A stretch of DNA of 44,883 nucleotides from Escherichia phage EEc2. How positions within the stretch are numbered: the stretch's first letter is position 1; every line of letters starts with the position of its first letter. Under the pieces are notes generated by a model, which did no database searches, had not been told where the DNA came from, and was given only the letters and a program-made list of their open reading frames with translations. The DNA lies in the sequence record ON210144.1; one strand, given 5' to 3'. The translations under genes were made by a program, and so were the position numbers. Of this stretch, positions 1 through 44,883 are shown piece by piece.

Positions 1-610
1 TCTCGCCCTCGCCCTCGCCGGGTTGTCCCCATAGGGTGGCCTGAGGGAATCCGTCTTCGACGGGCAGGGCTGATGTACTCCTTGTCTAGTACAAGGGAGG
101 CGGAGGGAGCACCTAGGGAGGCCTAGGAATGGCTTAGTGGTGGACAAGGTGATTACCTTAGTGAAGCCTCTTAGTGCATTCCTGAGGCCATTCAGGGCGT
201 TTATGAGGTATTGACAGGGTGGATGGGCGTGGGCTATCTGTTCGTTTCGTTCACTCCGCTTGCGCTACGTTCACTCGCTCACGTGTACCTTAGTTTATTC
301 CTTGATGGATAGCTTAGGTTAGCCTTAGTGGATTACCTTAGTTAAAGCCTTAGTGCTTCACTTAGTATCAGCTTAGTAGTGTACCTTAGTAAGTCTTAGT
401 GTCTTCTCTTAGTGATTGCACATGCAAGCATGTAAGATGCCATTAGGTCGCGGTCGGTAGACCGCTGAGAGTAGGTAATAGTGATAAGATGCAGTAGGAG
501 GAACACCAGAAACCTAGCCAACCTAAGCTATCCTAGCTCTATATCTATTGCTTTTCCTTAGTCTAACACGTTAGACAACCTATCTTATTCTTAGTGATGG
601 TAACTTAGTG

Positions 611-639
611 TTGACAAGATAATCTTAGTGTAATACTAT
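611..639 (+). promoter_or_regulatory. Candidate host sigma70 promoter (TTGACA, 17 bp spacer, TACTAT)
   Basis: Perfect -35 hexamer at 611-616 and 4/6 -10 match at 634-639, upstream of the first early genes. Pattern match only. Confidence 0.3.
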
Positions 640-711
640 GCATCACGTAGGCGGTGCTGAGGCACCTAGTAGCCAGCTAGTAAGGCATACGAAGAGACTA
701 GCGCTTACATT

Positions 712-727
712 GCTCTTTAACAATTTG
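712..727 (+). repeat. Conserved early intergenic box GCTCTTTAACAATTTG, copy 1
   Basis: One of three near-identical 16-mers (712, 1246, 1444), each in an early intergenic gap. Confidence 0.6.
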
Positions 728-782
728 CTTAGTGTAACCTATGTATGCCGTGGTCAATTACTTATTGAATGAGGAATTAACT

Positions 783-965
783 ATGACATTAAACAACCGT
801 GAACTATCCGTTCTCTTCACTCTGTTATGCTATATGATTCGTAACAACGAATTACTTACAGATGACGAACTGGCCTTGTATCACCGCTTTATTAACGAAG
901 GTTGGACCGATACAGTTAACCAGAAACGTGACTTGATGGAGGAGTTAAGCAATGTATCAGCATGA
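783..965 (+). CDS. Hypothetical early protein (60 aa)
   Basis: ATG at 783 has GAGGA 7 nt upstream; the in-frame ATG at 741 used by the ORF track has no SD. No recognisable motif. Confidence 0.45.
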   Translation: MTLNNRELSVLFTLLCYMIRNNELLTDDELALYHRFINEGWTDTVNQKRDLMEELSNVSA

Positions 966-1176
966 GGTTTTCTTTGAGTCAGCTAGTGAAGCTATCCGCT
1001 TCCATGATGATATGATGCAAGCTGGCGTAGGTGTTGATGTGTATCACTATTTGATAGATTACGACACTGAATATCACCGAGTTACCTTAGTATCTGAGTA
1101 TGACAACCAAGTCATTACTGAGTATCTAGGTAGTGAAGATTATGATTACGATGAAGTAATCACGACAAATCTCTAA
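952..1176 (+). CDS. Hypothetical small acidic early protein (74 aa, D/E/Y-rich)
   Basis: ATG with GGAGG 9 nt upstream; 14-nt overlap with previous ORF. Strongly acidic composition. Confidence 0.5.
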   Translation: MYQHEVFFESASEAIRFHDDMMQAGVGVDVYHYLIDYDTEYHRVTLVSEYDNQVITEYLGSEDYDYDEVITTNL

Positions 1177-1184
1177 ATTAACTA

Positions 1185-1213
1185 TTGACAGCCACGGCAT
1201 ACAAGGTTACATT
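1185..1213 (+). promoter_or_regulatory. Candidate host sigma70 promoter (TTGACA, 17 bp spacer, TACATT)
   Basis: Perfect -35 at 1185-1190 and 4/6 -10 at 1208-1213 in an early intergenic region. Confidence 0.3.
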
Positions 1214-1245
1214 AAGCACATAGCCGATAGGCAACGCTCTTTAAC

Positions 1246-1261
1246 AATCTGGTTTGTGTCT
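1246..1261 (+). repeat. Conserved early intergenic box GCTCTTTAACAATCTG, copy 2
   Basis: 15/16 identical to copies 1 and 3; lies between two early ORFs. Confidence 0.6.
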
Positions 1262-1290
1262 TGATAGGCTAACTAACTAAGGTAATTATT

Positions 1291-1401
1291 ATGAAAGGTT
1301 TAATTTGTGTAGAACGTATGGTCAATGGTAAACTTGAAATTTTACCACTGGAAAACCAATCTAGCTTCAAAGAGTGGTATGGCTGTTTCTCACTGATTTA
1401 A
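1291..1401 (+). CDS. Hypothetical small early protein (36 aa)
   Basis: ATG with AAGG upstream; translates MKGLICVERMVNGKLEILPLENQSSFKEWYGCFSLI. Below the ORF-track size cut-off. Confidence 0.3.
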   Translation: MKGLICVERMVNGKLEILPLENQSSFKEWYGCFSLI

Positions 1402-1443
1402 TGTAAAGGCTGGCACTAGTCAGCCTATCAAGGCGCAAACCAA

Positions 1444-1459
1444 GCTCTTTAACAATTTG
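1444..1459 (+). repeat. Conserved early intergenic box GCTCTTTAACAATTTG, copy 3
   Basis: Identical to copy 1; flanked by inverted repeat CCTATC...GATAGG and lies upstream of ocr. Confidence 0.6.
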
Positions 1460-1552
1460 GGTGGTAGCTTCTTAGTCTGGATAGGTTAAACCTAGGAGAT
1501 TCTCTTGAGTCTCCTATAATGTAACCTAACTAACTAAATGAGGATTAATAAC

Positions 1553-1906
1553 ATGGCTATGTCTAATATGACTTACTCTCAGGTTTACAACACCGCTCAT
1601 GCTGCATTAGTTGAACGTATCTGGAATGATGATATTGATTGTATCGATAACGCACATGATGCAATCCATGAGGTAGCGGACAGTGCTGTACCAATCTATT
1701 ATGCTGACATCTTCTCAGTGATGGCGAGTGAAGGTATTGATCACTTCTTCGAAGACTCCGGCCTGATGCCAGATACTAAGGATGTAACGGTCGTACTACA
1801 AGCCCGTATTTATGAACAACTCACCATTGATTTATGGGAACGTGTTCAAGATATGATTGTTGCGTACACCACTTACGCTGAGTATTCAGAAGAAGAGGAA
1901 GAATAA
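1553..1906 (+). CDS. ocr: Ocr-like DNA-mimic anti-restriction protein (T7 gp0.3 homolog)
   Basis: Starts MAMSNMTY and carries HDAIH...[19 protein letters not shown]...[13 protein letters not shown]...[15 protein letters not shown] plus an acidic tail, matching T7 Ocr as I recall it; 117 aa. SD GAGGA upstream of ATG 1553. Confidence 0.9.
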
Positions 1907-1907
1907 G

Positions 1908-2021
1908 ATGGAAAAGCTATACAACTTCATCTTTTCAGACGGTGTAACCCTGAAGTGTTCCCTACGATTCGCACAAATTCGTGAGGAAGTACTAGGCACT
2001 ACATACAAACTATTTAGCTGA
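1908..2021 (+). CDS. Hypothetical small early protein (37 aa)
   Basis: ATG 2 nt after the ocr stop with GAGGAAG upstream; translates MEKLYNFIFSDGVTLKCSLRFAQIREEVLGTTYKLFS. Confidence 0.3.
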   Translation: MEKLYNFIFSDGVTLKCSLRFAQIREEVLGTTYKLFS

Positions 2022-2032
2022 CACTATAAGAG
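2012..2032 (+). promoter_or_regulatory. Phage-type promoter variant P0 (ATTTAGCTGACACTATAAGAG)
   Basis: 17/21 match to the window consensus; TATAAG replaces TATAGA at the start site. Lies in the early region upstream of the 2098 gene. Confidence 0.45.
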
Positions 2033-2097
2033 AAGGCTTAACAAGGCGTTACTAAGGTAGCGCCTGATTAAACTTTCACTTACTAGGAGTTAAGACT

Positions 2098-2325
2098 ATG
2101 GATTTAGATAGCATCATTATGGCATTTGCTCTTATTGGCTTAAGCTGGTGCTCCTATCACCTTTACCGTGAGTTCTTATTTGATAAAGCTAAACGCAAAC
2201 TAAGAAAGGAAGGCGGTAATTACCTTCGTTTGAGGGGTGGCTTAGTCGAATACATTGCACCTAACGGCAGGGAATGCGCCATTAACAAAGATGCATTTAT
2301 AGAGACGTGGCATTACATCAAGTAA
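2098..2325 (+). CDS. Hypothetical early protein with N-terminal hydrophobic segment (75 aa)
   Basis: ATG with TAGGAG upstream; N-terminus IIMAFALIGLSW is hydrophobic. Confidence 0.5.
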   Translation: MDLDSIIMAFALIGLSWCSYHLYREFLFDKAKRKLRKEGGNYLRLRGGLVEYIAPNGRECAINKDAFIETWHYIK

Positions 2326-2389
2326 CTAGCCTATAGCCTGCCTGCGTGGGCTATGTGATATTTACTTATCATTATATAAGGTGACTATT

Positions 2390-3274
2390 ATGACTACTGA
2401 AAACATCCTCCTGTCTGTCCGTGAAGCTGCAACTGCTGAGATTAAGCAGCATTTGGATAATATCGGCACTTCTTACATCAAAGTTGGCGCTTGTCTGAAT
2501 GAATTGCGCGGTGATTTCGAAGGCCAAAAAGACTTTTTAGCTTATGTAGAATCAGAGTTCGGCATCAAGAAAGCACAATGCTACAAGCTGATGAGTGTAG
2601 CCCGTGTCTTTGAAGGAGACGAACGCTTTAAAGGTGTGGCTATGCGTGTAATGCTGGCACTCGTTCCTTTCGCTGATGAGAATATAATCATGGAGAAGGC
2701 CGCAGAACTCGCCGCAGATGGCAAGCTGGACACTAATGCCGTAAATGCCCTGATTGATCCTAAGAAAGAGACAAAGGCCGAGACGGTACAATCTAAGGCT
2801 GAGGCGGTAAAACCGCAGGAGAACGCGACTGAGTCCGCAGAATTACAGGAAATGCAAGCGCCGCAGGTAGTGCCACCCGCGAGCGAGCAGGAGGCCGACG
2901 AATCAGCACCTTGGGAAGAGGAAAGCAAGCCGGAAGCGCCTAAGGTCGCGCCACTGGATAACACGGCTAACACCGAGAGTGCCGCTATTGCTGGCCTTCT
3001 GGCACAAATTAAAGCACTGACCGAGCAATTACAGGCAGCTAATGACCGCATTGCCTCCTTAAGCAGCGCACGCGAAAGCAAGAAAGCAGCCGCTCCTATG
3101 CTGCCGCAATTCAAATCTTCCTGCTTCTATGCTCGCTTAGGTTTAAGCGCTGAGGAGGCAACGAAGAAAACAGCAGTTAACAAGGCACGCCGCGAACTGG
3201 TTAAGCTAGGATACGGCGAAGGCCATGAAGCATGGCCCTTAATCTCTGAGGCAGTAGAAGAATTAACTAAGTAA
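2390..3274 (+). CDS. Hypothetical early protein (294 aa), at the position of T7 gene 0.7 but with no kinase motifs
   Basis: ATG 2390 with AAGG 8 nt upstream (track start 2381 is GTG). Central Ala/Glu/Pro-rich low-complexity region and a C-terminal coiled-coil-like segment. Confidence 0.6.
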   Translation: MTTENILLSVREAATAEIKQHLDNIGTSYIKVGACLNELRGDFEGQKDFLAYVESEFGIKKAQCYKLMSVARVFEGDERFKGVAMRVMLALVPFADENIIMEKAAELAADGKLDTNAVNALIDPKKETKAETVQSKAEAVKPQENATESAELQEMQAPQVVPPASEQEADESAPWEEESKPEAPKVAPLDNTANTESAAIAGLLAQIKALTEQLQAANDRIASLSSARESKKAAAPMLPQFKSSCFYARLGLSAEEATKKTAVNKARRELVKLGYGEGHEAWPLISEAVEELTK

Positions 3275-3337
3275 CCTTATCGGTGGCATCTTCTTAGGTG
3301 TCACCTATTAAGGTTTCTTTCACTAGGAGTAAACAAG

Positions 3338-5965
3338 ATGCAAGACCTACACGCTATTCAACTTCAACTTGAAGAAGAAATGTTTAACGGCGGTATCCGT
3401 CGCTTTGAAGCGGACCAACAACGCCAGATTGCATCCGGTAATGAATCAGACACGGCATGGAATCGCCGCTTATTGTCCGAGTTAATCGCGCCAATGGCTG
3501 AAGGTATTCAGGCATACAAGGAAGAGTATGAAGGTAAAAGAGGCCGTGCACCGCGTGCATTAGCTTTCATTAACTGCGTAGAAAACGAAGTGGCAGCATA
3601 TATCACGATGAAAATCGTTATGGATATGCTGAACACGGATGTAACCTTGCAGGCTATAGCCATGAATGTAGCTGACCGCATTGAGGACCAAGTACGTTTT
3701 AGCAAGCTGGAAGGTCACGCCGCCAAATACTTTGAGAAAGTTAAGAAGTCACTTAAGGCAAGTAAGACTAAATCATATCGCCATGCGCACAACGTAGCGG
3801 TCGTGGCTGAGAAGTCAGTAGCTGACCGTGACGCTGATTTCTCTCGCTGGGAGGCGTGGCCTAAAGATACCTTGCTACAAATTGGTATGACCTTGCTAGA
3901 AATACTGGAAAATAGTGTATTCTTCAATGGTCAGCCTGTCTTTCTTCGCACCTTGCGCACTAATGGTGGCAAGCATGGCGTTTACTACTTACAGACTAGC
4001 GAACACGTGGGTGAATGGATAACTGCATTTAAAGAGCACGTAGCTCAGCTGAGTCCAGCCTATGCACCTTGCGTTATTCCTCCGCGTCCGTGGGTTTCTC
4101 CGTTTAATGGTGGCTTTCACACCGAGAAGGTGGCAAGTCGCATCCGTCTAGTAAAAGGTAACCGTGAGCACGTCCGTAAGCTGACTAAAAAGCAAATGCC
4201 AGCGGTTTATAAGGCTGTTAATGCATTGCAAGCCACTAAGTGGCAGGTTAACAAGGAAGTATTGCAGGTAGTAGAAGATGTTATTCGTCTAGACCTCGGT
4301 TATGGTGTACCTTCCTTTAAGCCGCTCATTGACCGCGAGAACAAACCAGCTAACCCTGTTCCTCTTGAGTTCCAACACCTGCGAGGCCGTGAACTGAAAG
4401 AGATGCTAACACCGGAGCAATGGCAGGCCTTCATCAACTGGAAGGGTGAATGTACTAAACTGTATACCGCTGAGACTAAGCGCGGCAGCAAGTCGGCGGC
4501 GACCGTCCGCATGGTAGGACAGGCCCGTAAATACAGCCAGTTTGACGCTATTTATTTTGTATATGCACTGGATAGCCGTTCACGCGTTTATGCGCAATCT
4601 AGCACGCTCTCGCCGCAATCAAACGACTTAGGCAAGGCATTGCTCCGTTTTACCGAAGGGCAGCGTCTTGATAGCGCTGAGGCGCTTAAGTGGTTTTTGG
4701 TGAACGGGGCGAATAACTGGGGTTGGGATAAGAAAACTTTTGACGTGCGCACCTCTAACGTGCTGGATGGCGAATTTCAAGACATGTGCCGCGACATTGC
4801 AGCCGATCCGCTGACCTTCACTCAATGGGTAAATGCTGATTCCCCTTACGGCTTCCTTGCATGGTGCTTTGAATATGCGCGTTATCTGGATGCACTGGAT
4901 GAAGGCACGCAAGACCAATTCATGACGCACCTACCCGTCCATCAAGACGGTAGTTGCTCTGGTATCCAGCACTATAGCGCGATGTTACGCGATGAAGTAG
5001 GTGCGAAAGCAGTAAACCTTAAGCCTTCTGACTTCCCTCAAGATATTTATGGCGCGGTTGCGCAGGTTGTTATCCAGAAGAATTACGCCTACATGAATGC
5101 AGACGATGCAGAGACTTTCACATCTGGAAGCGTCACACTTACAGGTGCAGAACTGCGTAGCATGGCTAGTGCGTGGGATATGATAGGAATAACTCGCGGA
5201 TTGACCAAAAAGCCCGTAATGACACTACCTTATGGCAGCACACGTCTAACCTGCCGTGAATCAGTGATTGATTATATCGTTGATTTGGAAGAAAAAGAGG
5301 CCCAACGAGCTATTGCGGAAGGGCGTACCGCCAATCCTGTACACCCTTTTGATAATGACCGTAAGGACAGCCTGACACCTAGCGCAGCTTATAACTATAT
5401 GACAGCTTTAATCTGGCCTTCTATTTCGGAAGTGGTTAAAGCTCCTATAGTGGCAATGAAAATGATTCGTCAGCTTGCCCGTTTCGCAGCTAAAAGGAAT
5501 GAAGGCTTAGAGTATACCTTGCCTACTGGCTTCATCTTGCAACAAAAGATTATGGCTACTGATATGCTCCGCGTATCCACTTGCCTGATGGGAGAAATCA
5601 AGATGAGTCTCCAGATTGAAACGGACGTAGTGGATGAAACGGCTATGATGGGCGCTGCTGCTCCTAACTTTGTGCATGGTCATGATGCCAGTCACCTTAT
5701 CTTAACAGTCTGCGACCTTGTTGATAAAGGGATTACATCTATCGCAGTCATTCATGATTCTTTCGGTACTCACGCAGGCCGTACAGCCGATCTTCGTGAT
5801 AGCTTAAGGGCAGAAATGGTGAAGATGTATCAAGGCCGTAATGCCCTGCAAAGCCTGTTAGATGAGCATGAAGAACGCTGGTTAGTAGACACCGGAATCC
5901 AAGTGCCAGAGCAAGGAGAGTTTGACCTTAACGAAATCTTAGTATCTGACTATTGCTTCGCATAA
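3338..5965 (+). CDS. Single-subunit DNA-directed RNA polymerase (T7 gene 1 type), 875 aa
   Basis: Motifs [13 protein letters not shown] and HDSFGT and a C-terminal ...CFA match the T7/SP6 RNAP family. TAGGAG SD upstream. Confidence 0.97.
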
Positions 5966-5973
5966 TATTAATA

Positions 5974-6004
5974 GGCCATTCCTTCGGGAGTGGCCTTTTC
6001 TTTT
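5974..6004 (+). terminator. Rho-independent terminator after the RNAP gene (9-bp stem, UUCG tetraloop, U-run)
   Basis: GGCCATTCC-TTCG-GGAGTGGCC followed by TTTTCTTTT, 9 nt after the RNAP stop. Plausible early terminator for host RNAP. Confidence 0.7.
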
Positions 6005-6038
6005 ACCTACTACCGGTAACATTTCATTAACATAAAGT

Positions 6039-6054
6039 GTCTCACATGTGAGAC
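6039..6054 (+). repeat. Conserved palindrome GTCTCACATGTGAGAC, copy a
   Basis: Perfect 16-bp inverted repeat ending 2 nt upstream of promoter P1. Confidence 0.85.
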
Positions 6055-6056
6055 TT

Positions 6057-6077
6057 ATTTACCGGACACTATAGGAT
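6057..6077 (+). promoter_or_regulatory. Phage promoter P1 (ATTTACCGGACACTATAGGAT)
   Basis: SP6-like core GACACTATAG; predicted +1 G at 6074. First phage promoter after the RNAP gene. Confidence 0.75.
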
Positions 6078-6219
6078 AGCCGTCGGAGACGGGAAAGAAA
6101 GGGAAGATAAAGGATATAAAGGAAGTAATAGGTATTAAAGGTTATATAGGTTATCTAGGAATACCTATTACCTTCTTCCTTCCTCTTATTACCACTTAGA
6201 GGAAGGGCAGATCTAGGTT
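6078..6219 (+). other. Structured purine-rich/AT-rich tract between tandem promoters P1 and P2 (candidate primary replication origin)
   Basis: Purine run GGGAAAGAAAGGGAAGATAAAGGATATAAAGGAAG, imperfect inverted repeat GGAAGTAATAGGTATT / AATACCTATTACCTTCTTCC and small palindrome CCGTCGGAGACGG. Position parallels the T7 origin at phi1.1A/phi1.1B. Confidence 0.45.
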
Positions 6220-6235
6220 GTCTCACATGTGAGAC
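6220..6235 (+). repeat. Conserved palindrome GTCTCACATGTGAGAC, copy b
   Basis: Perfect 16-bp inverted repeat ending 5 nt upstream of promoter P2. Confidence 0.85.
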
Positions 6236-6240
6236 TTCGT

Positions 6241-6261
6241 ATTTACCGGACAGTATAGATA
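6241..6261 (+). promoter_or_regulatory. Phage promoter P2 (ATTTACCGGACAGTATAGATA)
   Basis: Variant core with GTATAG; predicted +1 G at 6258; 31 nt upstream of the gene 1.1-like ORF. Confidence 0.65.
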
Positions 6262-6288
6262 AGACTAACTTACTTTGGAGATTTAACC

Positions 6289-6417
6289 ATGCGTAACTTT
6301 GAGAAGATGACCCGTAAAGCTAACCGTTTTGACATGGAAGAAGGGCAGACGAAAGGCAAGAAGCTGAATAAACCTGTCCGTGACCGTGCATCTAAACGCG
6401 CAGCATGGGAGTTCTGA
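6289..6417 (+). CDS. Small basic protein resembling T7 gene 1.1 product (42 aa)
   Basis: Translates MRNFEKMTRKANRFDMEEGQTKGKKLNKPVRDRASKRAAWEF, matching my recollection of T7 gp1.1, and sits directly after the tandem promoters as in T7. GGAG 8 nt upstream. Confidence 0.55.
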   Translation: MRNFEKMTRKANRFDMEEGQTKGKKLNKPVRDRASKRAAWEF

Positions 6418-6420
6418 GTT

Positions 6421-6639
6421 ATGGCTAAATACAGAATCAAGACCTGTTTAAATAGTCACGGGCAAGAGTTCTACGTAGTGCAACGTAAAGTATTAGGCTT
6501 AATATGGGTCACTTGTATGATGCCTATTGGCTATACTGATACAGAGGCTATCTTCTGCACCGAAAGGGATGCAAAGAAGTTTATCTCTAAGCGTAGAAAA
6601 GCTGACTCTTACCAACCTAGAATTATTAAGGTGAACTAA
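6421..6639 (+). CDS. Hypothetical protein (72 aa)
   Basis: ATG with GGAG upstream; stop overlaps the primase-helicase start by 1 nt. Confidence 0.55.
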   Translation: MAKYRIKTCLNSHGQEFYVVQRKVLGLIWVTCMMPIGYTDTEAIFCTERDAKKFISKRRKADSYQPRIIKVN

Positions 6640-8627
6640 TGGCTATTATTAATAACATCCCGTGCCCTGCCTGCCAGAAGAATGGGCACGATAAATCAGG
6701 CAATCATCTCATGATATTTGATGATGGTGCTGGCTATTGTAACCGTGGTCACTTTCATGATAATGGTAGACCCTACTATCATAAGCCAGAGGGAGGCATC
6801 GAGATAACCGAGTTGCCTATTACTGGCAATATCAAATATACACCTTCTCAATTCAAAGAAATGGAGAAGGAAGGGAAGATAAGCGACCCTAAATTACGTG
6901 CCATCGCACTAGGTGGTATGCGTATGAAAGACCGTTGGGAGGTCATGAATGAGCAAGAAAGGGCAGACCAAGGAGCAGAGTGGAAACTTGATGTTGAATG
7001 GTTCCTCACGCTTAAGCGTAAGAACCTTGTTTCCCGACACATTCGCGGCGACATTTGCGCATTGTATGATGTACGTGTCGGACACGATGAAGAGGGTAGA
7101 GTCTCGCGGCATTACTATCCACGCTTCGAGAAAGGTGAGCTAGTAGGAGCTAAGTGTCGTACCTTACCTAAAGATTTCAAGTTTGGACACTTAGGTAAAC
7201 TCTTTGGTATGCAAGATCTTTTCGGTATGAATACTTTGTCTCACGTGTTAGACAAGGGGAGACGAAAGGATTGCTTGCTTATTGTAGGCGGTGAACTTGA
7301 TGCACTAGCAGCGCAGCAGATGCTCCTTGATTCTGCCAAAGGTACTAAGTGGGAAGGTCAGCCATACCATGTATGGTCTGTCAATAAAGGTGAGTCTTGC
7401 CTTGAAGAGATAGTGCAAAACCGTGAGCACATAGCCCAATTCAAGAAGATTATATGGGGCTTTGATGGCGACGAGGTGGGGCAGAAGCAGAACCAACAAG
7501 CTGCTCGCCTGTTTCCTGGCAAATCCTACATCCTCGAATATCCATCTGGTTGCAAAGATGCTAACAAGGCATTGATGGCTGGCAAGGCTAAAGAGTTTGT
7601 AGATGCATGGTTTAATGCCAAGTCATCTGATGAAGTCTTTGGTAGCCAGATTAAATCTATCGCATCTCAAAGGGATAAGCTCAAGGCTGCACGTCCAGAG
7701 CAAGGACTATCATGGCCTTGGCCTAAGCTGAACAAGGTAACGCTAGGTATTCGTAAGAACCAACTTATCATTGTAGGCGCAGGCTCTGGTGTAGGTAAGA
7801 CTGAGTTCCTTCGTGAAGTAGTTAAGCACCTCATTGAAGAACACGGTGAATCTGTAGGCATCATTTCTACAGAAGACCCGATGGTCAAGGTGTCCCGTGC
7901 TTTTATCGGCAAGTGGATTGATAAGCGTATTGAGTTACCGCCAACCAACGACCCGAAAGAAGATGGATACCGTGAGGTGTTCGACTACACCGAGGAAGAG
8001 GCTAACGCCGCCATTGATTATGTAGCTGATACAGGTAAGCTGTTTGTAGCTGACCTAGAGGGTGACTATTCGATGGAAAAGGTAGAGCAAACTTGCCTAG
8101 AGTTTGAGGCTATGGGCATTTCTAATATCATCATTGATAACTTAACGGGGATTAAATTAGATGAGCGTGCTTTTGGTGGGAAGGTTGGTGCACTTGATGA
8201 ATGCGTCAAGCGGATTGGTACTATCAAAGACCGACACCCGGTTACTATATTCCTTGTATCACACCTTACACGTCCTCCGGCAAACCGTACCCAACACGAA
8301 GAAGGTGGCGAGGTTATCCTTTCTGACTTCCGAGGTTCAGGCGCTATCGGATTCTGGGCATCTTACGCCTTGGGGATTGAGCGTAATACAAGAGCTGAAA
8401 CGCTTGATGAACGGACTACCACGTACATCTCATGTGTCAAAGACCGCGACCAAGGTATCTACACTGGAACCAAGGTCATGCTTAAGGGTGACATTCAAAC
8501 CGGACGTTTAATGGAACCACAAGCCCGTACTAAGTCATTTGATACAGGTGAAGCAAGGCAACAAGAAGTGCCGGATTTACCGGACACTATAGAAGAGACA
8601 ACTTTTGACGATGAACAGGAGTTTTAA
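6639..8627 (+). CDS. DNA primase/helicase (T7 gp4-like), 662 aa
   Basis: N-terminal Cys4 zinc ribbon CPACQ...CNRGH, Walker A GAGSGVGKTEF, acidic C-terminus ending DDEQEF. Confidence 0.95.
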   Translation: MAIINNIPCPACQKNGHDKSGNHLMIFDDGAGYCNRGHFHDNGRPYYHKPEGGIEITELPITGNIKYTPSQFKEMEKEGKISDPKLRAIALGGMRMKDRWEVMNEQERADQGAEWKLDVEWFLTLKRKNLVSRHIRGDICALYDVRVGHDEEGRVSRHYYPRFEKGELVGAKCRTLPKDFKFGHLGKLFGMQDLFGMNTLSHVLDKGRRKDCLLIVGGELDALAAQQMLLDSAKGTKWEGQPYHVWSVNKGESCLEEIVQNREHIAQFKKIIWGFDGDEVGQKQNQQAARLFPGKSYILEYPSGCKDANKALMAGKAKEFVDAWFNAKSSDEVFGSQIKSIASQRDKLKAARPEQGLSWPWPKLNKVTLGIRKNQLIIVGAGSGVGKTEFLREVVKHLIEEHGESVGIISTEDPMVKVSRAFIGKWIDKRIELPPTNDPKEDGYREVFDYTEEEANAAIDYVADTGKLFVADLEGDYSMEKVEQTCLEFEAMGISNIIIDNLTGIKLDERAFGGKVGALDECVKRIGTIKDRHPVTIFLVSHLTRPPANRTQHEEGGEVILSDFRGSGAIGFWASYALGIERNTRAETLDERTTTYISCVKDRDQGIYTGTKVMLKGDIQTGRLMEPQARTKSFDTGEARQQEVPDLPDTIEETTFDDEQEF

Positions 8628-8788
8628 TGGAAATTATTAAACCAGTATTGAATATCGGTATTGAGATCCTATTCATGCTTGTGATCGCAGATTATGCTGC
8701 ACGATATGGCTTCAAGAAAGCAGTGAAACTTATCGTTGCATCTGGTTTTATGATGTCAATGTTCTTTATTGTAACACGCCTTATCTAG
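8627..8788 (+). CDS. Hypothetical small membrane protein (53 aa, two hydrophobic segments)
   Basis: ATG overlaps the primase stop (TAATG); translates MEIIKPVLNIGIEILFMLVIADYAARYGFKKAVKLIVASGFMMSMFFIVTRLI. Confidence 0.35.
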   Translation: MEIIKPVLNIGIEILFMLVIADYAARYGFKKAVKLIVASGFMMSMFFIVTRLI

Positions 8789-8805
8789 TGTATTTATCAG
8801 GGCTT

Positions 8806-8821
8806 GTCTTACATGTGAGAC
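8806..8821 (+). repeat. Conserved palindrome variant GTCTTACATGTGAGAC, copy c
   Basis: 15/16 match to the perfect palindrome, 18 nt after a stop codon, followed by T-rich sequence; no promoter downstream. Confidence 0.75.
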
Positions 8822-8860
8822 AGGCTCTTATTAAGTACATTAAATAACTGGAGATTGATT

Positions 8861-9544
8861 ATGTATAAATTAGTATTGAATGTAGGTGATTATGTTCGTA
8901 ACATCAATGAAGCCTCACGTCGTTATCGTTGCCGTGGTGTAGTGGCTCGTGTAAGTGAGAACATGTATCATGTAGAATATGATGATGGTATTAAGGCTTC
9001 TTATCACAAGAAAACCGCACATAAATACCTTGAAAAGGTTGTAGAGGTAAACAATCAATGTAAGTGCATACATGATGAGGTTTGCGATAAATGTGCTCGC
9101 CAGATGCTTAAGAATTTCCTAGCCCCTCTTTATTATGGTGCTGGTCCTCAAACACTAGCAGAGTACATGGCAGAAAAGAAAACCACACTCAAGAAAGAGC
9201 GTCGCAATGTAATCACTGGTAAGACTCAAAGTGAGATGATTAAGCAATGTGGCACTGCATTAGGTGTTACACAGTTCAATACTCGTGCATTGGGTAAATC
9301 CACAGGGCAAGCTATGGTGAAAATTGGTGAAGCTATGATGCACCCAAATGTGCCTGTGCGAATCTTGGATGTTGACCATGCAATCACAGAGCATGGCACA
9401 CCACGGCGTGTAGCTAATAATCATTTCGCCGACACTATAGAAGGTATTATTCGTAAGCAAGGGTTGAAGGGTCTTCACATCTTAAATGGTGAAGAATTAC
9501 TGTACCTACCTATCGTTACTGAAGAAACATACGTGAATATCTAA
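8861..9544 (+). CDS. Hypothetical protein (227 aa)
   Basis: ATG 8861 with GGAG 7 nt upstream (track start 8855 is TTG). Several Cys pairs (CKCIHDEVCDKC); no confident family. Confidence 0.6.
   Translation: MYKLVLNVGDYVRNINEASRRYRCRGVVARVSENMYHVEYDDGIKASYHKKTAHKYLEKVVEVNNQCKCIHDEVCDKCARQMLKNFLAPLYYGAGPQTLAEYMAEKKTTLKKERRNVITGKTQSEMIKQCGTALGVTQFNTRALGKSTGQAMVKIGEAMMHPNVPVRILDVDHAITEHGTPRRVANNHFADTIEGIIRKQGLKGLHILNGEELLYLPIVTEETYVNI
9433..9453 (+). promoter_or_regulatory. Internal phage-promoter-like sequence P3 (ATTTCGCCGACACTATAGAAG) inside the 8861..9544 CDS
   Basis: Positions -11 to +4 identical to consensus (GACACTATAGAAG); upstream half diverges. Predicted +1 G at 9450. Confidence 0.4.
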
Positions 9545-9554
9545 GGAGTTAATC

Positions 9555-9773
9555 ATGACTAAGGTATTAATTTATATGCGTGGACCTCATAAATGCTATG
9601 CAGTTGTAGCACCAAATGGCGTTAAGCCTTATCGTACTTCAAAAAGATTGGCATTAATAGGTGCTAGTAGTAGTGCAAGTTTCCAAATGGAACTTTTTGG
9701 TCATTGGACTGAAAGGCAATTCCGTGAGGATTTTAAAGTCATTGGCAGTTTCATGGTGAAATATGCAGAATAA
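9555..9773 (+). CDS. Hypothetical protein (72 aa)
   Basis: ATG with TAAGGAG upstream. Confidence 0.5.
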   Translation: MTKVLIYMRGPHKCYAVVAPNGVKPYRTSKRLALIGASSSASFQMELFGHWTERQFREDFKVIGSFMVKYAE

Positions 9774-9786
9774 ACATAGTCTTAGA

Positions 9787-9939
9787 ATGTTCGATGGTCA
9801 TGAAGACCTGCAAGCCAAGATTACTAACCAAGCCTTCCTGTTCGCACAGTTAACTATGGCTGAGGCCAAGAAGAATAGTCTCACTCGTGAACAGGTTATC
9901 AAGGAAAGTGAAGTGAAACGTAAGATTCGCAGTCGATAA
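9787..9939 (+). CDS. Possible small protein (50 aa)
   Basis: Fills the gap between 9773 and palindrome d, but the SD is poor. Confidence 0.2.
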   Translation: MFDGHEDLQAKITNQAFLFAQLTMAEAKKNSLTREQVIKESEVKRKIRSR

Positions 9940-9949
9940 GTCAAGGGTT

Positions 9950-9965
9950 GTCTCACGTGTGAGAC
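9950..9965 (+). repeat. Conserved palindrome GTCTCACGTGTGAGAC, copy d
   Basis: Perfect 16-bp inverted repeat (extendable to GGTTGTCTCACGTGTGAGACAGCC) followed by TTTTAT. Confidence 0.85.
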
Positions 9966-9996
9966 AGCCTTTTATCATGTTGATTGGAGGTGCATT

Positions 9997-10104
9997 ATGC
10001 CACGTGATTATGATTCTGATTGGGACTACTATGACTCAATGAATCCAAAACCAGAACGTTCAGATGATTACTACGAAACAGAGGCAATGTATGAAAACTA
10101 TTAA
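9997..10104 (+). CDS. Possible tiny acidic Tyr/Asp-rich protein (35 aa)
   Basis: ATG with GGAGG 7 nt upstream; translates MPRDYDSDWDYYDSMNPKPERSDDYYETEAMYENY. Confidence 0.3.
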   Translation: MPRDYDSDWDYYDSMNPKPERSDDYYETEAMYENY

Positions 10105-10309
10105 AGTCAGTAAGGTTTGCTCTTGCGGTAAAGGTTATCGCAGTCGTATTGATGGTAAGTGTGGACATTGTAGGTCTAAGAAAGAGGCTGCTTTGTTTGA
10201 CAAGTACCACAATGAATTAGCCTATAACTACCCACATCTAACACCTAATTCTTTATTAGGGCTTGGTTATAGGGCTAAATACTTTGGAGCAATCTATGAA
10301 ATCAATTGA
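10091..10309 (+). CDS. Small zinc-ribbon protein (72 aa)
   Basis: ATG 10091 with GAGG upstream (track start 10064 lacks RBS); CxC...CxxC motif CSCGKGYRSRIDGKCGHC; 14-nt overlap with the DNAP start. Confidence 0.5.
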   Translation: MKTIKVSKVCSCGKGYRSRIDGKCGHCRSKKEAALFDKYHNELAYNYPHLTPNSLLGLGYRAKYFGAIYEIN

Positions 10310-12842
10310 TTGGAAGAAGGAGGCAGAAGGTCGTATCCTCGTGATGGATGCGGAAGCTAAAGGACTCCTTGACGCTATCCGATATGGACACCGTGAAGAT
10401 GTGCATATCATTTGCTGCATGGATTTGCTTACTACCGAGGAGTTTCTCTTCTTTGACCCGTATGAGATGCGTGACCCTGAAGCAAGAGAACGCCTGAAGG
10501 AATGGGAAGGTCATCAAGATGGAACCTTGGTTGACGGTGTTAACTTCCTGAAGCACTGTGAGGCTATTGTGTCGCAGAACTTCCTAGGGTATGACGGTCT
10601 TCTCTTTGAGAAAGCATTCCCTGATATTTGGAAAGGCTTTAACTATACCGAGAAGCGCGGTAAGGGCAGACTCCGTGCTGACCTGTGTCCGGTGCGAGTC
10701 ATGGATACGCTGGTGATGAGTCGCCTGTTAAACCCCGATAGACGCCTTCCTCCGCAAGCATATGCCAAAGGTATGGGTAACGTCGCCCCTCACTCAATTG
10801 AGGCGCACGGCATCCGTATAGGTCGCTATAAACCGGAGAACGAGGACTGGTCTAAACTAACTGACCACATGGTTCACCGTGTACGTGAGGACGTGGCGAT
10901 TGGTCGTGACTTGTTCCTCTGGCTCTTTAACGGGGAATGGATGGAGCACAAACGCCGTGGCGTGAATAAACGCACGGGCCTAGGCATTGAGACAGCCTTC
11001 CACATGGAGTCCATTGTGGCGCTGGAGATGAGCCGTCAGGCCGAGCGCGGGTTCCGTCTGGACATCGACAAGGCTTTGGCCCGATGCGAAGAATTGGACG
11101 CTAAGATTGATGAGACAGTCGCAGCGTTCCGCCCTCACATGCCTATGCGTATCAAGTCTAAACCTTTTAAACCGGAAGAAAAGAATGAAGTATGCCAACG
11201 CGCAAATGAGTATGGAGCTGGCAACAATATACCTACTGTCCTTGACCCCTCACACTTTCTTCATGCCGAGAGACGAGGAGATCGCAAGACAGTATGGAGT
11301 GTCACTACTAAGTCTGGTGATTGGTCGGCTAGTGTCAAGAAAGACTTTCCTCACCTTAGAGGAAACCGTAATGACACGCCAAGTATCAAGTGGATTGGTG
11401 CTTACTCGCCTGTTACTTTCGAAGAGATTCCCTTGGGTAACAGGGATACAGTTAAGCAAGTGCTCTATGATTATGGATGGAAAGGTGTTGAATTTAACGA
11501 TACCGAGCAAGCGCATCTCGATGAGTATGGCGTATTACCAAAACCTTGGAGTGGAAAGATAAATGAAAAGTCTCTTACTTTATGGCAAGAGAGAGCCGCA
11601 CGTGAAGGTAAAACAGTACCCGATTGGTGCTTGGGTATCGCTGCATGGTACATACTCGTATCCCGTCGTGGTCAGATACTCAACCGTGGTGACGTTGAAG
11701 CCTTCAACGAGAAGGGAACGTGGCCCTCGCAGGCTGGTGTACGAAAGTGTCGCGGCCTTGTACCTGTAGCATTCAACAAGGAGCTAGGGATCAATGCGCA
11801 GCAATACTACGAAAGGTACGGATGCTGGCCTACGTCAGACAAGGATGACGGGGAGTGGCGTGTTCCAGCTGTTGCTATTAGCATTGGCACTTCTACGTTC
11901 CGTATGCGTCATCGTAACGTGGTTAATATTCCTGCCCGTGGCTTGTATCCTTTACGTGATTTATTCATAGCAGGTAAAGGCAAGCTAATCCTTGGTTGTG
12001 ACGGTGCAGGTCTTGAACTGCGCGTCCTGTCTCACTTCATGAATGACCCTGAGTACCAAGAGATTGTATTGCATGGTGATATCCATACACATAACCAGAT
12101 GAAGGCTGGTCTTCCTAAGCGTGACATGGCGAAGACGTTTATATACGCTTTCCTCTATGGCTCTGGTATAGCTAACCTTGCAGCAGTCTGCGGTGTTACT
12201 GAGGAAGAAATGAAGGAAGTTGTGGCAAGATTCGAGATTGAACTACCGTCTCTTGCACGTCTTCGTGAGAATGTTATCGCACAAGGTAACAAGTTTGGCT
12301 ACCTGCAAGCACCTGATGGGCATTGGGGTCGCATCCGCATGTCTGGTGGTGAACTTAAAGAGCACACGATGCTTAACGTATTACTCCAGATGACTGGCTC
12401 TTTGTGTATGAAATATGCATTAGTCAAGGCATTTGCAGTAATGCGCAAGGAAGGTGTAGCTTTGGATGCTATGGGAAATCCTTGTGGTGTGGCTAACGTG
12501 CATGATGAAATCCAGATGGAAGTTCCTGAAGAGGAGGTCTTGTATCTTAACTACGACCTACCTTTCACCTTAGATGGGTTCGAAACAGAGAAGGCTGCTG
12601 TGAAAGCAGTTTTCGATGCAGAGGAGAAACGTGTTCATGTGGATTCTGAAGGACGTATGTGGTCTGCTGCAAACCTCGTTAGCGTTGATGCTGATGCTGG
12701 TGTGTTGCATTGCCAGCGCCGTTATCACCGTGCAGGTCATATCATTGCCGACGCCATGACTTGGGCAGGGCAGTATCTGAAGATGCGTTGCCCGATGGCA
12801 GGAGAATATAAGATTGGCGCAAGCTGGAAGGAAACACACTGA
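10296..12842 (+). CDS. Family-A DNA polymerase (T7 gp5-like), 848 aa
   Basis: Pol I motif B RDMAKTFIYAFLYGSG and motif C HDEIQMEV; ATG 10296 with GGAG upstream (track start 10263 is non-ATG). Confidence 0.95.
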   Translation: MKSIDWKKEAEGRILVMDAEAKGLLDAIRYGHREDVHIICCMDLLTTEEFLFFDPYEMRDPEARERLKEWEGHQDGTLVDGVNFLKHCEAIVSQNFLGYDGLLFEKAFPDIWKGFNYTEKRGKGRLRADLCPVRVMDTLVMSRLLNPDRRLPPQAYAKGMGNVAPHSIEAHGIRIGRYKPENEDWSKLTDHMVHRVREDVAIGRDLFLWLFNGEWMEHKRRGVNKRTGLGIETAFHMESIVALEMSRQAERGFRLDIDKALARCEELDAKIDETVAAFRPHMPMRIKSKPFKPEEKNEVCQRANEYGAGNNIPTVLDPSHFLHAERRGDRKTVWSVTTKSGDWSASVKKDFPHLRGNRNDTPSIKWIGAYSPVTFEEIPLGNRDTVKQVLYDYGWKGVEFNDTEQAHLDEYGVLPKPWSGKINEKSLTLWQERAAREGKTVPDWCLGIAAWYILVSRRGQILNRGDVEAFNEKGTWPSQAGVRKCRGLVPVAFNKELGINAQQYYERYGCWPTSDKDDGEWRVPAVAISIGTSTFRMRHRNVVNIPARGLYPLRDLFIAGKGKLILGCDGAGLELRVLSHFMNDPEYQEIVLHGDIHTHNQMKAGLPKRDMAKTFIYAFLYGSGIANLAAVCGVTEEEMKEVVARFEIELPSLARLRENVIAQGNKFGYLQAPDGHWGRIRMSGGELKEHTMLNVLLQMTGSLCMKYALVKAFAVMRKEGVALDAMGNPCGVANVHDEIQMEVPEEEVLYLNYDLPFTLDGFETEKAAVKAVFDAEEKRVHVDSEGRMWSAANLVSVDADAGVLHCQRRYHRAGHIIADAMTWAGQYLKMRCPMAGEYKIGASWKETH

Positions 12843-12958
12843 TGGATAGGCTTGACATTATTTGCCTATTCTTCACTCTCTTTCTTACACTCCTTATGCT
12901 TGCTTGTTATGGGAGTATGAGACTAGATATACCTGATGAAGAAGAGGGTTACGACTAA
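12842..12958 (+). CDS. Small single-pass membrane protein (38 aa), paralog 1
   Basis: ATG overlaps the DNAP stop; translates MDRLDIICLFFTLFLTLLMLACYGSMRLDIPDEEEGYD. Confidence 0.4.
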   Translation: MDRLDIICLFFTLFLTLLMLACYGSMRLDIPDEEEGYD

Positions 12959-13056
12959 TGCAAACTGCTTTTATTATTCTTGGCATCATATTATTTATGG
13001 TAGTACTCTGGGCCTTCTCTGGCATTGACCCGGATTGTGATGGTAACTACGACTGA
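12958..13056 (+). CDS. Small single-pass membrane protein (32 aa), paralog 2
   Basis: ATG overlaps the previous stop; translates MQTAFIILGIILFMVVLWAFSGIDPDCDGNYD, sharing the hydrophobic core and (D)xPDxxxGxYD tail with paralog 1. Confidence 0.4.
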   Translation: MQTAFIILGIILFMVVLWAFSGIDPDCDGNYD

Positions 13057-13124
13057 GTTATACTCAAGGTCACTTACGAGTGGCCTTTATGGATAACTTA
13101 TCCCTACTTATTTTGTCTAACATG

Positions 13125-13145
13125 ATTTACTGGACACTATAGAAG
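13125..13145 (+). promoter_or_regulatory. Phage promoter P4 (ATTTACTGGACACTATAGAAG)
   Basis: Exact consensus; predicted +1 G at 13142. Confidence 0.85.
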
Positions 13146-13211
13146 GAAAGCCTAGACAATCTAGGTTTATAAGGTAGTATAGGTAATTAAGTAAATATAG
13201 GAGATATAAAC

Positions 13212-13589
13212 ATGTCTATGGTAACTACTCTGGTATTTGTAGCTCAATACTTTCGTGGTCTGGCTAATAAGTTCAAGTCCAAGGCTATCAAAGCTATTGA
13301 GTCTCGCATCGAGGCAGTACAGGCAGAGCAAGTTAAAGTTGAAGAACATCGTAGTTCTCAAATGATTGACTGCCATAACCGCTACTATGCATCTCGTGAT
13401 GACCTTAATGCACGCCAAGTCAAAGAGGTTGAAGAGATGCTGGCACGTCACCAGCAAGAGCGCGACAGTCTGAAAGCTGAATTTGAAGAGAACAAGGCAT
13501 CCATCGCCCTTGTACATCAAGCCGCATCTGACAGCCTGAAGAAAGAGATTGTTATGCTGGAAATTGAGTTAGATAACCTGACCAAATAA
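13212..13589 (+). CDS. Hypothetical membrane-anchored coiled-coil protein (125 aa)
   Basis: TAGGAG SD; N-terminal hydrophobic segment VTTLVFVAQYF, remainder charged and heptad-like. Confidence 0.6.
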   Translation: MSMVTTLVFVAQYFRGLANKFKSKAIKAIESRIEAVQAEQVKVEEHRSSQMIDCHNRYYASRDDLNARQVKEVEEMLARHQQERDSLKAEFEENKASIALVHQAASDSLKKEIVMLEIELDNLTK

Positions 13590-13608
13590 TTACTGGACAC
13601 TATAGAAC
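13588..13608 (+). promoter_or_regulatory. Phage promoter P5 (AATTACTGGACACTATAGAAC)
   Basis: 19/21 consensus match; +1 G at 13605; followed at 13611-13635 by an 8-bp-stem hairpin with CTTAGT in its loop. Confidence 0.75.
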
Positions 13609-13751
13609 AATAGGTCGGCTTAGTTCGGCCTATGATTGTAAAGTGTTGAACCTTATTGTGCATCTTGCACAACCCGATGCTATATCGGGCTTTCTAGTGA
13701 GTACATGCTTGTGCTCAGTACAAAGCTAACTGACAATAGGAGACTAAATAA

Positions 13752-14558
13752 ATGGCACGTGGTGATTTTGATTTTGGTGCTCAGGTTACTAAGGCTGAAG
13801 GTAAAGTATTTAAGAACCCTGAAGTTGGTGATCATGAAGCAGTAATCTCTGGCATCATTCATGTTGGTTCCTTCCAAGATATTTTTAAGAAAGGTAATAC
13901 CACTGAGGTTAAGAAGCCAGCAAACTTTGTTCTTGTTAAGATTATCCTGATGGGTGACGACGACAAGAATGAAGATGATTCTCGCATGGAACAGTGGATG
14001 GCTGTGCCTCTGAAGTCTGGTGACAAGGCAACCTTGACTAAGTTCCTGAATGCAGTTGACCCTAAAGAGCTGCTTGGTGGTTTCGATGACTTCATCGGTG
14101 AATGCCTGACTGCAACTATGGTTGGCTCTGGCGACAAGAATGATGATGGTACTTTCAAGTATGTTAACTGGAAAGGCTTTGGCGGTATGCCTGATAAGTT
14201 GAAGAAGCTTGTACTGGCTCAGGTAGAAGAGGAAGGTCTGTCTATGACAGGTCATATCACCTTCGACAAGCTGACCAAAGAAATCCTTGATGACATCCCA
14301 GCTAACTTGGTGCGTCAATACTTCCTTAATGAAACACCTCGTGGTAAGAACCTGTCTGTTGCTGGTTCTCACGTAGAAGCAATCATTAAAGCTGCTCGTG
14401 AAGAAGACCCAGAGTGGAAGAAAGCCAAGAAGAAAGATGACGAGGATGCTACTCCAGCTAATCGTAAATCTCTGGATACTGGTGAGTCTGTTCCACAGGA
14501 AGTACCTGAAGCAGAAGATACTCCTGCACCGGAGATGGATGAGGACGCGGAATATTAA
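13752..14558 (+). CDS. Putative single-stranded DNA-binding protein (T7 gp2.5-like), 268 aa
   Basis: AGGAG SD; beta-rich core with DKNDDGTFKYVNWK resembling the T7 gp2.5 NGDGTTTFKFK segment as I recall it; acidic tail ending EMDEDAEY. Confidence 0.5.
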   Translation: MARGDFDFGAQVTKAEGKVFKNPEVGDHEAVISGIIHVGSFQDIFKKGNTTEVKKPANFVLVKIILMGDDDKNEDDSRMEQWMAVPLKSGDKATLTKFLNAVDPKELLGGFDDFIGECLTATMVGSGDKNDDGTFKYVNWKGFGGMPDKLKKLVLAQVEEEGLSMTGHITFDKLTKEILDDIPANLVRQYFLNETPRGKNLSVAGSHVEAIIKAAREEDPEWKKAKKKDDEDATPANRKSLDTGESVPQEVPEAEDTPAPEMDEDAEY

Positions 14559-14567
14559 GGAGAAAGG

Positions 14568-14786
14568 ATGAAAGTACAAATCGTAACCCTGCACTGCAAG
14601 AAAGGTATCACAACGCTCGGAGGTAGCACTTTCCACTCTTTCTCCGAAGGGGAGATTTATGCTGACCTGCACTACGTCTGGCGCGACGGACAGCACGTGG
14701 TGAACTACAGCGACCCAGCTACGGGGAAACGCCACGGCGTATCGCTTCCGGCGCATGACATTGCTCAGGTGAACACAGTTTTATAA
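14568..14786 (+). CDS. Hypothetical protein (72 aa)
   Basis: AAGGAG SD. Confidence 0.5.
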   Translation: MKVQIVTLHCKKGITTLGGSTFHSFSEGEIYADLHYVWRDGQHVVNYSDPATGKRHGVSLPAHDIAQVNTVL

Positions 14787-14787
14787 A

Positions 14788-14803
14788 GTCTCACGTGTGA
14801 GAC
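14788..14803 (+). repeat. Conserved palindrome GTCTCACGTGTGAGAC, copy e
   Basis: Perfect 16-bp inverted repeat 2 nt after the 14568..14786 stop and 15 nt upstream of promoter P6. Confidence 0.85.
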
Positions 14804-14818
14804 AAATAGGTGTCCGGT

Positions 14819-14839
14819 ATTTACTGGACACTATAGAAG
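14819..14839 (+). promoter_or_regulatory. Phage promoter P6 (ATTTACTGGACACTATAGAAG)
   Basis: Exact consensus; +1 G at 14836. Confidence 0.85.
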
Positions 14840-14891
14840 AGAAGAATTTTAATCGGCGATAATGCCATAACCAACAAAAGGAGAATTTAAT

Positions 14892-15263
14892 ATGTTCAAG
14901 ATTGAAACTATCGTAAACCGTGTTGTTAAAGGTGCTGCTCTGGTATCCGTTGAGTCTTTCATTATCGTCGATGAAGCTGATCAACTGGTAGCTGGTACTA
15001 AGGCTTACGATACCCGTGAAGAAGCTCAGGCTAAGATTGACAGCATGGGTAACTTCGCTGCTGGTCTGGAGTTCGCTCGTGCTTGCTTCCCTGAGCAGGC
15101 TGACAAAGCTCAGATTGGTAAGGCTAATATCGTAGCTGAATATCTGGATTGGGTTGCTGCTGGTAAACCAGTGAAAGAAGTTAAGGCTGCTGAAGAAGCT
15201 GAAGCTCCAGCAGAAGAAGTAGCTGCACCGGAAACTCCGGTAAGCGAAGAGGAAGAATTTTGA
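14892..15263 (+). CDS. Hypothetical acidic protein (123 aa) with C-terminal SEEEEF tail
   Basis: Strong SD AAAGGAGAA; bracketed by promoter P6 and terminator T1; Ala/Glu/Lys-rich with an acidic C-terminus ending in Phe. Confidence 0.65.
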   Translation: MFKIETIVNRVVKGAALVSVESFIIVDEADQLVAGTKAYDTREEAQAKIDSMGNFAAGLEFARACFPEQADKAQIGKANIVAEYLDWVAAGKPVKEVKAAEEAEAPAEEVAAPETPVSEEEEF

Positions 15264-15322
15264 TAATAGCAGGTGTTGCCTCTGTTAGTCCTGGTTGACT
15301 ATCACGCTCACCTCATCTAATG

Positions 15323-15354
15323 CCCTGTCTGCCTTAGTGTAGGCAGGGTCTTTT
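15323..15354 (+). terminator. Hairpin plus U-run terminator T1
   Basis: Stem CCCTGTCTGC / GTAGGCAGGG (about 10 bp with G-U pairs), CTTAGT in the loop, then TCTTTTG; near-identical in design to T2. Confidence 0.65.
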
Positions 15355-15380
15355 GCGTAATAGTTATTGGAGAATGAATT

Positions 15381-15677
15381 ATGCCGACTATTGAATCTCG
15401 TTTACGCGCTGACTATAATAGATACTTTAGCCGCTTACATAGGGATTATATGACACACGTTACAGTATGGTTAGATGGTGAGATATTCTTAGTGTATGAG
15501 TATTTACATGATACGGATGACCGCTATGACCCTAGTTCCCTCCAAGTAGCAAAGTCTATTGTAGAGCACATCTTGAAGGAGTGGCCTACATGCGACCAAA
15601 CTTCGACTTCGGAGCTACAGTATCGGAAGACAATAACCTGTTGCTGTGGCCAACTGAAGGTAATAGAATCGCTTTAA
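15381..15677 (+). CDS. Hypothetical protein (98 aa)
   Basis: GGAG SD; C-terminal 29 codons overlap the exonuclease gene in another frame, so the true 3' end is uncertain. Confidence 0.4.
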   Translation: MPTIESRLRADYNRYFSRLHRDYMTHVTVWLDGEIFLVYEYLHDTDDRYDPSSLQVAKSIVEHILKEWPTCDQTSTSELQYRKTITCCCGQLKVIESL

Positions 15678-16618
15678 TAGATGCTGACATGTTACCCTAC
15701 ATCGTAGGTTATACAATCAGTGACATGACTTATGTACGAGCCACAACTCGTGTTAAGTCAGGACAAGTCCCATCAATCAAAGATACACCTGAGTGTAAGC
15801 AAGCGTGTGACCGTGTGAACTCCTTGCTCAACTCTTGGGTGTATGCAGCAGAGTGTGATGCAGCTAAGTTATTCATGACGAAATCAGAAGCTAACTTCCG
15901 TGTTCGCCTAGCCTTCACCAAGCCTTATAAGGGTCAACGTAAGACCGAGAAGCCTCCGTTCTTCTATGAATTGCGGGAGCATCTCTTAGAGGTTCATGGT
16001 GCAATCTTGGCAGATGGAGAAGAGGCTGATGACCTCATGAGCATTGCACAATGGGATAGCCACCGCCGCTTCCAGCAAGATACAGGTAACGAGTTCCCTA
16101 TCGGTAGTCCAGAGCATAAAGCATTCTCTGACACTTGCATCGTTTCCTTGGATAAGGATTTGATGATTGTTCCCGGTTGGCATCTTCAGCCGGGTCAAGA
16201 GAAGAAATGGGTAGAGCCTATGGGTTGGCTTGAGCTACGCCGTAAGGCTAATGGTCAGGTTAAAGACCTTAAAGGTGCTGGCCTCATGTTTCATTATGCA
16301 CAGATGATTATCGGTGATGATATTGATAACTATGCTGGCATACCTGGACGTGGTGCTAAATACGCCTATGATCTTCTCAAAGATTGTAAGACTGAGAAAG
16401 AGTTGTACATGGCAGTGCTTGGTGCTTACAAGGCTAAGTTCGGACATGGACAAGTTAAGATTAAGAATTACCGAGGTGGTTATCGTATCGGCAAGGCTTT
16501 TGACCTGATGCTCGAATGTGGTCGCCTAGCTCACATGGCAAGATTCAAAGGTGATATATGGCGAGCCGATAAGAACCCAATCTTGTGGGGAGATGATGCG
16601 GAATGGTTAGCAAATTAA
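15590..16618 (+). CDS. 5'-3' exonuclease (T7 gp6-like, FEN family)
   Basis: LIDADMLPYIVGY, IVSLDKDLMIVPG and IIGDDIDNYAGIPGRGAK parallel the T7 gp6 acidic clusters. ATG 15590 with AAGGAG 8 nt upstream (track start 15581 is GTG). Confidence 0.85.
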   Translation: MRPNFDFGATVSEDNNLLLWPTEGNRIALIDADMLPYIVGYTISDMTYVRATTRVKSGQVPSIKDTPECKQACDRVNSLLNSWVYAAECDAAKLFMTKSEANFRVRLAFTKPYKGQRKTEKPPFFYELREHLLEVHGAILADGEEADDLMSIAQWDSHRRFQQDTGNEFPIGSPEHKAFSDTCIVSLDKDLMIVPGWHLQPGQEKKWVEPMGWLELRRKANGQVKDLKGAGLMFHYAQMIIGDDIDNYAGIPGRGAKYAYDLLKDCKTEKELYMAVLGAYKAKFGHGQVKIKNYRGGYRIGKAFDLMLECGRLAHMARFKGDIWRADKNPILWGDDAEWLAN

Positions 16619-17013
16619 AATCATCGGAGGTAGCAGCTTATAAGAGGGAATTGCTAGAGAAGCAAGGGTGGAAGTGCCCACTATGTGGCGGCAGTCTCAA
16701 GGCTGTTACTCCTATAAACCGTGTACTTGACCATGACCATGAGACAGGATTCTGCCGTGCTGTTGTATGCCGAGGCTGCAATGGTGCAGAAGGAAAGATT
16801 AAGGGTGTTATCTCTGGTTACGGTAAGGCTGGTAACAACCGTTACTTCCAGCTTCAATGGTTAGAGCGACTATATGAATACTGGAAGTTACATAGTACGC
16901 CTCAGACAGATAAGTTATATCACAAACATCAAACGGAGGCAGAGAAGCGCGAGGCTAAGAACCGTAAGGCACGCCTTGCTTATGCAAGAAAGAAGGAGGT
17001 TAAAGTTGGGTAA
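16603..17013 (+). CDS. Endonuclease VII-type Holliday-junction resolvase (136 aa)
   Basis: CPLCG...LDHDHETG...CRGCN motif typical of the T4 endonuclease VII family; ATG overlaps the exonuclease 3' end with GGGAGA upstream. Confidence 0.8.
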   Translation: MVSKLKSSEVAAYKRELLEKQGWKCPLCGGSLKAVTPINRVLDHDHETGFCRAVVCRGCNGAEGKIKGVISGYGKAGNNRYFQLQWLERLYEYWKLHSTPQTDKLYHKHQTEAEKREAKNRKARLAYARKKEVKVG

Positions 17014-18013
17014 GCTTCGCAGCTTGTACAAAGACTCCGAGGTACTTGATGCAATCGAGCAAGCTACCGACGAGAAAGGTAATGTTAATTACAATGAGAT
17101 GGCACGTGTATTATCGTGTCACCCTGTGGGTAAGAAGATTACCCGCCAGTTGGCTCGATACTGGCATGGTCAATTCAAGAAGACCAAGAAGAATGGTGAT
17201 TATTACCAGACCCTTCTGCAAGAAGATAAGCGTATCAAAGAAGAGCGTAAGCTCAGGACTCCTGACCGCTACGAGGATTTGGCTATTGTACCATTGCCTG
17301 ACTCGCCTCATCGAAGTGTATTGGTAATCCCTGATACTCATGCACCTTATGAGCATCCAGATACCTTAGAGTTCCTTGCAGCAGTCGCGGCACGTTACCG
17401 TCCAGATACAGTGGTTCACTTAGGAGATGAGGCAGATAAACACGCCCTCTCCTTCCATGACTCTGACCCGAATCTGGATAGTGCTGGCATGGAGCTAGAG
17501 AAGGCTCGTGTCTTCATGCACAAGTTGCACAAGATGTTCCCTGTGATGCGCCTGTGTCATTCTAATCACGGCTCTATGCACTTCCGTAAGGCAAGCGCCA
17601 AGGGTATTCCAGTGCAATATCTTCGCACCTACCGTGAAGTCTTCTTCCCAAATGGAGGTGGCGACCAGTGGGATTGGCAGCATACACATGTTCTTGAGTT
17701 GCCGAATGGCGAACAGGTGGCATTCAAGCATCAACCTGCTGGCTCTGTCCTAGCAGATGCAGCGCATGAGCGTATGAACCTTGTGTGTGGTCACTTGCAC
17801 GGTAAGATGTCTGTGGAGTACGCACGCAATACACATGAACAGTATTGGGCTGTGCAAGGTGGCTGCTTAATTGATGAGTCATCCCGTGCATTTGCCTATG
17901 GTCGTGAGTCTAAATACAAGCCAGCATTAGGTTGTGTGGTCATTCTGGAGGGTGTGCCTCACATTGTCCCGATGCAAACCAATAGCGACAACCGTTGGAT
18001 TGGCAAGATTTAG
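17006..18013 (+). CDS. Calcineurin-like metallophosphoesterase
   Basis: Motifs VIPDTHAPYEHP, HLGDEAD, CHSNHGS and CGHLHG. Start is a TTG at 17006 with AAGGAGG 6 nt upstream; first in-frame ATG is near 17097 with weak SD. Confidence 0.75.
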   Translation: MGKLRSLYKDSEVLDAIEQATDEKGNVNYNEMARVLSCHPVGKKITRQLARYWHGQFKKTKKNGDYYQTLLQEDKRIKEERKLRTPDRYEDLAIVPLPDSPHRSVLVIPDTHAPYEHPDTLEFLAAVAARYRPDTVVHLGDEADKHALSFHDSDPNLDSAGMELEKARVFMHKLHKMFPVMRLCHSNHGSMHFRKASAKGIPVQYLRTYREVFFPNGGGDQWDWQHTHVLELPNGEQVAFKHQPAGSVLADAAHERMNLVCGHLHGKMSVEYARNTHEQYWAVQGGCLIDESSRAFAYGRESKYKPALGCVVILEGVPHIVPMQTNSDNRWIGKI

Positions 18014-18028
18014 TTGACACTATAGAAC
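18008..18028 (+). promoter_or_regulatory. Phage promoter P7 (ATTTAGTTGACACTATAGAAC)
   Basis: Closest of all copies to the canonical SP6 promoter ATTTAGGTGACACTATAGAAG; overlaps the phosphoesterase stop; +1 G at 18025. Confidence 0.75.
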
Positions 18029-18113
18029 AAAGGGCTAGGTAAGACTTTATCGGCTGGCGTATCCAAATGATATTGCACTAGCCCTTGATTGTATAGTGAA
18101 TGGAGGATTCAAT

Positions 18114-18617
18114 ATGTCACACTATGAATGTAAGAAGTGTCATAAGCGTTATGATTACTGTACTTGTGGTCAAGAGAAAACATCTTTTAAAGTTGGAGAC
18201 AAGGTATTTCGTAATGAAAAAGATTCGATTCCTTGGAATCAATTCTGCAAAGAAGCTGGTATTGACCCTGATAGCCCTGTAACCATAGATGATATTGATG
18301 GCATTAACTTGTGCTTTCGTGAGGTGAGGGGTACAGGTTGGGATTCCAAAAAATTCAAACTTGCATCTGATAAGTTAGACAACAATATGGTTACTAAGCC
18401 TAAGCACTACGAGTTCTTCGATGGGGTAGAGGCAATCACTATCATTGCTCGTAGTATGACCGAGAAGCAATTCGCTGGCTATTGCATGGGTAATGCTTTG
18501 AAATATCGTCTGCGCGCAGGTAAGAAGTTCAACACTGAAGAAGACCTGAAGAAAGCAGACTACTACAAAGAGCTATTCCAGAAGCATCGTCACGAATGTA
18601 TTGATGAGGATATTTGA
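18114..18617 (+). CDS. Hypothetical protein with N-terminal Cys-rich zinc-ribbon-like motif (167 aa)
   Basis: ATG 18114 with GGAGGA upstream; YECKKCHKRYDYCTCG; conserved-looking block MTEKQFAGYCMGNALKYRLRAGKK. Confidence 0.6.
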   Translation: MSHYECKKCHKRYDYCTCGQEKTSFKVGDKVFRNEKDSIPWNQFCKEAGIDPDSPVTIDDIDGINLCFREVRGTGWDSKKFKLASDKLDNNMVTKPKHYEFFDGVEAITIIARSMTEKQFAGYCMGNALKYRLRAGKKFNTEEDLKKADYYKELFQKHRHECIDEDI

Positions 18618-18618
18618 T

Positions 18619-19566
18619 ATGAATATCTTTGAGTTCCTAGGTCTTCCAGAAGATCACCGCAATCACCCATTCATGCTGGTGAAGCATCGCGGTGAAGTCC
18701 CTGAGAAGAAATTAACTTTTCCATGTTATGCACAGGTGAAACGAGATGGAATATTCAGTGCTGTTGTGGTGCGCAATGATGGTGCTGTTGCCATCTTTGG
18801 TCGTACTGGTAAGAAGCTCGCAAATGTTGAATCCTTGGAAAAGACATTTAGTGTATTTCCTGTCGGGTTGTATCTTGGTGAGTTGCAATCTATGGCTGTT
18901 GATGTTTATCTTGAAGCTCTGTCAGGAGTGGTAAACCCTAATCGTACAGAGCCACTTGACTTCATAGGCCAGCAGATTAAAGACAACCTGTATATCGACT
19001 TCTTCGATATGTTAACTATTAAGGCATTCCATGATGGATTCACTGATGTTTCTTATCTCAAACGTTACGATGCTTTACATCGTCGTATCGGCGCTCATCT
19101 TAGCGGGTGCAACGCTATCCTTCCTATCACTCCTTGCCATAATGAGCGAGAAGTTGAAGCGTTTGCGCAAGAGCAAATAGATGCAGGCCGAGAAGGTGCG
19201 GTATTTAAACTTGACGTGGAGTACGAAAGTGGGCACAAGGGCTATCGTCAAACGAAGATCGTTCGTATGGTATCTTATGACCTCACCTGCATTGGGTGGG
19301 AGGAAGGAAAAGGTAAGTATAAAGGTAAAGTAGCTAATTTAATCTTTAAATGGAAAGGTGGTAAGTCCGTTAAGGCTATGCTGGGGCGTGGCTGGTCACA
19401 TGAGGATGCAGCACAGATGTATCACGATATTAAACACGGTGGCGAACTAAACGTCATTGGGAAAATCTTCGCTGTTAAGGCGTTACAGGAATCTAGTAAG
19501 GGAGTCCTGAGACTTCCCAAGGTTTCTGAACTTAGGTTTGATAAGGAAGCCCCTGATGTCTTCTAA
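18619..19566 (+). CDS. ATP-dependent DNA ligase (T7 gp1.3-like)
   Basis: Adenylation motif I (KxDG) as QVKRDGIF and motif IV as EGAVFK; ATG 18619 with GAGGA upstream. Confidence 0.85.
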   Translation: MNIFEFLGLPEDHRNHPFMLVKHRGEVPEKKLTFPCYAQVKRDGIFSAVVVRNDGAVAIFGRTGKKLANVESLEKTFSVFPVGLYLGELQSMAVDVYLEALSGVVNPNRTEPLDFIGQQIKDNLYIDFFDMLTIKAFHDGFTDVSYLKRYDALHRRIGAHLSGCNAILPITPCHNEREVEAFAQEQIDAGREGAVFKLDVEYESGHKGYRQTKIVRMVSYDLTCIGWEEGKGKYKGKVANLIFKWKGGKSVKAMLGRGWSHEDAAQMYHDIKHGGELNVIGKIFAVKALQESSKGVLRLPKVSELRFDKEAPDVF

Positions 19567-20053
19567 TCCAAATTATCGAAAACCACCTCGTACACCGCCA
19601 AGACCACTTGCCTACTGTCCTTTTACTGGAAAGCTTTTCCGTAAGTTCAAAGATGGCTGGAGAGAAACAGGACTTAGCAGAAAGAGTGATGGATATTTAC
19701 AGTGTAAAGTCGATGGTAAGACTGTAAGTGTTCATGTTTTAGCAATGAATATGATGGGTTATGACACTACCGGTTTTACAGTAGATCACATAAATCATAT
19801 ACGCTGGGATAATAGGTTTATTAATCTACGTCTATTATCTCATAAAGATAATTGTTTAAATAGAGAGGCGATACATATAAGTAAGCTGCCGAGTGGTAAC
19901 TACAGAGCGCGATGTGGAAATGTTCATCTTGGCGTATTTGAGGATAAGTTACTTGCTCGTGGTGCTATCCTATGGTATCGCCATAGGAGATTTAATAATG
20001 TTAAATTCAATGAAGGCAACGCGTGCCGTAGAAGTAGCCGAAGCTATATTTGA
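19556..20053 (+). CDS. HNH homing-type endonuclease (165 aa)
   Basis: VDHINHIRWDNRFINLRLLSHKDNCLN is a classic HNH motif; AAGGAAG SD; overlaps the ligase by 11 nt and the next gene by 56 nt. Confidence 0.8.
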   Translation: MSSNPNYRKPPRTPPRPLAYCPFTGKLFRKFKDGWRETGLSRKSDGYLQCKVDGKTVSVHVLAMNMMGYDTTGFTVDHINHIRWDNRFINLRLLSHKDNCLNREAIHISKLPSGNYRARCGNVHLGVFEDKLLARGAILWYRHRRFNNVKFNEGNACRRSSRSYI

Positions 20054-20192
20054 AACTCTATCCTGTGGCATGGAAGTGCCATATACTTTACTGGCTGATG
20101 CAGAAGAACTTGGTCTTTCTGTAGAAGCTATCCAAGAGAAGGTTGACGAATTATATGGTACAGACGAAGAAGAAACCGACGATTTCATTTGA
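19998..20192 (+). CDS. Hypothetical small acidic protein (64 aa)
   Basis: ATG 19998 with AGGAG 8 nt upstream; acidic C-terminus ...GTDEEETDDFI. Confidence 0.4.
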   Translation: MLNSMKATRAVEVAEAIFETLSCGMEVPYTLLADAEELGLSVEAIQEKVDELYGTDEEETDDFI

Positions 20193-20202
20193 AGGAATGG
20201 AG

Positions 20203-20325
20203 ATGCTTGAGATGATTCTCAAGCCTTCTTCTCCTAAGGTGACTAAGACTCATGAAGAGTTAATCGTTGATGAAGTTAAGCGTTACATCATGGATTGTGT
20301 CAGAGCACAACTGGTGGTCCAATGA
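20203..20325 (+). CDS. Hypothetical small protein (40 aa), translationally coupled to the GNAT gene
   Basis: ATG with AAGGA 6 nt upstream; stop overlaps the GNAT start as ATGA. Start ambiguous between 20197, 20203 and 20212. Confidence 0.3.
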   Translation: MLEMILKPSSPKVTKTHEELIVDEVKRYIMDCVRAQLVVQ

Positions 20326-20783
20326 TACGTCCAGCTTCCTTCCTAGATATTCCTGAGATTATAAACCTTGGGAATAAATATGTGGAAGAGGAAGTCAAGG
20401 TTGTAGCCCACCACTCAGCCTCATGGAATGCAGAACAAAGTGCACATAACCTTTGTGCATCTCTTAGTAGAGAAGATTTATTCCTATGGGTTGCTGTAGA
20501 TGAAGGGCAGATTGTAGGGTTCCTGTGGGCTGGCTATCACGAGTTGGCCCCTTGGACACCTGTAAGAGTTGCCTCTGACATTCTCTTTTATATTATACCA
20601 GAGAGGCGAGGAACACTTCTTGGTATGCGTCTCATCAAAGCCCTAAAGCAATGGGCTAGTGATAATGAATGCTCTGAGGTTCGCCTGTCTCTCGCCTCTG
20701 GTATTAATGAAGAACGTGTCGGACGTATGTATAAGCGACTTGGCTTTGAACCGTTTGGCACTGTGTATAACATGAAGTTCTAA
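20322..20783 (+). CDS. GNAT-family N-acetyltransferase (153 aa)
   Basis: Motif A region PERRGTLLGMRLIKALKQWA and C-terminal YKRLGFEPFG match the GNAT acetyl-CoA-binding fold pattern. Confidence 0.7.
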   Translation: MIRPASFLDIPEIINLGNKYVEEEVKVVAHHSASWNAEQSAHNLCASLSREDLFLWVAVDEGQIVGFLWAGYHELAPWTPVRVASDILFYIIPERRGTLLGMRLIKALKQWASDNECSEVRLSLASGINEERVGRMYKRLGFEPFGTVYNMKF

Positions 20784-20792
20784 GGAGATAAC

Positions 20793-21002
20793 ATGGGTGT
20801 TGTAAAGAAAGCATTTAAGGCTATCGGTCTTGCTCAAGATGCACCACGTATTGAAGCCAAAGTACCAGCACAGCAGCTTGAGCGTAAGCCTGAGACTGAA
20901 GCTGAAGATATTCAAATTGGTGCAGGTGGTGATGATGCGACTGCATCTGCAAAAGGTAAGCGCGGCCTTGTCCGTCCGGTAGCTTCTAGCTTGAAGGTGT
21001 GA
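20793..21002 (+). CDS. Hypothetical small protein upstream of portal (69 aa)
   Basis: TAAGGAG SD; positional analog of the small T7 6.7/7.3 proteins but no sequence claim made. Confidence 0.5.
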   Translation: MGVVKKAFKAIGLAQDAPRIEAKVPAQQLERKPETEAEDIQIGAGGDDATASAKGKRGLVRPVASSLKV

Positions 21003-21003
21003 T

Positions 21004-22554
21004 ATGAAACAGAGCACAGATTTGGAGTATGGAGGTAAGCGGTCTAAGATACCTAAGCTATGGGAGAAATTCTCCACTAAACGTAGCTCTTTCCTTGATA
21101 GGGCGAAGCATTACTCCAAATTAACCTTGCCCTATCTGATGAATGACAAAGGTGATAACGAGACTTCGCAGAATGGATGGCAAGGTGTAGGTGCTCAGGC
21201 AACCAACCATCTAGCCAATAAGCTAGCGCAAGTACTATTCCCTGCACAGCGTTCCTTCTTCCGTGTAGACTTAACTGCACAAGGTGAGAAGGTTCTTAAT
21301 CAGCGTGGCCTGAAGAAGACAGAGCTAGCTACCATCTTCGCTCAAGTGGAAACACGGGCAATGAAAGAGTTAGAGCAACGTCAATTCCGGCCTGCTGTAG
21401 TAGAAGCATTTAAGCATCTTATTGTTGCTGGCAGCTGTATGCTATACAAGCCGAGCAAAGGTGCAATCAGTGCTATCCCGATGCATCACTACGTAGTTAA
21501 CCGTGATACCAATGGCGACCTGTTAGACATTATCTTGCTACAAGAGAAAGCCTTACGTACCTTTGACCCAGCTACACGTGCTGTAGTAGAGGTTGGCCTG
21601 AAAGGTAAGAAGTGCAAAGAAGATGACAGCGTTAAGCTGTACACACATGCTAAGTATCTTGGTGATGGATTTTGGGAACTCAAGCAATCTGCTGATGATA
21701 TCCCTGTGGGTAAGGTGAGTAAAATCAAATCAGAAAAGCTACCTTTCATCCCATTAACTTGGAAGCGAAGCTATGGTGAGGATTGGGGTCGCCCTCTTGC
21801 AGAGGATTACTCCGGTGATTTATTCGTTATCCAATTCTTATCTGAAGCGGTTGCCCGTGGTGCTGCGCTGATGGCAGATATCAAGTACCTGATTCGTCCG
21901 GGTGCTCAAACTGATGTTGACCACTTTGTTAACTCTGGCACTGGTGAGGTTATCACTGGTGTAGAAGAAGACATCCATATTGTACAGTTAGGTAAGTATG
22001 CAGACCTCACACCTATTAGCGCGGTTCTAGAGGTATACACTCGCCGTATCGGTGTTGTCTTCATGATGGAGACAATGACACGCCGTGACGCCGAACGTGT
22101 TACTGCTGTAGAAATCCAGCGAGATGCGTTAGAGATTGAGCAGAACATGGGTGGTGTATACTCCCTCTTTGCTACTACTATGCAATCGCCAGTAGCGATG
22201 TGGGGTCTGCTGGAGGCAGGGGAGTCCTTCACTAGTGACCTAGTGGACCCTGTGATTATCACAGGTATTGAAGCTTTAGGACGCATGGCTGAGTTGGATA
22301 AACTGGCTAACTTTGCTCAGTATATGTCACTGCCATTACAATGGCCTGAGCCTGTCCTAGCTGCTGTGAAATGGCCTGACTATATGGATTGGGTGCGTGG
22401 TCAAATCTCTGCTGAACTGCCGTTCCTTAAATCAGCTGAAGAGATGGCACAAGAACAGGAAGCACAGATGCAAGCACAGCAAGCACAGATGCTTGAAGAA
22501 GGTGTGGCTAAGGCCGTGCCGGGTGTAATTCAACAAGAACTTAAGGAGGCGTAA
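21004..22554 (+). CDS. Portal (head-to-tail connector) protein, T7 gp8-like
   Basis: WQGVGAQATNHLANKLAQVLFPAQRSFFRVDL parallels the T7 gp8 N-terminal block as I recall it; 516 aa, correct synteny. Confidence 0.9.
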   Translation: MKQSTDLEYGGKRSKIPKLWEKFSTKRSSFLDRAKHYSKLTLPYLMNDKGDNETSQNGWQGVGAQATNHLANKLAQVLFPAQRSFFRVDLTAQGEKVLNQRGLKKTELATIFAQVETRAMKELEQRQFRPAVVEAFKHLIVAGSCMLYKPSKGAISAIPMHHYVVNRDTNGDLLDIILLQEKALRTFDPATRAVVEVGLKGKKCKEDDSVKLYTHAKYLGDGFWELKQSADDIPVGKVSKIKSEKLPFIPLTWKRSYGEDWGRPLAEDYSGDLFVIQFLSEAVARGAALMADIKYLIRPGAQTDVDHFVNSGTGEVITGVEEDIHIVQLGKYADLTPISAVLEVYTRRIGVVFMMETMTRRDAERVTAVEIQRDALEIEQNMGGVYSLFATTMQSPVAMWGLLEAGESFTSDLVDPVIITGIEALGRMAELDKLANFAQYMSLPLQWPEPVLAAVKWPDYMDWVRGQISAELPFLKSAEEMAQEQEAQMQAQQAQMLEEGVAKAVPGVIQQELKEA

Positions 22555-23474
22555 TGTCTTTCTCATTTACTGAACCGTCAACCACTCACCCTACTACTGA
22601 AGAGGGTCCGGTAGAAACCAAGGAGGTAACAACTGATGCTGCTACTACTGATGCTACTGCTGACGCTGGCACTGCTGTACAAGATGACAATGCTGGTGCA
22701 CAACCTACTGAAGACACCGGAGGAGAAGCTTCTGGACAGCCTTCAGAAAAAGGAGACAATGGCGGAGAGAATGGTGAATCTAAGCCAGATGATACCGCGA
22801 CCGACACTGAGGAAGTGCAATACTTCTTCGGAGAACATGAAGTAACAATAGACATCCCACAGGATGTAACTGACAGCCTTAAAGAGAAAGGCATTGATGC
22901 CAAGCAGGTTGCCAAGGAACTATATTCCAAAGGTGGCAAGTTTGAACTGTCAGATGCAACCAAGCAGAAATTGTATGATGCTTTTGGCAAGTTTGCGGTA
23001 GATGCTTACCTGTCAGGTCTTAAGGCTCAAAATGAAGCCTTCTTCCTGAAAGAAGCCAACGCAGCTAAAGAGTTGGAAGCAGCTAACACCCAACGCTTCT
23101 CTGATGTTTCTAAGGAAATTGGTGGCGAAGAAGGTTGGTCCCGTCTTGAGGAGTGGGCGCTTGAAACGCTATCCGATGACGAACTCACGGCATTCAATGC
23201 TGTGATGGAGTCTGGCAACCAGTACCTCCAGCAGTACGCTGTGCGTGAACTGGAGAGCCGCCGTAAGGCTGCACAGGGTGATGATAGGCCATCCCTGATT
23301 GAGCCATCAGCACCTGCTAAGGCTAATGAAGAGAATGGCCCACTGACGCGAGATCAGTACGTTCAAGCAATCGCAACTCTTAGCCAGAAGTACGGCAATG
23401 ACCGTAAAGCTATGGCAGAAGCTCAGGCTAAACTGGACGCCCGTCGCCGTGCTGGCATGGCTCGCGGTATCTAA
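22554..23474 (+). CDS. Capsid scaffolding protein (gp9-like)
   Basis: Acidic, low-complexity, helical 306-aa protein between portal and capsid; start overlaps the portal stop. Confidence 0.6.
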   Translation: MSFSFTEPSTTHPTTEEGPVETKEVTTDAATTDATADAGTAVQDDNAGAQPTEDTGGEASGQPSEKGDNGGENGESKPDDTATDTEEVQYFFGEHEVTIDIPQDVTDSLKEKGIDAKQVAKELYSKGGKFELSDATKQKLYDAFGKFAVDAYLSGLKAQNEAFFLKEANAAKELEAANTQRFSDVSKEIGGEEGWSRLEEWALETLSDDELTAFNAVMESGNQYLQQYAVRELESRRKAAQGDDRPSLIEPSAPAKANEENGPLTRDQYVQAIATLSQKYGNDRKAMAEAQAKLDARRRAGMARGI

Positions 23475-23480
23475 TTCAGT

Positions 23481-23501
23481 ATTTACTGGACACTATAGAA
23501 G
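23481..23501 (+). promoter_or_regulatory. Phage promoter P8 (ATTTACTGGACACTATAGAAG), capsid promoter
   Basis: Exact consensus; +1 G at 23498; 56 nt upstream of the capsid ATG. Confidence 0.85.
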
Positions 23502-23553
23502 GGAGAAAAGTTCTCCCTAGTTATCAATTTGATTTATAAGGAGATTATAATAC

Positions 23554-24762
23554 ATGTCTACACCGAATACTCTGACTAACGTTGCTGTATCTGCATCCGG
23601 TGAGGTTGACAGCCTTCTCATTGAGAAGTTTAATGGTAAGGTCAATGAGCAGTACCTGAAAGGTGAGAACATTCTGTCCTACTTTGATGTACAAACTGTT
23701 ACTGGCACTAACACAGTGAGCAACAAATATTTGGGCGAAACTGAGTTGCAGGTGCTAGCACCGGGTCAGTCTCCTAATGCCACCCCTACTCAGGCGGATA
23801 AAAACCAGTTGGTAATTGATACCACTGTCATTGCTCGTAACACTGTGGCTCACATCCACGATGTACAAGGTGACATCGATAGCCTGAAACCAAAATTGGC
23901 TATGAACCAAGCCAAGCAACTGAAACGTCTGGAAGACCAGATGGCAATTCAGCAGATGCTGTTAGGCGGTATTGCTAACACCAAGGCCAAACGTAACAAG
24001 CCGCGTGTTAAAGGGCATGGCTTCTCTATCAACGTTAACGTAACTGAGAGTGAAGCACTGGCTAACCCTCAGTATGTTATGGCTGCGGTAGAGTATGCTC
24101 TGGAGCAACAGCTTGAGCAGGAAGTGGACATCTCTGATGTAGCTATCATGATGCCGTGGAAGTTCTTCAATGCTCTGCGTGATGCAGACCGAATTGTAGA
24201 TAAGACTTACACTATCAGCCAGTCTGGTGCAACCATTAATGGCTTCGTTCTCTCTTCTTATAACTGCCCTGTGATCCCGTCTAACCGATTCCCTACCTTC
24301 GCTCAGAATCAGGCTCACCACCTGTTGTCTAATGAAGATAACGGCTATCGTTATGACCCTATCGCAGAGATGAATGGTGCAGTTGCTGTTCTGTTCACTG
24401 CCGACGCACTGCTGGTGGGTCGTACCATTGAAGTGACTGGTGACATCTTCTATGAGAAGAAAGAGAAGACTTATTACATTGACACCTTCATGGCTGAGGG
24501 TGCAATCCCTGACCGTTGGGAAGCAGTGTCTGTAGTTACCACTAAACGTAATGCAACTTCTGGTGCTGCTGAAGGTTCTGGTGATGATCACGCAACCGTA
24601 CTGGCTCGTGCACAGCGTAAGGCTGTATATGTCAAAACCGAAGGTGCTGCGGCTGCATTCTCTGCTGCCCCAGCAGGTATCCAAGCGGAAGACCTTGTAG
24701 CGGCGGTACGTGCTGTAATGGCAAATGACATTAAGCCGACTGCAATGAAACCTACTGAGTAA
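23554..24762 (+). CDS. Major capsid protein (gp10-like), 402 aa
   Basis: Bracketed by promoter P8 and terminator T2 and lying after the scaffold gene; call is by synteny and size, not by recognised sequence. Confidence 0.75.
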   Translation: MSTPNTLTNVAVSASGEVDSLLIEKFNGKVNEQYLKGENILSYFDVQTVTGTNTVSNKYLGETELQVLAPGQSPNATPTQADKNQLVIDTTVIARNTVAHIHDVQGDIDSLKPKLAMNQAKQLKRLEDQMAIQQMLLGGIANTKAKRNKPRVKGHGFSINVNVTESEALANPQYVMAAVEYALEQQLEQEVDISDVAIMMPWKFFNALRDADRIVDKTYTISQSGATINGFVLSSYNCPVIPSNRFPTFAQNQAHHLLSNEDNGYRYDPIAEMNGAVAVLFTADALLVGRTIEVTGDIFYEKKEKTYYIDTFMAEGAIPDRWEAVSVVTTKRNATSGAAEGSGDDHATVLARAQRKAVYVKTEGAAAAFSAAPAGIQAEDLVAAVRAVMANDIKPTAMKPTE

Positions 24763-24770
24763 CACCTATG

Positions 24771-24804
24771 CCCTATCTACCTTGCGTAGGTAGGGTTCTT
24801 TTTG
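24771..24804 (+). terminator. Hairpin plus U-run terminator T2 after the capsid gene
   Basis: 10-bp stem CCCTATCTAC / GTAGGTAGGG (one G-U), loop CTTGC, then TTCTTTTTG; 9 nt after the capsid stop, analogous to T7 T-phi. Confidence 0.7.
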
Positions 24805-24816
24805 TTAGGAGGATTC

Positions 24817-25554
24817 ATGCCTGTAATTAGACAAACCAGTAAATTAGGACATATGATGGAAGATGTGGCCTTCCAGATTATTGATAGTAAGCTGGAAGCG
24901 GTAAACTTGTGTATGCGAGCTATTGGTCGTGAGGGTGTGGATTCCCTCGACTCAGGGGACTTGGACGCAGAAGATGCAAGCAAAATGATCGACATCGTAT
25001 CCCAGCGGTTCCAGTACAACAAAGGAGGTGGCTGGTGGTTCAATCGTGAACCAAACTGGCAACTTGCACCAGACACTAACGGTGAAGTTAATTTACCTAA
25101 CAACTGCCTAGCAGTATTGCAGTGTTATGCTTTAGGTGAAAAGAAAGTACCTATGACTATGCGAGCAGGTAAGCTCTACTCTACTTGGAGTCACACCTTT
25201 GATATGCGTAAGCATGTTAATGCTAATGGTATGATTCGTCTTACCTTACTCACCTTACTACCCTACGAGCATCTACCTACAAGTGTAATGCAGGCTATTG
25301 CCTATCAAGCTGCTGTAGAGTTTATTGTGTCTAAGGATGCAGATCAGACTAAGCTAGCCACTGCGCAGCAGATAGCCACTCAGCTTCTTATGGATGTACA
25401 ATCTGAGCAAATGTCACAGAAGCGATTAAACATGCTGGTACATAACCCTACTCAGCGTCAGTTTGGTGTCATGGCTGGTGGCTCTCAGAATGTACCTGCT
25501 TACTCTCATTCACCTTATGAGAGTTGGGCGCTCCGTCCGTGGGAGGATCGTTAA
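24817..25554 (+). CDS. Tail tubular protein A (gp11-like)
   Basis: ATG 24817 with AGGAGG upstream (track start 24802 is TTG); N-terminal block resembles T7 gp11 as I recall it. Confidence 0.7.
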   Translation: MPVIRQTSKLGHMMEDVAFQIIDSKLEAVNLCMRAIGREGVDSLDSGDLDAEDASKMIDIVSQRFQYNKGGGWWFNREPNWQLAPDTNGEVNLPNNCLAVLQCYALGEKKVPMTMRAGKLYSTWSHTFDMRKHVNANGMIRLTLLTLLPYEHLPTSVMQAIAYQAAVEFIVSKDADQTKLATAQQIATQLLMDVQSEQMSQKRLNMLVHNPTQRQFGVMAGGSQNVPAYSHSPYESWALRPWEDR

Positions 25555-27956
25555 TGGAAGTACAAGGTTCATTAGGTAGACAAATCCAAGGGATTAGCCA
25601 GCAGCCGCCAGCGGTACGCTTGGATGGTCAGTGCACAGCTATGGTTAATATGATACCTGATGTAGTGAATGGTACTCAATCACGCATGGGTACAACTCAT
25701 ATTGCAAAGATACTTGATGCGGGGACTGATGACATGGCTACCCATCATTATCGCAGAGGTGATGGTGATGAAGAGTATTTCTTCACGTTGAAGAAAGGAC
25801 AAGTTCCTGAGATATTTGATAAGTATGGGCGCAAATGTAATGTGACTTCACAAGATGCACCTATGACCTACCTCTCTGAGGTTGTTAATCCAAGGGAAGA
25901 TGTGCAATTCATGACGATAGCTGATGTTACTTTCATGCTTAATCGTAGGAAAGTAGTTAAAGCTAGTAGCAGGAAGTCACCTAAAGTTGGAAACAAAGCC
26001 ATTGTGTTTTGTGCGTATGGTCAATATGGTACATCTTATTCCATTGTAATTAATGGGGCCAACGCTGCTAGTTTTAAAACACCGGATGGTGGAAGTGCAG
26101 ACCATGTTGAACAAATTCGAACTGAACGTATCACTTCTGAATTGTACTCTAAGTTGCAGCAATGGAGCGGTGTGAGTGACTATGAAATACAAAGAGACGG
26201 TACTAGTATATTTATCGAGAGACGGGATGGTGCTAGCTTTACAATAACAACCACCGATGGTGCAAAAGGTAAGGACTTAGTGGCTATCAAGAATAAAGTT
26301 AGCTCTACTGACCTACTCCCTTCTCGTGCGCCTGCTGGTTATAAAGTACAAGTGTGGCCTACTGGCAGCAAACCTGAGTCTCGTTACTGGCTGCAAGCTG
26401 AGCCTAAAGAGGGAAACCTTGTGTCTTGGAAAGAAACAATAGCTGCTGATGTATTACTTGGGTTTGATAAAGGCACAATGCCTTACATTATTGAACGTAC
26501 AGATATCATCAACGGCATAGCTCAATTCAAGATAAGACAAGGTGATTGGGAAGATCGTAAAGTAGGGGATGACTTGACTAACCCTATGCCCTCTTTTATT
26601 GATGAGGAAGTACCCCAGACAATAGGTGGAATGTTCATGGTGCAGAACCGCCTATGCTTTACAGCAGGTGAAGCGGTTATTGCTTCTCGTACATCATACT
26701 TCTTCGATTTCTTTCGTTATACGGTTATCTCTGCATTGGCAACTGACCCCTTTGATATTTTCTCAGATGCTAGTGAAGTCTACCAGCTAAAACATGCAGT
26801 GACCTTAGATGGCGCTACCGTGTTGTTCTCTGATAAGTCACAATTCATACTGCCAGGCGATAAGCCTTTAGAGAAGTCAAATGCACTGCTTAAGCCTGTT
26901 ACAACATTTGAAGTGAACAATAAAGTGAAGCCAGTAGTAACTGGTGAATCGGTAATGTTTGCCACTAATGATGGTTCTTACTCTGGTGTACGAGAGTTCT
27001 ATACAGACTCTTATAGTGACACTAAGAAGGCACAAGCAATCACAAGTCATGTGAATAAACTCATCGAAGGTAACATTACCAACATGGCAGCAAGCACCAA
27101 TGTCAACAGGTTACTTGTCACTACCGATAAGTATCGTAACATAATCTACTGCTACGATTGGTTATGGCAAGGAACAGACCGTGTACAATCAGCATGGCAT
27201 GTATGGAAGTGGCCTATAGGTACAAAGGTGCGAGGTATGTTTTATTCTGGTGAATTACTTTACCTGCTCCTTGAGCGAGGAGATGGCGTGTATCTGGAGA
27301 AGATGGACATGGGTGATGCACTAACCTATGGTTTGAATGACCGCATCAGAATGGATAGGCAAGCAGAGTTAGTCTTCAAGCATTTCAAAGCAGAAGATGA
27401 ATGGGTATCTGAGCCGCTCCCTTGGGTTCCTACTAACCCAGAACTTTTAGATTGCATCTTAATCGAGGGTTGGGATTCATATATTGGCGGCTCTTTCTTA
27501 TTCAAGTACAACCCTAGTGACAATACTTTGTCTACAACCTTTGATATGTATGATGACAGCCATGTAAAAGCGAAGGTTATTGTTGGTCAGATTTACCCTC
27601 AAGAGTTTGAACCTACGCCTGTGGTTATCAGAGACAATCAAGACCGTGTATCCTACATTGATGTACCAGTTGTAGGATTGGTTCACCTTAATCTTGACAT
27701 GTACCCCGATTTCTCCGTAGAAGTTAAGAATGTGAAGAGTGGTAAAGTACGTAGAGTATTAGCGTCAAACCGTATAGGTGGTGCTCTCAATAATACAGTA
27801 GGCTATGTTGAACCGAGAGAAGGTGTCTTCAGATTTCCACTGAGAGCTAAGAGCACGGATGTTGTTTATCGTATTATTGTAGAGTCACCTCACACATTCC
27901 AGCTTCGTGATATTGAGTGGGAAGGGAGCTACAATCCAACCAAAAGGAGGGTCTAA
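25554..27956 (+). CDS. Tail tubular protein B (gp12-like), 800 aa
   Basis: ATG overlapping the previous stop with GGGAGG upstream; size and position match T7 gp12. Confidence 0.7.
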   Translation: MEVQGSLGRQIQGISQQPPAVRLDGQCTAMVNMIPDVVNGTQSRMGTTHIAKILDAGTDDMATHHYRRGDGDEEYFFTLKKGQVPEIFDKYGRKCNVTSQDAPMTYLSEVVNPREDVQFMTIADVTFMLNRRKVVKASSRKSPKVGNKAIVFCAYGQYGTSYSIVINGANAASFKTPDGGSADHVEQIRTERITSELYSKLQQWSGVSDYEIQRDGTSIFIERRDGASFTITTTDGAKGKDLVAIKNKVSSTDLLPSRAPAGYKVQVWPTGSKPESRYWLQAEPKEGNLVSWKETIAADVLLGFDKGTMPYIIERTDIINGIAQFKIRQGDWEDRKVGDDLTNPMPSFIDEEVPQTIGGMFMVQNRLCFTAGEAVIASRTSYFFDFFRYTVISALATDPFDIFSDASEVYQLKHAVTLDGATVLFSDKSQFILPGDKPLEKSNALLKPVTTFEVNNKVKPVVTGESVMFATNDGSYSGVREFYTDSYSDTKKAQAITSHVNKLIEGNITNMAASTNVNRLLVTTDKYRNIIYCYDWLWQGTDRVQSAWHVWKWPIGTKVRGMFYSGELLYLLLERGDGVYLEKMDMGDALTYGLNDRIRMDRQAELVFKHFKAEDEWVSEPLPWVPTNPELLDCILIEGWDSYIGGSFLFKYNPSDNTLSTTFDMYDDSHVKAKVIVGQIYPQEFEPTPVVIRDNQDRVSYIDVPVVGLVHLNLDMYPDFSVEVKNVKSGKVRRVLASNRIGGALNNTVGYVEPREGVFRFPLRAKSTDVVYRIIVESPHTFQLRDIEWEGSYNPTKRRV

Positions 27957-28678
27957 TGGCTATAGGTTCAGCCGTTATGGCTGGTATGTCTTCTATTGGT
28001 AGCATGTTTGCAGGCAGTGGTGCAGCAGCCGCTGCTGGAGGTGCTGCCGCAGGTGGCGGAGGTTTGCTAGGTTCACTAGGTGGATTCCTAAGTGGCTCTA
28101 CTGCTGGTTTCTCTAATGCTGGCCTTCTTGGTGCTGGCCTTCAAGGGTTAGGCTTGATTGGTGATCTATTTGGTGGAAGTGATGAAGCCAAGGCGATGAA
28201 GAAAGCACAAGAAGAGCAATGGCGGCAGCAGCTTATTGCTACACAAGAGGCGTACAAGACAGTGGCAGACGCAGAACGTTCTGCTGCTAAACAATATCAT
28301 GCAGATGCAATCAGTAATCAGGCTTCACTGCTACAGCAGCGAGCACAGGTTGCATTACTTGCTGGGGCTACTGGTACTGGTGGTAATTCTGTGTCCTCTA
28401 TGCTTAATGACTTAGCAGCAGATGGCGGCAGGAACCAGAGTACTATCATTGATAACTATGAGAATCAGAAGATTAATTTCACCAACCAGCTTAAGTCTAT
28501 CCAACGTGGTGGTCAGATGCAGATGCGTGAGTTTAAGAAGCCTTCTGCTATGAATACCTTGGTTAAAGGTATTCCAAGTCTGGCATCTGCCTATGTAACT
28601 GGTAGTAAGTCTGGCAAGGCATTGGGTAAAGCCTTAACTGATTCTCGCACATATTCATCTGGAACAAGAGGTATTTAA
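27956..28678 (+). CDS. Internal virion protein, Gly/Ala-rich N-terminus (240 aa)
   Basis: ATG 27956 with AAAGGAGGG upstream; Gly/Ala-rich N-terminal 70 residues; positional analog of T7 gp13/14. Confidence 0.6.
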   Translation: MAIGSAVMAGMSSIGSMFAGSGAAAAAGGAAAGGGGLLGSLGGFLSGSTAGFSNAGLLGAGLQGLGLIGDLFGGSDEAKAMKKAQEEQWRQQLIATQEAYKTVADAERSAAKQYHADAISNQASLLQQRAQVALLAGATGTGGNSVSSMLNDLAADGGRNQSTIIDNYENQKINFTNQLKSIQRGGQMQMREFKKPSAMNTLVKGIPSLASAYVTGSKSGKALGKALTDSRTYSSGTRGI

Positions 28679-31626
28679 TGGCAATTGAGCGACAAGCAGT
28701 ACAAGGTCTGCCACAAGTGCAGGCCACTTCTCCTAATGTCATGACCTTTGCACCTCAACAAGTGGGAGGTGTAGAGGCTGGCGTGGCTTCTACCTCCGGT
28801 AGTAGGTTTATCGAAGACCTTATTCGTGCAGCAAGCAGCGTGGCTGATGTTACCACTGGTATCCTTAATCAGAAGATTGAGGAAGATAAGGTTGTTCAAA
28901 TGGAACGGGCATATAACGGATTAATGCCTTCTGAGGATGCAACTCGTGGTGGCGCTCGTGCTAACATGCTTGTCAAAGCTCAACTGCTAGCTAATGATGA
29001 AGCAGCACGAATGAAAGACATGGCTACTCGTTTCCAAGGAACGGATGACGAATGGACACAACTTATGGTTGACTCTCGTAATGAGATGCAGAATAAGCTG
29101 TTCCAGCAATACCCTGAGTTGCAAGGTGACAAAGATACTATGCGTATGGTCACTAATGTCTTCCAAGAACAGCAGCCTCAGATTTGGGCTACACGAACCC
29201 AGCATAAACTTGACCGTGAACAAGCAGACCGTGAGGATACCTTTGACGGGCGAGTGGCTTCTACTTGGGATTCTAATATTGACCCTGAAGCCTCTGGCTA
29301 TGCTTTACAGGAACGAATCCGCGAAGGTCTTACTCAAGGATTACTACCTGAACAGATGCACAAGAAGTTAGTCCAGCGAGCAATTTCACTTGCACAAGGC
29401 GGTGATGTTAGCATGGCTGAAGCCCTGAAGTATGTGAAGGACGATAAGGGTGTTTCTGTTTATGCTAAGAATCCACAGCTTATCACAGCCATCACTAGTG
29501 GTAATGCAGTTTGGGCTAGGAATAATGTAGCTGATGTAACTCGTATGTCTTTCGAAGTTAAAGAATCCTACCTTGCAGGTGATTTAACTGATGAAGAACT
29601 GTTGGAACGAGCACAGCACATTAATAATCTGACAGGTAACTCTGTCTTCTCTAATCCAGAGCTAGAGGCACTGATGCGCCAACGGGCTAAGCAGAATGCA
29701 GAGCTAGGTGCAATGCAGGATATGCGACGTGAGCTTTACTCTGACCGCCTGACTGGCTTCCAAGGTAAGACTGATAAAGAGAAGAAGGCTTACATTGATG
29801 TTATCAAACAGGATAGCCAACTTTATGCAGACCAGCAAATCAAACAACGTGGCTTGGACCCTTACAGTCAAGAGGCTGAAGCTATTCGTGGTGCAGTGGA
29901 AGTGCAGCGCCTGCAATTCATGAACTCCAAAGGCTTAGTGGATGATACCTTTGAGTCTCGTATCAAAGCCATGGAATCTATGCTATCGCCTGAGCACTTT
30001 GCCAAGGGCGAACCACAGGAGTTGATGACTATTCGCCAGTTGTGGGAACAGTTGCCAGAAGAGAGCCGAGGTGTCTTTGGTGACACGGTGAATGGCTACA
30101 TGGATAACTACAACACTGCACTACAAATGGGAGAGACACCTTTGCAGGCTGCAAGGTTTGCGCGTGAAGCACAGCAGAAATTCTCTCGTACTGAGAAGGA
30201 AACCAAGAAGTTCAACTCAGCTATTGGAGATGCACTGGATGAGGTATCTGGTGCTGGCTGGTTTGATGGTAAAACCGAAGTGTCAGACTTAGGTAAAGCT
30301 ATTGCGGAAGAAGAGTTACGAGCTAAGGCCAATATGTTGTGGTCTAGTGGTATGCGTAACATGGATTCCATCAAGAAGGCTTTAATTACTTGGGGCAATA
30401 AACGCTACACTCAATCAGAGGATGCAAAGACTTCCGGTGGCTATTTCATTAAAGGTGATTACACTTCTGCATCTGATATGCTTATGTCAGTTGGGAAAGG
30501 CGTAAACCCTACCGATGTACCTCTGGCGCTTGGTAGGTATGTAGAAACACAGATGCCAGAATTGAAGAAGGAGCTTCAAGAGTGGGAAACTAAAGATGAT
30601 ATATACATTGATTACAATGAACAGAAAGGTACTTTCGTGATTCGTGCTGGTGCAGCAGGTCGCCCTCTTTCTGGAGTAATCCCTGTAACCTCTTTAGATA
30701 CCACTTCACTACTAGATTCTGCCTATCAGAAGAAAGTAGAGGAACGAGATAAAGGCGAGTATGTTCACCCTTATCGTACAGATATTGGTGCACAAGAGCC
30801 TATGCCAGCTAAACCAACTGCCAAAGATATTGGTAAATTTGGACTAGCTAACTTCCTCATGTCTTCTGCTTTTGCTTCTGGTGAGAATCTGCCTTCTAAC
30901 TTCGAGATTAACTATCGAGGTAATATGCAACAATTCTATGACAAGCTAGCTATGGATGAGAATAAAGATAAAGTTGGCTTTAATAAGGCAACTGGAACCT
31001 TTACTCCATATAAAGATGCTCACGGTGAGTCTATCGGTTACGGTCATTTCTTAACGGAAGAAGAGAAGCGAAACGGGTATATTAAGATTGGTGATGAACT
31101 AGTTCCCTATCGAGGGTCTATGTCTCAGCTTACAGAGAGCAAGGCTCGCGCTCTTATGGAGCAAGATGCCAAGAAGCATGTGCCTCCTACTCGTGACTGG
31201 AAGATTCCGTTTGACCAGATGCATCCTGCACAGCAACGTGGCTTGATGGATTTAACCTACAATTTAGGTAAAGGTGGAATCCAGAACTCACCGCGTGCTC
31301 TTGCTGCATTCAAAGCGGGTAAGCTTACGGAAGGCTTTATCGAAATGCTGGGCACTGCATCAAGTGAAGGTAAGCGTATCCCTGGTTTACTGAAGCGACG
31401 CGCTGAGGCATACAATATGGCATCTGCTGGTGGTGTGCCTAAGATTACCGAAGTGGAGACTCGTGAAGATGGCTCCATGTGGGTTAGGTTTGGTGGACCT
31501 ATGCCAGCAGGTTCTGTCTCGGCATGGACTCATAAACGTATTGGCGCGGATGGTTGGTATCAGGTTTATGAGGCTGCACCTACCAAGTTAGCTAAAGGTT
31601 CTAAGGTAGGTAAATTTAAGTTGTAG
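28678..31626 (+). CDS. Internal virion (ejection) protein with C-terminal lysozyme-like muramidase domain, 982 aa
   Basis: Near the C-terminus YKDAHGESIGYGHFLT parallels T4 lysozyme KIYKDTEGYYTIGIGHLLT, with further matching segments downstream. Confidence 0.75.
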   Translation: MAIERQAVQGLPQVQATSPNVMTFAPQQVGGVEAGVASTSGSRFIEDLIRAASSVADVTTGILNQKIEEDKVVQMERAYNGLMPSEDATRGGARANMLVKAQLLANDEAARMKDMATRFQGTDDEWTQLMVDSRNEMQNKLFQQYPELQGDKDTMRMVTNVFQEQQPQIWATRTQHKLDREQADREDTFDGRVASTWDSNIDPEASGYALQERIREGLTQGLLPEQMHKKLVQRAISLAQGGDVSMAEALKYVKDDKGVSVYAKNPQLITAITSGNAVWARNNVADVTRMSFEVKESYLAGDLTDEELLERAQHINNLTGNSVFSNPELEALMRQRAKQNAELGAMQDMRRELYSDRLTGFQGKTDKEKKAYIDVIKQDSQLYADQQIKQRGLDPYSQEAEAIRGAVEVQRLQFMNSKGLVDDTFESRIKAMESMLSPEHFAKGEPQELMTIRQLWEQLPEESRGVFGDTVNGYMDNYNTALQMGETPLQAARFAREAQQKFSRTEKETKKFNSAIGDALDEVSGAGWFDGKTEVSDLGKAIAEEELRAKANMLWSSGMRNMDSIKKALITWGNKRYTQSEDAKTSGGYFIKGDYTSASDMLMSVGKGVNPTDVPLALGRYVETQMPELKKELQEWETKDDIYIDYNEQKGTFVIRAGAAGRPLSGVIPVTSLDTTSLLDSAYQKKVEERDKGEYVHPYRTDIGAQEPMPAKPTAKDIGKFGLANFLMSSAFASGENLPSNFEINYRGNMQQFYDKLAMDENKDKVGFNKATGTFTPYKDAHGESIGYGHFLTEEEKRNGYIKIGDELVPYRGSMSQLTESKARALMEQDAKKHVPPTRDWKIPFDQMHPAQQRGLMDLTYNLGKGGIQNSPRALAAFKAGKLTEGFIEMLGTASSEGKRIPGLLKRRAEAYNMASAGGVPKITEVETREDGSMWVRFGGPMPAGSVSAWTHKRIGADGWYQVYEAAPTKLAKGSKVGKFKL

Positions 31627-31643
31627 TATCTAACTCAAGGCTT

Positions 31644-31659
31644 GTCTCACATGTGAGAC
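31644..31659 (+). repeat. Conserved palindrome GTCTCACATGTGAGAC, copy f
   Basis: Perfect 16-bp inverted repeat (extended CTTGTCTCACATGTGAGACAGG) 18 nt after a stop, followed by TCTTTAT. Confidence 0.85.
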
Positions 31660-31690
31660 AGGTCTTTATGATAGGCACTATGGAGGAATT

Positions 31691-34600
31691 ATGGAACAAG
31701 ACATTAAGACTAATTGGGCTGGATATGTCCAGTCTACTCCTGAGCCGTTTTCTATTGAGGCGGCTCCGGTATCGGCTCTTACGATACGCCAGCGTAATGA
31801 GTTACAAGAGCAAGTTCTTGAAGCTAAAGCTGATGCTGATATCTTAGGTGCTGTAGGTGCTGCCTTCCAGAATGAGTGGTTGGCATTCGGAGGCAAGCGG
31901 TGGTATGACCGTGCCACTGCTGATTTCACACCTCAACCAGACTTCGAGATACAACCTGCGCAACGTGAAGCACTACGTTTCAAATATGGTACAGATATGA
32001 TGCAGACAATCACTGAGGGTGTTCGTTCTGAGGATGAATTGAACTTCCGTATTCAGAATGCTGATGAAGACCTTGAGCGCAATAAGCGCATTGCTCAGGC
32101 TGGCTGGGTTGGCTCTGTGGCGACGATTGGCGCTGCTGTGCTTGACCCTGTGGGATGGGTTGCCTCTATTCCAACCGGTGGTGCCGCTAAAGTTGGACTC
32201 GTAGGCCGTGCTGTGCGTGGCGCTATCGCCGCTGGCGTAAGTAATGCCGCTATTGAATCCGTATTGGTCCAAGGTGACATGACTCGTGATTTAGATGACA
32301 TTATGGTAGCACTAGGCTCCGGTATGGCTATGGGTGGCGTTATTGGAGCTGTAGCGCGTGGTAGGGCCACTAAGCTCAGTGAGCAAGGAGATGACAGGGC
32401 TGCGAGCATTGTGCGCAGTGCAGACGCAGGGGACCGCTATGTGCGTGCTGTTGCTGATGATAGTATCGGTGCGATGCGTGTTAAGGGTGAAGAGGTACTC
32501 ACTGAGGGTGCATTTGATATCTCTAGCAAAGGTGAAGATTTGCTGAAAACCCTACAGCGGGAAGGTAATGCAATTGATATGACCCCTCGCCGCTGGGCCG
32601 GAACTCTGTCTGCCCTTGGTACTGTCGTACATTCCTCTCAGGATGCAAGTGTACGCGGCCTTGGTGCTCGCCTGTTTGAGTCCCCCCAAGGCTTAGGTAT
32701 GCAGAAGGCATCTGCTAGTCTCATGCAGAATACTAACTTGAACCGTCTGAAATCTGCTGATATGAATCGTTTCAACGATGGGTTCGATTTATGGCTCAAA
32801 GAGAATAATATCAATCCGGTTGCAGGTCATACTAACTCTCACTATGTGCAGCAATATAATGAGAAGGTATGGGAAGCTGTACGCATCGGTATGGATGAGT
32901 CTACGCCTAAGTCTATCCGTATGGCAGCAGAGGGGCAGCAAGCTATGTATCGTGAAGCATTAGCATTACGTCAACGCTCTGGTGAATCTGGGTTTGAAAA
33001 GGTTAAAGCAGATGATAAGTACATGCCTGATATTTTTGACAGTATGAAGGCTCGTCGTCAATTCAGTATGCACGATAAAGAGGACATCATTGAGTTATTC
33101 TCTCGTGCATACCAGAATGGTTCTCGTAAGGTTCCAAAGGAAGTGGCTGATGATATTGCACGAGCACAAGTAAACCGCGTTGCTGATGCCACCTTGACCG
33201 GACAGCTTAGCTTTGAAAAGGCTATGTCTGGTCAAACCAAAGCAGAATATGAAGCACTAATGCGCAAAGCAGGCTTTAGTGATGAAGAGATTGAAAAGAT
33301 GGTAGAAGCTCTGGATAATAAAGAAACCAGAGATAATATCTCTAACCGAGCTAAGATGAGTTTAGGCTTAGATGTTACTCAAGAGTACAATGGCATTCGT
33401 ATGCGTGACTTTATGAACACTAACGTGGAAGAGTTAACAGATAACTACATGAAGGAAGCGGCAGGTGGTGCTGCCTTGGCTCGTCAAGGTTTCTCTACCT
33501 ATCAGGCTGCACTTAATGCAATTGATCTTGTAGAGCGAAATGCACGAAATGCAGCTAAAGATACAAAAGCACACGCACAATTTGAAGCGGAGTCGGCTAA
33601 GATCCGTCAATCAGAGCCTGATTACAAGAAGGCACAAGAGAAGATTGAAGAGTTAAAGAAGCGACTTAAATTGAAAGAGAAAGATGAAGCAGCTGGTCTG
33701 GCTATTGATGAAGAAATCCGTCAGATGCGAGAAGGGCTTCGCTTGATTATGGGTAAATCTATCGATTCAAACCCACAAGATTTGTCTACTAAAATGCTGC
33801 GTCGTGGGCGTGACATTACAGGTGTACTTCGCTTAGGTCAGATGGGCTTCGCACAGCTAGGTGAACTTGCTAACTTCATGGGTGAGTTTGGTATTGCTGC
33901 CACCACTATGGCTTTAGGTAAGCAATTCCGCTTCACCTCTAAGGCGTTGCGTAATGGCGATGGCTTCTTTCGAGATAAGAATTTAGCTGAGGTTGAGCGA
34001 ATGGTAGGTTACATTGGTGAAGACAACTGGCTGACAACTAAGGGTGCGCGTCCCGATGAGTTTGGTGATGTAACCACAGTGCGAGGTATGATGGCCCATT
34101 TTGACCAGTCCATGAACTCTATACGACGTGCTCAGACAAACCTATCCCTCTTCCGCATGGCACAGGGTTCTCTGGAGCGAATGACCAATAGGCAAATAGC
34201 TTTGTCTTTCATTGACCACCTTGAAGGCAAGAAGATTATTCCTCAGAAGAAACTGGAGGAACTTGGTCTTACTCAGGAGTTCATGACTAACCTACAGAAG
34301 CACTATGATGCTAACTCTAAAGGTTCTGGCTTGCTTGGCTTTGATACAATGCCTTATGCCATGGGTGAAACTTTAGCTAATGCTATTCGTCGTAAGTCAG
34401 GTCTAATTATCCAACGTAACTTCATTGGTGATGAAGGTATCTGGATGAACAAAGCACTAGGTAAGACATTTGCACAGCTTAAGTCATTCTCTCTTGTATC
34501 TGGTGAGAAGCAATTTGGTCGAGGGATTCGCCACGATAAAATTGGTCTTGCTAAGAAGACAGCTTATGGTTTTGCTTTGGGTTCAATAGTGTATGCGGCA

Positions 34601-34999
34601 AAAGCCTATGTGAACTCTATTGGTCGAGAAGACCAAGATGAATATTTGGAAGAGAAGTTATCGCCTAAAGGGTTGGCCTTTGGTGCAATGGGTATGATGA
34701 GTACAACTGCTGTATTTAGTCTAGGTGGAGACTTCTTAGGTGGCCTAGGTGTTCTACCTTCTGAGTTAGTACAATCCCGTTATGAGGCTGGCTTTCAGAC
34801 TAAGGGTTTGATAGACCAAATACCACTAGTAGGTGTTGGTCAAGATGCATATCGTTTAGCAGATTCTATAACTAAATACGCAGAGGGCGATACAGAAGGT
34901 GTAGATGTGGCACGTAGGGCTTTACGCTTAGTGCCTCTAGCTAATGTAATAGGAATCCAGAACGCATTGCGTTATGGCTTAGATGAACTGGAGGATTAA
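31691..34999 (+). CDS. Large internal virion (core/ejection) protein, gp16-like, 1102 aa
   Basis: GGAGG SD; largest structural ORF, immediately before the tail-fibre adaptor. Confidence 0.7.
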   Translation: MEQDIKTNWAGYVQSTPEPFSIEAAPVSALTIRQRNELQEQVLEAKADADILGAVGAAFQNEWLAFGGKRWYDRATADFTPQPDFEIQPAQREALRFKYGTDMMQTITEGVRSEDELNFRIQNADEDLERNKRIAQAGWVGSVATIGAAVLDPVGWVASIPTGGAAKVGLVGRAVRGAIAAGVSNAAIESVLVQGDMTRDLDDIMVALGSGMAMGGVIGAVARGRATKLSEQGDDRAASIVRSADAGDRYVRAVADDSIGAMRVKGEEVLTEGAFDISSKGEDLLKTLQREGNAIDMTPRRWAGTLSALGTVVHSSQDASVRGLGARLFESPQGLGMQKASASLMQNTNLNRLKSADMNRFNDGFDLWLKENNINPVAGHTNSHYVQQYNEKVWEAVRIGMDESTPKSIRMAAEGQQAMYREALALRQRSGESGFEKVKADDKYMPDIFDSMKARRQFSMHDKEDIIELFSRAYQNGSRKVPKEVADDIARAQVNRVADATLTGQLSFEKAMSGQTKAEYEALMRKAGFSDEEIEKMVEALDNKETRDNISNRAKMSLGLDVTQEYNGIRMRDFMNTNVEELTDNYMKEAAGGAALARQGFSTYQAALNAIDLVERNARNAAKDTKAHAQFEAESAKIRQSEPDYKKAQEKIEELKKRLKLKEKDEAAGLAIDEEIRQMREGLRLIMGKSIDSNPQDLSTKMLRRGRDITGVLRLGQMGFAQLGELANFMGEFGIAATTMALGKQFRFTSKALRNGDGFFRDKNLAEVERMVGYIGEDNWLTTKGARPDEFGDVTTVRGMMAHFDQSMNSIRRAQTNLSLFRMAQGSLERMTNRQIALSFIDHLEGKKIIPQKKLEELGLTQEFMTNLQKHYDANSKGSGLLGFDTMPYAMGETLANAIRRKSGLIIQRNFIGDEGIWMNKALGKTFAQLKSFSLVSGEKQFGRGIRHDKIGLAKKTAYGFALGSIVYAAKAYVNSIGREDQDEYLEEKLSPKGLAFGAMGMMSTTAVFSLGGDFLGGLGVLPSELVQSRYEAGFQTKGLIDQIPLVGVGQDAYRLADSITKYAEGDTEGVDVARRALRLVPLANVIGIQNALRYGLDELED

Positions 35000-35961
35000 T
35001 GAGTTATACTTTCACAGAACATATAGCCAACGGTACGCAAGTAACCTATCCCTTTAGCTTTGCTGGTAGGGATAAAGGTTATCTTCGTGCCTCAGATGTG
35101 ATAGTGGAGTCTCTTCAAGGTAACACTTGGATTGAGGTTACATCTGGCTGGCAACTAACTGGCACGCACCAGATTACTTTTGATGTAGCACCAGTTGCAG
35201 GTTTGAAGTTCCGTATTAGAAGGGAAGTACAAAAGGAGTATCCATACGCTGAGTTTGACCGTGGTGTTACCTTGGATATGAAGTCTTTAAATGGTTCTTT
35301 CATTCATATACTGGAGATTACACAGGAGTTACTTGACGGGTTTTATCCAGAAGGATACTTCATTAAACAGAATGTAAGCTGGGGCGGCAATAAGATTACT
35401 GATTTGGCTGATGGCACAAATCCGGGAGATGCAGTAAATAAAGGGCAGCTTGATGCCATCGACAAGAAGCATACAGATTGGAACGCCAAACAGGACATTG
35501 AGATTGCTGGCCTTAAGGCTGGTATGACTTCTGGTATTGCGCACAGAACTGTTCCTTGGTACACGATAGCCCAAGGTGGTGAGATTTCCGTAAAACCACC
35601 TTATGAATTTCAAGATGCACTAGTTTTCCTTAATGGGGTGTTGCAGCACCAAATTGTAGGCGCATACTCTATAAGCAACAACACTATCACTTTCGCAGAG
35701 CCGCTTGTGGCTGGTACAGAGGTGTATGTGCTGATTGGTAGTCGTGTGGCTACATCTGAACCTAATATTCAGTTAGAGTTGAACTTTGACTTAGTAGAAG
35801 GCCAACAAGTAGTACAGATTGGCTCTGCATTTAAGTACATTGAGGTCTACCTTGATGGATTATTACAACCTAAACTTGCTTATCAGGTAGACGGTGACAT
35901 TGTTACTTTCTCAGAGGGAGTGCCAGAATGCCGGATGACTGCTAAGATTATCACAGCATAA
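34999..35961 (+). CDS. Tail-fibre adaptor protein (homolog of the T7 gp17 N-terminal domain), 320 aa
   Basis: Segment NKITDLADGTNPGDAVNKGQLDAI resembles the T7 gp17 N-terminal RRIVNLANAVDDRDAVPFGQLK motif; no receptor-binding C-terminal domain. Confidence 0.7.
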   Translation: MSYTFTEHIANGTQVTYPFSFAGRDKGYLRASDVIVESLQGNTWIEVTSGWQLTGTHQITFDVAPVAGLKFRIRREVQKEYPYAEFDRGVTLDMKSLNGSFIHILEITQELLDGFYPEGYFIKQNVSWGGNKITDLADGTNPGDAVNKGQLDAIDKKHTDWNAKQDIEIAGLKAGMTSGIAHRTVPWYTIAQGGEISVKPPYEFQDALVFLNGVLQHQIVGAYSISNNTITFAEPLVAGTEVYVLIGSRVATSEPNIQLELNFDLVEGQQVVQIGSAFKYIEVYLDGLLQPKLAYQVDGDIVTFSEGVPECRMTAKIITA

Positions 35962-35970
35962 GGAGGTAGG

Positions 35971-36165
35971 ATGATTAACTCCGAACTGGTAGATAGTGGT
36001 GTGAAGCTTGCGCCACCTGCACTCGTATCAGGTGGGTACTTCCTCGGTATCAGTTGGGATAATTGGGTGTTAATAGCAACATTCATTTATACCGTGTTGC
36101 AAATTGGGGACTGGTTTTATAATAAGTTCAAGATTTGGAGGGAGAAGCGTGAGCGTACACAATAA
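35971..36165 (+). CDS. Holin (T7 gp17.5-like), 64 aa
   Basis: AGGAGG SD; one transmembrane segment then ...IYTVLQIGDWFYNKFKIWREKRERTQ, resembling the T7 holin C-terminal half; syntenic with T7 17.5. Confidence 0.7.
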   Translation: MINSELVDSGVKLAPPALVSGGYFLGISWDNWVLIATFIYTVLQIGDWFYNKFKIWREKRERTQ

Positions 36166-36448
36166 ACATGCAGCTACAGAGGATGAGGTTGGCATTCTGC
36201 ATGGTGCTATTACCAAAATCTTCAATAAGAAAGCACAGGCAATACTGGACACTATAGAAGAAGACCCTGATGCAGCATTACATTTAGTGTCTGGTAAGGA
36301 TATTGGTGCGATGTGTAAGTGGGTTCTTGATAACGGCATTACCGCCACACCTGCTGCACAGCAGGAAGAGTCCAAGTTATCTAAGCGCCTCAAGGCTATC
36401 CGAGAGGCATCCAGTGGTAAGATAATTCAATTCACTAAGGAGGATTGA
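36149..36448 (+). CDS. Terminase small subunit (gp18-like), about 99 aa
   Basis: GTG 36149 with GGAGGG 7 nt upstream, overlapping the holin 3' end; stop overlaps the large-terminase ATG. Assigned by synteny; start uncertain. Confidence 0.55.
   Translation: MSVHNKHAATEDEVGILHGAITKIFNKKAQAILDTIEEDPDAALHLVSGKDIGAMCKWVLDNGITATPAAQQEESKLSKRLKAIREASSGKIIQFTKED
36240..36260 (+). promoter_or_regulatory. Internal phage-promoter-like sequence P9 (CAATACTGGACACTATAGAAG) inside the small terminase gene
   Basis: 18 of 21 positions match consensus, including the full TACTGGACACTATAGAAG; lacks the upstream ATTT. Predicted +1 G at 36257. Confidence 0.45.
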
Positions 36449-38343
36449 TGGCTAAGGCAAGAGAATCACAAGCGGAGGCTCTTGCCAGATGGGAGATGCT
36501 ACAGGAGTTACAGCAGACCTTTCCTTACACAGCGGAAGGTTTGCTTCTCTTTGCAGATACAGTTATTCATAACTTAATTGCAGGCAACCCTCATCTGATT
36601 CGTATGCAGGCTGATATCTTGAAGTTCCTATTTTACGGACACAAGTACCGCCTCATCGAAGCGCCTCGTGGTATCGCTAAGACAACACTATCAGCAATCT
36701 ATACGGTATTCCGTATTATTCATGAACCGCATAAGCGTATCATGGTTGTGTCCCAAAACGCCAAGCGAGCAGAGGAAATCGCAGGTTGGGTAGTTAAAAT
36801 CTTCCGTGGCTTAGACTTTCTTGAGTTTATGCTGCCGGATATCTACGCTGGGGACCGTGCATCCGTTAAGGCGTTTGAGATTCATTACACCCTACGTGGT
36901 AGTGATAAGTCTCCTTCTGTATCCTGTTACTCAATCGAAGCAGGTATGCAGGGTGCTCGTGCTGATATTATTCTAGCGGATGACGTAGAGTCGATGCAGA
37001 ACGCTCGTACGGCAGCGGGCCGTGCCTTGCTTGAGGAACTGACTAAGGAGTTTGAATCTATCAACCAGTTTGGGGATATCATTTACCTTGGTACACCTCA
37101 GAACGTAAACTCTATCTACAACAACCTACCTGCTCGTGGTTACTCTGTTCGTATCTGGACTGCGCGTTACCCTTCAGTAGAGCAAGAGCAATGTTATGGC
37201 GACTTCCTTGCACCTATGATTGTTCAAGATATGAAGGACAACCCAGCACTTCGCTCAGGGTACGGGTTGGATGGTAATAGTGGTGCACCTTGTGCCCCTG
37301 AAATGTATGATGATGAAGTCCTGATTGAGAAGGAAATCTCTCAGGGTGCTGCTAAGTTCCAGCTTCAGTTCATGCTTAACACTCGCATGATGGATGCTGA
37401 CAGATACCCATTACGCCTGAACAATCTAATCTTCACCTCGTTTGGTACAGAGGAAGTCCCTGTGATGCCTACGTGGAGTAATGATTCCATAAACATCATT
37501 GGTGATGCACCTAAGTATGGTAACAAGCCTACGGATTTCATGTACAGACCTGTAGCTCGCCCATACGAATGGGGTGCTGTCTCCCGCAAGATTATGTATA
37601 TTGACCCTGCGGGTGGTGGTAAGAACGGAGATGAGACGGGTGTAGCCATCGTATTCCTGCACGGCACATTCATTTATGTGTATCAGTGCTTTGGTGTACC
37701 TGGCGGATACCGAGAATCGTCCCTGAATCGCATTGTGCAGGCCGCAAAGCAAGCGGGTGTTAAAGAGGTATTCATTGAGAAAAACTTTGGTCATGGCGCG
37801 TTTGAGGCTGTTATAAAGCCATACTTTGAGCGAGAATGGCCTGTGACTATTGAAGAGGATTACGCCACTGGTCAAAAAGAACTCCGTATCATAGAGACAT
37901 TGGAGCCGCTGATGACCGCGCATAGGCTTATCTTCAATGCAGAGATGGTCAAGTCGGATTTCGCTTCAGTACAGAACTACCCGCTTGAACTGCGGATGTC
38001 TTATAGTCTGTTCCATCAAATGTCGAACATCACTATTGAGAAGAACAGCCTCAGGCACGATGACCGCTTAGACGCTCTGTATGGCGCTGTGCGTCAATTA
38101 ACTTCTCAGATAGACTATGACGAGGTTACTCGAATTAATCGCCTCAGAGCGCAGGAGATGCGTGATTATATACAGGCGATGAATACACCTAGGCTTCGTA
38201 GGGCCATGCTGTACGGTGATTATGGTGATGAGCGAAGAACAACTAACACCTCTCTAGCGATGCAGCAGAGGGTTTACGGGCAGAATTGGAGGCACCGCTC
38301 TGGGTCTAGAAATACACTTTCCTCAAGGATTTCAAGGATTTAG
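36448..38343 (+). CDS. Terminase large subunit (T7 gp19-like)
   Basis: ATG 36448 with TAAGGAGG upstream (track start 36445 is TTG); ATPase and nuclease motif regions typical of T7-type large terminase. Confidence 0.9.
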   Translation: MAKARESQAEALARWEMLQELQQTFPYTAEGLLLFADTVIHNLIAGNPHLIRMQADILKFLFYGHKYRLIEAPRGIAKTTLSAIYTVFRIIHEPHKRIMVVSQNAKRAEEIAGWVVKIFRGLDFLEFMLPDIYAGDRASVKAFEIHYTLRGSDKSPSVSCYSIEAGMQGARADIILADDVESMQNARTAAGRALLEELTKEFESINQFGDIIYLGTPQNVNSIYNNLPARGYSVRIWTARYPSVEQEQCYGDFLAPMIVQDMKDNPALRSGYGLDGNSGAPCAPEMYDDEVLIEKEISQGAAKFQLQFMLNTRMMDADRYPLRLNNLIFTSFGTEEVPVMPTWSNDSINIIGDAPKYGNKPTDFMYRPVARPYEWGAVSRKIMYIDPAGGGKNGDETGVAIVFLHGTFIYVYQCFGVPGGYRESSLNRIVQAAKQAGVKEVFIEKNFGHGAFEAVIKPYFEREWPVTIEEDYATGQKELRIIETLEPLMTAHRLIFNAEMVKSDFASVQNYPLELRMSYSLFHQMSNITIEKNSLRHDDRLDALYGAVRQLTSQIDYDEVTRINRLRAQEMRDYIQAMNTPRLRRAMLYGDYGDERRTTNTSLAMQQRVYGQNWRHRSGSRNTLSSRISRI

Positions 38344-38344
38344 T

Positions 38345-38365
38345 ATTTACTGGACACTATAGGAG
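38345..38365 (+). promoter_or_regulatory. Phage promoter P10 (ATTTACTGGACACTATAGGAG)
   Basis: 20/21 consensus; +1 G at 38362; 2 nt after the terminase stop, upstream of the paralog cluster. Confidence 0.8.
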
Positions 38366-38490
38366 GGATACCAAGAGAATAAAAGGATAATATAGGATTA
38401 CCTAGGCTATATAGGTACACCTTATTATGAGGGTACCCCTGTACCCTCTTCTTACCTACTTCATTATTTACTATAAACAAGGAGTATAGA

Positions 38491-38772
38491 ATGGCTAATA
38501 ATTATAGTGATCAACCACTAACAGGACGATATGATCGAAAGCAGGAGACGCCTGTAAGTGAAGCGTTAATGCTCCCTGTTGTTACAGAGGAGTCTATTAC
38601 GAAGAAATCCAATGTTATCAATGATGCAACCAAATCTGGCAAACAGAAAGCAGCAATGGTGTGTCGCCCTGTAGGTGGCACTCTTGAGATTGCCATTGCT
38701 ACTGGCAGCAAAGAGGATGCAGATTGGTTGTCTGTTAAAATGGATGGCGTTGGTCTTATTACACCGGCTTAA
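38491..38772 (+). CDS. Small protein, paralog A of a tandem family (93 aa)
   Basis: AAGGAG SD; shares ...INxxxxSGKQKxAMVxxxxxGxxxxIAIAxGSxxxDxW... with paralogs B and C. Confidence 0.6.
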   Translation: MANNYSDQPLTGRYDRKQETPVSEALMLPVVTEESITKKSNVINDATKSGKQKAAMVCRPVGGTLEIAIATGSKEDADWLSVKMDGVGLITPA

Positions 38773-38789
38773 TAAAAGGAGAAGATAAT

Positions 38790-39077
38790 ATGTCTAAGTA
38801 TGGCGATGCAGGTACTACTACTGGTCAGGCTTTTCGTGTAAAAGCAGTACAAACTATTGCAACTGCAATCCCTATGCCTATCGTAGCAGAAGCTGACCTT
38901 AAAAAGAAAGATCATCCTATTAATATTGAACACCTATCTGGTAAGCAGAAAGGTGCTATGGTGGTTGTAGATAAGGGAGATAATAGCCTTTATATTGCTA
39001 TTGCACGTGGTTCTGCACCAACTGACCAGTGGGATGTAACTACTATGGAAGCTGTACCTGTAACACCAGGAGCTTAA
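38790..39077 (+). CDS. Small protein, paralog B of a tandem family (95 aa)
   Basis: AAAAGGAGAAG SD; aligns with A and C across HLSGKQKGAMVVVDKGDNSLYIAIARGSAPTDQWD. Confidence 0.6.
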   Translation: MSKYGDAGTTTGQAFRVKAVQTIATAIPMPIVAEADLKKKDHPINIEHLSGKQKGAMVVVDKGDNSLYIAIARGSAPTDQWDVTTMEAVPVTPGA

Positions 39078-39078
39078 T

Positions 39079-39291
39079 ATGCTGGGAGTAACAGGACAAC
39101 GCAATAAGAATGTAGCCACCAAAGTAGTGGCTGATTTAGCTACTGCTGCTACTGTAGAGGAATTACAAGATCAACATAGCTCTATTAACCGTGCTGACCT
39201 TTCTGGTAAACAAGAAGGTTCCGCTGTTATTGTTAAGAAAGAAGATGGGAATTATTCTATCTTTTGTAGCAACAGGAAGCAAGCCGACTGA
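39079..39291 (+). CDS. Paralog C, N-terminal portion (70 aa), terminated by a frame change relative to A and B
   Basis: AGGAG SD; ...DLSGKQEGSAVIVKKEDGNYSIF then stop after 8 non-homologous codons; the homologous continuation is in the +1 frame. Confidence 0.5.
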   Translation: MLGVTGQRNKNVATKVVADLATAATVEELQDQHSSINRADLSGKQEGSAVIVKKEDGNYSIFCSNRKQAD

Positions 39292-39769
39292 TGTGTGGAA
39301 AGAGTTGTCTCCAACAATACCAGAGCAAGAGATGCCTGCTGAATACATTGATATGATTGATGTTCAAATTCATCAAGATTCTGCAAGCAACTTACGCATA
39401 GACTCTTCTCGCACTAGTTTAATACAAACACCAATGTGGGATACTGAAGGTGAGTTGTTATTCCGTAATACACTAAGTGCAACATGTTCTTGTACTATTC
39501 TTGTTGATGGTGCGTCTGGTGTTCGTCAGGATTTTACTTTTAAGATTAATGGACTTTTAGAGCAGGAAGAGCAGTATTATGATATTGACACACTTATGTG
39601 CTCTATTCACTCTGCAACAACAACTAATGGCCTTACCTTGTGTATGCCAGATGCTAAAAGTGCAAAGACTAATAAAGTGGTAGTTAAGATCGACACTATG
39701 CAGTCATTAGCTATGAGCTTTGATCTTAACTTCCTTGTAGAATGGACGTCACCAACGAGGTTACTATAA
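39245..39769 (+). CDS. Paralog C, C-terminal portion in the +1 frame (about 174 aa from the first ATG)
   Basis: +1-frame ORF whose beginning (...SFVATGSKPTDVWKEL) continues the paralog alignment; internal ATG at 39245 has only a weak purine-rich SD. Confidence 0.4.
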   Translation: MGIILSFVATGSKPTDVWKELSPTIPEQEMPAEYIDMIDVQIHQDSASNLRIDSSRTSLIQTPMWDTEGELLFRNTLSATCSCTILVDGASGVRQDFTFKINGLLEQEEQYYDIDTLMCSIHSATTTNGLTLCMPDAKSAKTNKVVVKIDTMQSLAMSFDLNFLVEWTSPTRLL

Positions 39770-40113
39770 TGCTAAATCAATACTTCAAGCGTAAAGAATT
39801 TGCTTGCCGTTGTGGGTGCGGTACATCCACTGTTGATGCTGAGTTACTACAGGCAGTAACAGATGTGCGTGAGCACTTTGGTGCTCCTGTGGTTATTACT
39901 TCTGGTCATCGTTGCCCCAAGCACAACGCTGATGTAGGTGGAGCTAAGAACTCCATGCATCTTACTGGTAAGGCTGCTGACATTAAGGTACGAGGCATCT
40001 TACCTTCTGATGTACATAAGTATCTTACTGATAAGTACCAAGGCAAGTATGGTATTGGTAAGTATACCTCCTTTACTCATATTGATGTACGTAACGGGTG
40101 TGCACGATGGTAG
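39769..40113 (+). CDS. Endolysin, peptidase M15-type (114 aa)
   Basis: HRCPKHN and NSMHLTGKAADI (SxHxxGxAxD) and THIDVR match the zinc peptidase M15 endolysin pattern; ATG 39769 (track start 39742 lacks RBS). Confidence 0.75.
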   Translation: MLNQYFKRKEFACRCGCGTSTVDAELLQAVTDVREHFGAPVVITSGHRCPKHNADVGGAKNSMHLTGKAADIKVRGILPSDVHKYLTDKYQGKYGIGKYTSFTHIDVRNGCARW

Positions 40114-40221
40114 GTTGTGTTGCATGGTGTGAACGCATGGTTGCTAAGGCTTCAGAGGAAGGCAACTATGAAGATTGGCAGAACTACTCAACTTTATTAG
40201 CTCAATGGAAAGGGAGATGCA

Positions 40222-40371
40222 ATGAAAAAGCTGTTTAAGTCTAAGAAGGTTGTAGGTGCACTGGTTGCACTTGTTATTGCTCTTGTTTCTGTAGGTCTTG
40301 GTGTAGACCTTGGCTCTGGCACGGAATCCTCTGTGACAGATGTGGTCTGCCAAGTGATCACCTGTGAATAA
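40222..40371 (+). CDS. Small single-pass membrane protein next to the lysis genes (49 aa)
   Basis: AGGGAG SD; translates MKKLFKSKKVVGALVALVIALVSVGLGVDLGSGTESSVTDVVCQVITCE. Below the ORF-track cut-off. Confidence 0.4.
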   Translation: MKKLFKSKKVVGALVALVIALVSVGLGVDLGSGTESSVTDVVCQVITCE

Positions 40372-40585
40372 GTTTCTAGAAGTTCTGGCAGGTCTTATTG
40401 GCCTGCTTGTCTCTGCTAAGAAGAAACAAGAAGAGAAGGAGGCACAAAGTGAAGCGAATCATGTTAGTGACAACCCTTCTGATTGGTTCGCTGACCACTT
40501 CCGGGTGTCAGCAGGCGTTACCAGAGAAAGCAATGGTGAAACCTCTGAGGCCGACGCTGACGGAAGTTTACGAGGTAGACGATAA
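40364..40585 (+). CDS. Putative i-spanin (Rz-like), 73 aa
   Basis: N-terminal TM segment FLEVLAGLIGLLVSA then a charged periplasmic part; overlaps an out-of-frame lipoprotein ORF. GTG start, weak SD, short for an Rz. Confidence 0.5.
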   Translation: MNKFLEVLAGLIGLLVSAKKKQEEKEAQSEANHVSDNPSDWFADHFRVSAGVTRESNGETSEADADGSLRGRR

Positions 40586-40658
40586 GGTCTGCTTTAGTAA
40601 TCCTGACGCTACAAAACTTGGTTTGTACATTCTCTCGCTAGAACGCGGATACAATTAA
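40449..40658 (+). CDS. Putative o-spanin (Rz1-like lipoprotein), about 69 aa
   Basis: Starts inside the Rz-like ORF in another frame and extends past it; signal-like LVTTLLIGSLTTSGC with lipobox-like Cys. GTG 40449 has AAGGAGG 6 nt upstream; alternative ATG at 40461. Confidence 0.5.
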   Translation: MKRIMLVTTLLIGSLTTSGCQQALPEKAMVKPLRPTLTEVYEVDDKVCFSNPDATKLGLYILSLERGYN

Positions 40659-40687
40659 TACATAGCTTTATGTATCAGTGTCTTACG

Positions 40688-40708
40688 ATTTACTGGACAC
40701 TATAGAAG
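40688..40708 (+). promoter_or_regulatory. Phage promoter P11 (ATTTACTGGACACTATAGAAG), tailspike promoter
   Basis: Exact consensus; +1 G at 40705; 82 nt upstream of the tailspike 1 ATG. Confidence 0.85.
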
Positions 40709-40789
40709 AGGTAAGATAGCGCCGTTCTTTTGAGCGGCCTATTACTAGCCAATCTTCATAGGGAGGGTTGGAAAGTAATAGGAGATAGC

Positions 40790-42688
40790 ATGGCTAAATT
40801 AACCAAACCTAATACTGAAGGAATCTTGCATAAAGGGCAATCTTTGTATGAGTACCTTGATGCGAGAGTTTTAACATCAAAGCCGTTTGGTGCTGTAGGT
40901 GACGCCACTACTGATGATACTGAGGTTATAGCTGCTTCATTAAACTCTCAGAAAGCTGTCACAGTCTCAGACGGTGTATTCTCTAGCTCTGGTATTAATA
41001 GTAATTACTGTAACTTAGACGGCAGGGGTAGTGGCGTGCTAAGTCACCGTTCAAGTACAGGTAACTACTTAGTATTTAACAATCTACGTGCAGGTCGCTT
41101 AAGTAATATTACGGTAGAAAGTAATAAGGCGACTGATACAACTCAGGGACAGCAGGTATCCCTTGCTGGTGGAAGTGATGTTACTGTAAGTGACGTTAAC
41201 TTCTCAAACGTTAAAGGTACTGGTTTCAGTTTAATCGCATACCCTAATGATGCGCCACCGGATGGACTTATGATTAAAGGCATTCGAGGTAGCTATTCCG
41301 GCTATGCTACTAATAAGGCAGCCGGATGCGTACTTGCTGACTCCTCAGTTAACTCCCTCATAGATAACGTCATTGCTAAGAACTACCCTCAGTTCGGAGC
41401 AGTAGAGTTGAAAGGTACAGCCAGTTACAACATAGTCAGTAATGTTATAGGGGCAGATTGCCAGCATGTAACTTACAACGGCACTGAAGGGCCAATAGCT
41501 CCCTCTAATAACCTTATCAATGGGGTAGTGGCTAATAATCCTAAGTATGCAGCGGTTGTTGCAGGCAAAGGTAGTACGAACTTAATATCAGATGTGCTCG
41601 TAGATTACTCAACCTCTGATGCTAGGCAGGCTCATGGTGTTACAGTAGAGGGTTCTGATAACGTCATAAATAATGTGCTTATGTCAGGATGTGATGGTAC
41701 TAACTCTTTAGGACAAAGTCAGACTGCTACAATTGCGCGCTTTAGAGGTACAGCTAATAACAACTATGCGTCTGTATTTCCTAGCTACAGTGCTACAGGT
41801 GTTATTACTTTCGAATCAGGCTCTACCCGTAACTTCGTAGAGGTAAAGCACCCTGGCAGGAGAAACGACCTTCTCAGTTCTGCTAGTACTATTGACGGTG
41901 CAGCTACTATTGACGGCACTAGTAATAGTAACGTAGTGCACGCACCTGCCTTAGGGCAGTACATAGGTAGTATGTCAGGCAGGTTCGAATGGCGGATTAA
42001 GTCCATGTCACTCCCTTCAGGCGTTCTTACTTCTGCCGATAAGTACAGAATGCTTGGAGATGGTGCTGTGTCATTAGCTGTAGGTGGGGGCACTTCTTCT
42101 CAAATTCGCCTATTTACTTCTGATGGTACTTCTCGTACAGTGTCCCTCACCAACGGTAACGTGCGTCTTTCTACCAGTAGCACAGGCTTTTTGCAGTTAG
42201 GTGCTGATGCAATGACCCCAGACAGTACTGGTACATACGCATTAGGTTCCGCCAGCCGAGCATGGTCTGGCGGTTTTACTCAAGCAGCATTCACTGTTAC
42301 CTCAGATGCTCGGTGTAAAACAGAACCTCTTACTATCTCAGATGCCTTACTGGATGCTTGGTCTGAAGTTGACTTTGTGCAGTTTCAGTATTTGGATCGT
42401 GTTGAGGAGAAGGGTGCAGACTCAGCTAGATGGCACTTCGGTATCATCGCTCAGCGAGCTAAGGAGGCTTTCGAACGTCACGGTATAGATGCACATCGCT
42501 ATGGCTTCTTGTGCTTCGACAGTTGGGATGATGTATACGAGGAAGATGCCAATGGCTCTCGTAAACTGATTACACCAGCAGGTTCCCGCTACGGTATTCG
42601 TTACGAGGAAGTACTGATATTAGAGGCTGCGTTGATGCGGAGGACTATTAAGCGTATGCAGGAAGCACTAGCTTCCCTGCCTAAGTAA
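40790..42688 (+). CDS. Tailspike 1: beta-helix polysaccharide depolymerase with C-terminal intramolecular-chaperone autoprotease domain, 632 aa
   Basis: ATG 40790 with GGAG upstream (track start 40730 is TTG). N-terminal FGAVGDATTDDTEVI pectate-lyase-like motif; C-terminal 128 aa starting SDARCK match the self-cleaving chaperone domain of endosialidases and T5 L-shaped fibre. Confidence 0.85.
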   Translation: MAKLTKPNTEGILHKGQSLYEYLDARVLTSKPFGAVGDATTDDTEVIAASLNSQKAVTVSDGVFSSSGINSNYCNLDGRGSGVLSHRSSTGNYLVFNNLRAGRLSNITVESNKATDTTQGQQVSLAGGSDVTVSDVNFSNVKGTGFSLIAYPNDAPPDGLMIKGIRGSYSGYATNKAAGCVLADSSVNSLIDNVIAKNYPQFGAVELKGTASYNIVSNVIGADCQHVTYNGTEGPIAPSNNLINGVVANNPKYAAVVAGKGSTNLISDVLVDYSTSDARQAHGVTVEGSDNVINNVLMSGCDGTNSLGQSQTATIARFRGTANNNYASVFPSYSATGVITFESGSTRNFVEVKHPGRRNDLLSSASTIDGAATIDGTSNSNVVHAPALGQYIGSMSGRFEWRIKSMSLPSGVLTSADKYRMLGDGAVSLAVGGGTSSQIRLFTSDGTSRTVSLTNGNVRLSTSSTGFLQLGADAMTPDSTGTYALGSASRAWSGGFTQAAFTVTSDARCKTEPLTISDALLDAWSEVDFVQFQYLDRVEEKGADSARWHFGIIAQRAKEAFERHGIDAHRYGFLCFDSWDDVYEEDANGSRKLITPAGSRYGIRYEEVLILEAALMRRTIKRMQEALASLPK

Positions 42689-42695
42689 GCAACAG

Positions 42696-42717
42696 GCAGT
42701 GCGTAAGCACTGCTTTT
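42696..42717 (+). terminator. Short hairpin plus T-run between the two tailspike genes (weak terminator or attenuator)
   Basis: Perfect 7-bp stem GCAGTGC-GTAA-GCACTGC followed by TTTT, 8 nt after the tailspike 1 stop. Confidence 0.5.
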
Positions 42718-42773
42718 CACGCAACTTTTCTTAAAGGTTATCATGGTGGTAGCCTTTCAGAAGAGGAGGTTAC

Positions 42774-44486
42774 ATGCTTCAAAGATTAAGTGCTTACTTG
42801 GTGAAGTACAAGAGTAAACTAACAGGTACTATTGAGCGCCTGCTATCTGATAAACTATCGGATACAATAGATGTTGCGGATTTTGGAGTTACTCCATCTT
42901 CCAATGACAACAGGCAAGCACTTCAAGCTGCGTTCAATGCAGTCAGAGTGTTAGGCGGTGGCACTGTATTAGTCACTAAAGCTGGAAAATACAAACTCAG
43001 TGGTACTGTTGAGATATTTGCTAATACACACTTCAAGGTGGCTAAAGGTGTAACATTTGTACGTGACTACGAAACAGGAGATACGCTATTCAGATTATCA
43101 CAAGGGCAAGCTAGTAATGTAACAGTCAGTGGAGGTATCTATGAAGGCAATGGTCACACTAAGGGAGATACACCTTTTGTAGTATTTGCATCTACTAGTA
43201 ATAATGATTTGAAGTTTGAAGGCATAACAGTTAACAATGTAGTGGACTACCACGCCATAGATTTAGCAGATTGGAACAACGTAGTTATTCGTGATTGTAA
43301 ATTCCTAGGTTTTAAGAATACAGGCAGTCGTAACTTCTCAGAGGCTATACAGTTAGACCCAGGTCTTATTACAGTTGGTCACTATGTACAGTCAAGTGGT
43401 ATGCTGGTGGAGAATTGCTATGCTGGTCCAAACACAGAATCAGGGTTTGGAGGTTATGGTGCACTAATTGGAAATCACGCCTCAGCTTACGGTGTACAGG
43501 ACAACAATATCCGTATCTTGAATTGCACTACAGATGGTGCTCTCTTTGCAGGTGTACGTGTATTTAACTGGAAAAACTGGACAGTGCGTGGTTGCACATT
43601 TAGGAACTCTAATGCAAGAGGTGTCCATGTTACACCTGTCTCATCTCAGACTAAACCGCAGGGTACTCGACAAGGTAGTATTGTAGATTGCACTTTTGAT
43701 GGCGTAAGGACACCAGTGCTAATTGCTGCACCATCTTGGCCTTTTACCGATATTAGTGACATTTGGCATGACCATATTGAAATTTCTAATAATACTATGA
43801 TCCTCACAGAGGATGTATCCTATGGTGTAGATGCAAGGTGGTGTAAGAATTTAATTGTAAAAGGTAATACAGGCTCTGGTGGCTTAGGGTTAATCGGTTT
43901 ACGCTTTGGGACAAAATACCACATCGAAGGTAATACTTGGGAAAACGGAAGAGGTAGTGGGATTTGGTTAGGTGAGTCTGATGCTACTACATTCATTGGT
44001 ACTGGTTTATCAGGAGAAGGTATACTTAGTCGTAATATCTTCTCTAAATTAGGGCAATATGGTATTCATGTAAACTGCAAGGCTAGCTGTCTAGTGATTA
44101 AAGCCAATAATATGAAGGAAGTATCTACAGCTGAAGCAGGTAGGCACTTCATTAGTATAGACACAGGGGCTAACAACATCCTAGTAGAAGGTAATATTGG
44201 AGTAGACGGAGAAAGCCCTAACAAGCCAAGCCTTGGTATTCGTGTTACTTCTTCTTGTTCCAATATTAAACTCATTGGCAATGATTGCTATGGCACACAG
44301 GCGCCTCAGAATAACCAAGGAGTTGGTTCTAGTACGGTGATTGTTTATGGGCTAAATGGCAACCCTACAACTTTAGGCGTAGGTGCACCTGTAGGCTCTT
44401 TAGCAACTGATATCAATGGTTCTGGTGGTAGTACATTGTACGTTAAAGAATCTGGTACATCTGCTCAAGGTTGGGTTGCAAAGTAG
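42774..44486 (+). CDS. Tailspike 2: second beta-helix depolymerase-like protein, 570 aa
   Basis: Strong SD GAGGAGG; N-terminal DTIDVADFGVTPSSNDNRQALQAAFNA...GGGTVLV motif; Gly/Asn/Thr-rich repeats consistent with parallel beta-helix; no T7 gp17 N-terminal domain. Confidence 0.8.
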   Translation: MLQRLSAYLVKYKSKLTGTIERLLSDKLSDTIDVADFGVTPSSNDNRQALQAAFNAVRVLGGGTVLVTKAGKYKLSGTVEIFANTHFKVAKGVTFVRDYETGDTLFRLSQGQASNVTVSGGIYEGNGHTKGDTPFVVFASTSNNDLKFEGITVNNVVDYHAIDLADWNNVVIRDCKFLGFKNTGSRNFSEAIQLDPGLITVGHYVQSSGMLVENCYAGPNTESGFGGYGALIGNHASAYGVQDNNIRILNCTTDGALFAGVRVFNWKNWTVRGCTFRNSNARGVHVTPVSSQTKPQGTRQGSIVDCTFDGVRTPVLIAAPSWPFTDISDIWHDHIEISNNTMILTEDVSYGVDARWCKNLIVKGNTGSGGLGLIGLRFGTKYHIEGNTWENGRGSGIWLGESDATTFIGTGLSGEGILSRNIFSKLGQYGIHVNCKASCLVIKANNMKEVSTAEAGRHFISIDTGANNILVEGNIGVDGESPNKPSLGIRVTSSCSNIKLIGNDCYGTQAPQNNQGVGSSTVIVYGLNGNPTTLGVGAPVGSLATDINGSGGSTLYVKESGTSAQGWVAK

Positions 44487-44497
44487 TAGGAAGTTGA

Positions 44498-44647
44498 ATG
44501 CCATTAATCAAATCAGTTAAGCAAAGTGCTGTACGCCAGAACACAGAAGAACTTATTCAATCAGGACGTGACCCTAAGCGAGCCTATGCGATTGCCAAGG
44601 ATGTACAACGTCGTGCTATGAAGAAACCTTCTGCATCTTCTGCGTAA
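44498..44647 (+). CDS. Hypothetical small basic protein near right end (49 aa)
   Basis: AGGAAG SD; translates MPLIKSVKQSAVRQNTEELIQSGRDPKRAYAIAKDVQRRAMKKPSASSA. Confidence 0.35.
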   Translation: MPLIKSVKQSAVRQNTEELIQSGRDPKRAYAIAKDVQRRAMKKPSASSA

Positions 44648-44717
44648 GCAGGTTAATATCTTAGTGTACACAAGGGCAGACCTAGGTTTGCTCTTAGTGT
44701 AATCCAAAGGAGGTAAC

Positions 44718-44846
44718 ATGCTGAAAGATGGTTGGGTTTCATATGACCCTACAGACCCTACGAATTGGCTACAGGTTATCGCTATAGCTTGTGCAGGTAG
44801 CCTATTGGCTGCCATGATGTATTCATTATGGATGTACACAAAGTAA
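44718..44846 (+). CDS. Hypothetical small membrane protein near right end (42 aa)
   Basis: Strong SD AAAGGAGG; translates MLKDGWVSYDPTDPTNWLQVIAIACAGSLLAAMMYSLWMYTK with one hydrophobic segment. Confidence 0.4.
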   Translation: MLKDGWVSYDPTDPTNWLQVIAIACAGSLLAAMMYSLWMYTK

Positions 44847-44883
44847 CCAAAATCAAAATTTTGATATAGGCGTGTGTCAGCTC

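Follow-up and report, generated by a model that had tools for sequence, protein, structure and literature searches.

A conserved one-strand array of CTTAGT repeats beside the terminal repeat of Escherichia phage EEc2 and its likely equivalence to the SRL of phage T7

In the genome of Escherichia phage EEc2 (sequence record ON210144.1; all 44,883 nucleotides were analysed and are called the window below), the non-coding left end carries a head-to-tail array of CTTAGT repeats, all in one orientation, to the right of the terminal repeat (TR). The array is very probably the positional and architectural equivalent of the repeat array known as SRL in phage T7. The best explanation as a whole, though one that falls a little short of probable, is that it is an SRL counterpart that also works as a platform for junction processing and packaging.

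By homology, the window is a complete Vectrevirus genome of the SP6 group, similar to those of K1-5 and EEc4, with one copy of the TR. Over the left 1.2 kb it shares 93-95% identity with Escherichia phages EEc4 and K1-5 (Vectrevirus, Molineuxvirinae), and this part matches 98 phage records, mostly from Vectrevirus, together with SP6-like Salmonella, Klebsiella and Citrobacter phages. The phage promoters in the window are of the SP6 type, and the genome has the short direct terminal repeats and the T7-type terminase of the T7 supergroup. We placed the TR and the left end by homology to the records of K1-5 and SP6, which were deposited with both TR copies. In these records the right ends read ...GGCGTGTGTCAGC(TC), then TCTC(G/T)C..., and the right TR copy terminates in ...GGGCGTGGGCTA; the window terminates in ...GGCGTGTGTCAGCTC and opens with TCTCGCCCTCGCC. 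The K1-5/SP6 junction, ...GTGTCAGC(TC) followed directly by TCTCGCC..., thus matches the window end joined to the window start, so the window corresponds to the whole genome opened at its left end. In relatives deposited as permuted circles, ...GTGTGTCAGCTC runs directly into TCTCGCC. As placed by these comparisons, position 1 is the physical left end to within ~2 nt, and the right end of the TR is uncertain by ~2 nt. An initial annotation of the window had allowed that the stretch might be circularly permuted, in which case the repeats would not lie at a genome end; this concern does not apply, because the ends of the window match the K1-5 and SP6 records with two TR copies.

CTTAGT starts on the + strand at positions 133, 157, 170, 289, 324, 337, 349, 361, 372, 385, 395 and 408, and further to the right at 557, 590, 604, 624 and 728; on the − strand it does not occur in 1-800. 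These 17 copies (133-734) compare with 0.28 expected in 602 bp (Poisson P ~1e-24), where the expectation was calculated from the rate of CTTAGT outside 1-800 (4.65e-4 per base per strand). The motif is by far the commonest hexamer of the left end, and it is unenriched elsewhere (16 copies on the + strand and 25 on the − strand, against ~31 expected on both strands of the whole window). The initial annotation's count of seventeen copies in about 600 bp of the non-coding left end therefore stands, with all of them on one strand. Positions 1-740 hold no open reading frame above 44 amino acids; as in K1-5, the genes begin at 783. The annotation had further described eight copies between 324 and 414 at intervals of 11-13 bp; there are indeed eight, with spacings of 13, 12, 12, 11, 13, 10 and 13 bp in 324-413, so that one interval is shorter than described. 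An exact copy at 289 and a CTTAGG at 313 prolong this array in the same 12-bp register. The left end thus consists of a TR with extra copies inside it, then a non-coding array with many head-to-tail copies on one strand at a period of 11.9 bp, and then the early promoters (236 / 289-413 / 611-639). Among the TR copies, the one at 133 shows at least 90% conservation in 11 relatives, Klebsiella and Proteus phages among them. In the SP6 group, the TR holds one to three such additional copies. The features discussed here are collected in Table 1.

Table 1. Elements of the EEc2 window that bear on the CTTAGT array (feature; positions; strand; basis or remark)
Terminal repeat, single copy	1..236		starts TCTCGCCCTCGCCCTCGCC, has CCCCATAGGG as in T7, ends GGGCTA; homology
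Three CTTAGTG copies inside the TR (133, 157, 170)	133..175	+	sequence scan
ATCTGTT at the right boundary of the TR	236..242	+	motif of the T7 concatemer-junction (class II) RNA polymerase pause/termination signal
Core head-to-tail array, 10 units, consensus unit ~TAC-CTTAGT-G	289..413	+	9 CTTAGT and CTTAGG at 313
GATTGCA, hairpin/palindrome with 5-bp stem (420-424/429-433) and TAAGATGC	414..440	+	directly after the last array unit
GC-rich hairpin GCGGTC-GGTA-GACCGC	450..465	+	nearly invariant in alignments
Scattered CTTAGT copies 557, 590, 604, 624	557..629	+	surround the first strong promoter of sigma-70 type
First early host-type promoter, TTGACA, 17 bp, TACTAT	611..639	+	10/12 matches, consensus match only
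CTCTTTAACAAT box and GCTTAGTGTAACC (copy at 728), upstream of gene 1	713..740	+	invariant block in relatives
Small terminase of T7 gp18 type, candidate reader of the array	36104..36448	+	PF11123 E = 5e-16; phrog_891 E = 3e-25
Large terminase of T7 type	36445..38343	+	PF22530 E = 2e-36
Two CTTAGTGTA copies flanking a 10-bp hairpin (44672-44681/44686-44695, G.U pairs)	44660..44698	+	before the last gene
Perfect 14-bp palindrome ATCAAAATTTTGAT	44852..44865		18 bp before the record end

The spacing of the copies had been read in the initial annotation as about one per helical turn, which would present them on a single face of the DNA. This reading fails. In a phase-coherence test the best period was 11.9 bp, with a vector strength of 0.95, against 0.11 at 10.5 bp. 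On B-DNA the eight copies lie at 0, 86, 137, 189, 206, 291, 274 and 0 degrees, so that successive copies rotate by ~51 degrees and the eight go once round the full circle. Because the copies spiral round the helix, any cooperative complex on them would have to be helical or rewind the DNA, and a one-sided stack is impossible. Comparable periods are found in other phages, namely 13.1 bp in the T7 array and exactly 12.0 bp in that of Klebsiella phage cp4. Taken as a single strand, the array folds no better than shuffled sequence (z = +1.5), and Rfam covariance models had no match in 1-1600 at E <= 1.

We compared the array across two alignments, one with 10 annotated relatives (K1-5, K1E, P433.1, Sem3, SP6, Kenya-K30, three Klebsiella phages and Proteus phage Pm5460) and the other with 14 further relatives from viral and metagenome contigs, which overall provided 23 non-identical arrays. 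In these 23 relatives, which belong to Vectrevirus, Zindervirus, the Klebsiella Molineuxvirinae and Acadevirus (at least four genera), the array keeps its position, the + strand and its register. The reservation made at the outset, that the array might not be conserved in position among relatives, is thereby removed. In all aligned relatives it starts +37 to +90 from the TR boundary and ends at about +150 to +190, and this variable distance to the first unit argues against a rigid geometry relative to the cut site. Neighbouring copies in the 23 arrays are spaced by 10 (9 cases), 11 (31), 12 (52) or 13 bp (29), which makes 121 intervals, and the 30 larger intervals fall at multiples of 12, at 21-25 bp (21 cases) or 34-36 bp (9 cases). 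The 12-bp register is thus kept even where a unit has decayed. The number of exact copies varies from 5 to 9 among relatives, one of which lacks two units.

The motif itself is much better conserved than the sequence around it. Identity to the window is 0.90 in motif columns and 0.51 in spacer columns (Mann-Whitney 1e-13). Within a genus, where the alignment is unambiguous, there are 0.52 differences per motif column against 1.39 per spacer column, and the ratio of variable to invariant columns is 18/36 for the motif and 43/32 for the spacers (Fisher p = 0.008). As judged from these column counts, selection is acting on the motif and not on the spacers. Furthermore, as the spacers are not alike between units, a recent duplication of whole units does not account for the array; what has been maintained is a motif of 6-7 bp and its spacing. 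When viral contigs were scanned for CTTAGT in three tandem copies, most hits were unrelated coding repeats, in giant-virus and other contigs, and about a dozen loci were SP6-like. Scans of viral and metagenome contigs with the boundary 15-mer and 18-mer gave mostly chance matches, with four metagenome loci that are real relatives.

The initial annotation had likened the repeats to the short arrays next to the terminal repetition of T7, and in layout this analogy is exact, with three copies in the TR followed beyond the boundary by ~13 copies at 13 bp on one strand. T7 has CTAAAG at 18, 42 and 61 inside its 160-bp TR, ATCTGTT at 161, and then ~13 CCTAAAG-type copies from 176 to 356, with a 13-bp period, all on the + strand and none on the − strand. 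Stray copies follow at 417 and in the A1 promoter, where a CTTAAAG copy overlaps the -35 hexamer. The SRL is said to have been described with the T7 genome sequence by Dunn and Studier in 1983; to our knowledge, its role in end formation has stayed unproven since that sequence was published, which makes it a 40-year-old question. T7 and EEc2 both have a T7-supergroup genome with three motif copies in the TR and a one-strand array right of the ATCTGTT boundary, and in both the array is non-coding, lies upstream of the early host promoters, is followed by stray copies at the first promoter and has a period of 12-13 bp rather than 10.5 bp. By this layout, the array is the SP6-group member of the kind of element seen in T7, and K1-5 and SP6, whose genome sequences date from 2004, have it in nearly the same form. 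No description of SRL, SRR or SP6-group repeats was found in the literature searched, a body of text that does not extend to the 2004 genome papers on K1-5 and SP6.

There are also several differences between the two arrays. The motif is CCTTAGT(G) in EEc2 and CCTAAAG in T7, with a period of 12 as against 13 bp. The array starts 16 bp after the boundary in T7, whereas this distance is 50-90 bp in the SP6 group, and it is followed by the phage promoter phiOL in T7 but by two conserved hairpins in EEc2. T7 furthermore has a right-end array, SRR, of 5-6 copies left of the right TR, whereas the SP6 group has no comparable array; in the window, two copies flanking a hairpin are found there instead of an SRR-like companion. 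Post-TR motifs of other phages vary likewise, with TAAAG repeats at 12-13 bp in T3, CCTGAGG in K11, CCATAGG in gh-1 and longer units in Era103. CCTTAGT and CCTAAAG share CCT and the A at position 5, and T7, K11, gh-1 and the SP6 group fit a loose CCTNAGG-like pattern, although both the shared bases and this pattern are too short to prove common descent. A likeness to phage promoters is best regarded as coincidence: in T7, a single mismatch separates CTAAAG from the core of the promoter, CTATAG, on the same strand, but in EEc2 only the reverse complement CACTAAG resembles CACTATAG, with an indel, which is inconsistent with the T7 case.

A constant partner of the array is the ATCTGTT motif, which in EEc2, as in T7, lies exactly at the right boundary of the TR and is followed by T-rich sequence. 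The boundary sequence CTATCTGT does not vary across the alignments of relatives, and ATCTGT is present at the TR boundary in T7, T3, K11, K1F, gh-1 and the window; the K11 record labels it 'concatemeric junction'. A passage in a recent preprint (bioRxiv 10.64898/2026.02.12.705533, citing Lyakhov 1997) describes this concatemer junction (CJ) as a class II pause/termination site for T7 RNA polymerase. The signal is a neighbour of the EEc2 array and not the array itself, the two being separated by a variable stretch of ~50 bp, and pausing at this place is predicted from sequence.

To the right of the array, the hairpin that directly follows the last unit is conserved across genera, with double compensatory changes in three of its five pairs, but is absent from phage cp4, in which an HNH gene has been inserted at this point. 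After the GC-rich hairpin, in place of which a Proteus phage has a different self-complementary sequence, there is a second TAAGATGC at 485-492. At the first promoter, the sequence CTTAGTGTTGACA, in which the motif abuts the -35 hexamer, is conserved in relatives. The box upstream of gene 1 resembles the context of the R0.3 RNase III site of T7, and RNase III sites are annotated at the corresponding position in the records of T3 and gh-1; similar boxes occur at 1237-1248 and 1445-1456. Two further candidates in this region were dropped. A sigma-70 promoter at the end of the TR (TTGACA at 211-216 with CTATCT) has a poor -10 hexamer, was not called by the promoter scan and is absent in several relatives of the Klebsiella clade. 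A 17-bp inverted repeat that brackets the array (307-323/517-533) is weakly kept in relatives (13/17 in Sem3 and ~10/17 in P433.1, read by eye from the alignment), and we do not count it as part of the element.

With regard to function, the want of an upstream + strand sigma-70 promoter, the class II pause motif ahead of the array, and the lack of RNA structure and of an Rfam match all point to a role at the level of DNA. The orientation of the units, their location at the least-transcribed site, the selection on the motif, the tie to the TR boundary across subfamilies and the sequence, which is lineage-specific even between phages that share a host, further suggest a phage-encoded DNA-binding activity at the junction. 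The cis elements of T7 packaging are a pac signal and the concatemer junction, and gp18 recognises PacB (PMC9860248). As the window encodes T7-type terminases, these T7 elements lead us to prefer junction processing or end formation as the role of the array. A function in concatemer-junction processing or packaging is accordingly a serious possibility, still clearly short of probable. In such a model, the array would act in cis, as double-stranded DNA, at the concatemer junction, and would offer about ten oriented, head-to-tail sites with a 12-bp period, a core of CCTTAGT and tolerated variants CTTAGG, CTTATG and CTTATC. It could serve as a landing platform with multiple sites, along which a factor encoded by the phage would form a helical rather than a one-sided oligomer, and the resulting complex might mark or orient the junction for end formation, by way of the cut at the TR boundary, duplication of the TR, or arrest of the incoming packaging motor near the left end.

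Known packaging signals offer partial parallels to such a platform. The R sites of lambda cosB and SPP1 pacL/pacR are recognition repeats for the small terminase, and lambda cosQ is an end-of-packaging signal. Like the EEc2 array, the cosB and pac sites are short repeats next to a concatemer cleavage site, and they act in an orientation-dependent manner; they differ in comprising three or so sites together with sites for a bending protein, with binding demonstrated, whereas the 8-13 tandem units considered here are known from their sequence. Both cosQ and the array are located in the part of the DNA whose packaging comes last. In T7, packaging begins at the right end; the array would accordingly be in the last DNA to approach the motor, and a cosQ-like signal for the approach of the end is as plausible as an initiation site. 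The geometry is closest to that of plasmid centromere iterons, which are bound as helical filaments, such as the 11-bp repeats of R1 parC (bound by ParR) and the 12-bp repeats of pBtoxis tubC (bound by TubR). These centromeres, like the array, have seven to ten head-to-tail repeats of 11-12 bp; their proteins wind round the DNA, as would any bound to the array given its 11.9-bp period. But EEc2 is lytic and has no partition genes, and the resemblance is one of geometry only.

Two points from earlier work bear on the packaging model. The recognition site of the T3/T7 terminase, pacB, reportedly lies on the other side of the TR (papers by Fujisawa and by Hinkle), a placement that counts against the model. 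In addition, T3 and T7 share CCTAAAG-type repeats, yet Tsuchida et al. are said to have found in 1996 that each discriminates the DNA of the other in packaging, so the array cannot be the determinant of packaging specificity.

A natural variant allowed us to consider the candidate readers. The array of Klebsiella phage cp4 has seven units (five CTTATG, one CTTATC and one CTTAGG), and the HNH endonuclease gene right after it replaces the two hairpins. Phage HY, by comparison, has a CTTAGT array, but its small terminase is identical to that of cp4 (101/101) and its RNA polymerase is 99.2% identical, so that in this pair neither protein co-varies with the motif. The comparison, made on sequence alone, weighs against a small terminase (TerS) that reads the motif base by base. 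The reader would require no more than the CCTTA core and the spacing, unless it is a protein other than TerS and the RNA polymerase. The attempt to name a reader through co-variation between cp4 and HY ends here, since TerS is identical and the most divergent proteins (ORF2/3, ocr, ORF23, ORF26 and ORF35) have no DNA-binding annotation in PHROGs. A search for a solved structure of a relative of the EEc2 small terminase found none. A broader idea, speculative and with a small chance of being right, is that the post-TR arrays of the supergroup (CCTAAAG, CCTGAGG, CCATAGG, CCTTAGT and others) form one class of directional signal, read as a helical filament with a 12-13-bp repeat by a factor that is neither a base-specific TerS nor RNA polymerase. 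One possibility under this idea would be a cosQ-like signal that the end is near, which would stop the motor and trigger the left-end cut and duplication of the TR.

Other explanations of the array can be weighed against the same evidence. It might have a role at the leading end during infection, by binding a host protein or an ejected virion protein on the DNA that enters first, either protecting or holding the entering end or helping to load host RNA polymerase on the early promoters. We consider this unlikely. The array does lie between the TR and the first sigma-70-type promoter, two copies (604 and 624) abut the -35 hexamer or sit in the promoter spacer with the CTTAGTGTTGACA junction conserved, and a T7 copy overlaps the -35 hexamer of A1. 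However, the dense part is 200-300 bp upstream of the promoter, and conservation of the copies near the promoter may simply reflect that of the promoter itself. T7 and EEc2 moreover have different motifs although both infect E. coli, which makes a common host reader unlikely and favours a phage-encoded one. That the array has no sequence-specific function, being a decaying 12-bp tandem repeat (through slippage or gene conversion) or spacer DNA, is quite unlikely in our judgement. It would fit the concerted change of motif along the cp4 array, the tolerance of cp4 for the inserted gene and the loss of the neighbouring hairpins, and the variable copy number. Against it, the motif bases are much better conserved than the spacers both within and between genera, the differences among spacers show that the motif is not being kept by homogenisation of whole units, and strand, position and register are kept across genera, with the same architecture in T7 built from another motif. 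The shared architecture, the strict 12-bp register and the selection on the motif thus suggest that the element is functional rather than junk.

Two further readings seem to us very unlikely. One is an element for replication or recombination, with the repeats as loading sites for primase or helicase, as a fork barrier at the end or as a secondary origin of iteron type; the last lagging-strand primer might, for example, be laid just inside the TR and leave it single-stranded for concatemer formation. Oriented direct repeats by a genome end do resemble iterons, and in T7 the phiOL region, which acts as a secondary origin, is just right of the SRL, whose right-half spacers (GACCAGACC) hold T7 primase sites on the other strand (read by eye). 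But no phage promoter, AT-rich unwinding element or initiator/Rep-type gene adjoins 289-413, where the combination expected of an iteron-type origin (an unwinding element plus a cognate initiator gene or promoter) is therefore missing. The trinucleotide reported for SP6 primase is GCA, which is contained neither in CTTAGT nor in its complement ACTAAG. In a passage of PMC4837284 (citing Dobbins 2004), moreover, the SP6 origin is proposed to be near the DNA polymerase gene, and thus elsewhere than the array. The other reading is that CUUAGU is a motif of RNA or single strands that is read by an RNA-binding or processing factor, with the array as a multi-site RNA. All copies are on the strand of transcribed sense, and an unstructured array RNA would leave the motifs accessible. 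But no promoter drives the array early, it lies just behind the class II pause/termination motif, the copies from 133 to 624 are upstream of the first predicted transcription start, and the T7 SRL is outside the early rightward transcript, with the A0 promoter pointing leftward. Copies away from the array also speak for the RNA reading.

In particular, CTTAGT is the exact hexaloop of two strong hairpins, as the initial annotation had noticed in less exact terms for a terminator and for a hairpin behind a promoter. These are the stem-loop ATAGGTCGG-CTTAGT-TCGGCCTAT (13610-13633), right after a phage promoter, and the intrinsic terminator GCCCTGTCTGC-CTTAGT-GTAGGCAGGGT-CTTTTG (15322-15349), which is identical in SP6. 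A second, paralogous terminator has the loop CTTGC, and given this loop the match to CTTAGT may be chance. The two right-end copies that had been noted at 44660 and 44693 both exist. Placed on either side of a conserved hairpin, they occupy the 71-bp gap ahead of the last gene; in SP6, two copies and a hairpin with another stem sequence are arranged in the same way. The copies at 624, 728, 44660 and 44693 share the longer motif CTTAGTGTA; the last three adjoin conserved stems with G.U pairs, in contexts resembling those of RNA processing, and the copy at 624 is instead in the promoter spacer. The CTTAGTGTA-type copies may thus form a class of their own, acting at the RNA level and separate from the array.

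To the picture known from T7, the present analysis adds the 12-bp register with its multiples, a quantification of selection on the motif as against the spacers, the rejection of one-face phasing, ATCTGTT as the constant partner of the array, and the cp4 variant as a natural test case. The cp4 CTTATG array and the lineages with 5-9 units can inform the design of deletions and exchanges of the array, and if the supergroup arrays are indeed one class of signal, exchanging arrays for natural variants would make the role of the SRL directly testable. In practical terms, the array is of interest for engineered phages of the T7 and SP6 types and for transducing particles, for which the minimal cis-acting packaging region is important. 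The array and ATCTGTT, taken together, also offer annotators a good guide to where the true left end lies when an assembly is permuted.

At the opposite end of the window, the last gene is 36 bp from the TR. The palindrome ATCAAAATTTTGAT would in a concatemer be immediately left of the TR, and it is conserved in K1-5, SP6, P433.1 and the Klebsiella phages.

The right boundary of the terminal repeat (TR) carries ATCTGTT, the class II pause motif of the T7 concatemer junction, with the T-rich CGTTTCGTT on its 3′ side. As the boundary motif is unchanged across every SP6-group relative examined, this arrangement suggests, from sequence, that an SP6-type polymerase, too, would pause at the concatemer junction. 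The palindrome near the opposite end of the record would, in a concatemer, stand immediately left of the TR. It is kept in K1-5, SP6, P433.1 and the Klebsiella phages. In T7, TR duplication has been proposed to use a hairpin or nick site, and this palindrome is a candidate for such a site. At the extreme left terminus, the place of the CTCGCC units is taken in relatives by CTCGGC or CCGTCG variants.

Features in and near the genome ends and elsewhere in the genome (window coordinates)
Feature	Position	Description
CTCGCC, three tandem units	2-19	extreme left terminus
ATCTGTT	236-242	exactly on TR right boundary; T7 class II pause motif
17-nt inverted repeat	307-323 / 517-533	94% complementary; encloses array and hairpins
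Conserved module	414-492	3′ of array; in order, GATTGCA, 5-bp hairpin, TAAGATGC, GC hairpin, about 20 nt, second TAAGATGC
CTCTTTAACAAT, three copies	713-724, 1237-1248, 1445-1456	upstream of early genes
Long-hairpin family	8810, 9956, 31650	AAGG(G/C)TTGTCTCA-loop-TGAGACAG(C/G)(C/T)CTT, then TAT
Hairpins with hexaloop exactly CTTAGT	13610-13633, 15322-15349	both strong; latter a terminator
ATCAAAATTTTGAT	44852-44865	perfect 14-bp palindrome, 18 bp from record's end

In the module that follows the array of CTTAGT-type units, the 5-bp hairpin shows compensatory changes among relatives (variants CATG/TAGC/AAGC), and the GC hairpin reads GCGGTC-GGTA-GACCGC. The inverted repeat around the array is weakly kept among relatives, and its right arm contains the sole reverse-oriented motif-like copy (CCTAAG). 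The Klebsiella phage cp4, a relative with a CTTATG array, is without a counterpart of the module. An HNH homing-endonuclease ORF is inserted into its non-coding left end (cp4 345-752). Separately, the cp4 large-terminase reading frame is broken by ~750 bp (cp4 about 38310-39057), possibly an inserted intron, intein or endonuclease.

CTTAGT also forms hairpin loops elsewhere, and these matches may be due to chance. SP6 carries the terminator with this loop in identical form. The loop of a paralogous terminator, at 24781 within a stem-loop of about 24770-24796, is CTTGC rather than CTTAGT.

Finally, the three CTCTTTAACAAT boxes are probably early-mRNA processing sites, since T7 gene 0.3 is preceded by this box too, at its RNase III site. 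The long hairpins probably act as stems in RNA processing or regulation.

Follow-up and report, generated by a model that had tools for sequence, protein, structure and literature searches.

Early genes gp1 and gp2 ahead of ocr in an SP6/K1-5-type Escherichia phage as candidate factors in phage-host conflict

Two small open reading frames, ORF1 and ORF2, lie upstream of ocr near the left end of the DNA of Escherichia phage EEc2 (ON210144.1; the whole stretch of 44,883 nucleotides that was analysed is called the window here). A first-pass annotation, made from the letters and the translations, had put both forward as small acidic early proteins that might neutralise host defences, and had read the composition of the second as that of a DNA mimic or decoy. 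The locus therefore raises the question of what these genes are, and whether counter-defence is the role that best accounts for them.

Two annotated early genes ahead of ocr

A megablast search with 961 bases around the two ORFs matched 98 phage records, the best at 95% identity, and all 98 were Vectrevirus or SP6-like podophages, K1-5 included. The window is the essentially complete genome of an SP6/K1-5-type phage, a Vectrevirus (Autographiviridae, Molineuxvirinae). ORF1 (783–965, + strand, 60 aa) matched the protein family phrog_9275 (E = 4.3e-40, residues 1–58 on profile positions 1–58 of 59), and ORF2 (952–1176, + strand, 74 aa) matched phrog_6403 (E = 2.2e-29, residues 1–74 on profile positions 1–69 of 69). 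On these matches, ORF1 is gp1 and ORF2 is gp2 of K1-5/K1E/SP6-type phages, both of them early genes with an existing annotation and with counterparts in K1-5 (genes 1 and 2), K1E (gp1 and gp2) and SP6 (genes 1 and 2). The order gp1, gp2, then ocr is common to the window and to these three phages, and we saw no essential difference from their gp1-gp2 genes: those of the window are members of the same families. Neither sequence had been recognised in the first-pass annotation, so that both can now be given a family, although the two PHROG families are labelled ‘unknown function’ and neither ORF had a Pfam, NCBIfam or PADLOC match.

Each ORF begins behind a good Shine-Dalgarno sequence, GAGGA 7 nt before ATG 783 for ORF1 and GGAGG 9 nt before ATG 952 for ORF2, and the start of ORF2 overlaps the end of ORF1 by 14 nt. 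An in-frame ATG at 741, which is annotated in some relatives and would give ORF1 74 aa, was rejected as its main start because it has no Shine-Dalgarno sequence, because the extension is absent or different in most homologues and because the SP6 and K1-5 starts correspond to 783. Pairwise comparison with homologues in 11–12 other phages (Nei-Gojobori) gave dN/dS values of 0.05–0.19 for ORF1 and 0.02–0.31 for ORF2, with values of at most 0.14 for ORF2 residues 41–74, and synonymous differences were plentiful in both. ORF1 and ORF2 are real protein-coding genes under purifying selection, which bears out the two small ORFs of the first-pass annotation; the peptide quoted there was the exact C-terminus of the ORF2 translation. 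As dN/dS remained below 1 throughout these comparisons, they carried no direct signal of positive selection.

We then considered how the genes would be transcribed. Two sigma-70-type promoter-like sites flank them on the + strand: TTGACA-17-TACTAT at 611–639, with 10 of 12 consensus matches, and TTGACA-17-TACATT at 1185–1213, just past ORF2 at the start of the next gene cassette. The total of sigma-70-like sites in the region was not above the shuffle expectation, and these two count as consensus matches only. Each is followed by an exact copy of the boxA-like element GCTCTTTAACAA, which we take to be the E. coli rrn boxA antitermination consensus. The first copy (712–723, + strand) lies in the ORF1 leader, the second is at 1236–1247 (+ strand), and a third exact copy is found 5' of ocr at 1444–1455 (+ strand). 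The window has no further exact copy; all three are on the + strand of the early region, against 0.36 expected with one mismatch allowed. T7 likewise has a boxA copy ahead of its gene 0.3. The 611–639 site would drive the ORF1-ORF2 transcript, and its position before boxA and ORF1 supports this.

The right-hand limit of the segment with host-type promoters only was set by a scan for the SP6-type phage-RNA-polymerase promoter core (TGACACTATAR, one mismatch allowed). Against an expectation of 1.9, the window had 15 matches. The + strand carried 12 of them, and none lay left of the first promoter-like core, TGACACTATAA at 2019–2029 (+ strand). Since left of 2019 there are host-type promoters only, ORF1 and ORF2 would be expressed before ocr, as the first genes of the segment. 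The earlier placing of both ORFs in the first host-transcribed segment thus agrees with the two sigma-70-like sites and with the first phage-promoter-like site at 2019. The anti-restriction DNA mimic Ocr is itself encoded at 1553–1906 (+ strand; PF08684, E = 3.4e-43; phrog_2568), about 380 nt downstream of gp2 in the same host-transcribed segment. The description of the pair as the two ORFs before ocr is right in that both are upstream, but a third ORF of 36 aa (1291–1401, + strand), which had no Pfam or PHROG match, intervenes. It occupies a variable slot between gp2 and ocr, which in K1E holds gp2.5 and gp2.8 and in ULINTec6 and mutPK1A2 a 54-aa gene; other relatives have different small genes there. 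A 37-aa gene 3' of ocr also lies in the segment with host-type promoters only.

Conserved linkers at approximately 694–791, 1179–1295 and 1409–1460 hold the boxA and promoter sequences, and the genes between them are exchanged. The first linker, which contains the boxA copy of the ORF1 leader, is shared with K1E, SP6 and other relatives, in most of which it is 89–98% identical. Even SP6, Klebsiella phage VLCpiA2a and Lelliottia phage phD2B have these linkers, the second among them. This conservation of the flanking linkers at the nucleotide level, together with a synonymous divergence that is lower in the 3' half of ORF2 than in its 5' half, could be taken to mean that the ORFs are non-functional as proteins and that the segment counts through its DNA or RNA alone, as promoters, boxA and leader. 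We give this reading hardly any credence. Against it stand the Shine-Dalgarno sequences of both ORFs, dN/dS far below 1 with abundant synonymous change, the confident structure predictions for gp1 and gp2 given below, and reading frames that are intact in 62–101 phage genomes. Nor is there a sign of a structured RNA: an Rfam scan of positions 1–3400 returned only sub-threshold matches to miRNA models, at a hairpin at 2021–2092, and the leaders at 640–790 and 1170–1300 folded unremarkably, no better than shuffles.

A conserved gp1 beside a divergent gp2

Homologues of gp1 were found in 101 phage records at 60–95% identity. Identity to ORF1 was 87–95% in E. coli Vectrevirus, 68% in SP6 and 60–64% in Klebsiella phages, and an alignment of 38 homologues had 14 invariant columns. 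An AlphaFold2 model, built on a shallow alignment of 38 close relatives, had a pLDDT of 89 and predicted a three-helix bundle. To judge from this conservation, gp1 is a conserved core early gene and no variable accessory gene, which makes a conserved host component more probable as its target. The gp1 product is mildly acidic (net charge -5, pI 4.5).

The distribution of gp2 was examined at larger scale. Among 5.8 billion proteins, relatives of ORF2 occurred only as proteins of 54–74 aa, on long contigs that, where recorded, measured 42–46 kb. A profile of the ORF2 clade, run against 1.84 billion representatives, added three further small relatives only (P0167, P0170 and P0173), one of which carries a fused N-terminal extension; the long pentatricopeptide-repeat proteins that also scored there are dealt with below. 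The family profile retrieved 84 clusters, all of 49–77 aa, with recorded long contigs of about 43–46 kb. The gene sits in the leftmost early region of Molineuxvirinae genomes of about 44–46 kb, usually directly 3' of gp1. As far as these searches of sequence reach, gp2 proteins occur in SP6-like phages of enterobacteria and nowhere else.

Within that family the alleles are deeply diverged. The nearest counterparts of ORF2 are the gp2 proteins of K1E (100% identical) and K1-5 (98.6%); SP6 gp2 is only 22% identical to it. VEc3 has a gp1 that is 93% identical to ORF1, yet only the first 20 residues of its gp2 (vec3_03, 69 aa) align with the ORF2 clade, and the ULINTec4 allele, which is close to that of VEc3, is 20% identical to ORF2. 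Full-length matches to phrog_6403 were obtained for ORF2, SP6 gp2, the VEc3 protein (orf24 in the screens discussed below), P0167, P0170 and P0173. Alignment of the ORF2 clade with the single sequences of orf24 and SP6 gp2 by hhalign was weak (probability 12–25%), so that the family link rests on the PHROG profile phrog_6403. The ORF2 type of gp2 was present in 62 phage records and a second allele class, the VEc3 vec3_03 type and its relatives, in 39; as 62 and 39 together approximate the 101 records with gp1, the gp2 slot is nearly always filled.

The 14-nt overlap of the two genes had suggested translational coupling and an obligate gp1-gp2 pair. This was rejected, because K1E and PDP21 phages have an extra gene inserted between gp1 and gp2 and because VLCpiA2a and phD2B carry gp2 with no detectable gp1 (nor was ocr detectable in these two phages). 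By this arrangement across genomes, gp1 and gp2 are independent gene cassettes.

The contrast between the two genes bears on a possible, if rather unlikely, alternative in which gp1 and/or gp2 are host-takeover factors outside immunity, each inhibiting a housekeeping protein: RNA polymerase, a nucleoid protein, or a component of cell division or the cytoskeleton, as with T7 gp0.4, gp0.6, gp0.7 and gp2. Small early proteins of the T7 group often have host-takeover roles. Both genes here would be immediate-early, and the high conservation of gp1 across Escherichia, Salmonella, Klebsiella and Citrobacter phages fits a conserved target. Extreme divergence of gp2 alleles among phages of one host species, however, fits a housekeeping target poorly. 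We also tried gp1 as a relative of the FtsZ inhibitor T7 gp0.4, and no alignment was obtained with a provisional gp0.4 query sequence, a point against this alternative.

Charge and predicted fold of gp2

ORF2 has 17 aspartate and glutamate residues against 2 lysine and arginine residues, giving a net charge of -15 and a pI of about 4.05, and 9 tyrosines (12.2%). No other of the 66 ATG-ORFs on the plus strand of the window (50 aa or longer) had so negative a charge per residue (-0.203, against -0.164 for the ocr ORF) or so high a tyrosine fraction, which puts ORF2 at the extremes of this proteome. The first-pass annotation was thus correct in calling ORF2 extremely acidic and tyrosine-rich; its wider phrase, small acidic proteins, suits ORF2 but ORF1 only mildly.

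Within the E. coli K1-5-type clade the net charge ranges from -9 to -15. At least 93% of 45 K1-5-type sequences keep 14 of the 17 acidic positions, as well as Y37, Y41, Y50, Y58, Y64 and Y66; the N-terminal half of the protein varies otherwise. Across the gp2 family as a whole the charge runs from -2 to -15 (orf24 -2, VLCpiA2a -2, phD2B -3, SP6 -7), and hyperacidity is therefore a trait of one clade and not of the gp2 family. This weakens the argument for a DNA mimic that the first-pass annotation had drawn from composition.

The AlphaFold2 model of gp2, again from a shallow alignment (45 close relatives), had a mean pLDDT of 81 and a pTM of 0.68, with the predicted elements beta(2–8), alpha(11–23), beta(27–33), beta(41–48), alpha(52–61) and beta(66–73). 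The protein is accordingly predicted to be a ferredoxin-like beta-alpha-beta-beta-alpha-beta domain, a generic fold. In a Foldseek search of predicted viral structures, the only matches to gp2 came from other Autographiviridae and were uncharacterised. The gp2-like proteins of Pectobacterium PP1, Citrobacter CrRp3 and Proteus PM116, as modelled in BFVD, superposed on it at TM scores of 0.71–0.79, which lends the predicted fold independent support. Only M1, H4, E5, L59, V69, I70 and T71 are invariant or nearly so across the family; most of them fall in the predicted strands beta1 and beta4, where their role may be no more than structural.

By sequence, proteins of known structure offered no genuine relative. 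The CutA1 and PII-like (GlnB-like) proteins have the ferredoxin-like core that is also predicted in gp2. They are 8–17% identical to it, gp2 has no Pfam match, and at 74 aa it is 30–40 residues shorter than these proteins of 100–112 aa. We rejected membership of the CutA or PII-like group, having found neither a sequence relationship nor the C-terminal and T-loop elements used in trimerisation and ligand binding. A sequence search of the PDB returned only spurious matches of the ORFs to pentatricopeptide-repeat (PPR) proteins. Long proteins of this kind had also scored in the profile search of the 1.84 billion representatives. For ORF2 these matches covered helix alpha1 only (positions 11–33); they are spurious because the score is a sum of many weak repeats, not one stretch of which passes by itself in the PDB search, and these proteins too were rejected as relatives.

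Topological reasoning from the predicted secondary-structure string suggests where the charge would lie. The beta2-beta3 hairpin, with D36, D38, E40, Y37 and Y41, would share a pole of the domain with the alpha2-beta4 loop and the start of beta4, to which E62, D63, Y64, D65, Y66, D67 and E68 of the putative patch belong. A conserved acidic and aromatic patch would accordingly form at one pole of the modelled domain.

Comparison with Ocr (T7 gp0.3, PF08684) shows both likeness and difference. Like gp2, Ocr is small, immediate-early and hyperacidic, with -0.16 to -0.18 charges per residue against -0.20 in gp2. The two have no sequence similarity, and Ocr is an all-helical elongated dimer whereas the prediction for gp2 is a compact alpha/beta domain of ferredoxin-like form. 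One might nevertheless suppose that the K1-5 type of gp2 belongs with Ocr, ArdA and Arn as a true DNA mimic, in which carboxylates copy the phosphate pattern of B-DNA, and that it competitively inhibits a DNA-binding defence nuclease outside the range of Ocr, such as RecBCD or a restriction enzyme of type III or IV. The charge density of gp2, above that of the phage's own Ocr, speaks for this, as do the conservation of the acidic positions within the K1-5-type clade and an expression that would come even before that of ocr. Nucleic-acid mimicry, on unrelated folds, is what most of the hyperacidic small phage proteins do that have been characterised (Ocr, ArdA, Arn, gp5.9, UGI, AcrIIA4 and AcrF2), and the unrelated fold of gp2 is therefore no objection. 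We still regard DNA mimicry in this strict sense as unlikely. Homologues in the same slot are nearly neutral, there is no homology to PF08684, ArdA or any other Pfam family, and a 74-residue domain would span few base-pair equivalents unless it were oligomeric. A further point against it comes from published screens, in which a protein 96% identical to ORF2 was not among the sensitising genes although Ocr, Ral and ArdA were validated there.

Published screens and the proposed role of gp2

Silas et al. chose approximately 200 accessory genes from highly variable phage regions and tested whether these were conditionally lethal to ECOR strains or sensitised bacteria to any of 8 model phages (bioRxiv 10.1101/2023.04.06.535777); a peer-reviewed companion paper covers 196 genes, 20 wild E. 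coli and 45 phage-host pairs (PMC12373910). Three of the screened genes correspond to those of the window. UDP0096 (orf96), listed as ACG-C91 AFH19829.1, is 95.9% identical to ORF2, with 3 differences in 74 positions, UDP0172 (orf172) is a gp1 homologue (phrog_9275, E = 2e-38), and UDP0024 (orf24) is the 69-aa VEc3 vec3_03, which adjoins gp1 and precedes ocr.

The genes listed with a phenotype are orf7, 24, 48, 63, 92, 98, 116, 126, 143, 145, 148 and 184 (10.1101/2023.04.06.535777). Neither orf96 nor orf172 is in that list, and neither is named among the hits or near-hits of the companion paper (PMC12373910). Ocr, by comparison, had clear phenotypes in these screens, being among the validated sensitising hits with Ral and ArdA, and none is reported for orf96. 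This negative result is limited in scope, and through it an anti-defence role is neither shown nor refuted. Beyond the screens of Silas et al. our search of the literature found no functional study of gp1 or gp2.

The third gene gave a different outcome. Expression of orf24 is reported to inhibit the growth of ECOR61 through a prophage-encoded cell-death system, described as a superinfection-exclusion system, of which the likely effector is an Icd-like protein; orf24 was placed in the same accessory region as ocr (10.1101/2023.04.06.535777). It resembles ORF2 in its full-length match to phrog_6403, in its slot between gp1 and ocr and in size (69 against 74 aa), and differs from it in net charge (-2 against -15). 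It is also lethal in ECOR61 on expression alone, which is unreported for orf96, the allele type of the window. As a trigger of cell death, orf24 ties the gp2 family to phage-host conflict. The idea that the segment holds genes concerned with defence thereby gains support for the gp2 slot, a member of which lies near ocr and is sensed, and it is weakened for gp1, a conserved core gene.

The same results bear on the alternatives. A host-takeover function would be compatible with the absence of a counter-defence phenotype in the screens. On the other side, conditional lethality was reported for neither orf96 nor orf172; this is a weak point, since the figure in question left out universally toxic genes. 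That the sensor of orf24 is prophage-encoded and of superinfection-exclusion type means that the gp2 family is ‘seen’ by mobile elements, and one could go further and suppose that gp2 serves in rivalry among phages, by superinfection exclusion or by disturbing resident prophages or satellites, and is not directed at host defence. This seems to us very improbable. The role of a trigger does not reveal the activity of gp2 itself, we found no membrane segments and no similarity to known exclusion proteins, and an obligately lytic phage with a short cycle would presumably gain little from an immediate-early exclusion factor.

The explanation that we consider best as a whole, which we hold tentatively and at somewhat less than an even chance, is that gp1 and gp2 are early cassettes and that gp2 is a binder in an immunity conflict. 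Host RNA polymerase would transcribe both genes from the leftmost early promoter, through the rrn-like boxA leader and before ocr. The gp1 product would be a conserved three-helix protein, probably binding a conserved host component. The gp2 product would be a small, stable ferredoxin-like scaffold with deeply diverged alleles, acting by stoichiometric protein binding on a host or prophage factor that varies between strains; gp2 may inhibit this factor, the factor may sense gp2, or the two may go together. A slot that is filled, deep divergence of its alleles beside a conserved gp1 and one allele that is sensed together fit a binder of a strain-variable factor. In the K1-5/K1E-type allele, binding would occur through the conserved carboxylate and tyrosine cluster, by way of loops 36–40 and 62–68 with Y37, Y41, Y64 and Y66. 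This would amount to electrostatic mimicry, or to the covering of a basic surface that probably binds nucleic acid. Binding of a host protein by gp2, the acidic and tyrosine-rich cluster as its interface and counter-defence as its effect are inferences.

A bolder version of this proposal would make the gp2 slot a hypervariable ‘binder scaffold’, a minimal ferredoxin-like domain with a surface that is remodelled from one allele to the next. The K1-5/K1E allele would then be a new nucleic-acid mimic, on a fold so far unused for mimicry, that neutralises a defence factor or a DNA-binding factor of the host outside the range of Ocr, and divergence of the alleles would be driven by escape from prophage sensors such as the one in ECOR61 that detects orf24. 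We offer it as speculation and think it distinctly unlikely. An anti-defence role for gp1 and gp2 is plausible, and nothing that we found sets counter-defence apart from other host-directed functions of early genes. The two genes are a reasonable candidate and not a discovery, being annotated already and the allele having been screened once without phenotype.

Phages of the SP6/K1-5 type find use against pathogenic E. coli, Salmonella and Klebsiella with capsules, and their first-expressed genes probably decide survival against the immediate defences of the host. If gp2 inhibits a defence or is sensed by abortive infection, its allele type would help to predict host range. As a self-contained cassette between conserved linkers, gp2 would in that event also be an easy handle for engineering, and its compact alpha/beta scaffold would join the known small inhibitor proteins of phages.

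Mosaic early cassettes

Comparison of the window with related phages showed that alleles of ocr (1553–1906, +), the DNA-mimic anti-restriction gene, are mosaic against those of gp2, the product of ORF2 (952–1176, +) (loci L001, L003 and L010–L012). In K1E and K1-5, Gp2 is 98–100% identical to the ORF2 product, yet Ocr is only 61% identical over 77 residues, whilst an Ocr 98% identical to that of the window is found in other phages (L002). The early cassettes are reassorted independently of one another. The slot between gp2 and ocr also varies in content. In the window it holds a predicted 36-amino-acid ORF (1291–1401), preceded by a weak Shine-Dalgarno-like AAGG, for which no family match was found in Pfam or PHROG; in relatives the slot is filled by other small genes, namely gp2.5 and gp2.8 in K1E and a 54-amino-acid gene in ULINTec6 and mutPK1A2.

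Possible breakpoints in and around gp1 and gp2

The final 5–6 residues of Gp1 (945–965 in the window) occur in two versions among the window and its homologs (L001, L002 and L006), with the protein ending ...DLMEELSNVSA in the window and ...NMIDELREGK in K1-5. The switch between these versions coincides with a switch in the junction with the next gene, which is a 14-nt overlap in the window, whilst in K1-5 the two genes abut. This paired change points to cassette junctions located at gene ends.

Within ORF2, dS for codons 41–74 (1072–1176) was consistently far below that for codons 1–40 (0.10 and 1.0, respectively, against ULINTec6). This low dS suggests either a recombination breakpoint within the gene or an added nucleotide-level constraint beside the promoter at 1185. 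A metagenomic relative of Gp2 recovered by profile search (P0170, 190 aa) carries an additional N-terminal stretch of 117 residues as a fusion, which could hint at a partner function.

Left-end repeats and the first putative phage promoter

The hexamer CTTAGT is present on the + strand in 16 copies in the first 700 bases (130–630), where approximately 0.17 would be expected. Its commonest form is (A/C)CTTAGT(G/A), with spacings of approximately 10–13 nt within 324–408, and the repeats are similar to the short repeated motifs at the T7 left end. The first SP6-type phage-promoter core, TGACACTATAA, is a consensus-like match at 2019 (region 2013–2092), ahead of the gene for the phage RNA polymerase (3338–5965). 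This core overlaps a hairpin-forming stretch (2021–2092), for which weak palindromic matches with a miRNA model were obtained in both orientations. The element may act as a promoter, an RNase III site or a terminator.

BoxA-like elements in the linkers

Three exact + strand copies of GCTCTTTAACAA, which is the boxA consensus for antitermination in E. coli rrn operons, were found by motif matching (712–723, 1236–1247 and 1444–1455), where chance would give 0.36 matches even with one mismatch permitted; a further copy with one mismatch lies at 44395–44406. Every exact copy precedes an early gene cassette. The copies are embedded in linker modules of 60–100 nt, and the boxA-bearing linkers are kept as far as SP6, Lelliottia phage phD2B and Klebsiella phage VLCpiA2a. 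The boxA-like copies may have a double role, in antitermination and as recombination joints for the swapping of cassettes.

Follow-up and report, generated by a model that had tools for sequence, protein, structure and literature searches.

The ocr gene of Escherichia phage EEc2, analysed here within a window of 44,883 nucleotides (ON210144.1), very probably belongs to an early operon that is equipped with rrn-type boxA sites and with RNA helices bracketing its genes. Ocr, a small helical protein of high acidity, imitates bent B-form DNA as a dimer. The source phage is a K1-5/SP6-like coliphage (Vectrevirus), a member of the SP6 supergroup rather than of the T7 group. Calling the ORF an Ocr is correct but adds nothing new, because an identical protein of phage EEc4 (100% identity) is already annotated in GenBank as 'protein Ocr'. 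What is new is that the allele has been swapped, that its charge is the lowest of 21 homologues, that it is under purifying selection, and that it lies in a boxA and helix layout (Table 1).

Table 1. Features of the early region, numbered from the first nucleotide of the window
Feature	Position	Strand	Description
sigma-70-like early promoter	611-639	+	TTGACA-17-TACTAT; predicted, 10/12 to consensus
boxA-1	712-727	+	GCTCTTTAACAATTTG, 0 mismatches; before gene 1
helix A 5' strand	726-758	+	pairs with 1184-1218, encloses genes 1 and 2
gene 1	783-965	+	cassette A cargo; PHROG 9275 or 6403 (genes 1/2), function not assigned
gene 2	952-1176	+	cassette A cargo; K1-5 genes 1 and 2 are homologues of genes 1/2
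helix A 3' strand	1184-1218	+	holds promoter TTGACA-17-TACATT
sigma-70-like promoter	1185-1213	+	TTGACA-17-TACATT; predicted; inside helix A 3' strand
boxA-2	1236-1251	+	GCTCTTTAACAATTTG, 1 mismatch; between gene 2 and 36-aa ORF
helix B 5' strand	1250-1275	+	inverted repeat I1, 23/26 complementary; encloses 36-aa ORF
36-aa ORF	1291-1401	+	cassette B cargo; lacking annotation in K1-5 and EEc4
helix B 3' strand	1417-1442	+	pairs with 1250-1275
boxA-3	1444-1459	+	GCTCTTTAACAATTTG, 0 mismatches; 36-aa ORF to ocr, 109 nt upstream of ocr ATG
long irregular hairpin	1468-1543	+	MFE fold, z -2.8
Shine-Dalgarno (SD) GAGGA	1540-1544	+	8 nt 5' of ocr ATG, read from sequence
ocr ORF	1553-1906, stop included	+	117-aa Ocr/gp0.3-family DNA mimic
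gene 4	1908-2021	+	37 aa; begins 1 nt past ocr stop; PHROG 11746
T7-type hairpin and conserved tail	2024-2086	+	before gene 5; fold z -4.8; repeat D3
phage RNA polymerase gene	3338-5965	+	

Every available sequence test places the ORF in the Ocr (T7 gp0.3) family. A phmmer search aligns its product with T7 gp0.3 (PDB 1s7z chain A) without gaps, residues 1-117 against 1-117, with an E-value of 3.4e-41, and 77 of the 117 residues are identical in the pairwise alignment (65.8% for the protein, 64% for the nucleotide sequence). The full-length similarity to T7 gp0.3 noted in the initial annotation is thus borne out, at an identity far above the 30% or so that it had set as a lower limit. The protein also scores 146.6 bits against the Pfam profile PF08684 'ocr' (cut-off 25; profile positions 1-100 of 101) and 163.6 bits against PHROG 2568 'ocr-like anti-restriction', the same label that the RefSeq records of K1-5, K1E and SP6 give to the homologous gene. 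Homologues occur in 571 of 50,697 phage records, 45 of them at least 90% identical. The full-length collinear alignment with a solved chain suggests that the window protein adopts the T7 Ocr fold. As read from the sequence, the ORF opens with the ATG at 1553 and closes with a TAA at 1904-1906. Its start is preceded by a Shine-Dalgarno motif, of which the GAGG is invariant across the aligned ocr leaders (n=9). An in-frame ATG at 1538 would lengthen the protein; it overlaps GAGGA and has no Shine-Dalgarno of its own.

The two proteins, each of 117 residues, share a strong acidity and a scarcity of basic residues, and they differ in the degree of this acidity. The window Ocr has 25 D/E and 4 K/R (net -21), T7 Ocr 34 D/E and 6 K/R (net -28), and among the 21 homologues compared the former has the lowest acidity, the others having 28-38 D/E. 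Its acidic surface pattern is therefore thinned but not lost, with 23 D/E standing at positions that are acidic in T7 Ocr, and the total of 25 clearly exceeds the 15 or so acidic residues that are reported to be conserved in the family (PMC3439906). Eleven of the 34 acidic positions of T7 Ocr have been replaced (D12N, E16A, D29C, D32N, E64F, D96R, E98Q, E103A, E106T, E107Y and E110Y, in mature numbering), and two others have been gained. The losses cluster in helix 1, the C-terminal helix and the tail. The central acidic block of T7 Ocr, aa59-91, which is reported as crucial for anti-restriction (PMC3439906), keeps seven of its eight acidic residues (E59, D62, E66, D67, D73, D76 and E87), E64 being changed to F. 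In Met1 numbering, the two proteins are identical at residues 49-64, 66-78 and 82-96. F54, which is needed for dimerisation (PMC9122126), is kept within a 15-residue segment that is the same as in T7.

It is established that T7 Ocr blocks type I restriction-modification (R-M) and BREX (PMC9122126; PMC3439906), and by homology the window allele would also be expected to block type I R-M, and BREX through PglX. Its action would let the unmodified phage genome escape cleavage during entry. That the host range takes in strains with type I R-M or BREX, as was first proposed from the presence of the gene, is a reasonable inference. T7 Ocr stays active after any single one of the group mutations Mut1, Mut2 and Mut4 or of the deletions Ocr99 and Ocr109 (PMC3439906), and most losses in the window Ocr fall within the regions that these variants cover. 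The combinations of group mutations that were tested, which neutralise 10-16 residues in each monomer, cost the protein its activity in one or more in-vivo assays (PMC3439906), and full potency of the window allele should therefore not be assumed.

It could be argued that this Ocr is a derivative whose job has shifted, either to the evasion of Ocr-sensing defences of the PARIS type or to altered targets such as host RNA polymerase or other DNA-binding proteins, so that it would not be a straightforward EcoKI or BREX blocker. Its acidic content, lowest of the homologues compared, and the concentration of the losses in helix 1 and the C-terminal part would fit such a change. So would the precise replacement of the ORF, which leaves two alleles of 50% identity circulating within one genus, a pattern expected of an arms-race locus. 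A lone F54V change in Ocr evades PARIS while inhibition of EcoKI is kept (PMC9122126), and T7 Ocr is described as binding host RNA polymerase as well (PMC7064336). However, F54 is unchanged here, the central block is nearly complete, T7 Ocr tolerates the single loss of each peripheral charge group, and charge reduction has no known link to PARIS escape. A shifted job is therefore considered unlikely; it is compatible with an Ocr-family gene in a boxA-bearing operon, and does not exclude it. The window contains no tRNA genes, which would be relevant to PARIS counter-defence.

The history of the locus is that of a replaced allele. The window Ocr is 66% identical to T7 Ocr and 50% to the Ocr of K1-5 and K1E, and it groups with the T7/SP6-type sequences and not with those of K1-5/K1E, whereas the DNA flanking the gene is 96-100% identical to K1-5. 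Because the protein is closer to that of T7 while the flanks are those of K1-5, the sequence comparison indicates that the ocr ORF was replaced by recombination between near-identical phages. Gp3 of K1-5 and K1E occupies the same slot, from the boxA-3 leader to gene 4, and carries the same 'ocr-like anti-restriction' label; it has 108-110 aa, and its N-terminus (MERNANAYY...) and C-terminus differ from those of the window Ocr. Recent transfer of the gene from a T7-like phage is ruled out by the 64% nucleotide identity and by synonymous differences at 40 of the 77 codons whose residue matches T7, the latter pointing to an old divergence under constraint. Within its own clade the window Ocr shows a dN/dS of 0.02-0.16. 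The gene is thus under strong purifying selection, and a pseudogene or decaying copy is ruled out. The low-charge allele and the K1-5-type allele form a ready pair for testing how variation in Ocr acts against type I R-M, BREX and PARIS.

The position of ocr in the early region, as originally annotated, agrees with its place between the predicted sigma-70-like promoters and the phage RNA polymerase gene. The three 16-bp boxes reported with it are real and conserved, but they do not separate the genes on both sides: all of them lie upstream of ocr, and the intergenic spaces downstream carry another element, a hairpin of the T7 type followed by a conserved tail (repeat D3). The 16-mer is found nowhere else in the 44.9 kb, and all its copies are on the + strand. 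They contain the 11-nt core GYTCTTTAANA, which is the published gamma-proteobacterial boxA consensus (PMC5725501); this core has three exact matches in the window against 0.27 expected, a number reached in 0 of 100 shuffles. The boxes match the boxA of the E. coli rrn leader at 15 of 16 positions, sharing with it both core and extension (GCTCTTTAACAATTT). From this likeness, the three boxes are rrn-type boxA elements, and as such predicted NusB-NusE loading sites and not generic gene separators. All of them stand downstream of the first predicted promoter, in untranslated RNA; boxA-2 and boxA-3 are downstream of the second promoter as well. The untranslated spacers of the early transcript measure 115-151 nt, and each long one holds one boxA.

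The element is shared beyond this phage. In T7 the same 17-mer stands between promoter A3 and gene 0.3, and boxA precedes ocr by 106-114 nt at most loci, in the T7-like and the SP6-like (K1-5-like) groups alike. A scan of IMG/VR for the 16-mer, which served to add SP6-like loci, returned at least 120 stretches; among the matches listed, strong downstream pairing partners cluster in the SP6-like group. The boxA and the helices are unannotated in every record examined. Within the titles, abstracts and term counts of the literature surveyed on boxA with T7, SP6/K1-5, Ocr or the early region, a scope outside which the SP6/K1-5 genome papers fell, none describes boxA there. The sequence identity of the boxes suggests that in most loci examined, T7-like and SP6-like, ocr expression is tied to the host rRNA antitermination machinery, with the boxA sites probably recruiting NusB/NusE/SuhB and conferring antitermination.

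Two long-range helices covary around the early genes. Helix A, of 28-32 bp, has a duplex dG of -47.5, against -16.8 for shuffles, and is present in the global MFE fold; 98.2% of its cells are paired among 10 distinct sequences (slid controls, 26-38%). Helix B, of 21+4 bp, has a duplex dG of -43, and the fold of cassette B gives a z of -4.0; here 91.9% of the cells are paired among 11 sequences (slid controls, 23-44%). Each helix contains 5 pairs with compensatory changes, and in neither case did any of 500 shuffles reach the observed values. The strand bias of helix B is only modest, with 24 G-U cells against 12 A-C cells. Both helices are kept in all SP6-like loci examined, around cargo that varies in length from 208 to 852 nt. 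Both are likely RNase III substrates. Part of the conservation of the helix A 3' strand may act at the DNA level, because a promoter-like TTGACA/TACATT pair lies there, which three diverged versions of this arm have retained. A search of the whole window against Rfam at gathering thresholds gave no match.

The early genes of T7 are said, in the account given by Dunn and Studier in 1983, to be separated by local RNase III hairpins. This raises the possibility that the boxes are simply the loops or flanks of ordinary T7-type hairpins and have no relation to Nus factors. Hairpins of that type do occur ahead of gene 5 and of the RNA polymerase gene, and a local hairpin lies between boxA-3 and ocr. 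Yet folds centred on the three boxes are no better than shuffles (z 0.17, 0.87 and -1.22), which rules out a local hairpin centred on each of them, the long-range pairing is far stronger (z -4.0 to -5.3) and covaries, and a 15/16 match to rrn boxA, repeated three times, would be left unexplained. This possibility is accordingly judged very remote.

The frame of cassette B (box, arm, SD...arm, next box) is itself conserved, and at least seven versions of it carry unrelated ORFs as cargo. In the window the cargo is the 36-aa ORF, which gave no match in PHROG and Pfam searches and has an identical counterpart in K1-5; in other phages the frame holds unrelated ORFs of 37-95 aa. In L023 the order of the cassettes is swapped, and K1E has two B-type cassettes in tandem. 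PHROGs 9275 and 6403 are the assignments of early genes 1 and 2. If the region mimics an rRNA operon, the swapped small cargo genes would probably be anti-defence or host-takeover genes.

Such exchange could also mean that the boxes, together with the inverted repeats on either side of them, act as DNA, being blocks of homology or the ends of mobile cassettes, with the RNA structure as a by-product. Besides the constancy of the frame around unrelated cargo and the rearrangements in L023 and K1E, this would account for the swapping of gene 5, which has been exchanged between identical flanks just as the ocr ORF has. However, the box reproduces a host RNA signal exactly and is always on the transcribed strand, and the pairing of the arms is kept by two-sided compensatory changes (5 pairs per helix) and by G-U wobble, a compensation that DNA homology alone would not need. 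As the sole explanation, a role in DNA is thus judged improbable, although the RNA and DNA roles are not mutually exclusive, because conserved RNA elements would also anchor recombination.

The closest known counterpart of boxA sites combined with gene-bracketing helices is the rrn operon, in which boxA is followed by leader-trailer helices of 25-40 bp that are cut by RNase III (PMC10250234). The helices of E. coli rrn measure 25-40 bp for 16S and 27 bp for 23S (PMC10250234), and those of the phage 25-32 bp. In both systems one boxA lies just 5' of each long-range helix, and the helices bracket a cargo and covary. The cargo is rRNA in one case and small protein-coding genes in the other. Unlike E. 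coli rrn, the phage early region shows no obvious boxB hairpin or conserved boxC, and its third unit closes with a local hairpin instead of a bracketing helix. It is tentatively proposed, with a little less than even confidence, that the early region is a mimic of the rRNA operon, made of boxA-headed cassettes, each with a covarying leader-trailer helix, its own Shine-Dalgarno and swappable, unrelated small genes, of which ocr is the last cargo.

The proposed model is as follows. Within the early operon of this K1-5/SP6-like phage, ocr would be transcribed by the host RNA polymerase, which the boxA sites would turn into a fast, Rho-resistant, rrn-like antitermination complex. The sequence just 3' of boxA-1 and of boxA-2 pairs with that just 5' of the next box, and the resulting leader-trailer-type helices around the cargo genes are likely to be cut by RNase III; after boxA-3 come a local hairpin resembling R0.3 and then ocr. 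The net result would be a rapid, termination-proof supply and processing of anti-defence mRNAs, ahead of the exposure of the remaining genome. If the region does mimic an rRNA operon, a boxA tethered to the polymerase would favour the formation of the long-range helices for excision by RNase III, and fast, Rho-proof, Nus-modified transcription of the entering DNA would in turn speed up genome entry.

The last unit resembles the leader of T7 gp0.3, likewise an early gene read by the host RNA polymerase, with a boxA some 110 nt ahead of it and a hairpin after the boxA. In the window, ocr is not the first gene: it comes after two cassettes delimited by boxA, which together hold three or four small ORFs. 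The window leader can be aligned with the T7 leader beyond boxA, and folds of the T7 and SP6 leaders place a hairpin at the same relative position. The hairpin between boxA-3 and ocr may therefore correspond in position to the R0.3 RNase III site of T7. For the leaders of 9 phages, aligned from boxA to ocr, RNAalifold found no consensus structure because the MAFFT alignment used is not structural; each leader does fold on its own. The RNase III sites of T7 are reportedly local hairpins, whereas the first two processing-type structures of the window arise by long-range pairing and have genes inside them. A candidate sigma-70 promoter just upstream of ocr (TTGAGT...TATAAT, about 1503-1520) was rejected, its hexamers being 4 nt apart and the promoter scan making no call there.

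Should the proposed model hold, it would explain how these phages express anti-defence genes immediately from the entering genome, and it would supply a rule, 'boxA + arm + SD...arm + boxA', for harvesting candidate anti-defence genes. Provided that the region is a mimic of the rRNA operon, such candidates by association would include genes 1 and 2, the 36-aa ORF and the genes that take their place in relatives. The gene-bracketing helices define a reusable expression frame with hypervariable cargo, and, if confirmed, they would represent a natural non-ribosomal system for Nus-assisted long-range RNA folding.

The window has no terminal repeat at its right end. The hairpins before gene 5 and before the RNA polymerase gene have in common the T7-like 3' tail ..CTTTCACT.ACTAGGAG, as in T7 R0.3, R0.5 and R1, and the first of them is a putative RNase III-like site, which overlaps a sequence at 2012-2032 that resembles a phage promoter. 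Along the + strand, a strong terminator-like hairpin first occurs at 5973-5996.

The first 3.4 kb of the window matches Vectrevirus (SP6 supergroup, Autographiviridae, Molineuxvirinae), with 96.6% identity to phage EEc4 along all of these 3.4 kb and with about 93% to K1-5, and the order of the ORFs, in which small early genes are followed by the RNA polymerase gene, agrees with this placement. The 16-bp sequence GCTCTTTAACAATTTG occurs three times there, always on the + strand and once with one mismatch, and the 44.9 kb hold no fourth copy. The gamma-proteobacterial boxA consensus is GYTCTTTAANA (Baniulyte et al. 2017, PMC5725501), which is matched three times in the window against 0.27 expected. 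The boxA of the E. coli rrn leader, GCTCTTTAACAATTTA, is identical to the window box at 15 of 16 positions, and that of the E. coli 16S–23S spacer likewise fits the consensus. By sequence match, the 16-bp boxes are thus boxA of the rrn type. The initial annotation had described three conserved boxes separating the early genes around ocr; three copies were indeed found, one in each of three long untranslated spacers (about 137 nt, 115 nt and 151 nt, the first counted to gene 1 from a start near 646 that is estimated from a predicted promoter at 611-639), but the shorter spacers downstream (63-76 nt) lack boxA and carry T7-type hairpins in its place. A conserved tail, ATTAA.(C/G)TTTC..CACT.ACTAGGAGT, follows these hairpins, which differ from the boxA units and probably represent sites of the RNase III type. 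Over the remainder of the window, promoter-like sites of the SP6 phage type are scattered; the leftmost of them overlaps the gene 4 stop codon as well as the base of the hairpin that follows. Gene 6, conserved in SP6, K1-5 and Era103, encodes the largest uncharacterised early protein, with no Pfam match and a sole PHROG match to 4571, of unknown function; it adjoins the RNA polymerase gene, in the slot of the T7 protein kinase gene 0.7.

Features of the early region and the RNA polymerase gene in the window
Feature	Position	Strand	Remarks
boxA-1	712-727	+	GCTCTTTAACAATTTG
boxA-2	1236-1251	+	one mismatch
boxA-3	1444-1459	+	
Helix A	726-758 with 1184-1218		directly after boxA-1 and directly before boxA-2; encloses genes 1 and 2 (cassette A)
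Sigma-70-like promoter	1185-1213	+	TTGACA-17-TACATT; inside the 3' strand of helix A
Helix B	1250-1275 with 1417-1442		after boxA-2 and before boxA-3; encloses the 36-aa ORF (cassette B)
36-aa ORF	1291-1401	+	MKGLICVERMVNGK...; with Shine-Dalgarno; inside cassette B
Shine-Dalgarno of ocr	8 nt 5' of the ATG		GAGGA
ocr	1553-1906	+	ATG 1553, TAA 1904-1906
SP6-type promoter-like site, leftmost	2012-2032	+	ATTTAGCTGACACTATAAGAG; end of gene 4
T7-type hairpin	2024-2086	+	before gene 5
Gene 5	2098-2325		
T7-type hairpin	2332-2360	+	before gene 6; weaker
Gene 6	2390-3274	+	294 aa
T7-type hairpin	3275-3313	+	before the RNA polymerase gene
RNA polymerase gene	3338-5965		single-subunit, 875 aa; from the ORF map
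Terminator-like hairpin	5973-5996		strong; follows the RNA polymerase gene

Between the boxes, two helices bracket the early genes. The duplexes of helix A (28-32 bp) and helix B (25 bp) have energies of -47.5 and -43 kcal/mol, where shuffled partners reach about -16 to -17, and the fold z-scores are -5.3 for the whole 640-1560 RNA and -4.0 for cassette B alone. Local folds centred on the boxes were rejected, their z-scores (0.17, 0.87 and -1.22) being no better than those of shuffles. Both pairings are also found in K1-5, K1E, SP6 and nine metagenomic relatives, around cargo of 208 to 852 nt. For helix A, 98.2% of cells are paired, with five pairs changed on both sides and slid controls at 26-38%; for helix B the figure is 91.9%, with five compensatory pairs and slid controls at 23-44%, and in neither case did any of 500 shuffles score as high. 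The non-Watson-Crick cells of helix B comprise 24 G-U vs 12 A-C, a modest bias towards + strand RNA. Transcripts from the sigma-70-like promoter within helix A would begin about 15 nt 5' of boxA-2. Its TTGACA and TACATT both persist in three divergent forms of the arm, which makes it a probable second early promoter, firing directly into boxA-2.

The boxA of an rrn operon stands ahead of the 5' strand of the leader-trailer helix (25-40 bp for 16S, 27 bp for 23S), a helix that encloses the rRNA and that RNase III cleaves (PMC10250234). The phage early region has this layout, boxA and a helix around cargo, twice over, and its array ends, unlike the first two units, in boxA, a local hairpin and ocr. 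The model proposed here is that NusB–NusE would load on each boxA, that host polymerase so modified would resist Rho in the untranslated stretches and elongate faster, and that the helices would serve as RNase III substrates, freeing stable cassette mRNAs. The boxA sites, the helices and the 36-aa ORF are unannotated in NC_001604, NC_008152, AY370674, AY370673, NC_004831, NC_007637 and ON210145, Rfam has no family matching the boxA and helix elements, and the titles, abstracts and term counts of the literature searched gave no description of boxA for T7-like or SP6-like phages. The presence of a boxA in the T7 leader had already been noted. It is this rrn-mimic cassette architecture, rather than the Ocr gene, that merits follow-up. 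Among the matches listed, four unrelated IMG/VR viral contigs (L132, L143, L101 and L050) carry the boxA 16-mer with a strong complementary partner downstream, 300-830 nt away (dG -39 to -47), so that the design may exist beyond the SP6 group.

The third unit has a counterpart in T7, whose promoter A3 (+1 at 750) and gene 0.3 flank GCTCTTTAACAATCTGG at 813-829; the T7 leader 3' of the box aligns with that of the window (TGG..TAGCT.CTT.AGT), and the Shine-Dalgarno context at its end is identical. Across 30 Ocr-encoding viral contigs and the reference phages, most loci in each of the two groups have a boxA 106-114 nt 5' of where ocr starts, at -112/-114 in T7-like and at -106 to -109 in SP6-like (K1-5-like) loci, and a few loci lack it or have it farther off. 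SP6 itself has a variant with one mismatch at -101, and K1E has no consensus boxA within two mismatches upstream of ocr. In each ocr leader a long hairpin forms at the corresponding position; in T7 this hairpin is the R0.3 RNase III site, which the T7 RefSeq record leaves unannotated.

The frame of cassette B (boxA, 5' arm, Shine-Dalgarno AAGGTRA..ATC-ATG, 3' arm, next boxA) is conserved between SP6-like phages and its cargo is unrelated from one to another, with ORFs of 36, 37, 54, 55, 57, 70 or 95 aa that have no mutual similarity visible by eye. The 36-aa ORF is identical in K1-5, and neither K1-5 nor EEc4 annotates it. Cassette A keeps genes 1 and 2 as a constant core, with variable inserted ORFs. 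In K1E the B-type cassette is present twice, in tandem (1663-2240, genes 2.5 and 2.8), and in an SP6-like relative (L023, 671-1739) a B-type cassette lies ahead of an A-type one, the reverse of the window. Variation extends to single genes: the DNA of the window and K1-5 is 96-100% identical in the flanks 1275-1524 and 1924-2073 and, over precisely the ocr ORF, only 38-68% identical. Gene 5 has the same drop between near-identical K1-5 flanks, and ~1540-1915 and 2098-2325 together have 26-68% nucleotide identity to K1-5. The ocr coding sequence has thus been exchanged between otherwise near-identical phages, and in both ocr and gene 5 a single early ORF has been precisely replaced by another allele. 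Window Ocr is nearer to T7 (65.8%) and SP6 (61.5%) than to gp3 of K1-5 and K1E (50%), proteins of 108-110 aa with termini unlike its own. Such an exchange is expected of an arms-race locus. Cassette variation and these precise swaps together give the early region the look of a series of interchangeable expression slots. Its conserved RNA elements would double as recombination anchors, which makes the RNA and DNA readings compatible, not exclusive.

The Ocr gene itself is an ordinary one and was known before. Its ORF lies exactly where the initial annotation had placed it, and the claimed full-length similarity to T7 gp0.3 was borne out, as all 117 residues align ungapped with the solved structure 1s7z (E 3.4e-41) and 77 of the 117 are identical to T7 Ocr in pairwise alignment (DNA 64%). 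The Pfam 'ocr' score is 146.6 bits, nearly six-fold the threshold of 25, and PHROG 2568, 'ocr-like anti-restriction', is also matched. EEc4 encodes a 100% identical protein (URP75107), annotated 'protein Ocr ... mimics B-form DNA'; the same-slot gene is 'ocr-like anti-restriction' in the RefSeq records of SP6, K1-5 and K1E, the last adding 'inhibitor of host endonucleases'. By tblastn, homologues occur in 571 of 50,697 phage records (45 at 90% identity or more, none at 80-90%, 312 at 60-80%). Synonymous differences in 40 of the 77 codons for T7-identical residues point to an old divergence under constraint, and a recent transfer of ocr was rejected on this ground; dN/dS within the protein's own clade is 0.02-0.16 (codons 1-102).

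The net charge of window Ocr is -21 (25 Asp/Glu, 4 Lys/Arg), that of T7 Ocr -28 (34 and 6); 23 acidic positions are shared, 2 gained and 11 lost (in mature numbering, D12N, E16A, D29C, D32N, E64F, D96R, E98Q, E103A, E106T, E107Y and E110Y), which leaves the lowest acidic content among 21 compared homologues. Affinity for M.EcoKI drops to the level of DNA only after ~16 charges per monomer are neutralised, only about 15 acidic positions are common to Ocr homologues, the crucial block is aa59-91, and the group mutants Mut1, Mut2 and Mut4 and the C-terminal deletions Ocr99 and Ocr109 are still active (Roberts et al. 2012, PMC3439906). F54 is kept in 93% of homologues; F54A abrogates dimerisation, and T7 escapes the Ocr-sensing defence PARIS via F54V (PMC9122126). 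Because window Ocr retains F54 and 7 of the 8 acidic residues of the block, and its remaining losses map to regions individually dispensable in T7 Ocr, it is expected to be an active anti-restriction protein. Its potency is not guaranteed, since the combinations of T7 group mutants that were tested, with 10-16 residues neutralised, showed a loss of activity in one assay or more (PMC3439906). As a speculation, its low acidity could reflect evasion of an Ocr sensor.

Follow-up and report, generated by a model that had tools for sequence, protein, structure and literature searches.

The phages SP6, K1E and K1-5 are workhorses, known as the source of SP6 polymerase and for capsule-targeting therapy. 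A mapped replication origin was not found for any of the three in the searchable literature, outside of which stand the genome papers Dobbins 2004 and Scholl 2004; in the words of Dobbins et al. 2004 that are quoted in PMC4837284, an origin within the DNA polymerase gene is suggested. The closest described system is that of T7, where replication initiates at the promoters phi1.1A and phi1.1B, secondary origins such as phiOR and phi6.5 exist, and a phage promoter is essential in every origin (PMC8373140). The T7 primary origin is also dispensable (PMC8373140), so that any promoter joined to an AT-rich tract may have "origin" as a soft property.

The window analysed here is the whole 44,883-nucleotide sequence ON210144.1 of Escherichia phage EEc2, a coliphage with a complete Vectrevirus genome (K1E/K1-5-like, SP6 supergroup). 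Downstream of the RNA polymerase gene it carries, from 5' to 3', an early terminator, a palindrome, the phage promoter P1, a 5' stem-loop, an array of AGG-centred units, a G-free pyrimidine tract, a hairpin, a second palindrome, the promoter P2 and a homologue of gene 1.1 (Table 1). A sequence-only reading of this stretch had pointed out two promoters 184 bp apart from start to start, a perfect palindrome before each of them, a long inverted repeat and a gene 1.1-like protein as the next ORF, and had proposed a primary replication origin; all of these features were found where it had placed them, far above chance expectation.

Table 1. Coordinates of the features discussed in the text, given on the 44,883-nucleotide window.
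Feature	Coordinates	Strand	Remarks
RNA polymerase ORF	3338-5965		K1E annotation/ORF list
Intrinsic terminator (host RNA polymerase)	5973..6005	+	Terminator scan; 10-bp stem, UUCG loop, T-run
Conserved spacer ACCTACTACCGGTAACATTTCATTAACATAAAGT	6006..6038	+	Near-identical in Vectrevirus, SP6 and Klebsiella clade
Palindrome copy 1, GTCTCACATGTGAGAC	6039..6054	.	Perfect, 16 bp; member of 8-copy family
Promoter P1, ATTTACCGGACACTATAG	6057..6074	+	Exact match to promoter at 8575; 12-promoter family
5' stem-loop of P1 transcript, CCGUC-GGA-GACGG	6080..6092	+	Folding; 5-bp
Array of seven AGG-centred units	6093..6159	+	Spacing 9-11 nt (about 9.5), within C-free run 6091-6154
Long imperfect hairpin	6119..6177	+	Arms 6119-6136/6160-6177; upper stem 6139-6145/6150-6156; 17 + 6 bp
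G-free pyrimidine-rich tract, 39 nt	6160..6198	+	Joint-longest G-free run in genome
Hairpin 3, CCUUCCUCU with AGAGGAAGG	6178..6206	+	Folding; 9-bp stem
Palindrome copy 2, GTCTCACATGTGAGAC	6220..6235	.	Perfect, 16 bp; member of 8-copy family
Promoter P2, ATTTACCGGACAGTATAG	6241..6258	+	Variant with G at -5; 12-promoter family
Short leader	6259..6288	+	Shine-Dalgarno GGAG at 6277-6280
Gene 1.1 homologue, 42 aa	6289..6417	+	Pfam Phage_1_1, PF08200, E = 7e-16, above cutoff
Primase-helicase gene	6639..8627	+	Pfam DnaB_C + Toprim_2, K1E annotation; palindrome copy inside at 7238
Sister cassette	13125..13211	+	Promoter and AGG-unit, C-free (49 nt), AT-rich leader
Sister cassette	38345..38490	+	Promoter, four AGG units, GC hairpin, 39-nt G-free tract

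At this locus, early genes give way to middle genes in an SP6-type phage. Early transcription by the host RNA polymerase ends at the predicted terminator, which starts 8 nt past the RNA polymerase stop codon, is conserved in all relatives and is annotated as such in phage R4596; it was missing from the sequence-only reading. P1 and P2, read by the phage polymerase from probable start sites at G6074 and G6258, respectively, drive the gene 1.1 homologue, gp8.5 (for which no Pfam match was found) and the primase-helicase. Transcription from P1 enters a conserved non-coding cassette formed by the 5' stem-loop, the periodic C-free AGG array, the pyrimidine tract and the hairpin, no ORF of at least 30 aa being found in three frames between P1 and the second palindrome. 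Both promoters belong to a family of 12 members in the genome, against 0.01 expected. The P1 position holds a promoter in every relative, even where the promoter specificity is different, and P2 is a non-consensus promoter in all clades (CAGTATAG here, CACTATTG in those of SP6 and Klebsiella).

The palindromes that precede both promoters are not a feature of an origin but a separate genome-wide signal that stands outside the origin proper. With up to three mismatches, GTCTCACATGTGAGAC has eight matches in the whole genome against 0.2 expected, and the family has syntenic copies in SP6 and in Klebsiella phage VR702, whereas the more distant relatives L031-L037 lack the copy before P2. An identification with the SP6 terminator t5 was considered and rejected, the palindromes being absent from the terminator templates of the t5 paper.

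The array falls in a 64-nt stretch (from 6091) devoid of C, the longest of its kind in the genome, and its self-match at lag 9 is 0.66, a value reached by none of 300 shuffles. This 9-nt tandem periodicity of the purine tract was not part of the earlier description. Between 6050 and 6149 the GC skew is +0.53 and the AT skew +0.32, the GC content is 0.32 between 6100 and 6199, and the P1 RNA is 73% purine. Equivalent arrays occur in all relatives, where the period of about 9-10 nt is retained while the unit sequence changes (TAGGTA, CCAGTAG, AGTAAGCT) and where indels correspond to whole units (+11 nt in T205P4, +10 nt in ULINTec4); the G-free tract that follows has counterparts in SP6 (6214) and VR702 (6390). 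By inspection, the array was discarded as a CsrA decoy, an SD-array, an Hfq (ARN)n motif or an RNase E motif, because its conserved core is AGGUA and not GGA and none of these fits all clades. It was also discarded as a mimic of a promoter half-site, since the likeness to TTAGGTGAC is seen only in SP6 and is lost in clades with other promoter specificities.

Two sister cassettes carry leaders of the same type. The similarity score between the 13125 leader and that of P1 is reached by 3 of 500 shuffles, and this cassette is conserved in SP6 (12542) and VR702 (12789). For the 38345 leader no shuffle out of 500 reaches the score; this cassette lies directly 3' of the terminase large-subunit gene, which is the position of phiOR in T7, and its array has 7 units in SP6 (37792) and 10 in VR702 (39800). 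The post-terminase promoter carries a P1-type array leader in three genera. The genes behind the three array cassettes are unrelated, which in our judgement speaks against a gene-specific leader.

The cassette is strongly conserved. Of the 102 matching phage records, 98 cover the intergenic region to 80% or more, the cassette is present in all 25 IMG/VR relatives, and its pairwise diversity is about 0.05 (0.047 for the spacer behind the terminator), compared with 0.27-0.32 for third positions of codons in the polymerase and primase genes on either side. The low-diversity block reaches into coding DNA (5900-6410), and thus part of this conservation may reflect not base-by-base selection but hitch-hiking or recombination. 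Moreover, relatives with 40-50% identity in the RNA polymerase C-terminal part keep the order of terminator, promoter and purine-rich tract, and three of these four keep a palindrome or a significant period of 8-10 nt.

The locus shares with the T7 primary origin the slot between homologous RNA polymerase and gene 1.1 genes, two tandem phage promoters, an AT-rich non-coding tract directly 3' of a promoter, and a hairpin resembling R1.1 that stands after the polymerase stop codon and before the last promoter. The T7-like layout noticed earlier holds, then, for the polymerase gene, the promoters, the AT-rich non-coding DNA and the gene 1.1 homologue, but not for the position of the AT-rich tract, which lies between the promoters here and after both of them in T7. 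Also, the T7 tract has no significant periodicity (p = 0.26) and no AGG chains, whereas a regular 9-10-nt AGG array is found here, together with a strict C-free then G-free asymmetry and palindromes flanking the promoters. The T7 early terminator comes after gene 1.3, while here the host terminator precedes P1; and initiation is demonstrated in T7, while the present locus is a candidate by sequence. As for phiOL, phiOR and phi6.5, they likewise consist of a promoter and then an AT-rich, C-poor tract, and the 38345 cassette, like phiOR, comes immediately behind the terminase gene, although no sequence similarity to them is detectable and the repeats here are periodic.

The sole sequence match to the T7 origin region joins the terminator hairpin and the sequence downstream of it to the 3' half of the R1.1 site, the local alignment running from the 3' half of the terminator over 25/31 positions with a score that none of 300 shuffles reaches. 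Its core, GAGTGGCCTTT, also occurs at T7 positions 1456 and 6435, which we take to be the RNase III sites R0.5 and R1.3. Given that this best likeness falls on a hairpin upstream of P1, the alignment weakly suggests that P1 is the counterpart of phi1.1B rather than of phi1.1A. For the same reason, the long hairpin behind P1 was withdrawn as the positional homologue of R1.1: it is an irregular long hairpin of the P1 transcript in the same intergenic region, but the sequence likeness belongs to the terminator hairpin and the pairs of the long hairpin are not conserved.

Because the cassette occupies the slot of the main T7 origin, it is a reasonable, though unproven, origin candidate, and our analysis leads us to propose tentatively, at somewhat less than an even chance, that it may correspond, in the SP6 group, to the primary origin of T7. 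The proposal of a primary origin gains from the T7 position, the conservation and a rule based on AT content; it loses the palindromes, which are genome-wide, and is met by a tract that lies between the promoters and by a skew that is uninformative. Concerning AT content, in a T7 control the AT-richest 60-nt windows were those behind phiOL, phi1.1B, phi6.5 and phiOR, with known origins among them, and with the same rule the AT-richest promoter-following windows of the present genome are those at 6104, 13167 and 38449, exactly the three array cassettes. The 60 nt at 6104 have a GC content of 0.25, which places this window in the genome's top five for AT content.

In the mechanism that we envisage, transcription from P1 would open the AT-rich, periodically phased tract, and the purine-rich transcript would remain hybridised or pause and be extended rightward by the phage DNA polymerase. 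The primase-helicase, encoded immediately downstream, could load onto the displaced + strand and prime leftward synthesis at the first GCA (6207), and the 13125 and 38345 cassettes would serve as secondary origins or as "replication promoters" of the T7 phiOR kind. The triplet recognized by SP6-type primase is 5'-GCA-3' (PMC2034472), and from 5963 to 6300 the + strand has it only at 6207..6209, a copy that is retained in Vectrevirus and SP6 and missing in most Klebsiella and Zindervirus relatives.

Two further approaches to locating the origin were abandoned. GC and purine skew are positive in every 2-kb bin and give a monotonic cumulative curve, both here and in SP6; skew of one sign along the whole genome has no origin information, and the skew grounds for an origin in the DNA polymerase gene were not reproduced by the present analysis. 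R-loop propensity was scored as hybrid minus duplex nearest-neighbour energies, and the P1 start is second in the genome for hybrid-over-duplex stability; however, in the T7 control the primary origin reaches only percentile 0.67-0.76 and phi6.5 does not score, and the SP6 P1 region is outside the top ten of that genome. A score that misses the real T7 primary origin is not a validated predictor, and it was dropped as origin evidence.

Other classes of origin offer partial parallels. In R-loop-primed origins, such as ColE1 RNA II and the mitochondrial heavy-strand origin with its T7-like RNA polymerase, a promoter is likewise followed by a purine- or G-rich non-template strand that favours a persistent RNA-DNA hybrid, here a putative one, but blocks of G-quadruplex type are not present here, and the energy score fails on T7's own origin. 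Iteron origins (lambda ori, theta plasmids) also have phased direct repeats adjoining replication genes; their units are of ~17-22 bp, in contrast to the 9-10 nt found here, where the repeats lie 3' of the promoter and all on one strand. No initiator (Rep/O) gene was found beside the array, its neighbours being the gene 1.1 homologue, gp8.5 and the primase-helicase. A broader possibility, to which we give a distinctly low probability, is that the purine-rich arrays of about 10 nt behind three promoters and the 16-bp palindromes would constitute a new cis-acting system that marks "replication promoters" at which transcription would turn into DNA synthesis, is read by a phage or host factor with co-evolving units, and is common to the SP6 supergroup (Molineuxvirinae) and partly to Colwellvirinae-like phages.

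The main rival of the origin reading is that the cassette is an RNA leader only. The 5' stem-loop would protect the transcript and, together with the array (unstructured A/G/U sequence with weak Shine-Dalgarno-like units) and the hairpins behind it, set the stability of the middle mRNA, its processing by RNase III or RNase E, or ribosome loading, replication starting elsewhere or at no fixed site; we regard this as rather unlikely, although it deserves serious weight. The 5' stem-loop, missing from the sequence-only reading, covaries: its middle pair is GC in 16, AU in 6 and UA in 2 of 25 sequences, and in L029 the stem is CCCUC/GAGGG. This covariation gives the P1 RNA a selected feature at the RNA level, which is usual for stable mRNAs and not for primers. 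Inverted repeats were also seen by eye in the 5' regions of other phage transcripts (for example at 13142, 13605 and 23498), all arrays are on the transcribed strand directly 3' of promoters, units such as ATAGGTA and TAAGGTA resemble the local ribosome-binding context ATA(A/T)AGGAGAT, and the array at 13125 continues straight into the ribosome-binding site. In T7, the corresponding gap between gene 1 and gene 1.1 contains an RNase III site.

Folding speaks on both sides of this question. The RNA 6074-6240 folds to -48 kcal/mol (z = -2.1), the z-scores from mononucleotide shuffles are -1.6 to -6.8 across relatives, and of 17 relatives, 12 show better folding for the + strand RNA than for the - strand, with more G.U pairs; the stronger DNA z-score of -5.3 results mostly from the two identical palindromes pairing together. 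A hairpin is predicted at the position of hairpin 3 also in the SP6 clade and in L035-37, and 6119-6177 forms an irregular hairpin of about two helical turns, as in RNase III sites of the T7 type. However, while the arms of the long inverted repeat described earlier are indeed there (18 nt, 89%), they have no support from covariation: a long hairpin is predicted in each clade with different pairings, RNAalifold on 25 sequences across clades retains only the 5' stem-loop, and one-sided changes break pairs within Vectrevirus (L018, L023). Nor did Rfam 15 return a family at gathering score, the best match being 22.5 bits against a cutoff of 73 and those below cutoff showing generic hairpin likeness to plant microRNA precursors. 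Moreover, the post-terminase arrays are unpaired, with leaders that are not significantly structured (z = -0.6 to -1.1), the constant period with changing units has no obvious RNA rationale, P2 yields the same mRNA lacking the leader, and about 130 nt with two hairpins separate the P1 array from the start codon downstream.

An alternative that we consider improbable is that the array acts as double-stranded DNA, through phased sites for a phage or host protein or through curvature, and regulates P2 and the downstream units, polymerase pausing, genome entry or packaging instead of replication. A period near the helical repeat that persists as the units diverge, indels in whole units, and the position of one cassette in the genome's right-hand part, beside the terminase gene, would agree with it. 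Nonetheless, the mean period of about 9.5 is below 10.5 bp, no protein emerged as a candidate for binding, the arrays all point the same way with respect to transcription, which neither a double-stranded site nor a bend requires, and the strict C-free then G-free asymmetry points to a property of the single strand or of a hybrid.

Much less probable still is a small RNA gene of about 165 nt from P1 to the second palindrome, ending at the palindrome hairpin and a U-rich tail and acting in trans, such as by serving as decoy to an RNA-binding protein of the host. The interval is non-coding and structured, and both palindromes score as weak terminator-like sites on the + strand, but the palindrome stem has only 6 bp with an interrupted T-tail, no Ts follow the hairpin in SP6 and the Klebsiella clade, distant relatives are without the second palindrome, and the GGA motifs of a CsrA decoy are not conserved. 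Finally, that the array is a functionless, decaying remnant or footprint of a homing-endonuclease gene is scarcely credible and close to refuted by the conservation data, since, although an HNH endonuclease ORF begins inside the array in Salmonella phage PST_H2 (a frameshifted ORF with weak matches below Pfam cutoffs, NUMOD4 E = 0.007 and HNH_3 E = 3.7e-5) and HNH genes also occur near the locus in L035, the 6093-6159 array has no ORF and no Pfam signal, its 9-10-nt period is not a multiple of 3, and it is strongly conserved across genera and repeated behind two other promoters.

The palindrome family, the sister array leaders and the covarying 5' stem-loop are newly recognised here. Both the palindrome family and the periodic array extend in conserved form well beyond one genus and are unannotated in the database records inspected, which makes them cheap targets for deletion genetics. 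If the cassette is an origin, it would provide a compact, portable module of promoter and array for building orthogonal replicons driven by the polymerase, for which T7 provides a precedent, and also a rule for locating origins in T7- and SP6-like genomes, namely to look for a phage promoter with a periodic, AT-rich leader free of C behind it.

The gap behind the RNA polymerase gene is a conserved, noncoding, promoter-proximal cassette located at the early/middle boundary, which carries a single RNA stem-loop under selection and an array, periodic and strand-asymmetric, that is reused behind two further promoters. The window is a complete Vectrevirus genome of 44,883 bp (K1E/K1-5-like, SP6 supergroup, Molineuxvirinae), its gene order being shared by SP6 and K1E, and the region 5900-6450 shows 100% identity with Escherichia phage 6948 and 97% with K1E. 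The layout proposed in the sequence-only reading was confirmed: the perfect 16-bp palindrome GTCTCACATGTGAGAC is present at 6039-6054 and 6220-6235, the tandem phage promoters P1 (6057-6074) and P2 (6241-6258) lie 184 bp apart, a purine tract precedes a complementary pyrimidine tract (arms 6119-6136 and 6160-6177; 18 nt, 89%), and the next ORF, described as gene 1.1-like, is a bona fide homologue according to Pfam. That reading had overlooked the intrinsic terminator, the 5-bp stem-loop, the third hairpin, and the construction of the purine tract from seven AGG-centred units spaced 9-11 nt. This seven-unit chain is the longest of the genome, the maximum being 3-4 in 98 of 100 shuffled genomes. 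Moreover, TRF gives the tract a period of 9, and its lag-9 self-match of 0.66 was reached in none of 300 shuffles. The GC skew of the tract is +0.53; it includes the longest C-free run of the genome (64 nt from 6091), and the G-free run of 39 nt from 6160 is the joint-longest. As to the promoters, two subclasses are seen, ATTTACCGGACA at 6057, 6241, and 8575, the first three after the polymerase gene, and ATTTACTGGACA at the later ones (13125, 14819, 23481, 38345, and 40688). P2 is non-consensus in every clade, being CAGTATAG in the window and CACTATTG in the SP6 and Klebsiella clades.

Features of the cassette, its neighbouring genes, and the sister cassettes (window coordinates unless another phage is named)
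Feature	Position	Remark
RNA polymerase gene	3338-5965	
Intergenic gap holding the cassette		323 bp, between RNA polymerase gene and 42-codon ORF
Intrinsic terminator	5973-6005	Terminator scan
5-bp stem-loop	6080-6092	+7 to +19 of P1 transcript
Third hairpin	6178-6206	
Gene 1.1 homologue, 42 codons	6289-6417	Pfam PF08200, E = 7e-16
Primase-helicase gene	Starts 6639	
Second cassette	13125-13211; SP6 12542; Klebsiella VR702 12789	Few hundred bp past DNA polymerase gene
Third cassette	38345-38490 (4 units); SP6 37773 (7); VR702 39781 (10)	Directly after terminase large-subunit gene

Three phage promoters, of which P1 is the first, are directly followed by + strand chains of AGG units. The array of the second cassette is shorter than that of P1, with five units in VR702; in the window and in SP6, it falls below the four-unit chain finder and was recognised by inspection and alignment. 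Both sister leaders of the window are composed of AGG units, C-poor and AT-rich, like the P1 leader, and the three are mutually similar at significant levels (scores reached by 0, 3, and 15 of 500 shuffles). The chain search found no AGG-unit chains in the T7 genome, where the positional counterpart of the post-terminase promoter of the window is phiOR. The recognition triplet of the SP6 primase is 5'-GCA-3' (PMC2034472), and each strand of the region has one GCA in 300 bp, that of the + strand, at 6207, not being kept in all clades. The three cassettes lie within the second to fourth longest stretches free of GCA on both strands (13022-13306, 38292-38541, and 5960-6207), and those of VR702 within the first and second longest, which may be a mere by-product of the C-free/G-free composition.

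The entire gap is kept in 98 of the 102 matching phage records, with 70% identity across Vectrevirus, Zindervirus (SP6), and the Klebsiella SP6-like phages, and it is found in all 25 IMG/VR relatives, some with a different promoter specificity. Pairwise diversity of the noncoding region within Vectrevirus is ~0.05, whereas third codon positions in the polymerase and primase genes reach 0.27-0.32. Part of this conservation may reflect recombination history because the low-diversity block spans ~5900-6410 and takes in the third positions of gene 1.1 (0.076). Also, four distant phages with an RNA polymerase C-terminal identity of 40-50% (Vibrio BD1, Edwardsiella DT115P1, Pseudomonas Alpheus, and Vibrio Vp670) keep the plan: a terminator, frequently with the same palindrome after it, then the first phage promoter and a purine-rich array. 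Their units vary (TAGGTAT, AGTAAGCT, and CCAGTAG), and three of the four arrays are significantly periodic, those of Alpheus and the Edwardsiella phage at lag 10 and that of BD1 at lag 17 (~8.5 nt); the array of Vp670 gave no significant period in the self-match test.

Several local peculiarities were observed in these genomes. The small ORF 6421-6639 (K1E gp8.5), flanked by gene 1.1 and the primase gene, has unrelated alleles that swap among otherwise near-identical Vectrevirus genomes, with a pairwise diversity of ~0.49 at every codon position. HNH homing-endonuclease genes are inserted within or beside the cassette in Salmonella phage PST_H2 (560-1147 of record L008) and in the relative L035 (~2400-3000); the PST_H2 ORF is frameshifted and starts inside the AGG array, the array-like sequence encoding a NUMOD4-like N-terminus. 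Close to the left end of the window, just inside the terminal repeat, about eleven CTTAGT/CTTAGG repeats at 290-420, spaced 9-13 nt, recall the short repeat arrays near the ends of T7. In Escherichia phage ULINTec4 (MZ997839), ~230 nt of near-pure poly-T between terminator and spacer (530-755 of record L010), partly annotated as protein, is most likely an assembly artefact of the database record.

The palindromes are not specific to the candidate origin and proved to be a dispersed family: the window holds eight copies (561, 6039, 6220, 7238, 8806, 9950, 14788, and 31644), and syntenic copies in SP6 (493-30569) and VR702 (858-31781) extend it to three genera. Its members are 16 bp long and perfect or quasi-palindromic, the half-site changing in concert between genera (GTCTCAC versus GTCCAAC/GTCTAAC). 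One copy lies in the primase-helicase gene of the window, and likewise in SP6 and VR702; in the window, this copy (7238) sits just past the in-frame ATG at 7227 (Met197). The intercistronic copies 8806, 9950, and 31644 look like RNA hairpins because they carry 7-bp stem extensions that covary between the window and SP6, with U.G wobbles in the + sense only. This extension is absent from 6039 and 6220, and the palindrome before P2 is missing in the distant relatives.

In the P1 transcript, the 5' stem-loop covaries clearly, its middle pair being GC, AU, or UA, and the variant of the relative L029 contains CG. The long hairpin formed by the 18-nt arms is predicted in every clade (mononucleotide-shuffle z from -1.6 to -6.8), with pairings that differ clade by clade; RNAalifold across the relatives retains none of them, and within Vectrevirus, single changes disrupt its pairs without compensation. 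For 12 of 17 relatives, folding is slightly more favourable on the + than on the - strand. For the post-terminase sister leaders, fold prediction gives no significant structure and leaves the arrays unpaired, and the Rfam search of the region matched no family. A purely RNA-level role of the cassette, as a leader, is possible but somewhat doubtful; this role and that of an origin would be compatible because the T7 origin region also bears an RNA processing site. The array could also act at the DNA level, as a binding site or curvature element, its period resembling the helical repeat, and this seems improbable. That the cassette is a stand-alone small RNA is very unlikely, and that the array is an endonuclease remnant is extremely so.

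T7 replication starts at phi1.1A/phi1.1B, a phage promoter being essential to each origin, and with these deleted, initiation passes to secondary origins such as phiOR and phi6.5 (PMC8373140). The AT-richest 60-nt windows of T7 lie behind phiOL, phi1.1B, phi6.5, and phiOR, and among those windows of EEc2 that follow a phage promoter, the AT-richest correspond to the three array cassettes. A hybrid-versus-duplex energy score places the P1 start second in the genome, but it is not counted as origin evidence because it misses the real origin of T7. GC skew is uninformative for origin location and is therefore neutral toward the suggestion, made on skew grounds and quoted in PMC4837284, that the origin lies within the DNA polymerase gene.

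In the best intergenic similarity between T7 and the window, the 3' half of the RNase III processing site R1.1 is aligned with the terminator hairpin plus the ACCT.CT.CCGGT that comes after it (25 of 31 positions), the resemblance covering 5973-6017. Based on this alignment, P1 would correspond to phi1.1B and the array to the AT-rich origin tract of T7. This correspondence is only suggestive because the hairpin core GAGTGGCCTTT recurs in T7 at 1456 and 6435, which we take to be the RNase III sites R0.5 and R1.3. For the version found in the Klebsiella clade, the best T7 match is at 7568-7586, shortly before the annotated TE terminator. Sequence comparison hints at a common ancestry of T7 processing sites and SP6-group terminators.

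Finally, inferring an origin from the analogy with T7 follows textbook reasoning, and the genome papers of SP6 and K1-5 may already propose it; in a literature search outside these papers, periodic arrays behind three promoters, their conservation depth, and the palindrome family were not described. Tentatively, the cassette would be the counterpart, in the SP6 group, of the primary origin of T7, and the sister cassettes would then be secondary origins; this reading is supported by synteny, by the AT-rich rule, which holds in T7, by the recurrence of the cassette at the promoter in the phiOR position, and by the adjacent primase-helicase gene.

Follow-up and report, generated by a model that had tools for sequence, protein, structure and literature searches.

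The IncP plasmid RK2 carries about a dozen OB operators—adjoining promoters, distant from promoters and inside genes—through which KorB exerts global regulation, with a specificity reported to come from residues outside the helix-turn-helix. ParB–parS, SopB–sopC and P1 ParB with box A combine 16-bp palindromes with this type of helix-turn-helix domain. Among hairpin elements, T7 RNase III sites have interrupted stems of roughly 20 bp and usually lie downstream of promoters, the DNA uptake sequences of Neisseria are read by protein as double-stranded DNA and, placed as an inverted repeat, also act as an RNA terminator hairpin, and T4-type phages contain promoter–stem-loop cassettes, an example of conserved linkers driving modular exchange. 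The window analyzed here, i.e., the whole 44,883-nt sequence of Escherichia phage EEc2 (ON210144.1), is the complete genome of a K1E/K1-5-like phage (Vectrevirus, SP6 supergroup) and contains eight copies of a 16-bp palindrome, at positions 561, 6039, 6220, 7238, 8806, 9950, 14788 and 31644. We consider that the core of this element is probably a double-stranded DNA recognition site for a dimer of gp6, an early protein of the phage, with KorB-like control of transcription as the likeliest consequence.

The comparison with KorB–OB rests on the presence of multiple copies of one short palindrome together with a protein for which a ParB-fold helix-turn-helix is predicted. Several differences are nevertheless clear: the phage site has a 7-2-7 or 7-3-7 architecture whereas OB spans 13 bp; gp6 comes from a virulent phage of the T7 supergroup that has an RNA polymerase of its own; it lacks the ParB/Srx CTPase N-domain and instead has a long helix and a J-domain-like C-terminus; and it shows no family membership at the sequence level in Pfam and PDB profile searches. 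The GTCTCAC half-site resembles the chromosomal parS half-site, TGTTTCAC, with identity at 7 of 8 positions. Unlike partition sites, however, the phage half-sites are separated by a 2-3-bp spacer and the copies are dispersed at gene boundaries rather than forming a centromere-like cluster—and we saw neither a ParA partner nor a CTPase domain in this lytic phage, which has no obvious need for partition. The elements considered are as follows, with the strand indicated where one applies.

561..576: left-end copy GTCTAACACGTTAGAC, a GTCYAAC-type allele with two mismatches, 34 nt upstream of the -35 element of the first early sigma70-like promoter
611-639: early sigma70-like promoter downstream of copy 561
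2390..3274, + strand: gp6, early gene for the proposed cognate binder, immediately 5' of the RNA polymerase gene
5973..6006, + strand (hairpin 5973-5996): classical intrinsic terminator with a 10-bp stem and a T-run, located 3' of the RNA polymerase gene and ahead of copy 6039, outside the palindrome family
6039..6054: core copy GTCTCACATGTGAGAC, stem not extended, 2 nt before position -17 of the phage promoter with +1 at 6074
6220..6235: core copy ahead of the second tandem promoter (+1 at 6258), 5 nt from its position -17; that promoter precedes gp8, a homologue of T7 gene 1.1
7238..7253: copy GTCTCACGTGTTAGAC, one mismatch, within the primase/helicase ORF (6639-8627), where it encodes L-S-H-V-L-D; a perfect motif would create an in-frame TGA
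8799..8828, + strand: long hairpin, core 8806-8821 (GTCTTACATGTGAGAC) with a 7-bp extension on each side and the tail TATTAAG, 17 nt past the gp9.5 stop
9943..9972, + strand: long hairpin, core 9950-9965 with a 7-bp extension, then TATCATG, 10 nt past the gp11 stop
13115..13124: remnant left half-site GTCTAACATG, read from the sequence, abutting a phage promoter whose +1 is at 13142
14788..14803: core copy, 1 nt past the gp17 stop; position -17 of the gp18 promoter (+1 at 14836) follows 15 nt downstream
31637..31666, + strand: long hairpin, core 31644-31659 with a 7-bp extension, then TATGATA, between the internal virion protein genes gp35 and gp36

A sequence-only reading of this DNA had described a six-copy family of a perfect palindrome, one copy with a mismatch, that could not be due to chance. 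The family is real: GTCTCACRYGTGAGAC occurs exactly five times (6039, 6220, 9950, 14788 and 31644) against 0.00 expected from 100 dinucleotide-preserving shuffles, and the copy at 8806 differs by one mismatch. All six are genuine, but the count overlooked 7238 (also one mismatch) and 561 (two mismatches). Symmetry to the middle holds only for the AT-centered copies, the GT-centered ones being asymmetric at the two central bases. The extended flanks that all copies had been said to share are limited to 8806, 9950 and 31644, where TT stands on the 5' side and AGG/AGC with a T-rich run on the 3' side, and the proposed location shortly past a stop codon applies to 8806 and 31644 (17 nt each), 9950 (10 nt) and 14788 (1 nt) but not to 6039, which lies 73 nt past the RNA polymerase stop with the terminator in between, or to 6220, in a non-coding stretch. 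The placement of three copies directly upstream of a phage promoter (6039, 6220 and 14788; 2, 5 and 15 nt from position -17) was borne out.

Conservation in related phages, which that reading had proposed as a check, is extensive. Orthologous copies were found at the same places in K1E, K1-5, SP6 and the related IMG/VR viral contigs retrieved, as well as in five further whole genomes of Vibrio, Pseudomonas, Aeromonas, Marinomonas and Klebsiella phages, with 3-11 copies per relative and a left-end copy in nearly every one; T7 has neither gp6 nor any repeated palindrome family. The allele is specific to the lineage and nearly uniform within each genome—GTCTCAC, GTCYAAC, GTCTACA, GTCTAGT, GTCTCYT or GTTCGAG—and the half-sites are separated by 2 or 3 nt depending on the genome, with a concerted change from 2 to 3 nt in the Proteus phage locus L020, the phi-A318-like loci, VEN and Achelous. 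In K1-5, a foreign-type copy is located at a module junction.

Several features of these alignments point to recognition of the core as double-stranded DNA. The center of the core is unconstrained among relatives, the half-sites degenerate independently on either arm, and the left-end copies are positioned upstream of the first early promoters. Outside the long hairpins, the Y positions of GTCYAAC genomes combine as C.G (40), T.G (16), C.A (14) and T.A (1), with none of 19 pairings being C.A within the long hairpins (Fisher p = 0.035 versus outside); since C.A would break an RNA stem, this independent variation favors a DNA site over a helix. Within the primase gene, 52 of 54 flanking codons vary at the third position, as against only 2 of 5 motif codons, the two variable positions being those that define the allele. 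The RNA polymerase gene offers a comparable picture, in that some genomes keep the peptide without the motif, the peptide turns into S-H-V-L-D where a GTCTCAC genome retains the site, and phi-A318-like phages have the copy recoded in another frame (V-S-R-C-E-T) with a perfect 17-mer held. Judging from these codon patterns, the in-gene copies are under selection at the nucleotide level, even to the point of reshaping the protein. The suggestion that the copies could be operators for a dimeric protein, offered earlier as a second option, is thus the better supported one for the 16-bp core, which has the appearance of an operator-type site rather than an RNA element; our search of the literature found no binding or transcript data on the palindrome.

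The identity of the putative binder is suggested by a screen of ~3,560 alignment columns in eight conserved proteins across 70 typed loci, restricted to proteins whose genes lie no more than about 10 kb from the anchor genes. A single column sets every GTCTCAC genome apart from all others—residue 66 of gp6, which is Lys with GTCTCAC, Asn or His with GTCYAAC, and Arg with the other alleles—and no tracking column was found in RNA polymerase, primase/helicase, DNA polymerase, gp16, gp18, exonuclease or endonuclease VII. Three further genomes (VEN, Achelous and RCIP0089) obeyed the rule when tested blind, and in Marinomonas phage CPP1m a divergent gp6 helix accompanies a new site. Vectrevirus (K) is nested in the N/H clade in our trees, implying that the K/N switch occurred at least twice; independent co-switches are few, about two for K/N plus the R lineages. 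Site and protein have most likely changed together across SP6/K1E-like phages.

Described as 'of unidentified function' in the single paper that refers to it, gp6 is conserved in >200 phage genomes. Its predicted layout comprises an N-terminal KorB/ParB-like helix-turn-helix domain (residues 10-122, pLDDT 85-98 in the AlphaFold2 model), a disordered linker, a long helix (193-232) and a C-terminus with a predicted J-domain-like fold, in which the HPD tripeptide, located in the helix II–III loop of J-domain co-chaperones, is absent. In the model, residue 66 falls within helix 61-74, the second helix of the helix-turn-helix. The N-domain resembles the DNA-binding domains of KorB, ParB and SopB, with Foldseek matches that are not significant. 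Pfam DUF3102 was matched by 12 of 56 gp6 homologues and KfrA_N by one; a Pfam search with the gp6 of the window gave no match, ParBc included, a profile search of PDB sequences found nothing, and the model opens with the helical DNA-binding domain, the position of the CTPase domain in ParB being vacant.

On this basis, a dimer of gp6 would bind the core (t)GTCTCAC-NN-GTGAGAC(a), with the helix-turn-helix reading each 7-bp half-site and Lys66 contacting the allele-defining G:C pair. Produced early from host-polymerase transcripts, the protein would then occupy about eight chromosome sites—before early promoters, directly before three phage promoters, inside primase/helicase and at three intergenic boundaries—with KorB-like global control, or a roadblock to transcription, at module boundaries as the likeliest outcome. 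Because KorB is reported to draw its specificity from outside the helix-turn-helix, reading by the recognition helix is not guaranteed. A hairpin would accommodate the concerted spacer change more readily than a rigid dimer, and recognition as DNA demands a flexible or co-evolved geometry of the DNA-binding domains. Binding by gp6 also leaves unexplained the placing of three sites at hairpin apexes, which counts against it.

A broader and more tentative proposal is that SP6/K1E-like and Colwellvirinae podophages possess a previously unrecognized global control circuit, in which a KorB-fold binder marks ~10 palindromes, among them the RNA polymerase and primase gene copies and the RNA hairpin apexes. 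Here, gp6 might act as a gate on transcription, or on replication start, for the host and phage polymerases alike, and its J-like domain might recruit host Hsp70; its specificity would be reprogrammable through one residue of the recognition helix (Lys for G:C, Asn/His for A:T). The SP6-group phages are workhorses—as the source of SP6 RNA polymerase and as K1-specific therapeutic phages—and their early and middle regulation is poorly understood. If correct, the assignment would give gp6 a role in binding DNA sequence-specifically at about eight sites that co-evolve with it, account for the nucleotide constraint within the RNA polymerase and primase genes, and provide a natural one-residue specificity switch (K, N/H, R) from which orthogonal operator/repressor pairs could be derived.

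An RNA layer is superimposed on this arrangement at 8806, 9950 and 31644, the only copies where the core forms the apex of a 14-pair plus-strand helix. The hairpins, previously put at 9-11 bp, in fact have 13-bp stems with 4-nt loops at these three copies (-17.5 to -17.9 kcal/mol, z about -5) and 6-bp stems at the other five (core hairpin -4.9 to -7.2 kcal/mol, z about -2), extension past the core being bimodal (0-2 bp or about 7 bp). Across relatives, 97.5% of cells in the 14 pairs are paired, 6 pairs show double changes, plus-strand G.U pairs are conserved, and the covariation score of 0.413 compares with 0.18 in shuffles and is reached in 0 of 500. The RNA-hairpin interpretation is supported only for these three copies. 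Built out by exactly 7 bp per arm into stable hairpins with weak U-rich tails (UAUUAAG, UAUCAUG), they may additionally work as attenuators or as 3'-end/processing hairpins. Their inter-cistronic positions are comparable to those of T7 RNase III sites and the T-phi terminator, but the stems (6 bp in five copies, 13-14 bp and uninterrupted in three) differ from the approximately two helical turns with an internal loop of the T7 type, and three copies precede promoters; the 6-bp cores are unlikely to be RNase III sites. The dual use of DNA and RNA recalls the Neisseria uptake sequences—an analogy only, as those serve DNA uptake and the phage elements gene control.

Could all copies act solely as plus-strand RNA hairpins (terminators or attenuators, 3'-end stabilizers, or RNase III/RNase E signals), their stems alike through common descent or gene conversion? 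All copies do lie on the transcribed strand, a loop easily tolerates a spacer of either 2 or 3 nt, a 2024 paper gives seven as the number of SP6 RNA polymerase terminators with reference to the 2004 genome papers, and three copies form the covarying hairpins. A terminator pattern scan also flags 6039 and 6220 alone, albeit on weak criteria, and at 6039 such a role would be superfluous given the classical terminator directly before it. We regard this explanation as unlikely, considering that five of eight copies are limited to 6-bp stems at -5 to -7 kcal/mol, that C.A is as frequent as U.G outside the long hairpins, that a free loop on a fixed stem is the reverse of typical RNA-protein hairpins, and that Rfam gave no match for the element. 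Copies standing before the first promoters, copies retained in mid-gene within the essential RNA polymerase and primase genes at a cost to the proteins' sequence, and all-site allele switches that follow one gp6 residue fit it equally poorly.

The DNA-site signatures in themselves do not identify which protein binds, and the half-site is similar to ParB-family and other enterobacterial palindromic sites. The reader might instead be the phage RNA polymerase, acting at a signal for pausing or termination, or some other phage or host protein. Such a binder seems rather improbable, as only K66 of gp6, and no column in the seven other screened proteins, tracks the allele; for a host factor in particular, phages of the same or closely related hosts differ in allele, while one and the same allele is found in E. 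coli, Erwinia, Vibrio and Pseudomonas phages. Even less credence is given to single-stranded DNA hairpins or cruciforms, whether as signals for replication or recombination or as linkers conserved for modular exchange. Stem-specific recognition with a free loop would suit them, and two of the copies lie on either side of the region that corresponds in position to the T7 phi1.1A/B origin. However, the C.A combinations weaken a DNA hairpin as well, a 16-bp palindrome with a 2-nt center extrudes poorly, and no HUH/Y1 or transposase-like gene or domain was found in the early and middle ORFs scanned, which, with only eight copies, sets the family apart from high-copy REP/BIME elements and their RAYT transposases. 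As for linkers, the K1-5 junction copy and some homology breakpoints (at 8806 and 9950) agree with such a role, but most breakpoints lie elsewhere, at 6400, 6600, 10250, 12800, 13550-13700 and 15550.

The window is a complete podophage genome of 44,883 bp resembling K1E and K1-5 (Vectrevirus, Molineuxvirinae, SP6 supergroup), with all genes on the plus strand and a gene order collinear with those of K1E, K1-5 and SP6; Escherichia phage EEc4 is 98.9% identical to it over 5500–15500. The palindrome GTCTCACRYGTGAGAC occurs exactly at five places (6039, 6220, 9950, 14788 and 31644) against none expected in 100 shuffles, which bears out the sequence-only reading that such repetition is not chance. 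Allowing up to two mismatches confirmed the near-exact copy at 8806 and added those at 7238 and 561—hence the six copies originally listed all stand, and a total of six overlooked two. Three copies do lie directly upstream of phage promoters, as had been proposed, and the main neighbours are the following:

561: copy 34 nt upstream of the first early sigma70-like promoter
5973–5996: classical terminator, with copy 6039 just downstream
+1 at 6074, 6258 and 14836: phage promoters with copies 2, 5 and 15 nt upstream of position −17, respectively
7238: copy within the primase/helicase ORF (6639–8627, plus strand)

The element was followed through 29 viral contigs anchored on the primase/helicase gene, 39 anchored on the gene for the early product gp6 (partly the same contigs) and five further complete genomes. 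Conservation among relatives, named earlier as a check, held: the copies of K1E and K1-5 are identical in set and place to those of the window, and SP6, with no copy within two mismatches, carries GTCYAAC-RY-GTTGGAC at each orthologous place. The allele is nearly uniform within each genome and differs by genome.

Half-site alleles of the palindrome among related phages
GTCTCAC, 2-nt spacer: Vectrevirus, Erwinia Era103-like phages
GTCTCAC, 3-nt spacer: phi-A318-like phages, Vibrio phage VEN, Pseudomonas phage Achelous
GTCYAAC, 2-nt spacer: SP6-like phages, many Klebsiella and Salmonella phages
GTCCAAC, 3-nt spacer: locus L020
GTCTACA: a further allele among relatives
GTCTAGT: Pectobacterium phage PP99, Klebsiella phage RCIP0089
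GTCTCYT: Aeromonas phage Tola
GTTCGAG: Marinomonas phage CPP1m

The same locations return from genome to genome: the left end, the RNA polymerase gene or the stretch right after it, the vicinity of phage promoters, and intergenic boundaries within the DNA-metabolism region. Some GTCTCAC-type Vectrevirus genomes also hold GTCYAAC-type copies (K1-5 at 9570, locus L004 at 3222, locus L010 at 17412 and the window at 561), which are either fossils of an allele switch or recombination imports; the foreign-type copy of K1-5 coincides with an exchanged downstream gene. Additionally, a phage promoter (+1 at 13142) is immediately preceded by GTCTAACATG (window 13115–13124), a left half-site of the GTCYAAC type that looks like the remnant of a former palindrome site.

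That the allele changes in concert at every site implies that each lineage has its own reader. Our screen for this reader took in eight left-third proteins conserved across all lineages (about 3,560 alignment columns, 70 typed loci), the alternative binders being proteins encoded near the anchor genes. A specificity-position scan returned exactly one column splitting every GTCTCAC genome from all others—residue 66 of gp6 (2390–3274, plus strand), which is Lys with GTCTCAC, His or Asn with GTCYAAC, and Arg with both GTCTACA and GTCTAGT, the two Arg groups differing at residues 63–64 (AYVYR vs AWAYR). In an earlier screen on a smaller data set, two columns of gp6 and a handful from other proteins had passed; with the larger set, residue 66 alone remained. 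The residue-66 rule gave the correct site in all three whole genomes examined later (VEN, Achelous and RCIP0089), and in CPP1m a divergent gp6 helix occurs together with a new palindrome site. Pairing of Lys with G:C and of Asn with A:T fits general amino-acid/base preferences. No other DNA-binding candidate emerged when 20 early and middle ORFs were scanned with Pfam and PHROGs. Neighbour-joining trees of RNA polymerase and of gp6 both place Vectrevirus (Lys) within the Asn/His clade, and Era103-like phages and Colwellvirinae (Lys) outside it; therefore, the coupled switch of allele and residue 66 took place at least twice. Independent co-switches are few. A switch of spacer from 2 to 3 nt at all sites together needs a flexible or co-evolved dimer geometry, and comparing gp6 of L020 with that of two related loci, L021 and L022, gave no explanation of the 3-nt spacer.

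Homologues of gp6 occur in 213 GenBank phage records, with the gene upstream of and near the RNA polymerase gene in every genome examined; T7 has neither a gp6 homologue nor a repeated palindrome family. The AlphaFold2 model of gp6, resting on a 56-sequence alignment, has these parts:

Residues 10–122: N-domain, confident (pLDDT 85–98)
Residues 126–192: linker, disordered and acidic
Residues 193–232: long helix
Residues 239–293: C-domain, confident

In the modelled N-domain, a helix (46–57) and a turn precede the helix that bears residue 66 (61–74). Foldseek listed ParB-type complexes among its matches, which were not significant. Pfam gave DUF3102 in 12 of the 56 homologues, KfrA_N in one and no match for gp6 of the window, and the HPD motif is absent from the J-like loop. 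On this computational evidence, the multi-copy palindromic DNA element is shown to co-vary with one residue of a predicted KorB/ParB-like protein, gp6.

Four observations speak for the 16-bp core being read as double-stranded DNA by what would be a symmetric dimer. The central 2–3 nt are unconstrained. At pair 4 outside the long hairpins, GTCYAAC genomes have C.G 40 times, T.G 16, C.A 14 and T.A once, as predicted by independent half-site degeneracy, which means that Y varies separately on each arm; C.A here would disrupt the 6-bp RNA stem. Moreover, the first promoters come only after the left-end copies. Finally, third codon positions in the primase gene vary in 52 of 54 flanking codons against two of five motif codons, these two being exactly the allele-defining positions. 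Copy 7238 reads GTCTCACGTGTTAGAC, an Asn-to-His change relative to SP6-type genomes, because the perfect motif would introduce an in-frame TGA in Vectrevirus. A motif arising as a by-product of a conserved peptide could be rejected in the RNA polymerase gene, where the window, K1E, K1-5 and SP6 keep the peptide VR(V/T)(S/A)NVLD with no motif there, and phi-A318-like phages carry a perfect 17-mer at the same place in another frame, encoding V-S-R-C-E-T; where a GTCTCAC genome retains the site, the peptide is S-H-V-L-D. From the patterns in both genes, it is therefore the protein that yields to the nucleotide motif, not vice versa. Copies in coding sequence are thus shown computationally to be under nucleotide-level selection.

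Other readings were weighed against a dedicated operator. A general promoter element was rejected, with copies at only 3 of about 13 phage promoters and at spacings of 2 to 15 nt. For a recombination linker, some homology breakpoints against 32 loci do fall at 8806 and 9950, and most fall at other gene boundaries, so this too was rejected. A primase recognition site, suggested by the resemblance of the shared GTC ends to the T7 primase site, was set aside: the SP6 primase is reported to use GCA, and 3 nt are too slim a basis. The host-factor sites matS, SlmA and CRP misfit in half-site order or spacing, and alleles differ among phages of the same host.

An RNA layer is apparent at three sites. 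Hairpins of 9–11 bp had been expected at every copy; folding instead gives 13-bp stems with 4-nt loops at 8806, 9950 and 31644 (−17.5 to −17.9 kcal/mol, z about −5) and stems of only 6 bp at the other five (core hairpin −4.9 to −7.2 kcal/mol). Stem extension past the core is bimodal—0–2 bp in 119 distinct copies and 5–8 bp in 40, of which 30 extend by exactly 7 bp. Across 31 distinct long hairpins, 97.5% of cells in the 14-pair helix are paired, six pairs show changes on both sides, and the covariation score, 0.413, is not reached by any of 500 shuffles (0.18) or by slid registers (0.13 at most). G.U, which pairs only in plus-strand RNA, is kept at two positions, and no long hairpin has C.A at pair 4. 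These computations show three palindrome copies within predicted covarying RNA hairpins. Their tails (UAUUAAG, UAUCAUG and UAUGAUA) are only weakly U-rich, and an Rfam scan of the whole window found no relevant family; the three hairpins could act as attenuators, 3'-end protectors or processing sites. A 2024 paper cites the 2004 genome papers for seven SP6 terminators, some of which may be the long hairpins.

We regard the palindrome and gp6 together as a putative operator system of the KorB/ParB type, carried by a virulent phage of the T7 supergroup. Dimers of gp6 would bind the palindromes soon after infection and act, we infer, as a KorB-like global regulator or roadblock at promoter-proximal (−20 to −48), intragenic and boundary sites; the result could be activation or repression, a roadblock, or some part in the workings of the phi1.1A/B-like origin region. 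Through its J-like domain gp6 may also bring in host Hsp70, and the palindrome would have been built out into hairpins where RNA-level attenuation was useful. One paper describes gp6 as 'of unidentified function', and the searchable literature, a scope without the 2004 genome papers (Dobbins et al.; Scholl et al.), holds no description of the element.

Several neighbouring features were also observed. Five nt 3' of copy 14788, a 10-bp hairpin (14809–14836) pairs its upstream arm GGTGTCCGG with positions −12 to −3 of the gp18 promoter (CTGGACACT) and resembles a promoter-sequestering structure. From one relative to the next, this arm changes in step with the promoter specificity region of the phage concerned, and folding energies are −11 to −17 kcal/mol.

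Arms of gp18-promoter hairpins in relatives
SP6: GTGTCTC/GGGACAC
Proteus phage: GGTGGTCT/AGACCACT
Locus L021: CCGCCC/GGGCGG
Locus L027: GGTGCAGCAC/GTGTTGCACT

Against 7.9 expected copies, the window holds 24 of the heptamer CTTAGTG, 11 of them on the plus strand in the first 734 bp (133–734) and two near the right end (44660–44699), a pattern recalling the short end-proximal repeats of T7. An HNH homing-endonuclease ORF (19538–20053, plus strand, PF13392) in the DNA-metabolism region may be a variable insert among relatives. Finally, the tandem phage promoters at 6074–6288 (+1 at 6074 and 6258) enclose a non-coding stretch, purine-rich and then complementary pyrimidine-rich, that folds into a structure. 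Downstream lies gp8, a homologue of T7 gene 1.1 (PF08200, E 7e-16), and in position the region corresponds to the T7 phi1.1A/B primary replication origin.

Follow-up and report, generated by a model that had tools for sequence, protein, structure and literature searches.

The SSB of E. coli consists of a folded domain, a flexible linker, and an acidic-aromatic tip (DDDIPF) that serves as a docking peptide. In bacteriophage T7 a disordered acidic stretch with a C-terminal Phe is found on two proteins of the replication module, the SSB gp2.5 (...EADEDGDF) and the helicase-primase gp4 (...SNDTDF), and on no other T7 protein. For a gp2.5 without its terminal Phe, suppressors have been found in the polymerase. 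The tails of both proteins contact basic patches of the DNA polymerase, and that of gp2.5 stimulates the gene 6 exonuclease as well (PMC12339929; PMC4124056).

Two other parts of the T7 genome are relevant for comparison. In the gene 10 unit (phi10, the capsid gene, and Tphi), a highly codon-adapted gene with a strong RBS stands between a consensus promoter and a terminator of the hairpin/U-run kind. Gene 5.5, which lies between the polymerase and the exonuclease genes, encodes a binder of H-NS and tRNA that has 99 aa and is reputedly of high abundance. Phages of the SP6, K1-5, and K1E type serve as sources of RNA polymerase and as therapeutic phages. To our knowledge, what is understood of their replication machinery comes by analogy with T7 only, and a recognisable gp2.5 is missing from them.

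The DNA studied here, called the window, is the whole stretch of 44,883 nucleotides from Escherichia phage EEc2 (sequence record ON210144.1). Over 701 bases around the gene of interest, the identity with Escherichia phage K1-5 and related phages (Vectrevirus, Molineuxvirinae, Autographiviridae) is 99.3-99.7%, and the window as a whole is the genome of a K1-5-like Vectrevirus. The open reading frame at 14892-15263 is gene 18 of K1-5 (YP_654119) and gene 20 of SP6; the DNA of the region is 99.3% identical to K1-5. The profile search suggested in the preliminary description places the product, gp18, in PHROG 4429 as a full-length member (E 7.6e-58, residues 1-123 of 123), and PHROG lists no function for this family. 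In the records examined, K1-5 gene 18 is annotated by number or as "hypothetical protein" only. We found no match to gp18 in Pfam, NCBIfam, or PADLOC, nor among PDB sequences with either the single protein or the family profile, and an Rfam scan of the whole window gave no RNA family. In the literature, with the founding genome papers (Dobbins 2004, Scholl 2004) outside the scope of the search, gp18 is listed only as "unknown": no assigned function was found there, and no published mention of the codon adaptation of gene 18, of its capsid-type expression unit, or of a tail common to three to four proteins. The gene is already catalogued; as to kind, we tentatively place it with the acidic-tail replisome proteins. 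Its position is within the replication module, between the polymerase and the exonuclease. The features discussed below are collected in Table 1.

Table 1. Features of the gene 18 region and of related elements elsewhere in the window (window positions; promoters, terminators, and protein regions are predictions).
Feature	Position	Strand	Basis
Upstream phage promoter, before gene 15; would feed the gene 18 transcription unit	13127..13147	+	Promoter scan
Upstream phage promoter, before gene 16	13590..13610	+	Promoter scan
Gene 16, 268-aa OB-fold protein, candidate SSB, ends ...EMDEDAEY	13752..14558	+	ORF
Hairpin palindrome GTCTCACGTGTGAGAC without T-run	14788..14803	+	1 of 8 copies
Phage-RNA-polymerase promoter ATTTACTGGACACTATAGAAGAG	14819..14841	+	0 mismatches to 9-site consensus
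Shine-Dalgarno AAGGAG, 8 nt before ATG at 14892	14878..14883	+	Direct reading
CDS of gene 18 (K1-5) / gene 20 (SP6), 123 aa, net charge -13	14892..15263	+	ORF list, PHROG 4429, CAI 0.668
Folded N-domain of gp18, residues 1-95	14892..15176	+	AF2 model, homolog alignment
Disordered acidic Ala/Pro/Glu/Val-rich linker of gp18, residues 96-117	15177..15242	+	AF2, alignment
C-terminal tip of gp18, S-E-E-E-E-F	15243..15260	+	Homolog alignments
Three in-frame stops TGA TAA TAG	15261..15269	+	Direct reading
Terminator hairpin GCCCTGTCTGCC-TTAGTG-TAGGCAGGGT, then CTTTTG	15322..15355	+	Folding, near-copy of capsid-gene terminator
Helicase-primase tail DDEQEF (CDS 6639-8627)	8607..8624	+	Direct reading
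DNA-ligase-like gene, product ends ...DKEAPDVF	18604..19566	+	D-[FY] end in relatives
Capsid-gene terminator GCCCTATCTACC-TTGCG-TAGGTAGGGT, paralog of the gene 18 terminator	24770..24805	+	Comparison

Nine promoter sites of the SP6/K1-5 type are present in the window, all on the + strand, in comparison with none in shuffles. Only the copies at 14819 and 40690 agree with the majority consensus of the nine sites at every position. The former, which precedes gene 18, is by its sequence a phage-RNA-polymerase promoter of this type, and by analogy with SP6 promoters we infer that transcription starts at G14836. A sigma-70 promoter at the same place was rejected, the sigma-70 scan being empty at the site. 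At the other end of the gene, a second in-frame stop is likewise present in the orthologs of Erwinia phage phiEa100 and Vibrio phage AS51.

The hairpin downstream has an 11-pair stem with 6 GC pairs (15322-15349), and folding of a 102-nt stretch gives -33.4 kcal/mol (z -3.0). It is a near-copy of the hairpin that follows the major capsid gene, and the base changes between the two keep the pairing. Judged by its GC-rich hairpin and T-run, it is a predicted intrinsic terminator of the Tphi-like kind. A hairpin with a T-run lies 3' of the gp18 ortholog in all nine genomes examined.

The palindrome GTCTCACGTGTGAGAC starts 2 nt past the gene 17 stop and ends 15 nt before the gene 18 promoter. Its copies in the window number eight, all on the + strand, against 0.1 expected, and the motif also precedes the promoter of the gp18 gene in Vibrio phage AS51 and Pseudomonas phage Nerthus. 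The hairpin has no T-run and therefore is not a clear terminator. Since no T-run element lies between gene 18 and the promoters at 13127 and 13590, transcription from these two should add to that from the gene's own promoter.

The preliminary description regarded this locus as an insulated unit with an exact-consensus promoter at 14819, a strong Shine-Dalgarno sequence, and a hairpin terminator at 15323. All three elements are borne out, the promoter being of the phage-polymerase type. The insulation stands at the 3' end, where the terminator lies, and fails at the 5' end, where transcription from the two upstream promoters would read through. In its promoter, RBS, codon-adapted gene, and hairpin/U-run terminator the unit is like that of T7 gene 10. 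Unlike the latter, it lies in the middle (replication) region and serves the expression of a small protein that is not structural; the T7 class II genes, in contrast to the gene 18 region, have no phage-polymerase terminator inside. The promoter-RBS-gene-terminator cassette appears to be a natural compact high-expression unit for the SP6-type polymerase.

Codon usage was assessed in two ways. CAI was computed with Sharp-Li E. coli weights. Gene 18 takes the top place among 41 genes with a CAI of 0.668, the mean of the others being 0.310 (SD 0.077; z = +4.67); the next ranks belong to gene 16 (0.508), the capsid gene (0.489), and gene 15 (0.473). Applied to T7, the identical measure puts gene 2.5 (SSB) at the top, followed by 1.1, 10A, and 0.3, and therefore it tracks known abundance. 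The second test is host-independent: all genes of six phages (the EEc2 window, Erwinia phiEa100, Vibrio AS51, Pseudomonas Nerthus, Marinomonas CB5A, and Shewanella phiY2) were scored against the codon usage of the phage's own capsid gene, which, as the reference, usually comes first by construction. The gp18 ortholog is 1st or 2nd of 40-49 genes in all six phages. The best non-capsid gene of T7 in this test is 2.5, which is thus, like gene 18, the top codon-adapted non-structural gene of its phage.

In the relatives, the promoter of the gp18 ortholog is equal or nearly equal to that of the capsid gene (identical over 21-24 nt in phiEa100 and phiY2), and in phiY2 two promoters stand in tandem before the ortholog. 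Capsid-like codon usage and promoters, together with a downstream hairpin and T-run, recur across relatives, and high expression would therefore be a conserved, selected property. By these sequence features gene 18 probably surpasses all other non-structural genes of the phage in expression. The suggestion of the preliminary description that the unit is highly expressed accordingly has strong support by proxy, namely the top CAI, the capsid-like codon usage found also in five distant relatives, and the capsid-type promoter and terminator.

A tblastn search of 50,697 phage records found gp18 in 212, gp16 in 215, and the full-length polymerase type (at least 80% coverage) in 215, with a nearly equal genus breakdown for gp18 and gp16. 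The remaining phages with a family-A polymerase match in the palm region only. The gene order DNAP, gp16, gp18, exonuclease, endonuclease VII is conserved, and between the window and SP6 gene 18 is 92% identical and the polymerase 90%. This conserved order and the matching distribution make gp18 a core gene of the lineage's replication module, and the near-identical phyletic distribution may reflect only vertical inheritance within one viral lineage. Hosts of the phages with gp18 belong to at least eleven genera. What is apparently the top-expressed non-structural gene of a whole lineage has no assigned function in the databases and records examined.

A structural model of gp18 was built by AF2 with 25 close homologs; the pLDDT of the core is about 80, but only one of the five models is good. 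The fold, predicted with moderate confidence, comprises strands at residues 3-13, 16-26, and 32-35 and helices at residues 42-65 and 71-89. From residue 98 onward (residues 98-123) pLDDT is below 50. The preliminary description spoke of a helical acidic protein of 123 aa. The length and the acidity hold, with a net charge of -13 for the whole protein, -3 for the folded core (family mean -2.1), and -10 for residues 96-123. As for the helical character, the two helices agree with it, but the three strands and the disordered tail do not.

Conservation is very uneven along the protein. In the N-domain, 80 of the 95 positions are invariant among 25 homologs, and the family motif GKANxVAxYLxW(x3)GKP is kept in members that are 25-77% identical to the window protein. 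The linker varies in length and has many indels among close homologs. The S-x-EEEF tip, terminal F included, is invariant in 120 close homologs. An invariant tip beside a drifting, indel-prone linker argues for a specific contact, and the sequence evidence supports the view that the gp18 tail is a functional, conserved motif. In distant relatives, approximately 17 of the 24 cluster representatives have an acidic-x-F end; three of the other seven retain the Phe, with one to six extra residues. A shortened gp18-like protein of a distant lineage (L013) ends in ...KAKLAA, without an acidic-F tail, and the downstream hairpin with its T-run is kept there.

An exhaustive profile search of 1.84 billion cluster representatives retrieved only 28 clusters, nearly all of 90-150 aa; two long matches, P0143 (an unrelated repetitive protein) and P0148, were not counted as fusions. 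The sole significant match in a BFVD structure search is an uncharacterised homolog, DUF1508 proteins appearing at E ~0.05, and this gave no informative structural neighbour of the gp18 model. Membership in DUF1508 / UPF0339 (PF07411) finds no support in the sequence: none of 24 family members matches even at E up to 10, and the hhalign probability with E. coli YegP is 0.2%. DUF1508/YegP is a beta-beta-beta-alpha fold of about 50 residues; in the gp18 model the strands are much longer, and a further conserved helix and the tail are present. The five-stranded barrel of an OB-fold core was not found in gp18. The 95-residue core, with its predicted three strands and two helices, is unlike the OB fold of T7 gp2.5 or the helicase of gp4, and gp18 has no sequence relation to either of them. 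With E. coli SSB it has in common the domain-linker-tip architecture, and the docking role proposed below is that of SSB; the gp18 tip differs in having no Ile-Pro, and its linker is composed of Ala/Pro/Glu versus Gly/Gln/Pro in SSB.

The tails quoted in the preliminary description for the helicase-primase (DDEQEF) and the gene 16 product (EMDEDAEY) are correct. An F or Y end with at least four acidic residues among the last eight occurs in three of the 49 ORFs of the window, in comparison with 0.025 expected from composition, and these three are the helicase-primase, gene 16, and gene 18. We followed the tips through nine genomes drawn from Molineuxvirinae, Colwellvirinae, and metagenomes. 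Helicase-primase and gp16 have acidic-aromatic tips in the nine genomes (some with one or two trailing residues), and gp18 likewise in eight of the same nine. The tips of helicase-primase, gp16, and gp18 are DDEQEF, EDAEY, and EEEEF in the window, DTQEF, EEQEF, and EDEEF in AS51, and ETQDF, EGQEF, and GDESF in phiY2, respectively. Helicase-primase orthologs end in ASEF, TQEF, KETY, SQEF, TQDF, PSTF, or EEDFG. An E-[FY] end was found in 82 of 86 gp16 homologs. The ligase-like protein has a D-[FY] end in all eight genomes checked; the T7 ligase is without such an end.

The tail type is common to several proteins of one phage in EEc2 as in T7, with three to four tail-bearing proteins in the SP6-like lineage versus two in T7. 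The tips are not uniform: that of gp18 (EEEF, EESF) is unlike the xQEF tip common to helicase and gp16 in several phages. In the Nerthus-like lineage residues past the Phe are present on both gp16 (EEQEFGE) and gp18 (EEETFE), and this parallel hints at a common acceptor. Small terminases were dismissed as a counterpart, as their acidic-F ends occur in two relatives only and are not conserved. Regarding gp16 itself, a profile comparison with T7 gp2.5 gave no relation. The OB-fold SSB-like protein PrgE of plasmid pCF10 is relevant to gp16 and not to gp18; gp16 is twice as long as PrgE, has a helical C-terminal half and the acidic-aromatic tail, and shows no detectable sequence relation to it.

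The tail of gp18 is like that of the helicase, gp16, and the ligase, and therefore gp18 probably takes part in the DNA replication machinery. We tentatively consider it an abundant replication/recombination accessory protein whose tail plugs into an acceptor common to the tails of helicase-primase, gp16, and the ligase-like protein; this reading seems to us plausible, if somewhat short of probable. The phage RNA polymerase would read gene 18 from its consensus promoter and from the two promoters just upstream, and translation would be efficient owing to the strong Shine-Dalgarno sequence, the genome-best codon adaptation, and the triple stops. The capsid-type terminator would end the transcript, so the downstream nuclease genes should receive much less message. 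The product would be a middle-class protein with a small folded domain, a flexible acidic Ala/Pro/Glu tether, and an ...EEEF-COOH tip. This tip would enter a basic acceptor site that also takes the tails of the other three proteins. The acceptor may be situated on the phage DNA polymerase, for which T7 gp2.5 and gp4 are the precedent, or it may coincide with the cleft in which gp16 binds DNA. A second ligand at the fork, whether nucleic acid or a further replication protein, would be bound by the conserved helical face of the N-domain (KANxVAxYLxW). If gp18 is made in excess, it could act by mass action in one of two ways: it could tether this ligand to the polymerase, or it could tune the exchange of the other tails by competing with them.

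Docking on the DNA polymerase in particular, which the preliminary description offered as a possibility, we infer solely from the T7 precedent. In the polymerases of the lineage, inserts specific to it contain conserved basic segments; these are located at the equivalent of the T7 thioredoxin-binding domain and near the equivalent of the front basic patch. By sequence these segments are possible acceptors, in the sense of compatibility only. The polymerase thumb gave no alignment with the thioredoxin-binding (tail-binding) domain of T7 and is not homologous to it. Expression level also bears on the question. The extreme abundance suggested for gp18 fits a stoichiometric or coating role better than that of a simple polymerase-docking factor: top expression would be superfluous in an adaptor that only docks on a low-copy polymerase, which counts against pure docking. 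The likely excess of gp18 over the polymerase, whatever plausible copy number the latter has, points to coating or to competition by mass action, hence we keep an SSB-like and a host-directed explanation under consideration.

A bolder form of the accessory-protein reading would see a four-protein [DE]-[FY] "docking code" in SP6-like phages, formed by helicase-primase, gp16, the ligase-like protein, and gp18. Here gp18 would be an unrecognised polymerase accessory subunit or a tail-mimic regulator in vast excess, which holds the place of host thioredoxin and gp2.5 in T7, competes for the acceptor, and sets processivity or partner exchange at the fork. We think this rather unlikely. If the shared ends do mark a common docking site, these phages would offer a second, independent system for the study of how tail competition organises a minimal replisome, and a new polymerase accessory factor may come to light in them.

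The host-directed explanation, which we rate as rather unlikely, makes gp18 a bulk decoy that mimics DNA or the C-terminus of host SSB by its acidic tail, alone or together with the core. Its target would be an abundant, conserved host protein: a nucleoid protein such as H-NS or HU (the former bound by T7 gp5.5), a nuclease or helicase that interacts with SSB, RNA polymerase, or a sensor of a defence system. Extreme expression suits the stoichiometric titration of an abundant host target, and gp18 is small, acidic, and without an enzyme motif. Homologs of T7 gp2.5, gp2, gp3.5, gp5.5, gp5.7, gp5.9, and gp0.7 were not detected in the window; with no homologs of gp2, gp5.5, gp5.7, gp5.9, and gp0.7, the corresponding host-takeover roles are unassigned, and gene 18 lies between polymerase and exonuclease, where T7 has 5.5, 5.7, and 5.9. 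T7 gp5.5 is like gp18 in size and map position, but it has no sequence similarity to gp18, its gene has a CAI of 0.325, and its end (...REVF) is not an acidic tail; gp5.9, too, has a low CAI. Anti-defence genes are usually variable and early. Gene 18, however, belongs to the core and keeps strict synteny in phages whose hosts span at least eleven genera, and the PADLOC, Pfam, and NCBIfam searches, which gave no gp18 match, also speak against a decoy. The tip is of the T7 type (acidic-acidic-F) and not of the host SSB type (D-I-P-F), and the tail type is common to the phage's own replication proteins. The negative charge is located in the disordered tail, unlike in Ocr-type mimics; an Ocr-type DNA mimic was rejected, as the core is not strongly acidic and the window encodes a true Ocr homolog at another place (1538-1906).

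We regard as unlikely the SSB-like explanation, in which gp18 coats nucleic acid as a small dimeric binder of ssDNA or RNA with an autoinhibitory/recruiting tail of the SSB type. It would be the counterpart of T7 gp2.5, leaving gp16 as an annealase or a second SSB. The T7 gene that unites top codon adaptation with an acidic-F tail is precisely the SSB gene 2.5, and in six SP6-like phages gp18 occupies that place; the lack of a detectable gp2.5 homolog in the phage points the same way. Core charge does not exclude DNA binding, since the -3 of gp18 equals that of the gp2.5 core. For dimers of DUF1508-type units, a likeness to the ssDNA-binding topology of PC4/Whirly has been described (PMC12065111). 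However, the DUF1508 assignment has no sequence support, as described above, and the beta-hairpin needed for a PC4-like sheet is the least conserved part of the family, absent from P0132, P0146, and L013. The conserved surface of gp18 is the helical hairpin and not such a sheet, and by fold and size gp16 is a better SSB candidate than gp18.

It seems very doubtful that the acidic tail is a generic solubility device, or "entropic bristle", that resembles replisome tails by coincidence, on a protein with an unrelated abundant role, for example in translation or on RNA, in the control of the phage RNA polymerase, or as a chaperone of assembly. Some family members do have no acidic-F end, no partner of gp18 is known, the capsid-gene-type promoter and terminator might hint at a late or structural link, and the small terminase of two relatives indicates that such ends are not exclusive to replication proteins. 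Against this, the tip is invariant next to a linker that drifts, the terminal aromatic residue is kept even where the identity to the window protein drops to 31%, three tails of this kind in one genome exceed chance expectation by far, and in all genomes the gene belongs to the replication and not to the structural module. We rejected a role in the virion or as a scaffold, given the location in the replication module and a separate scaffold gene at 22554-23474.

Within 1.7 kb, genes 15, 16 and 18, all of which rank among the four genes with the highest codon adaptation in the genome, are preceded by a stack of three phage promoters (at 13127, 13590 and 14821). The whole block (13127-15355) is closed by a single terminator. 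Judging by its promoters and codon usage, we regard this block as a predicted high-expression island within the replication module. Gene 19 begins 26 nt past the T-run that closes the gene 18 terminator and overlaps the beginning of the exonuclease gene. Its codon adaptation index (CAI), 0.195, is lower than that of any other gene in the genome. The predicted expression of gene 19 contrasts sharply with that of gene 18. Coordinates of the main features are listed in the table.

Features of the EEc2 genome considered in this part of the analysis
Feature	Position	Strand	Remarks
Gene 15	13212-13589		Own promoter; CAI 0.473 (high)
Hairpin palindrome copies, 16 nt each	561, 6039, 6220, 7238, 8806, 9950, 14788, 31644	+	Repeat of GTCTCAC-RT-GTGAGAC
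Gene 19	15381-15677		Annotated by RefSeq and PHROG 10319 as "DNA repair protein"
95-aa ORF	38790-39077		Downstream of promoter 38347; extreme codon bias

In RefSeq, gene 15 of phage K1-5 is named "polysaccharide chain length determinant protein". The sole support for this name is a match to TIGR03007 that scores 21 bits against a cut-off of 279 bits. Such a score is typical of coiled-coil similarity, and the name therefore probably reflects an annotation artefact.

The hairpin palindrome occurs eight times in the window, compared with a statistical expectation of 0.1. All of the copies are on the same strand, and most of them are intergenic. Two copies lie approximately 20 nt upstream of phage promoters (6039 before promoter 6059, and 14788 before promoter 14821); two others (9950 and 31644) are extended and then followed by a T-run. 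The same arms, with loops of 2-6 nt, are present in 4-9 copies each in the genomes of Erwinia phage phiEa100, Vibrio phage AS51, Pseudomonas phage Nerthus, and two relatives from metagenomes, even though the promoters differ. The arms were not found in Marinomonas phage CB5A, Shewanella phage phiY2, or T7. The element could be a signal for RNA processing, stability, or pausing.

The DNA-ligase-like protein (18604-19566) also has an acid-aromatic C-terminus, which makes it a fourth replication protein of this kind. In each of the eight genomes compared, i.e., the window and the relatives L006-L010, L013, and L014, it ends with D-[FY] (PDVF, QPDY, EPDF, TGDF, NADF, IADF, TGDF, and TPDY), whereas the T7 ligase has no such end. 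Acidic ends with a terminal F were also observed in the small terminases of CB5A (L009, 38574-38921; FDDSEEDF) and phiY2 (L010, 40131-40478; NDSTEEEF); comparison of C-termini revealed none in the small terminases of phiEa100, AS51, Nerthus, and T7.

The region 1538-1906 encodes a homolog of T7 Ocr (gp0.3) with 66% identity across 110 residues, a net charge of -20, and the C-terminal end YSEEEEE. The 95-aa ORF has a GC3 of 0.17 and ranks fourth for capsid-like codon usage; at 30.3, its effective number of codons is the lowest of all genes in the genome.
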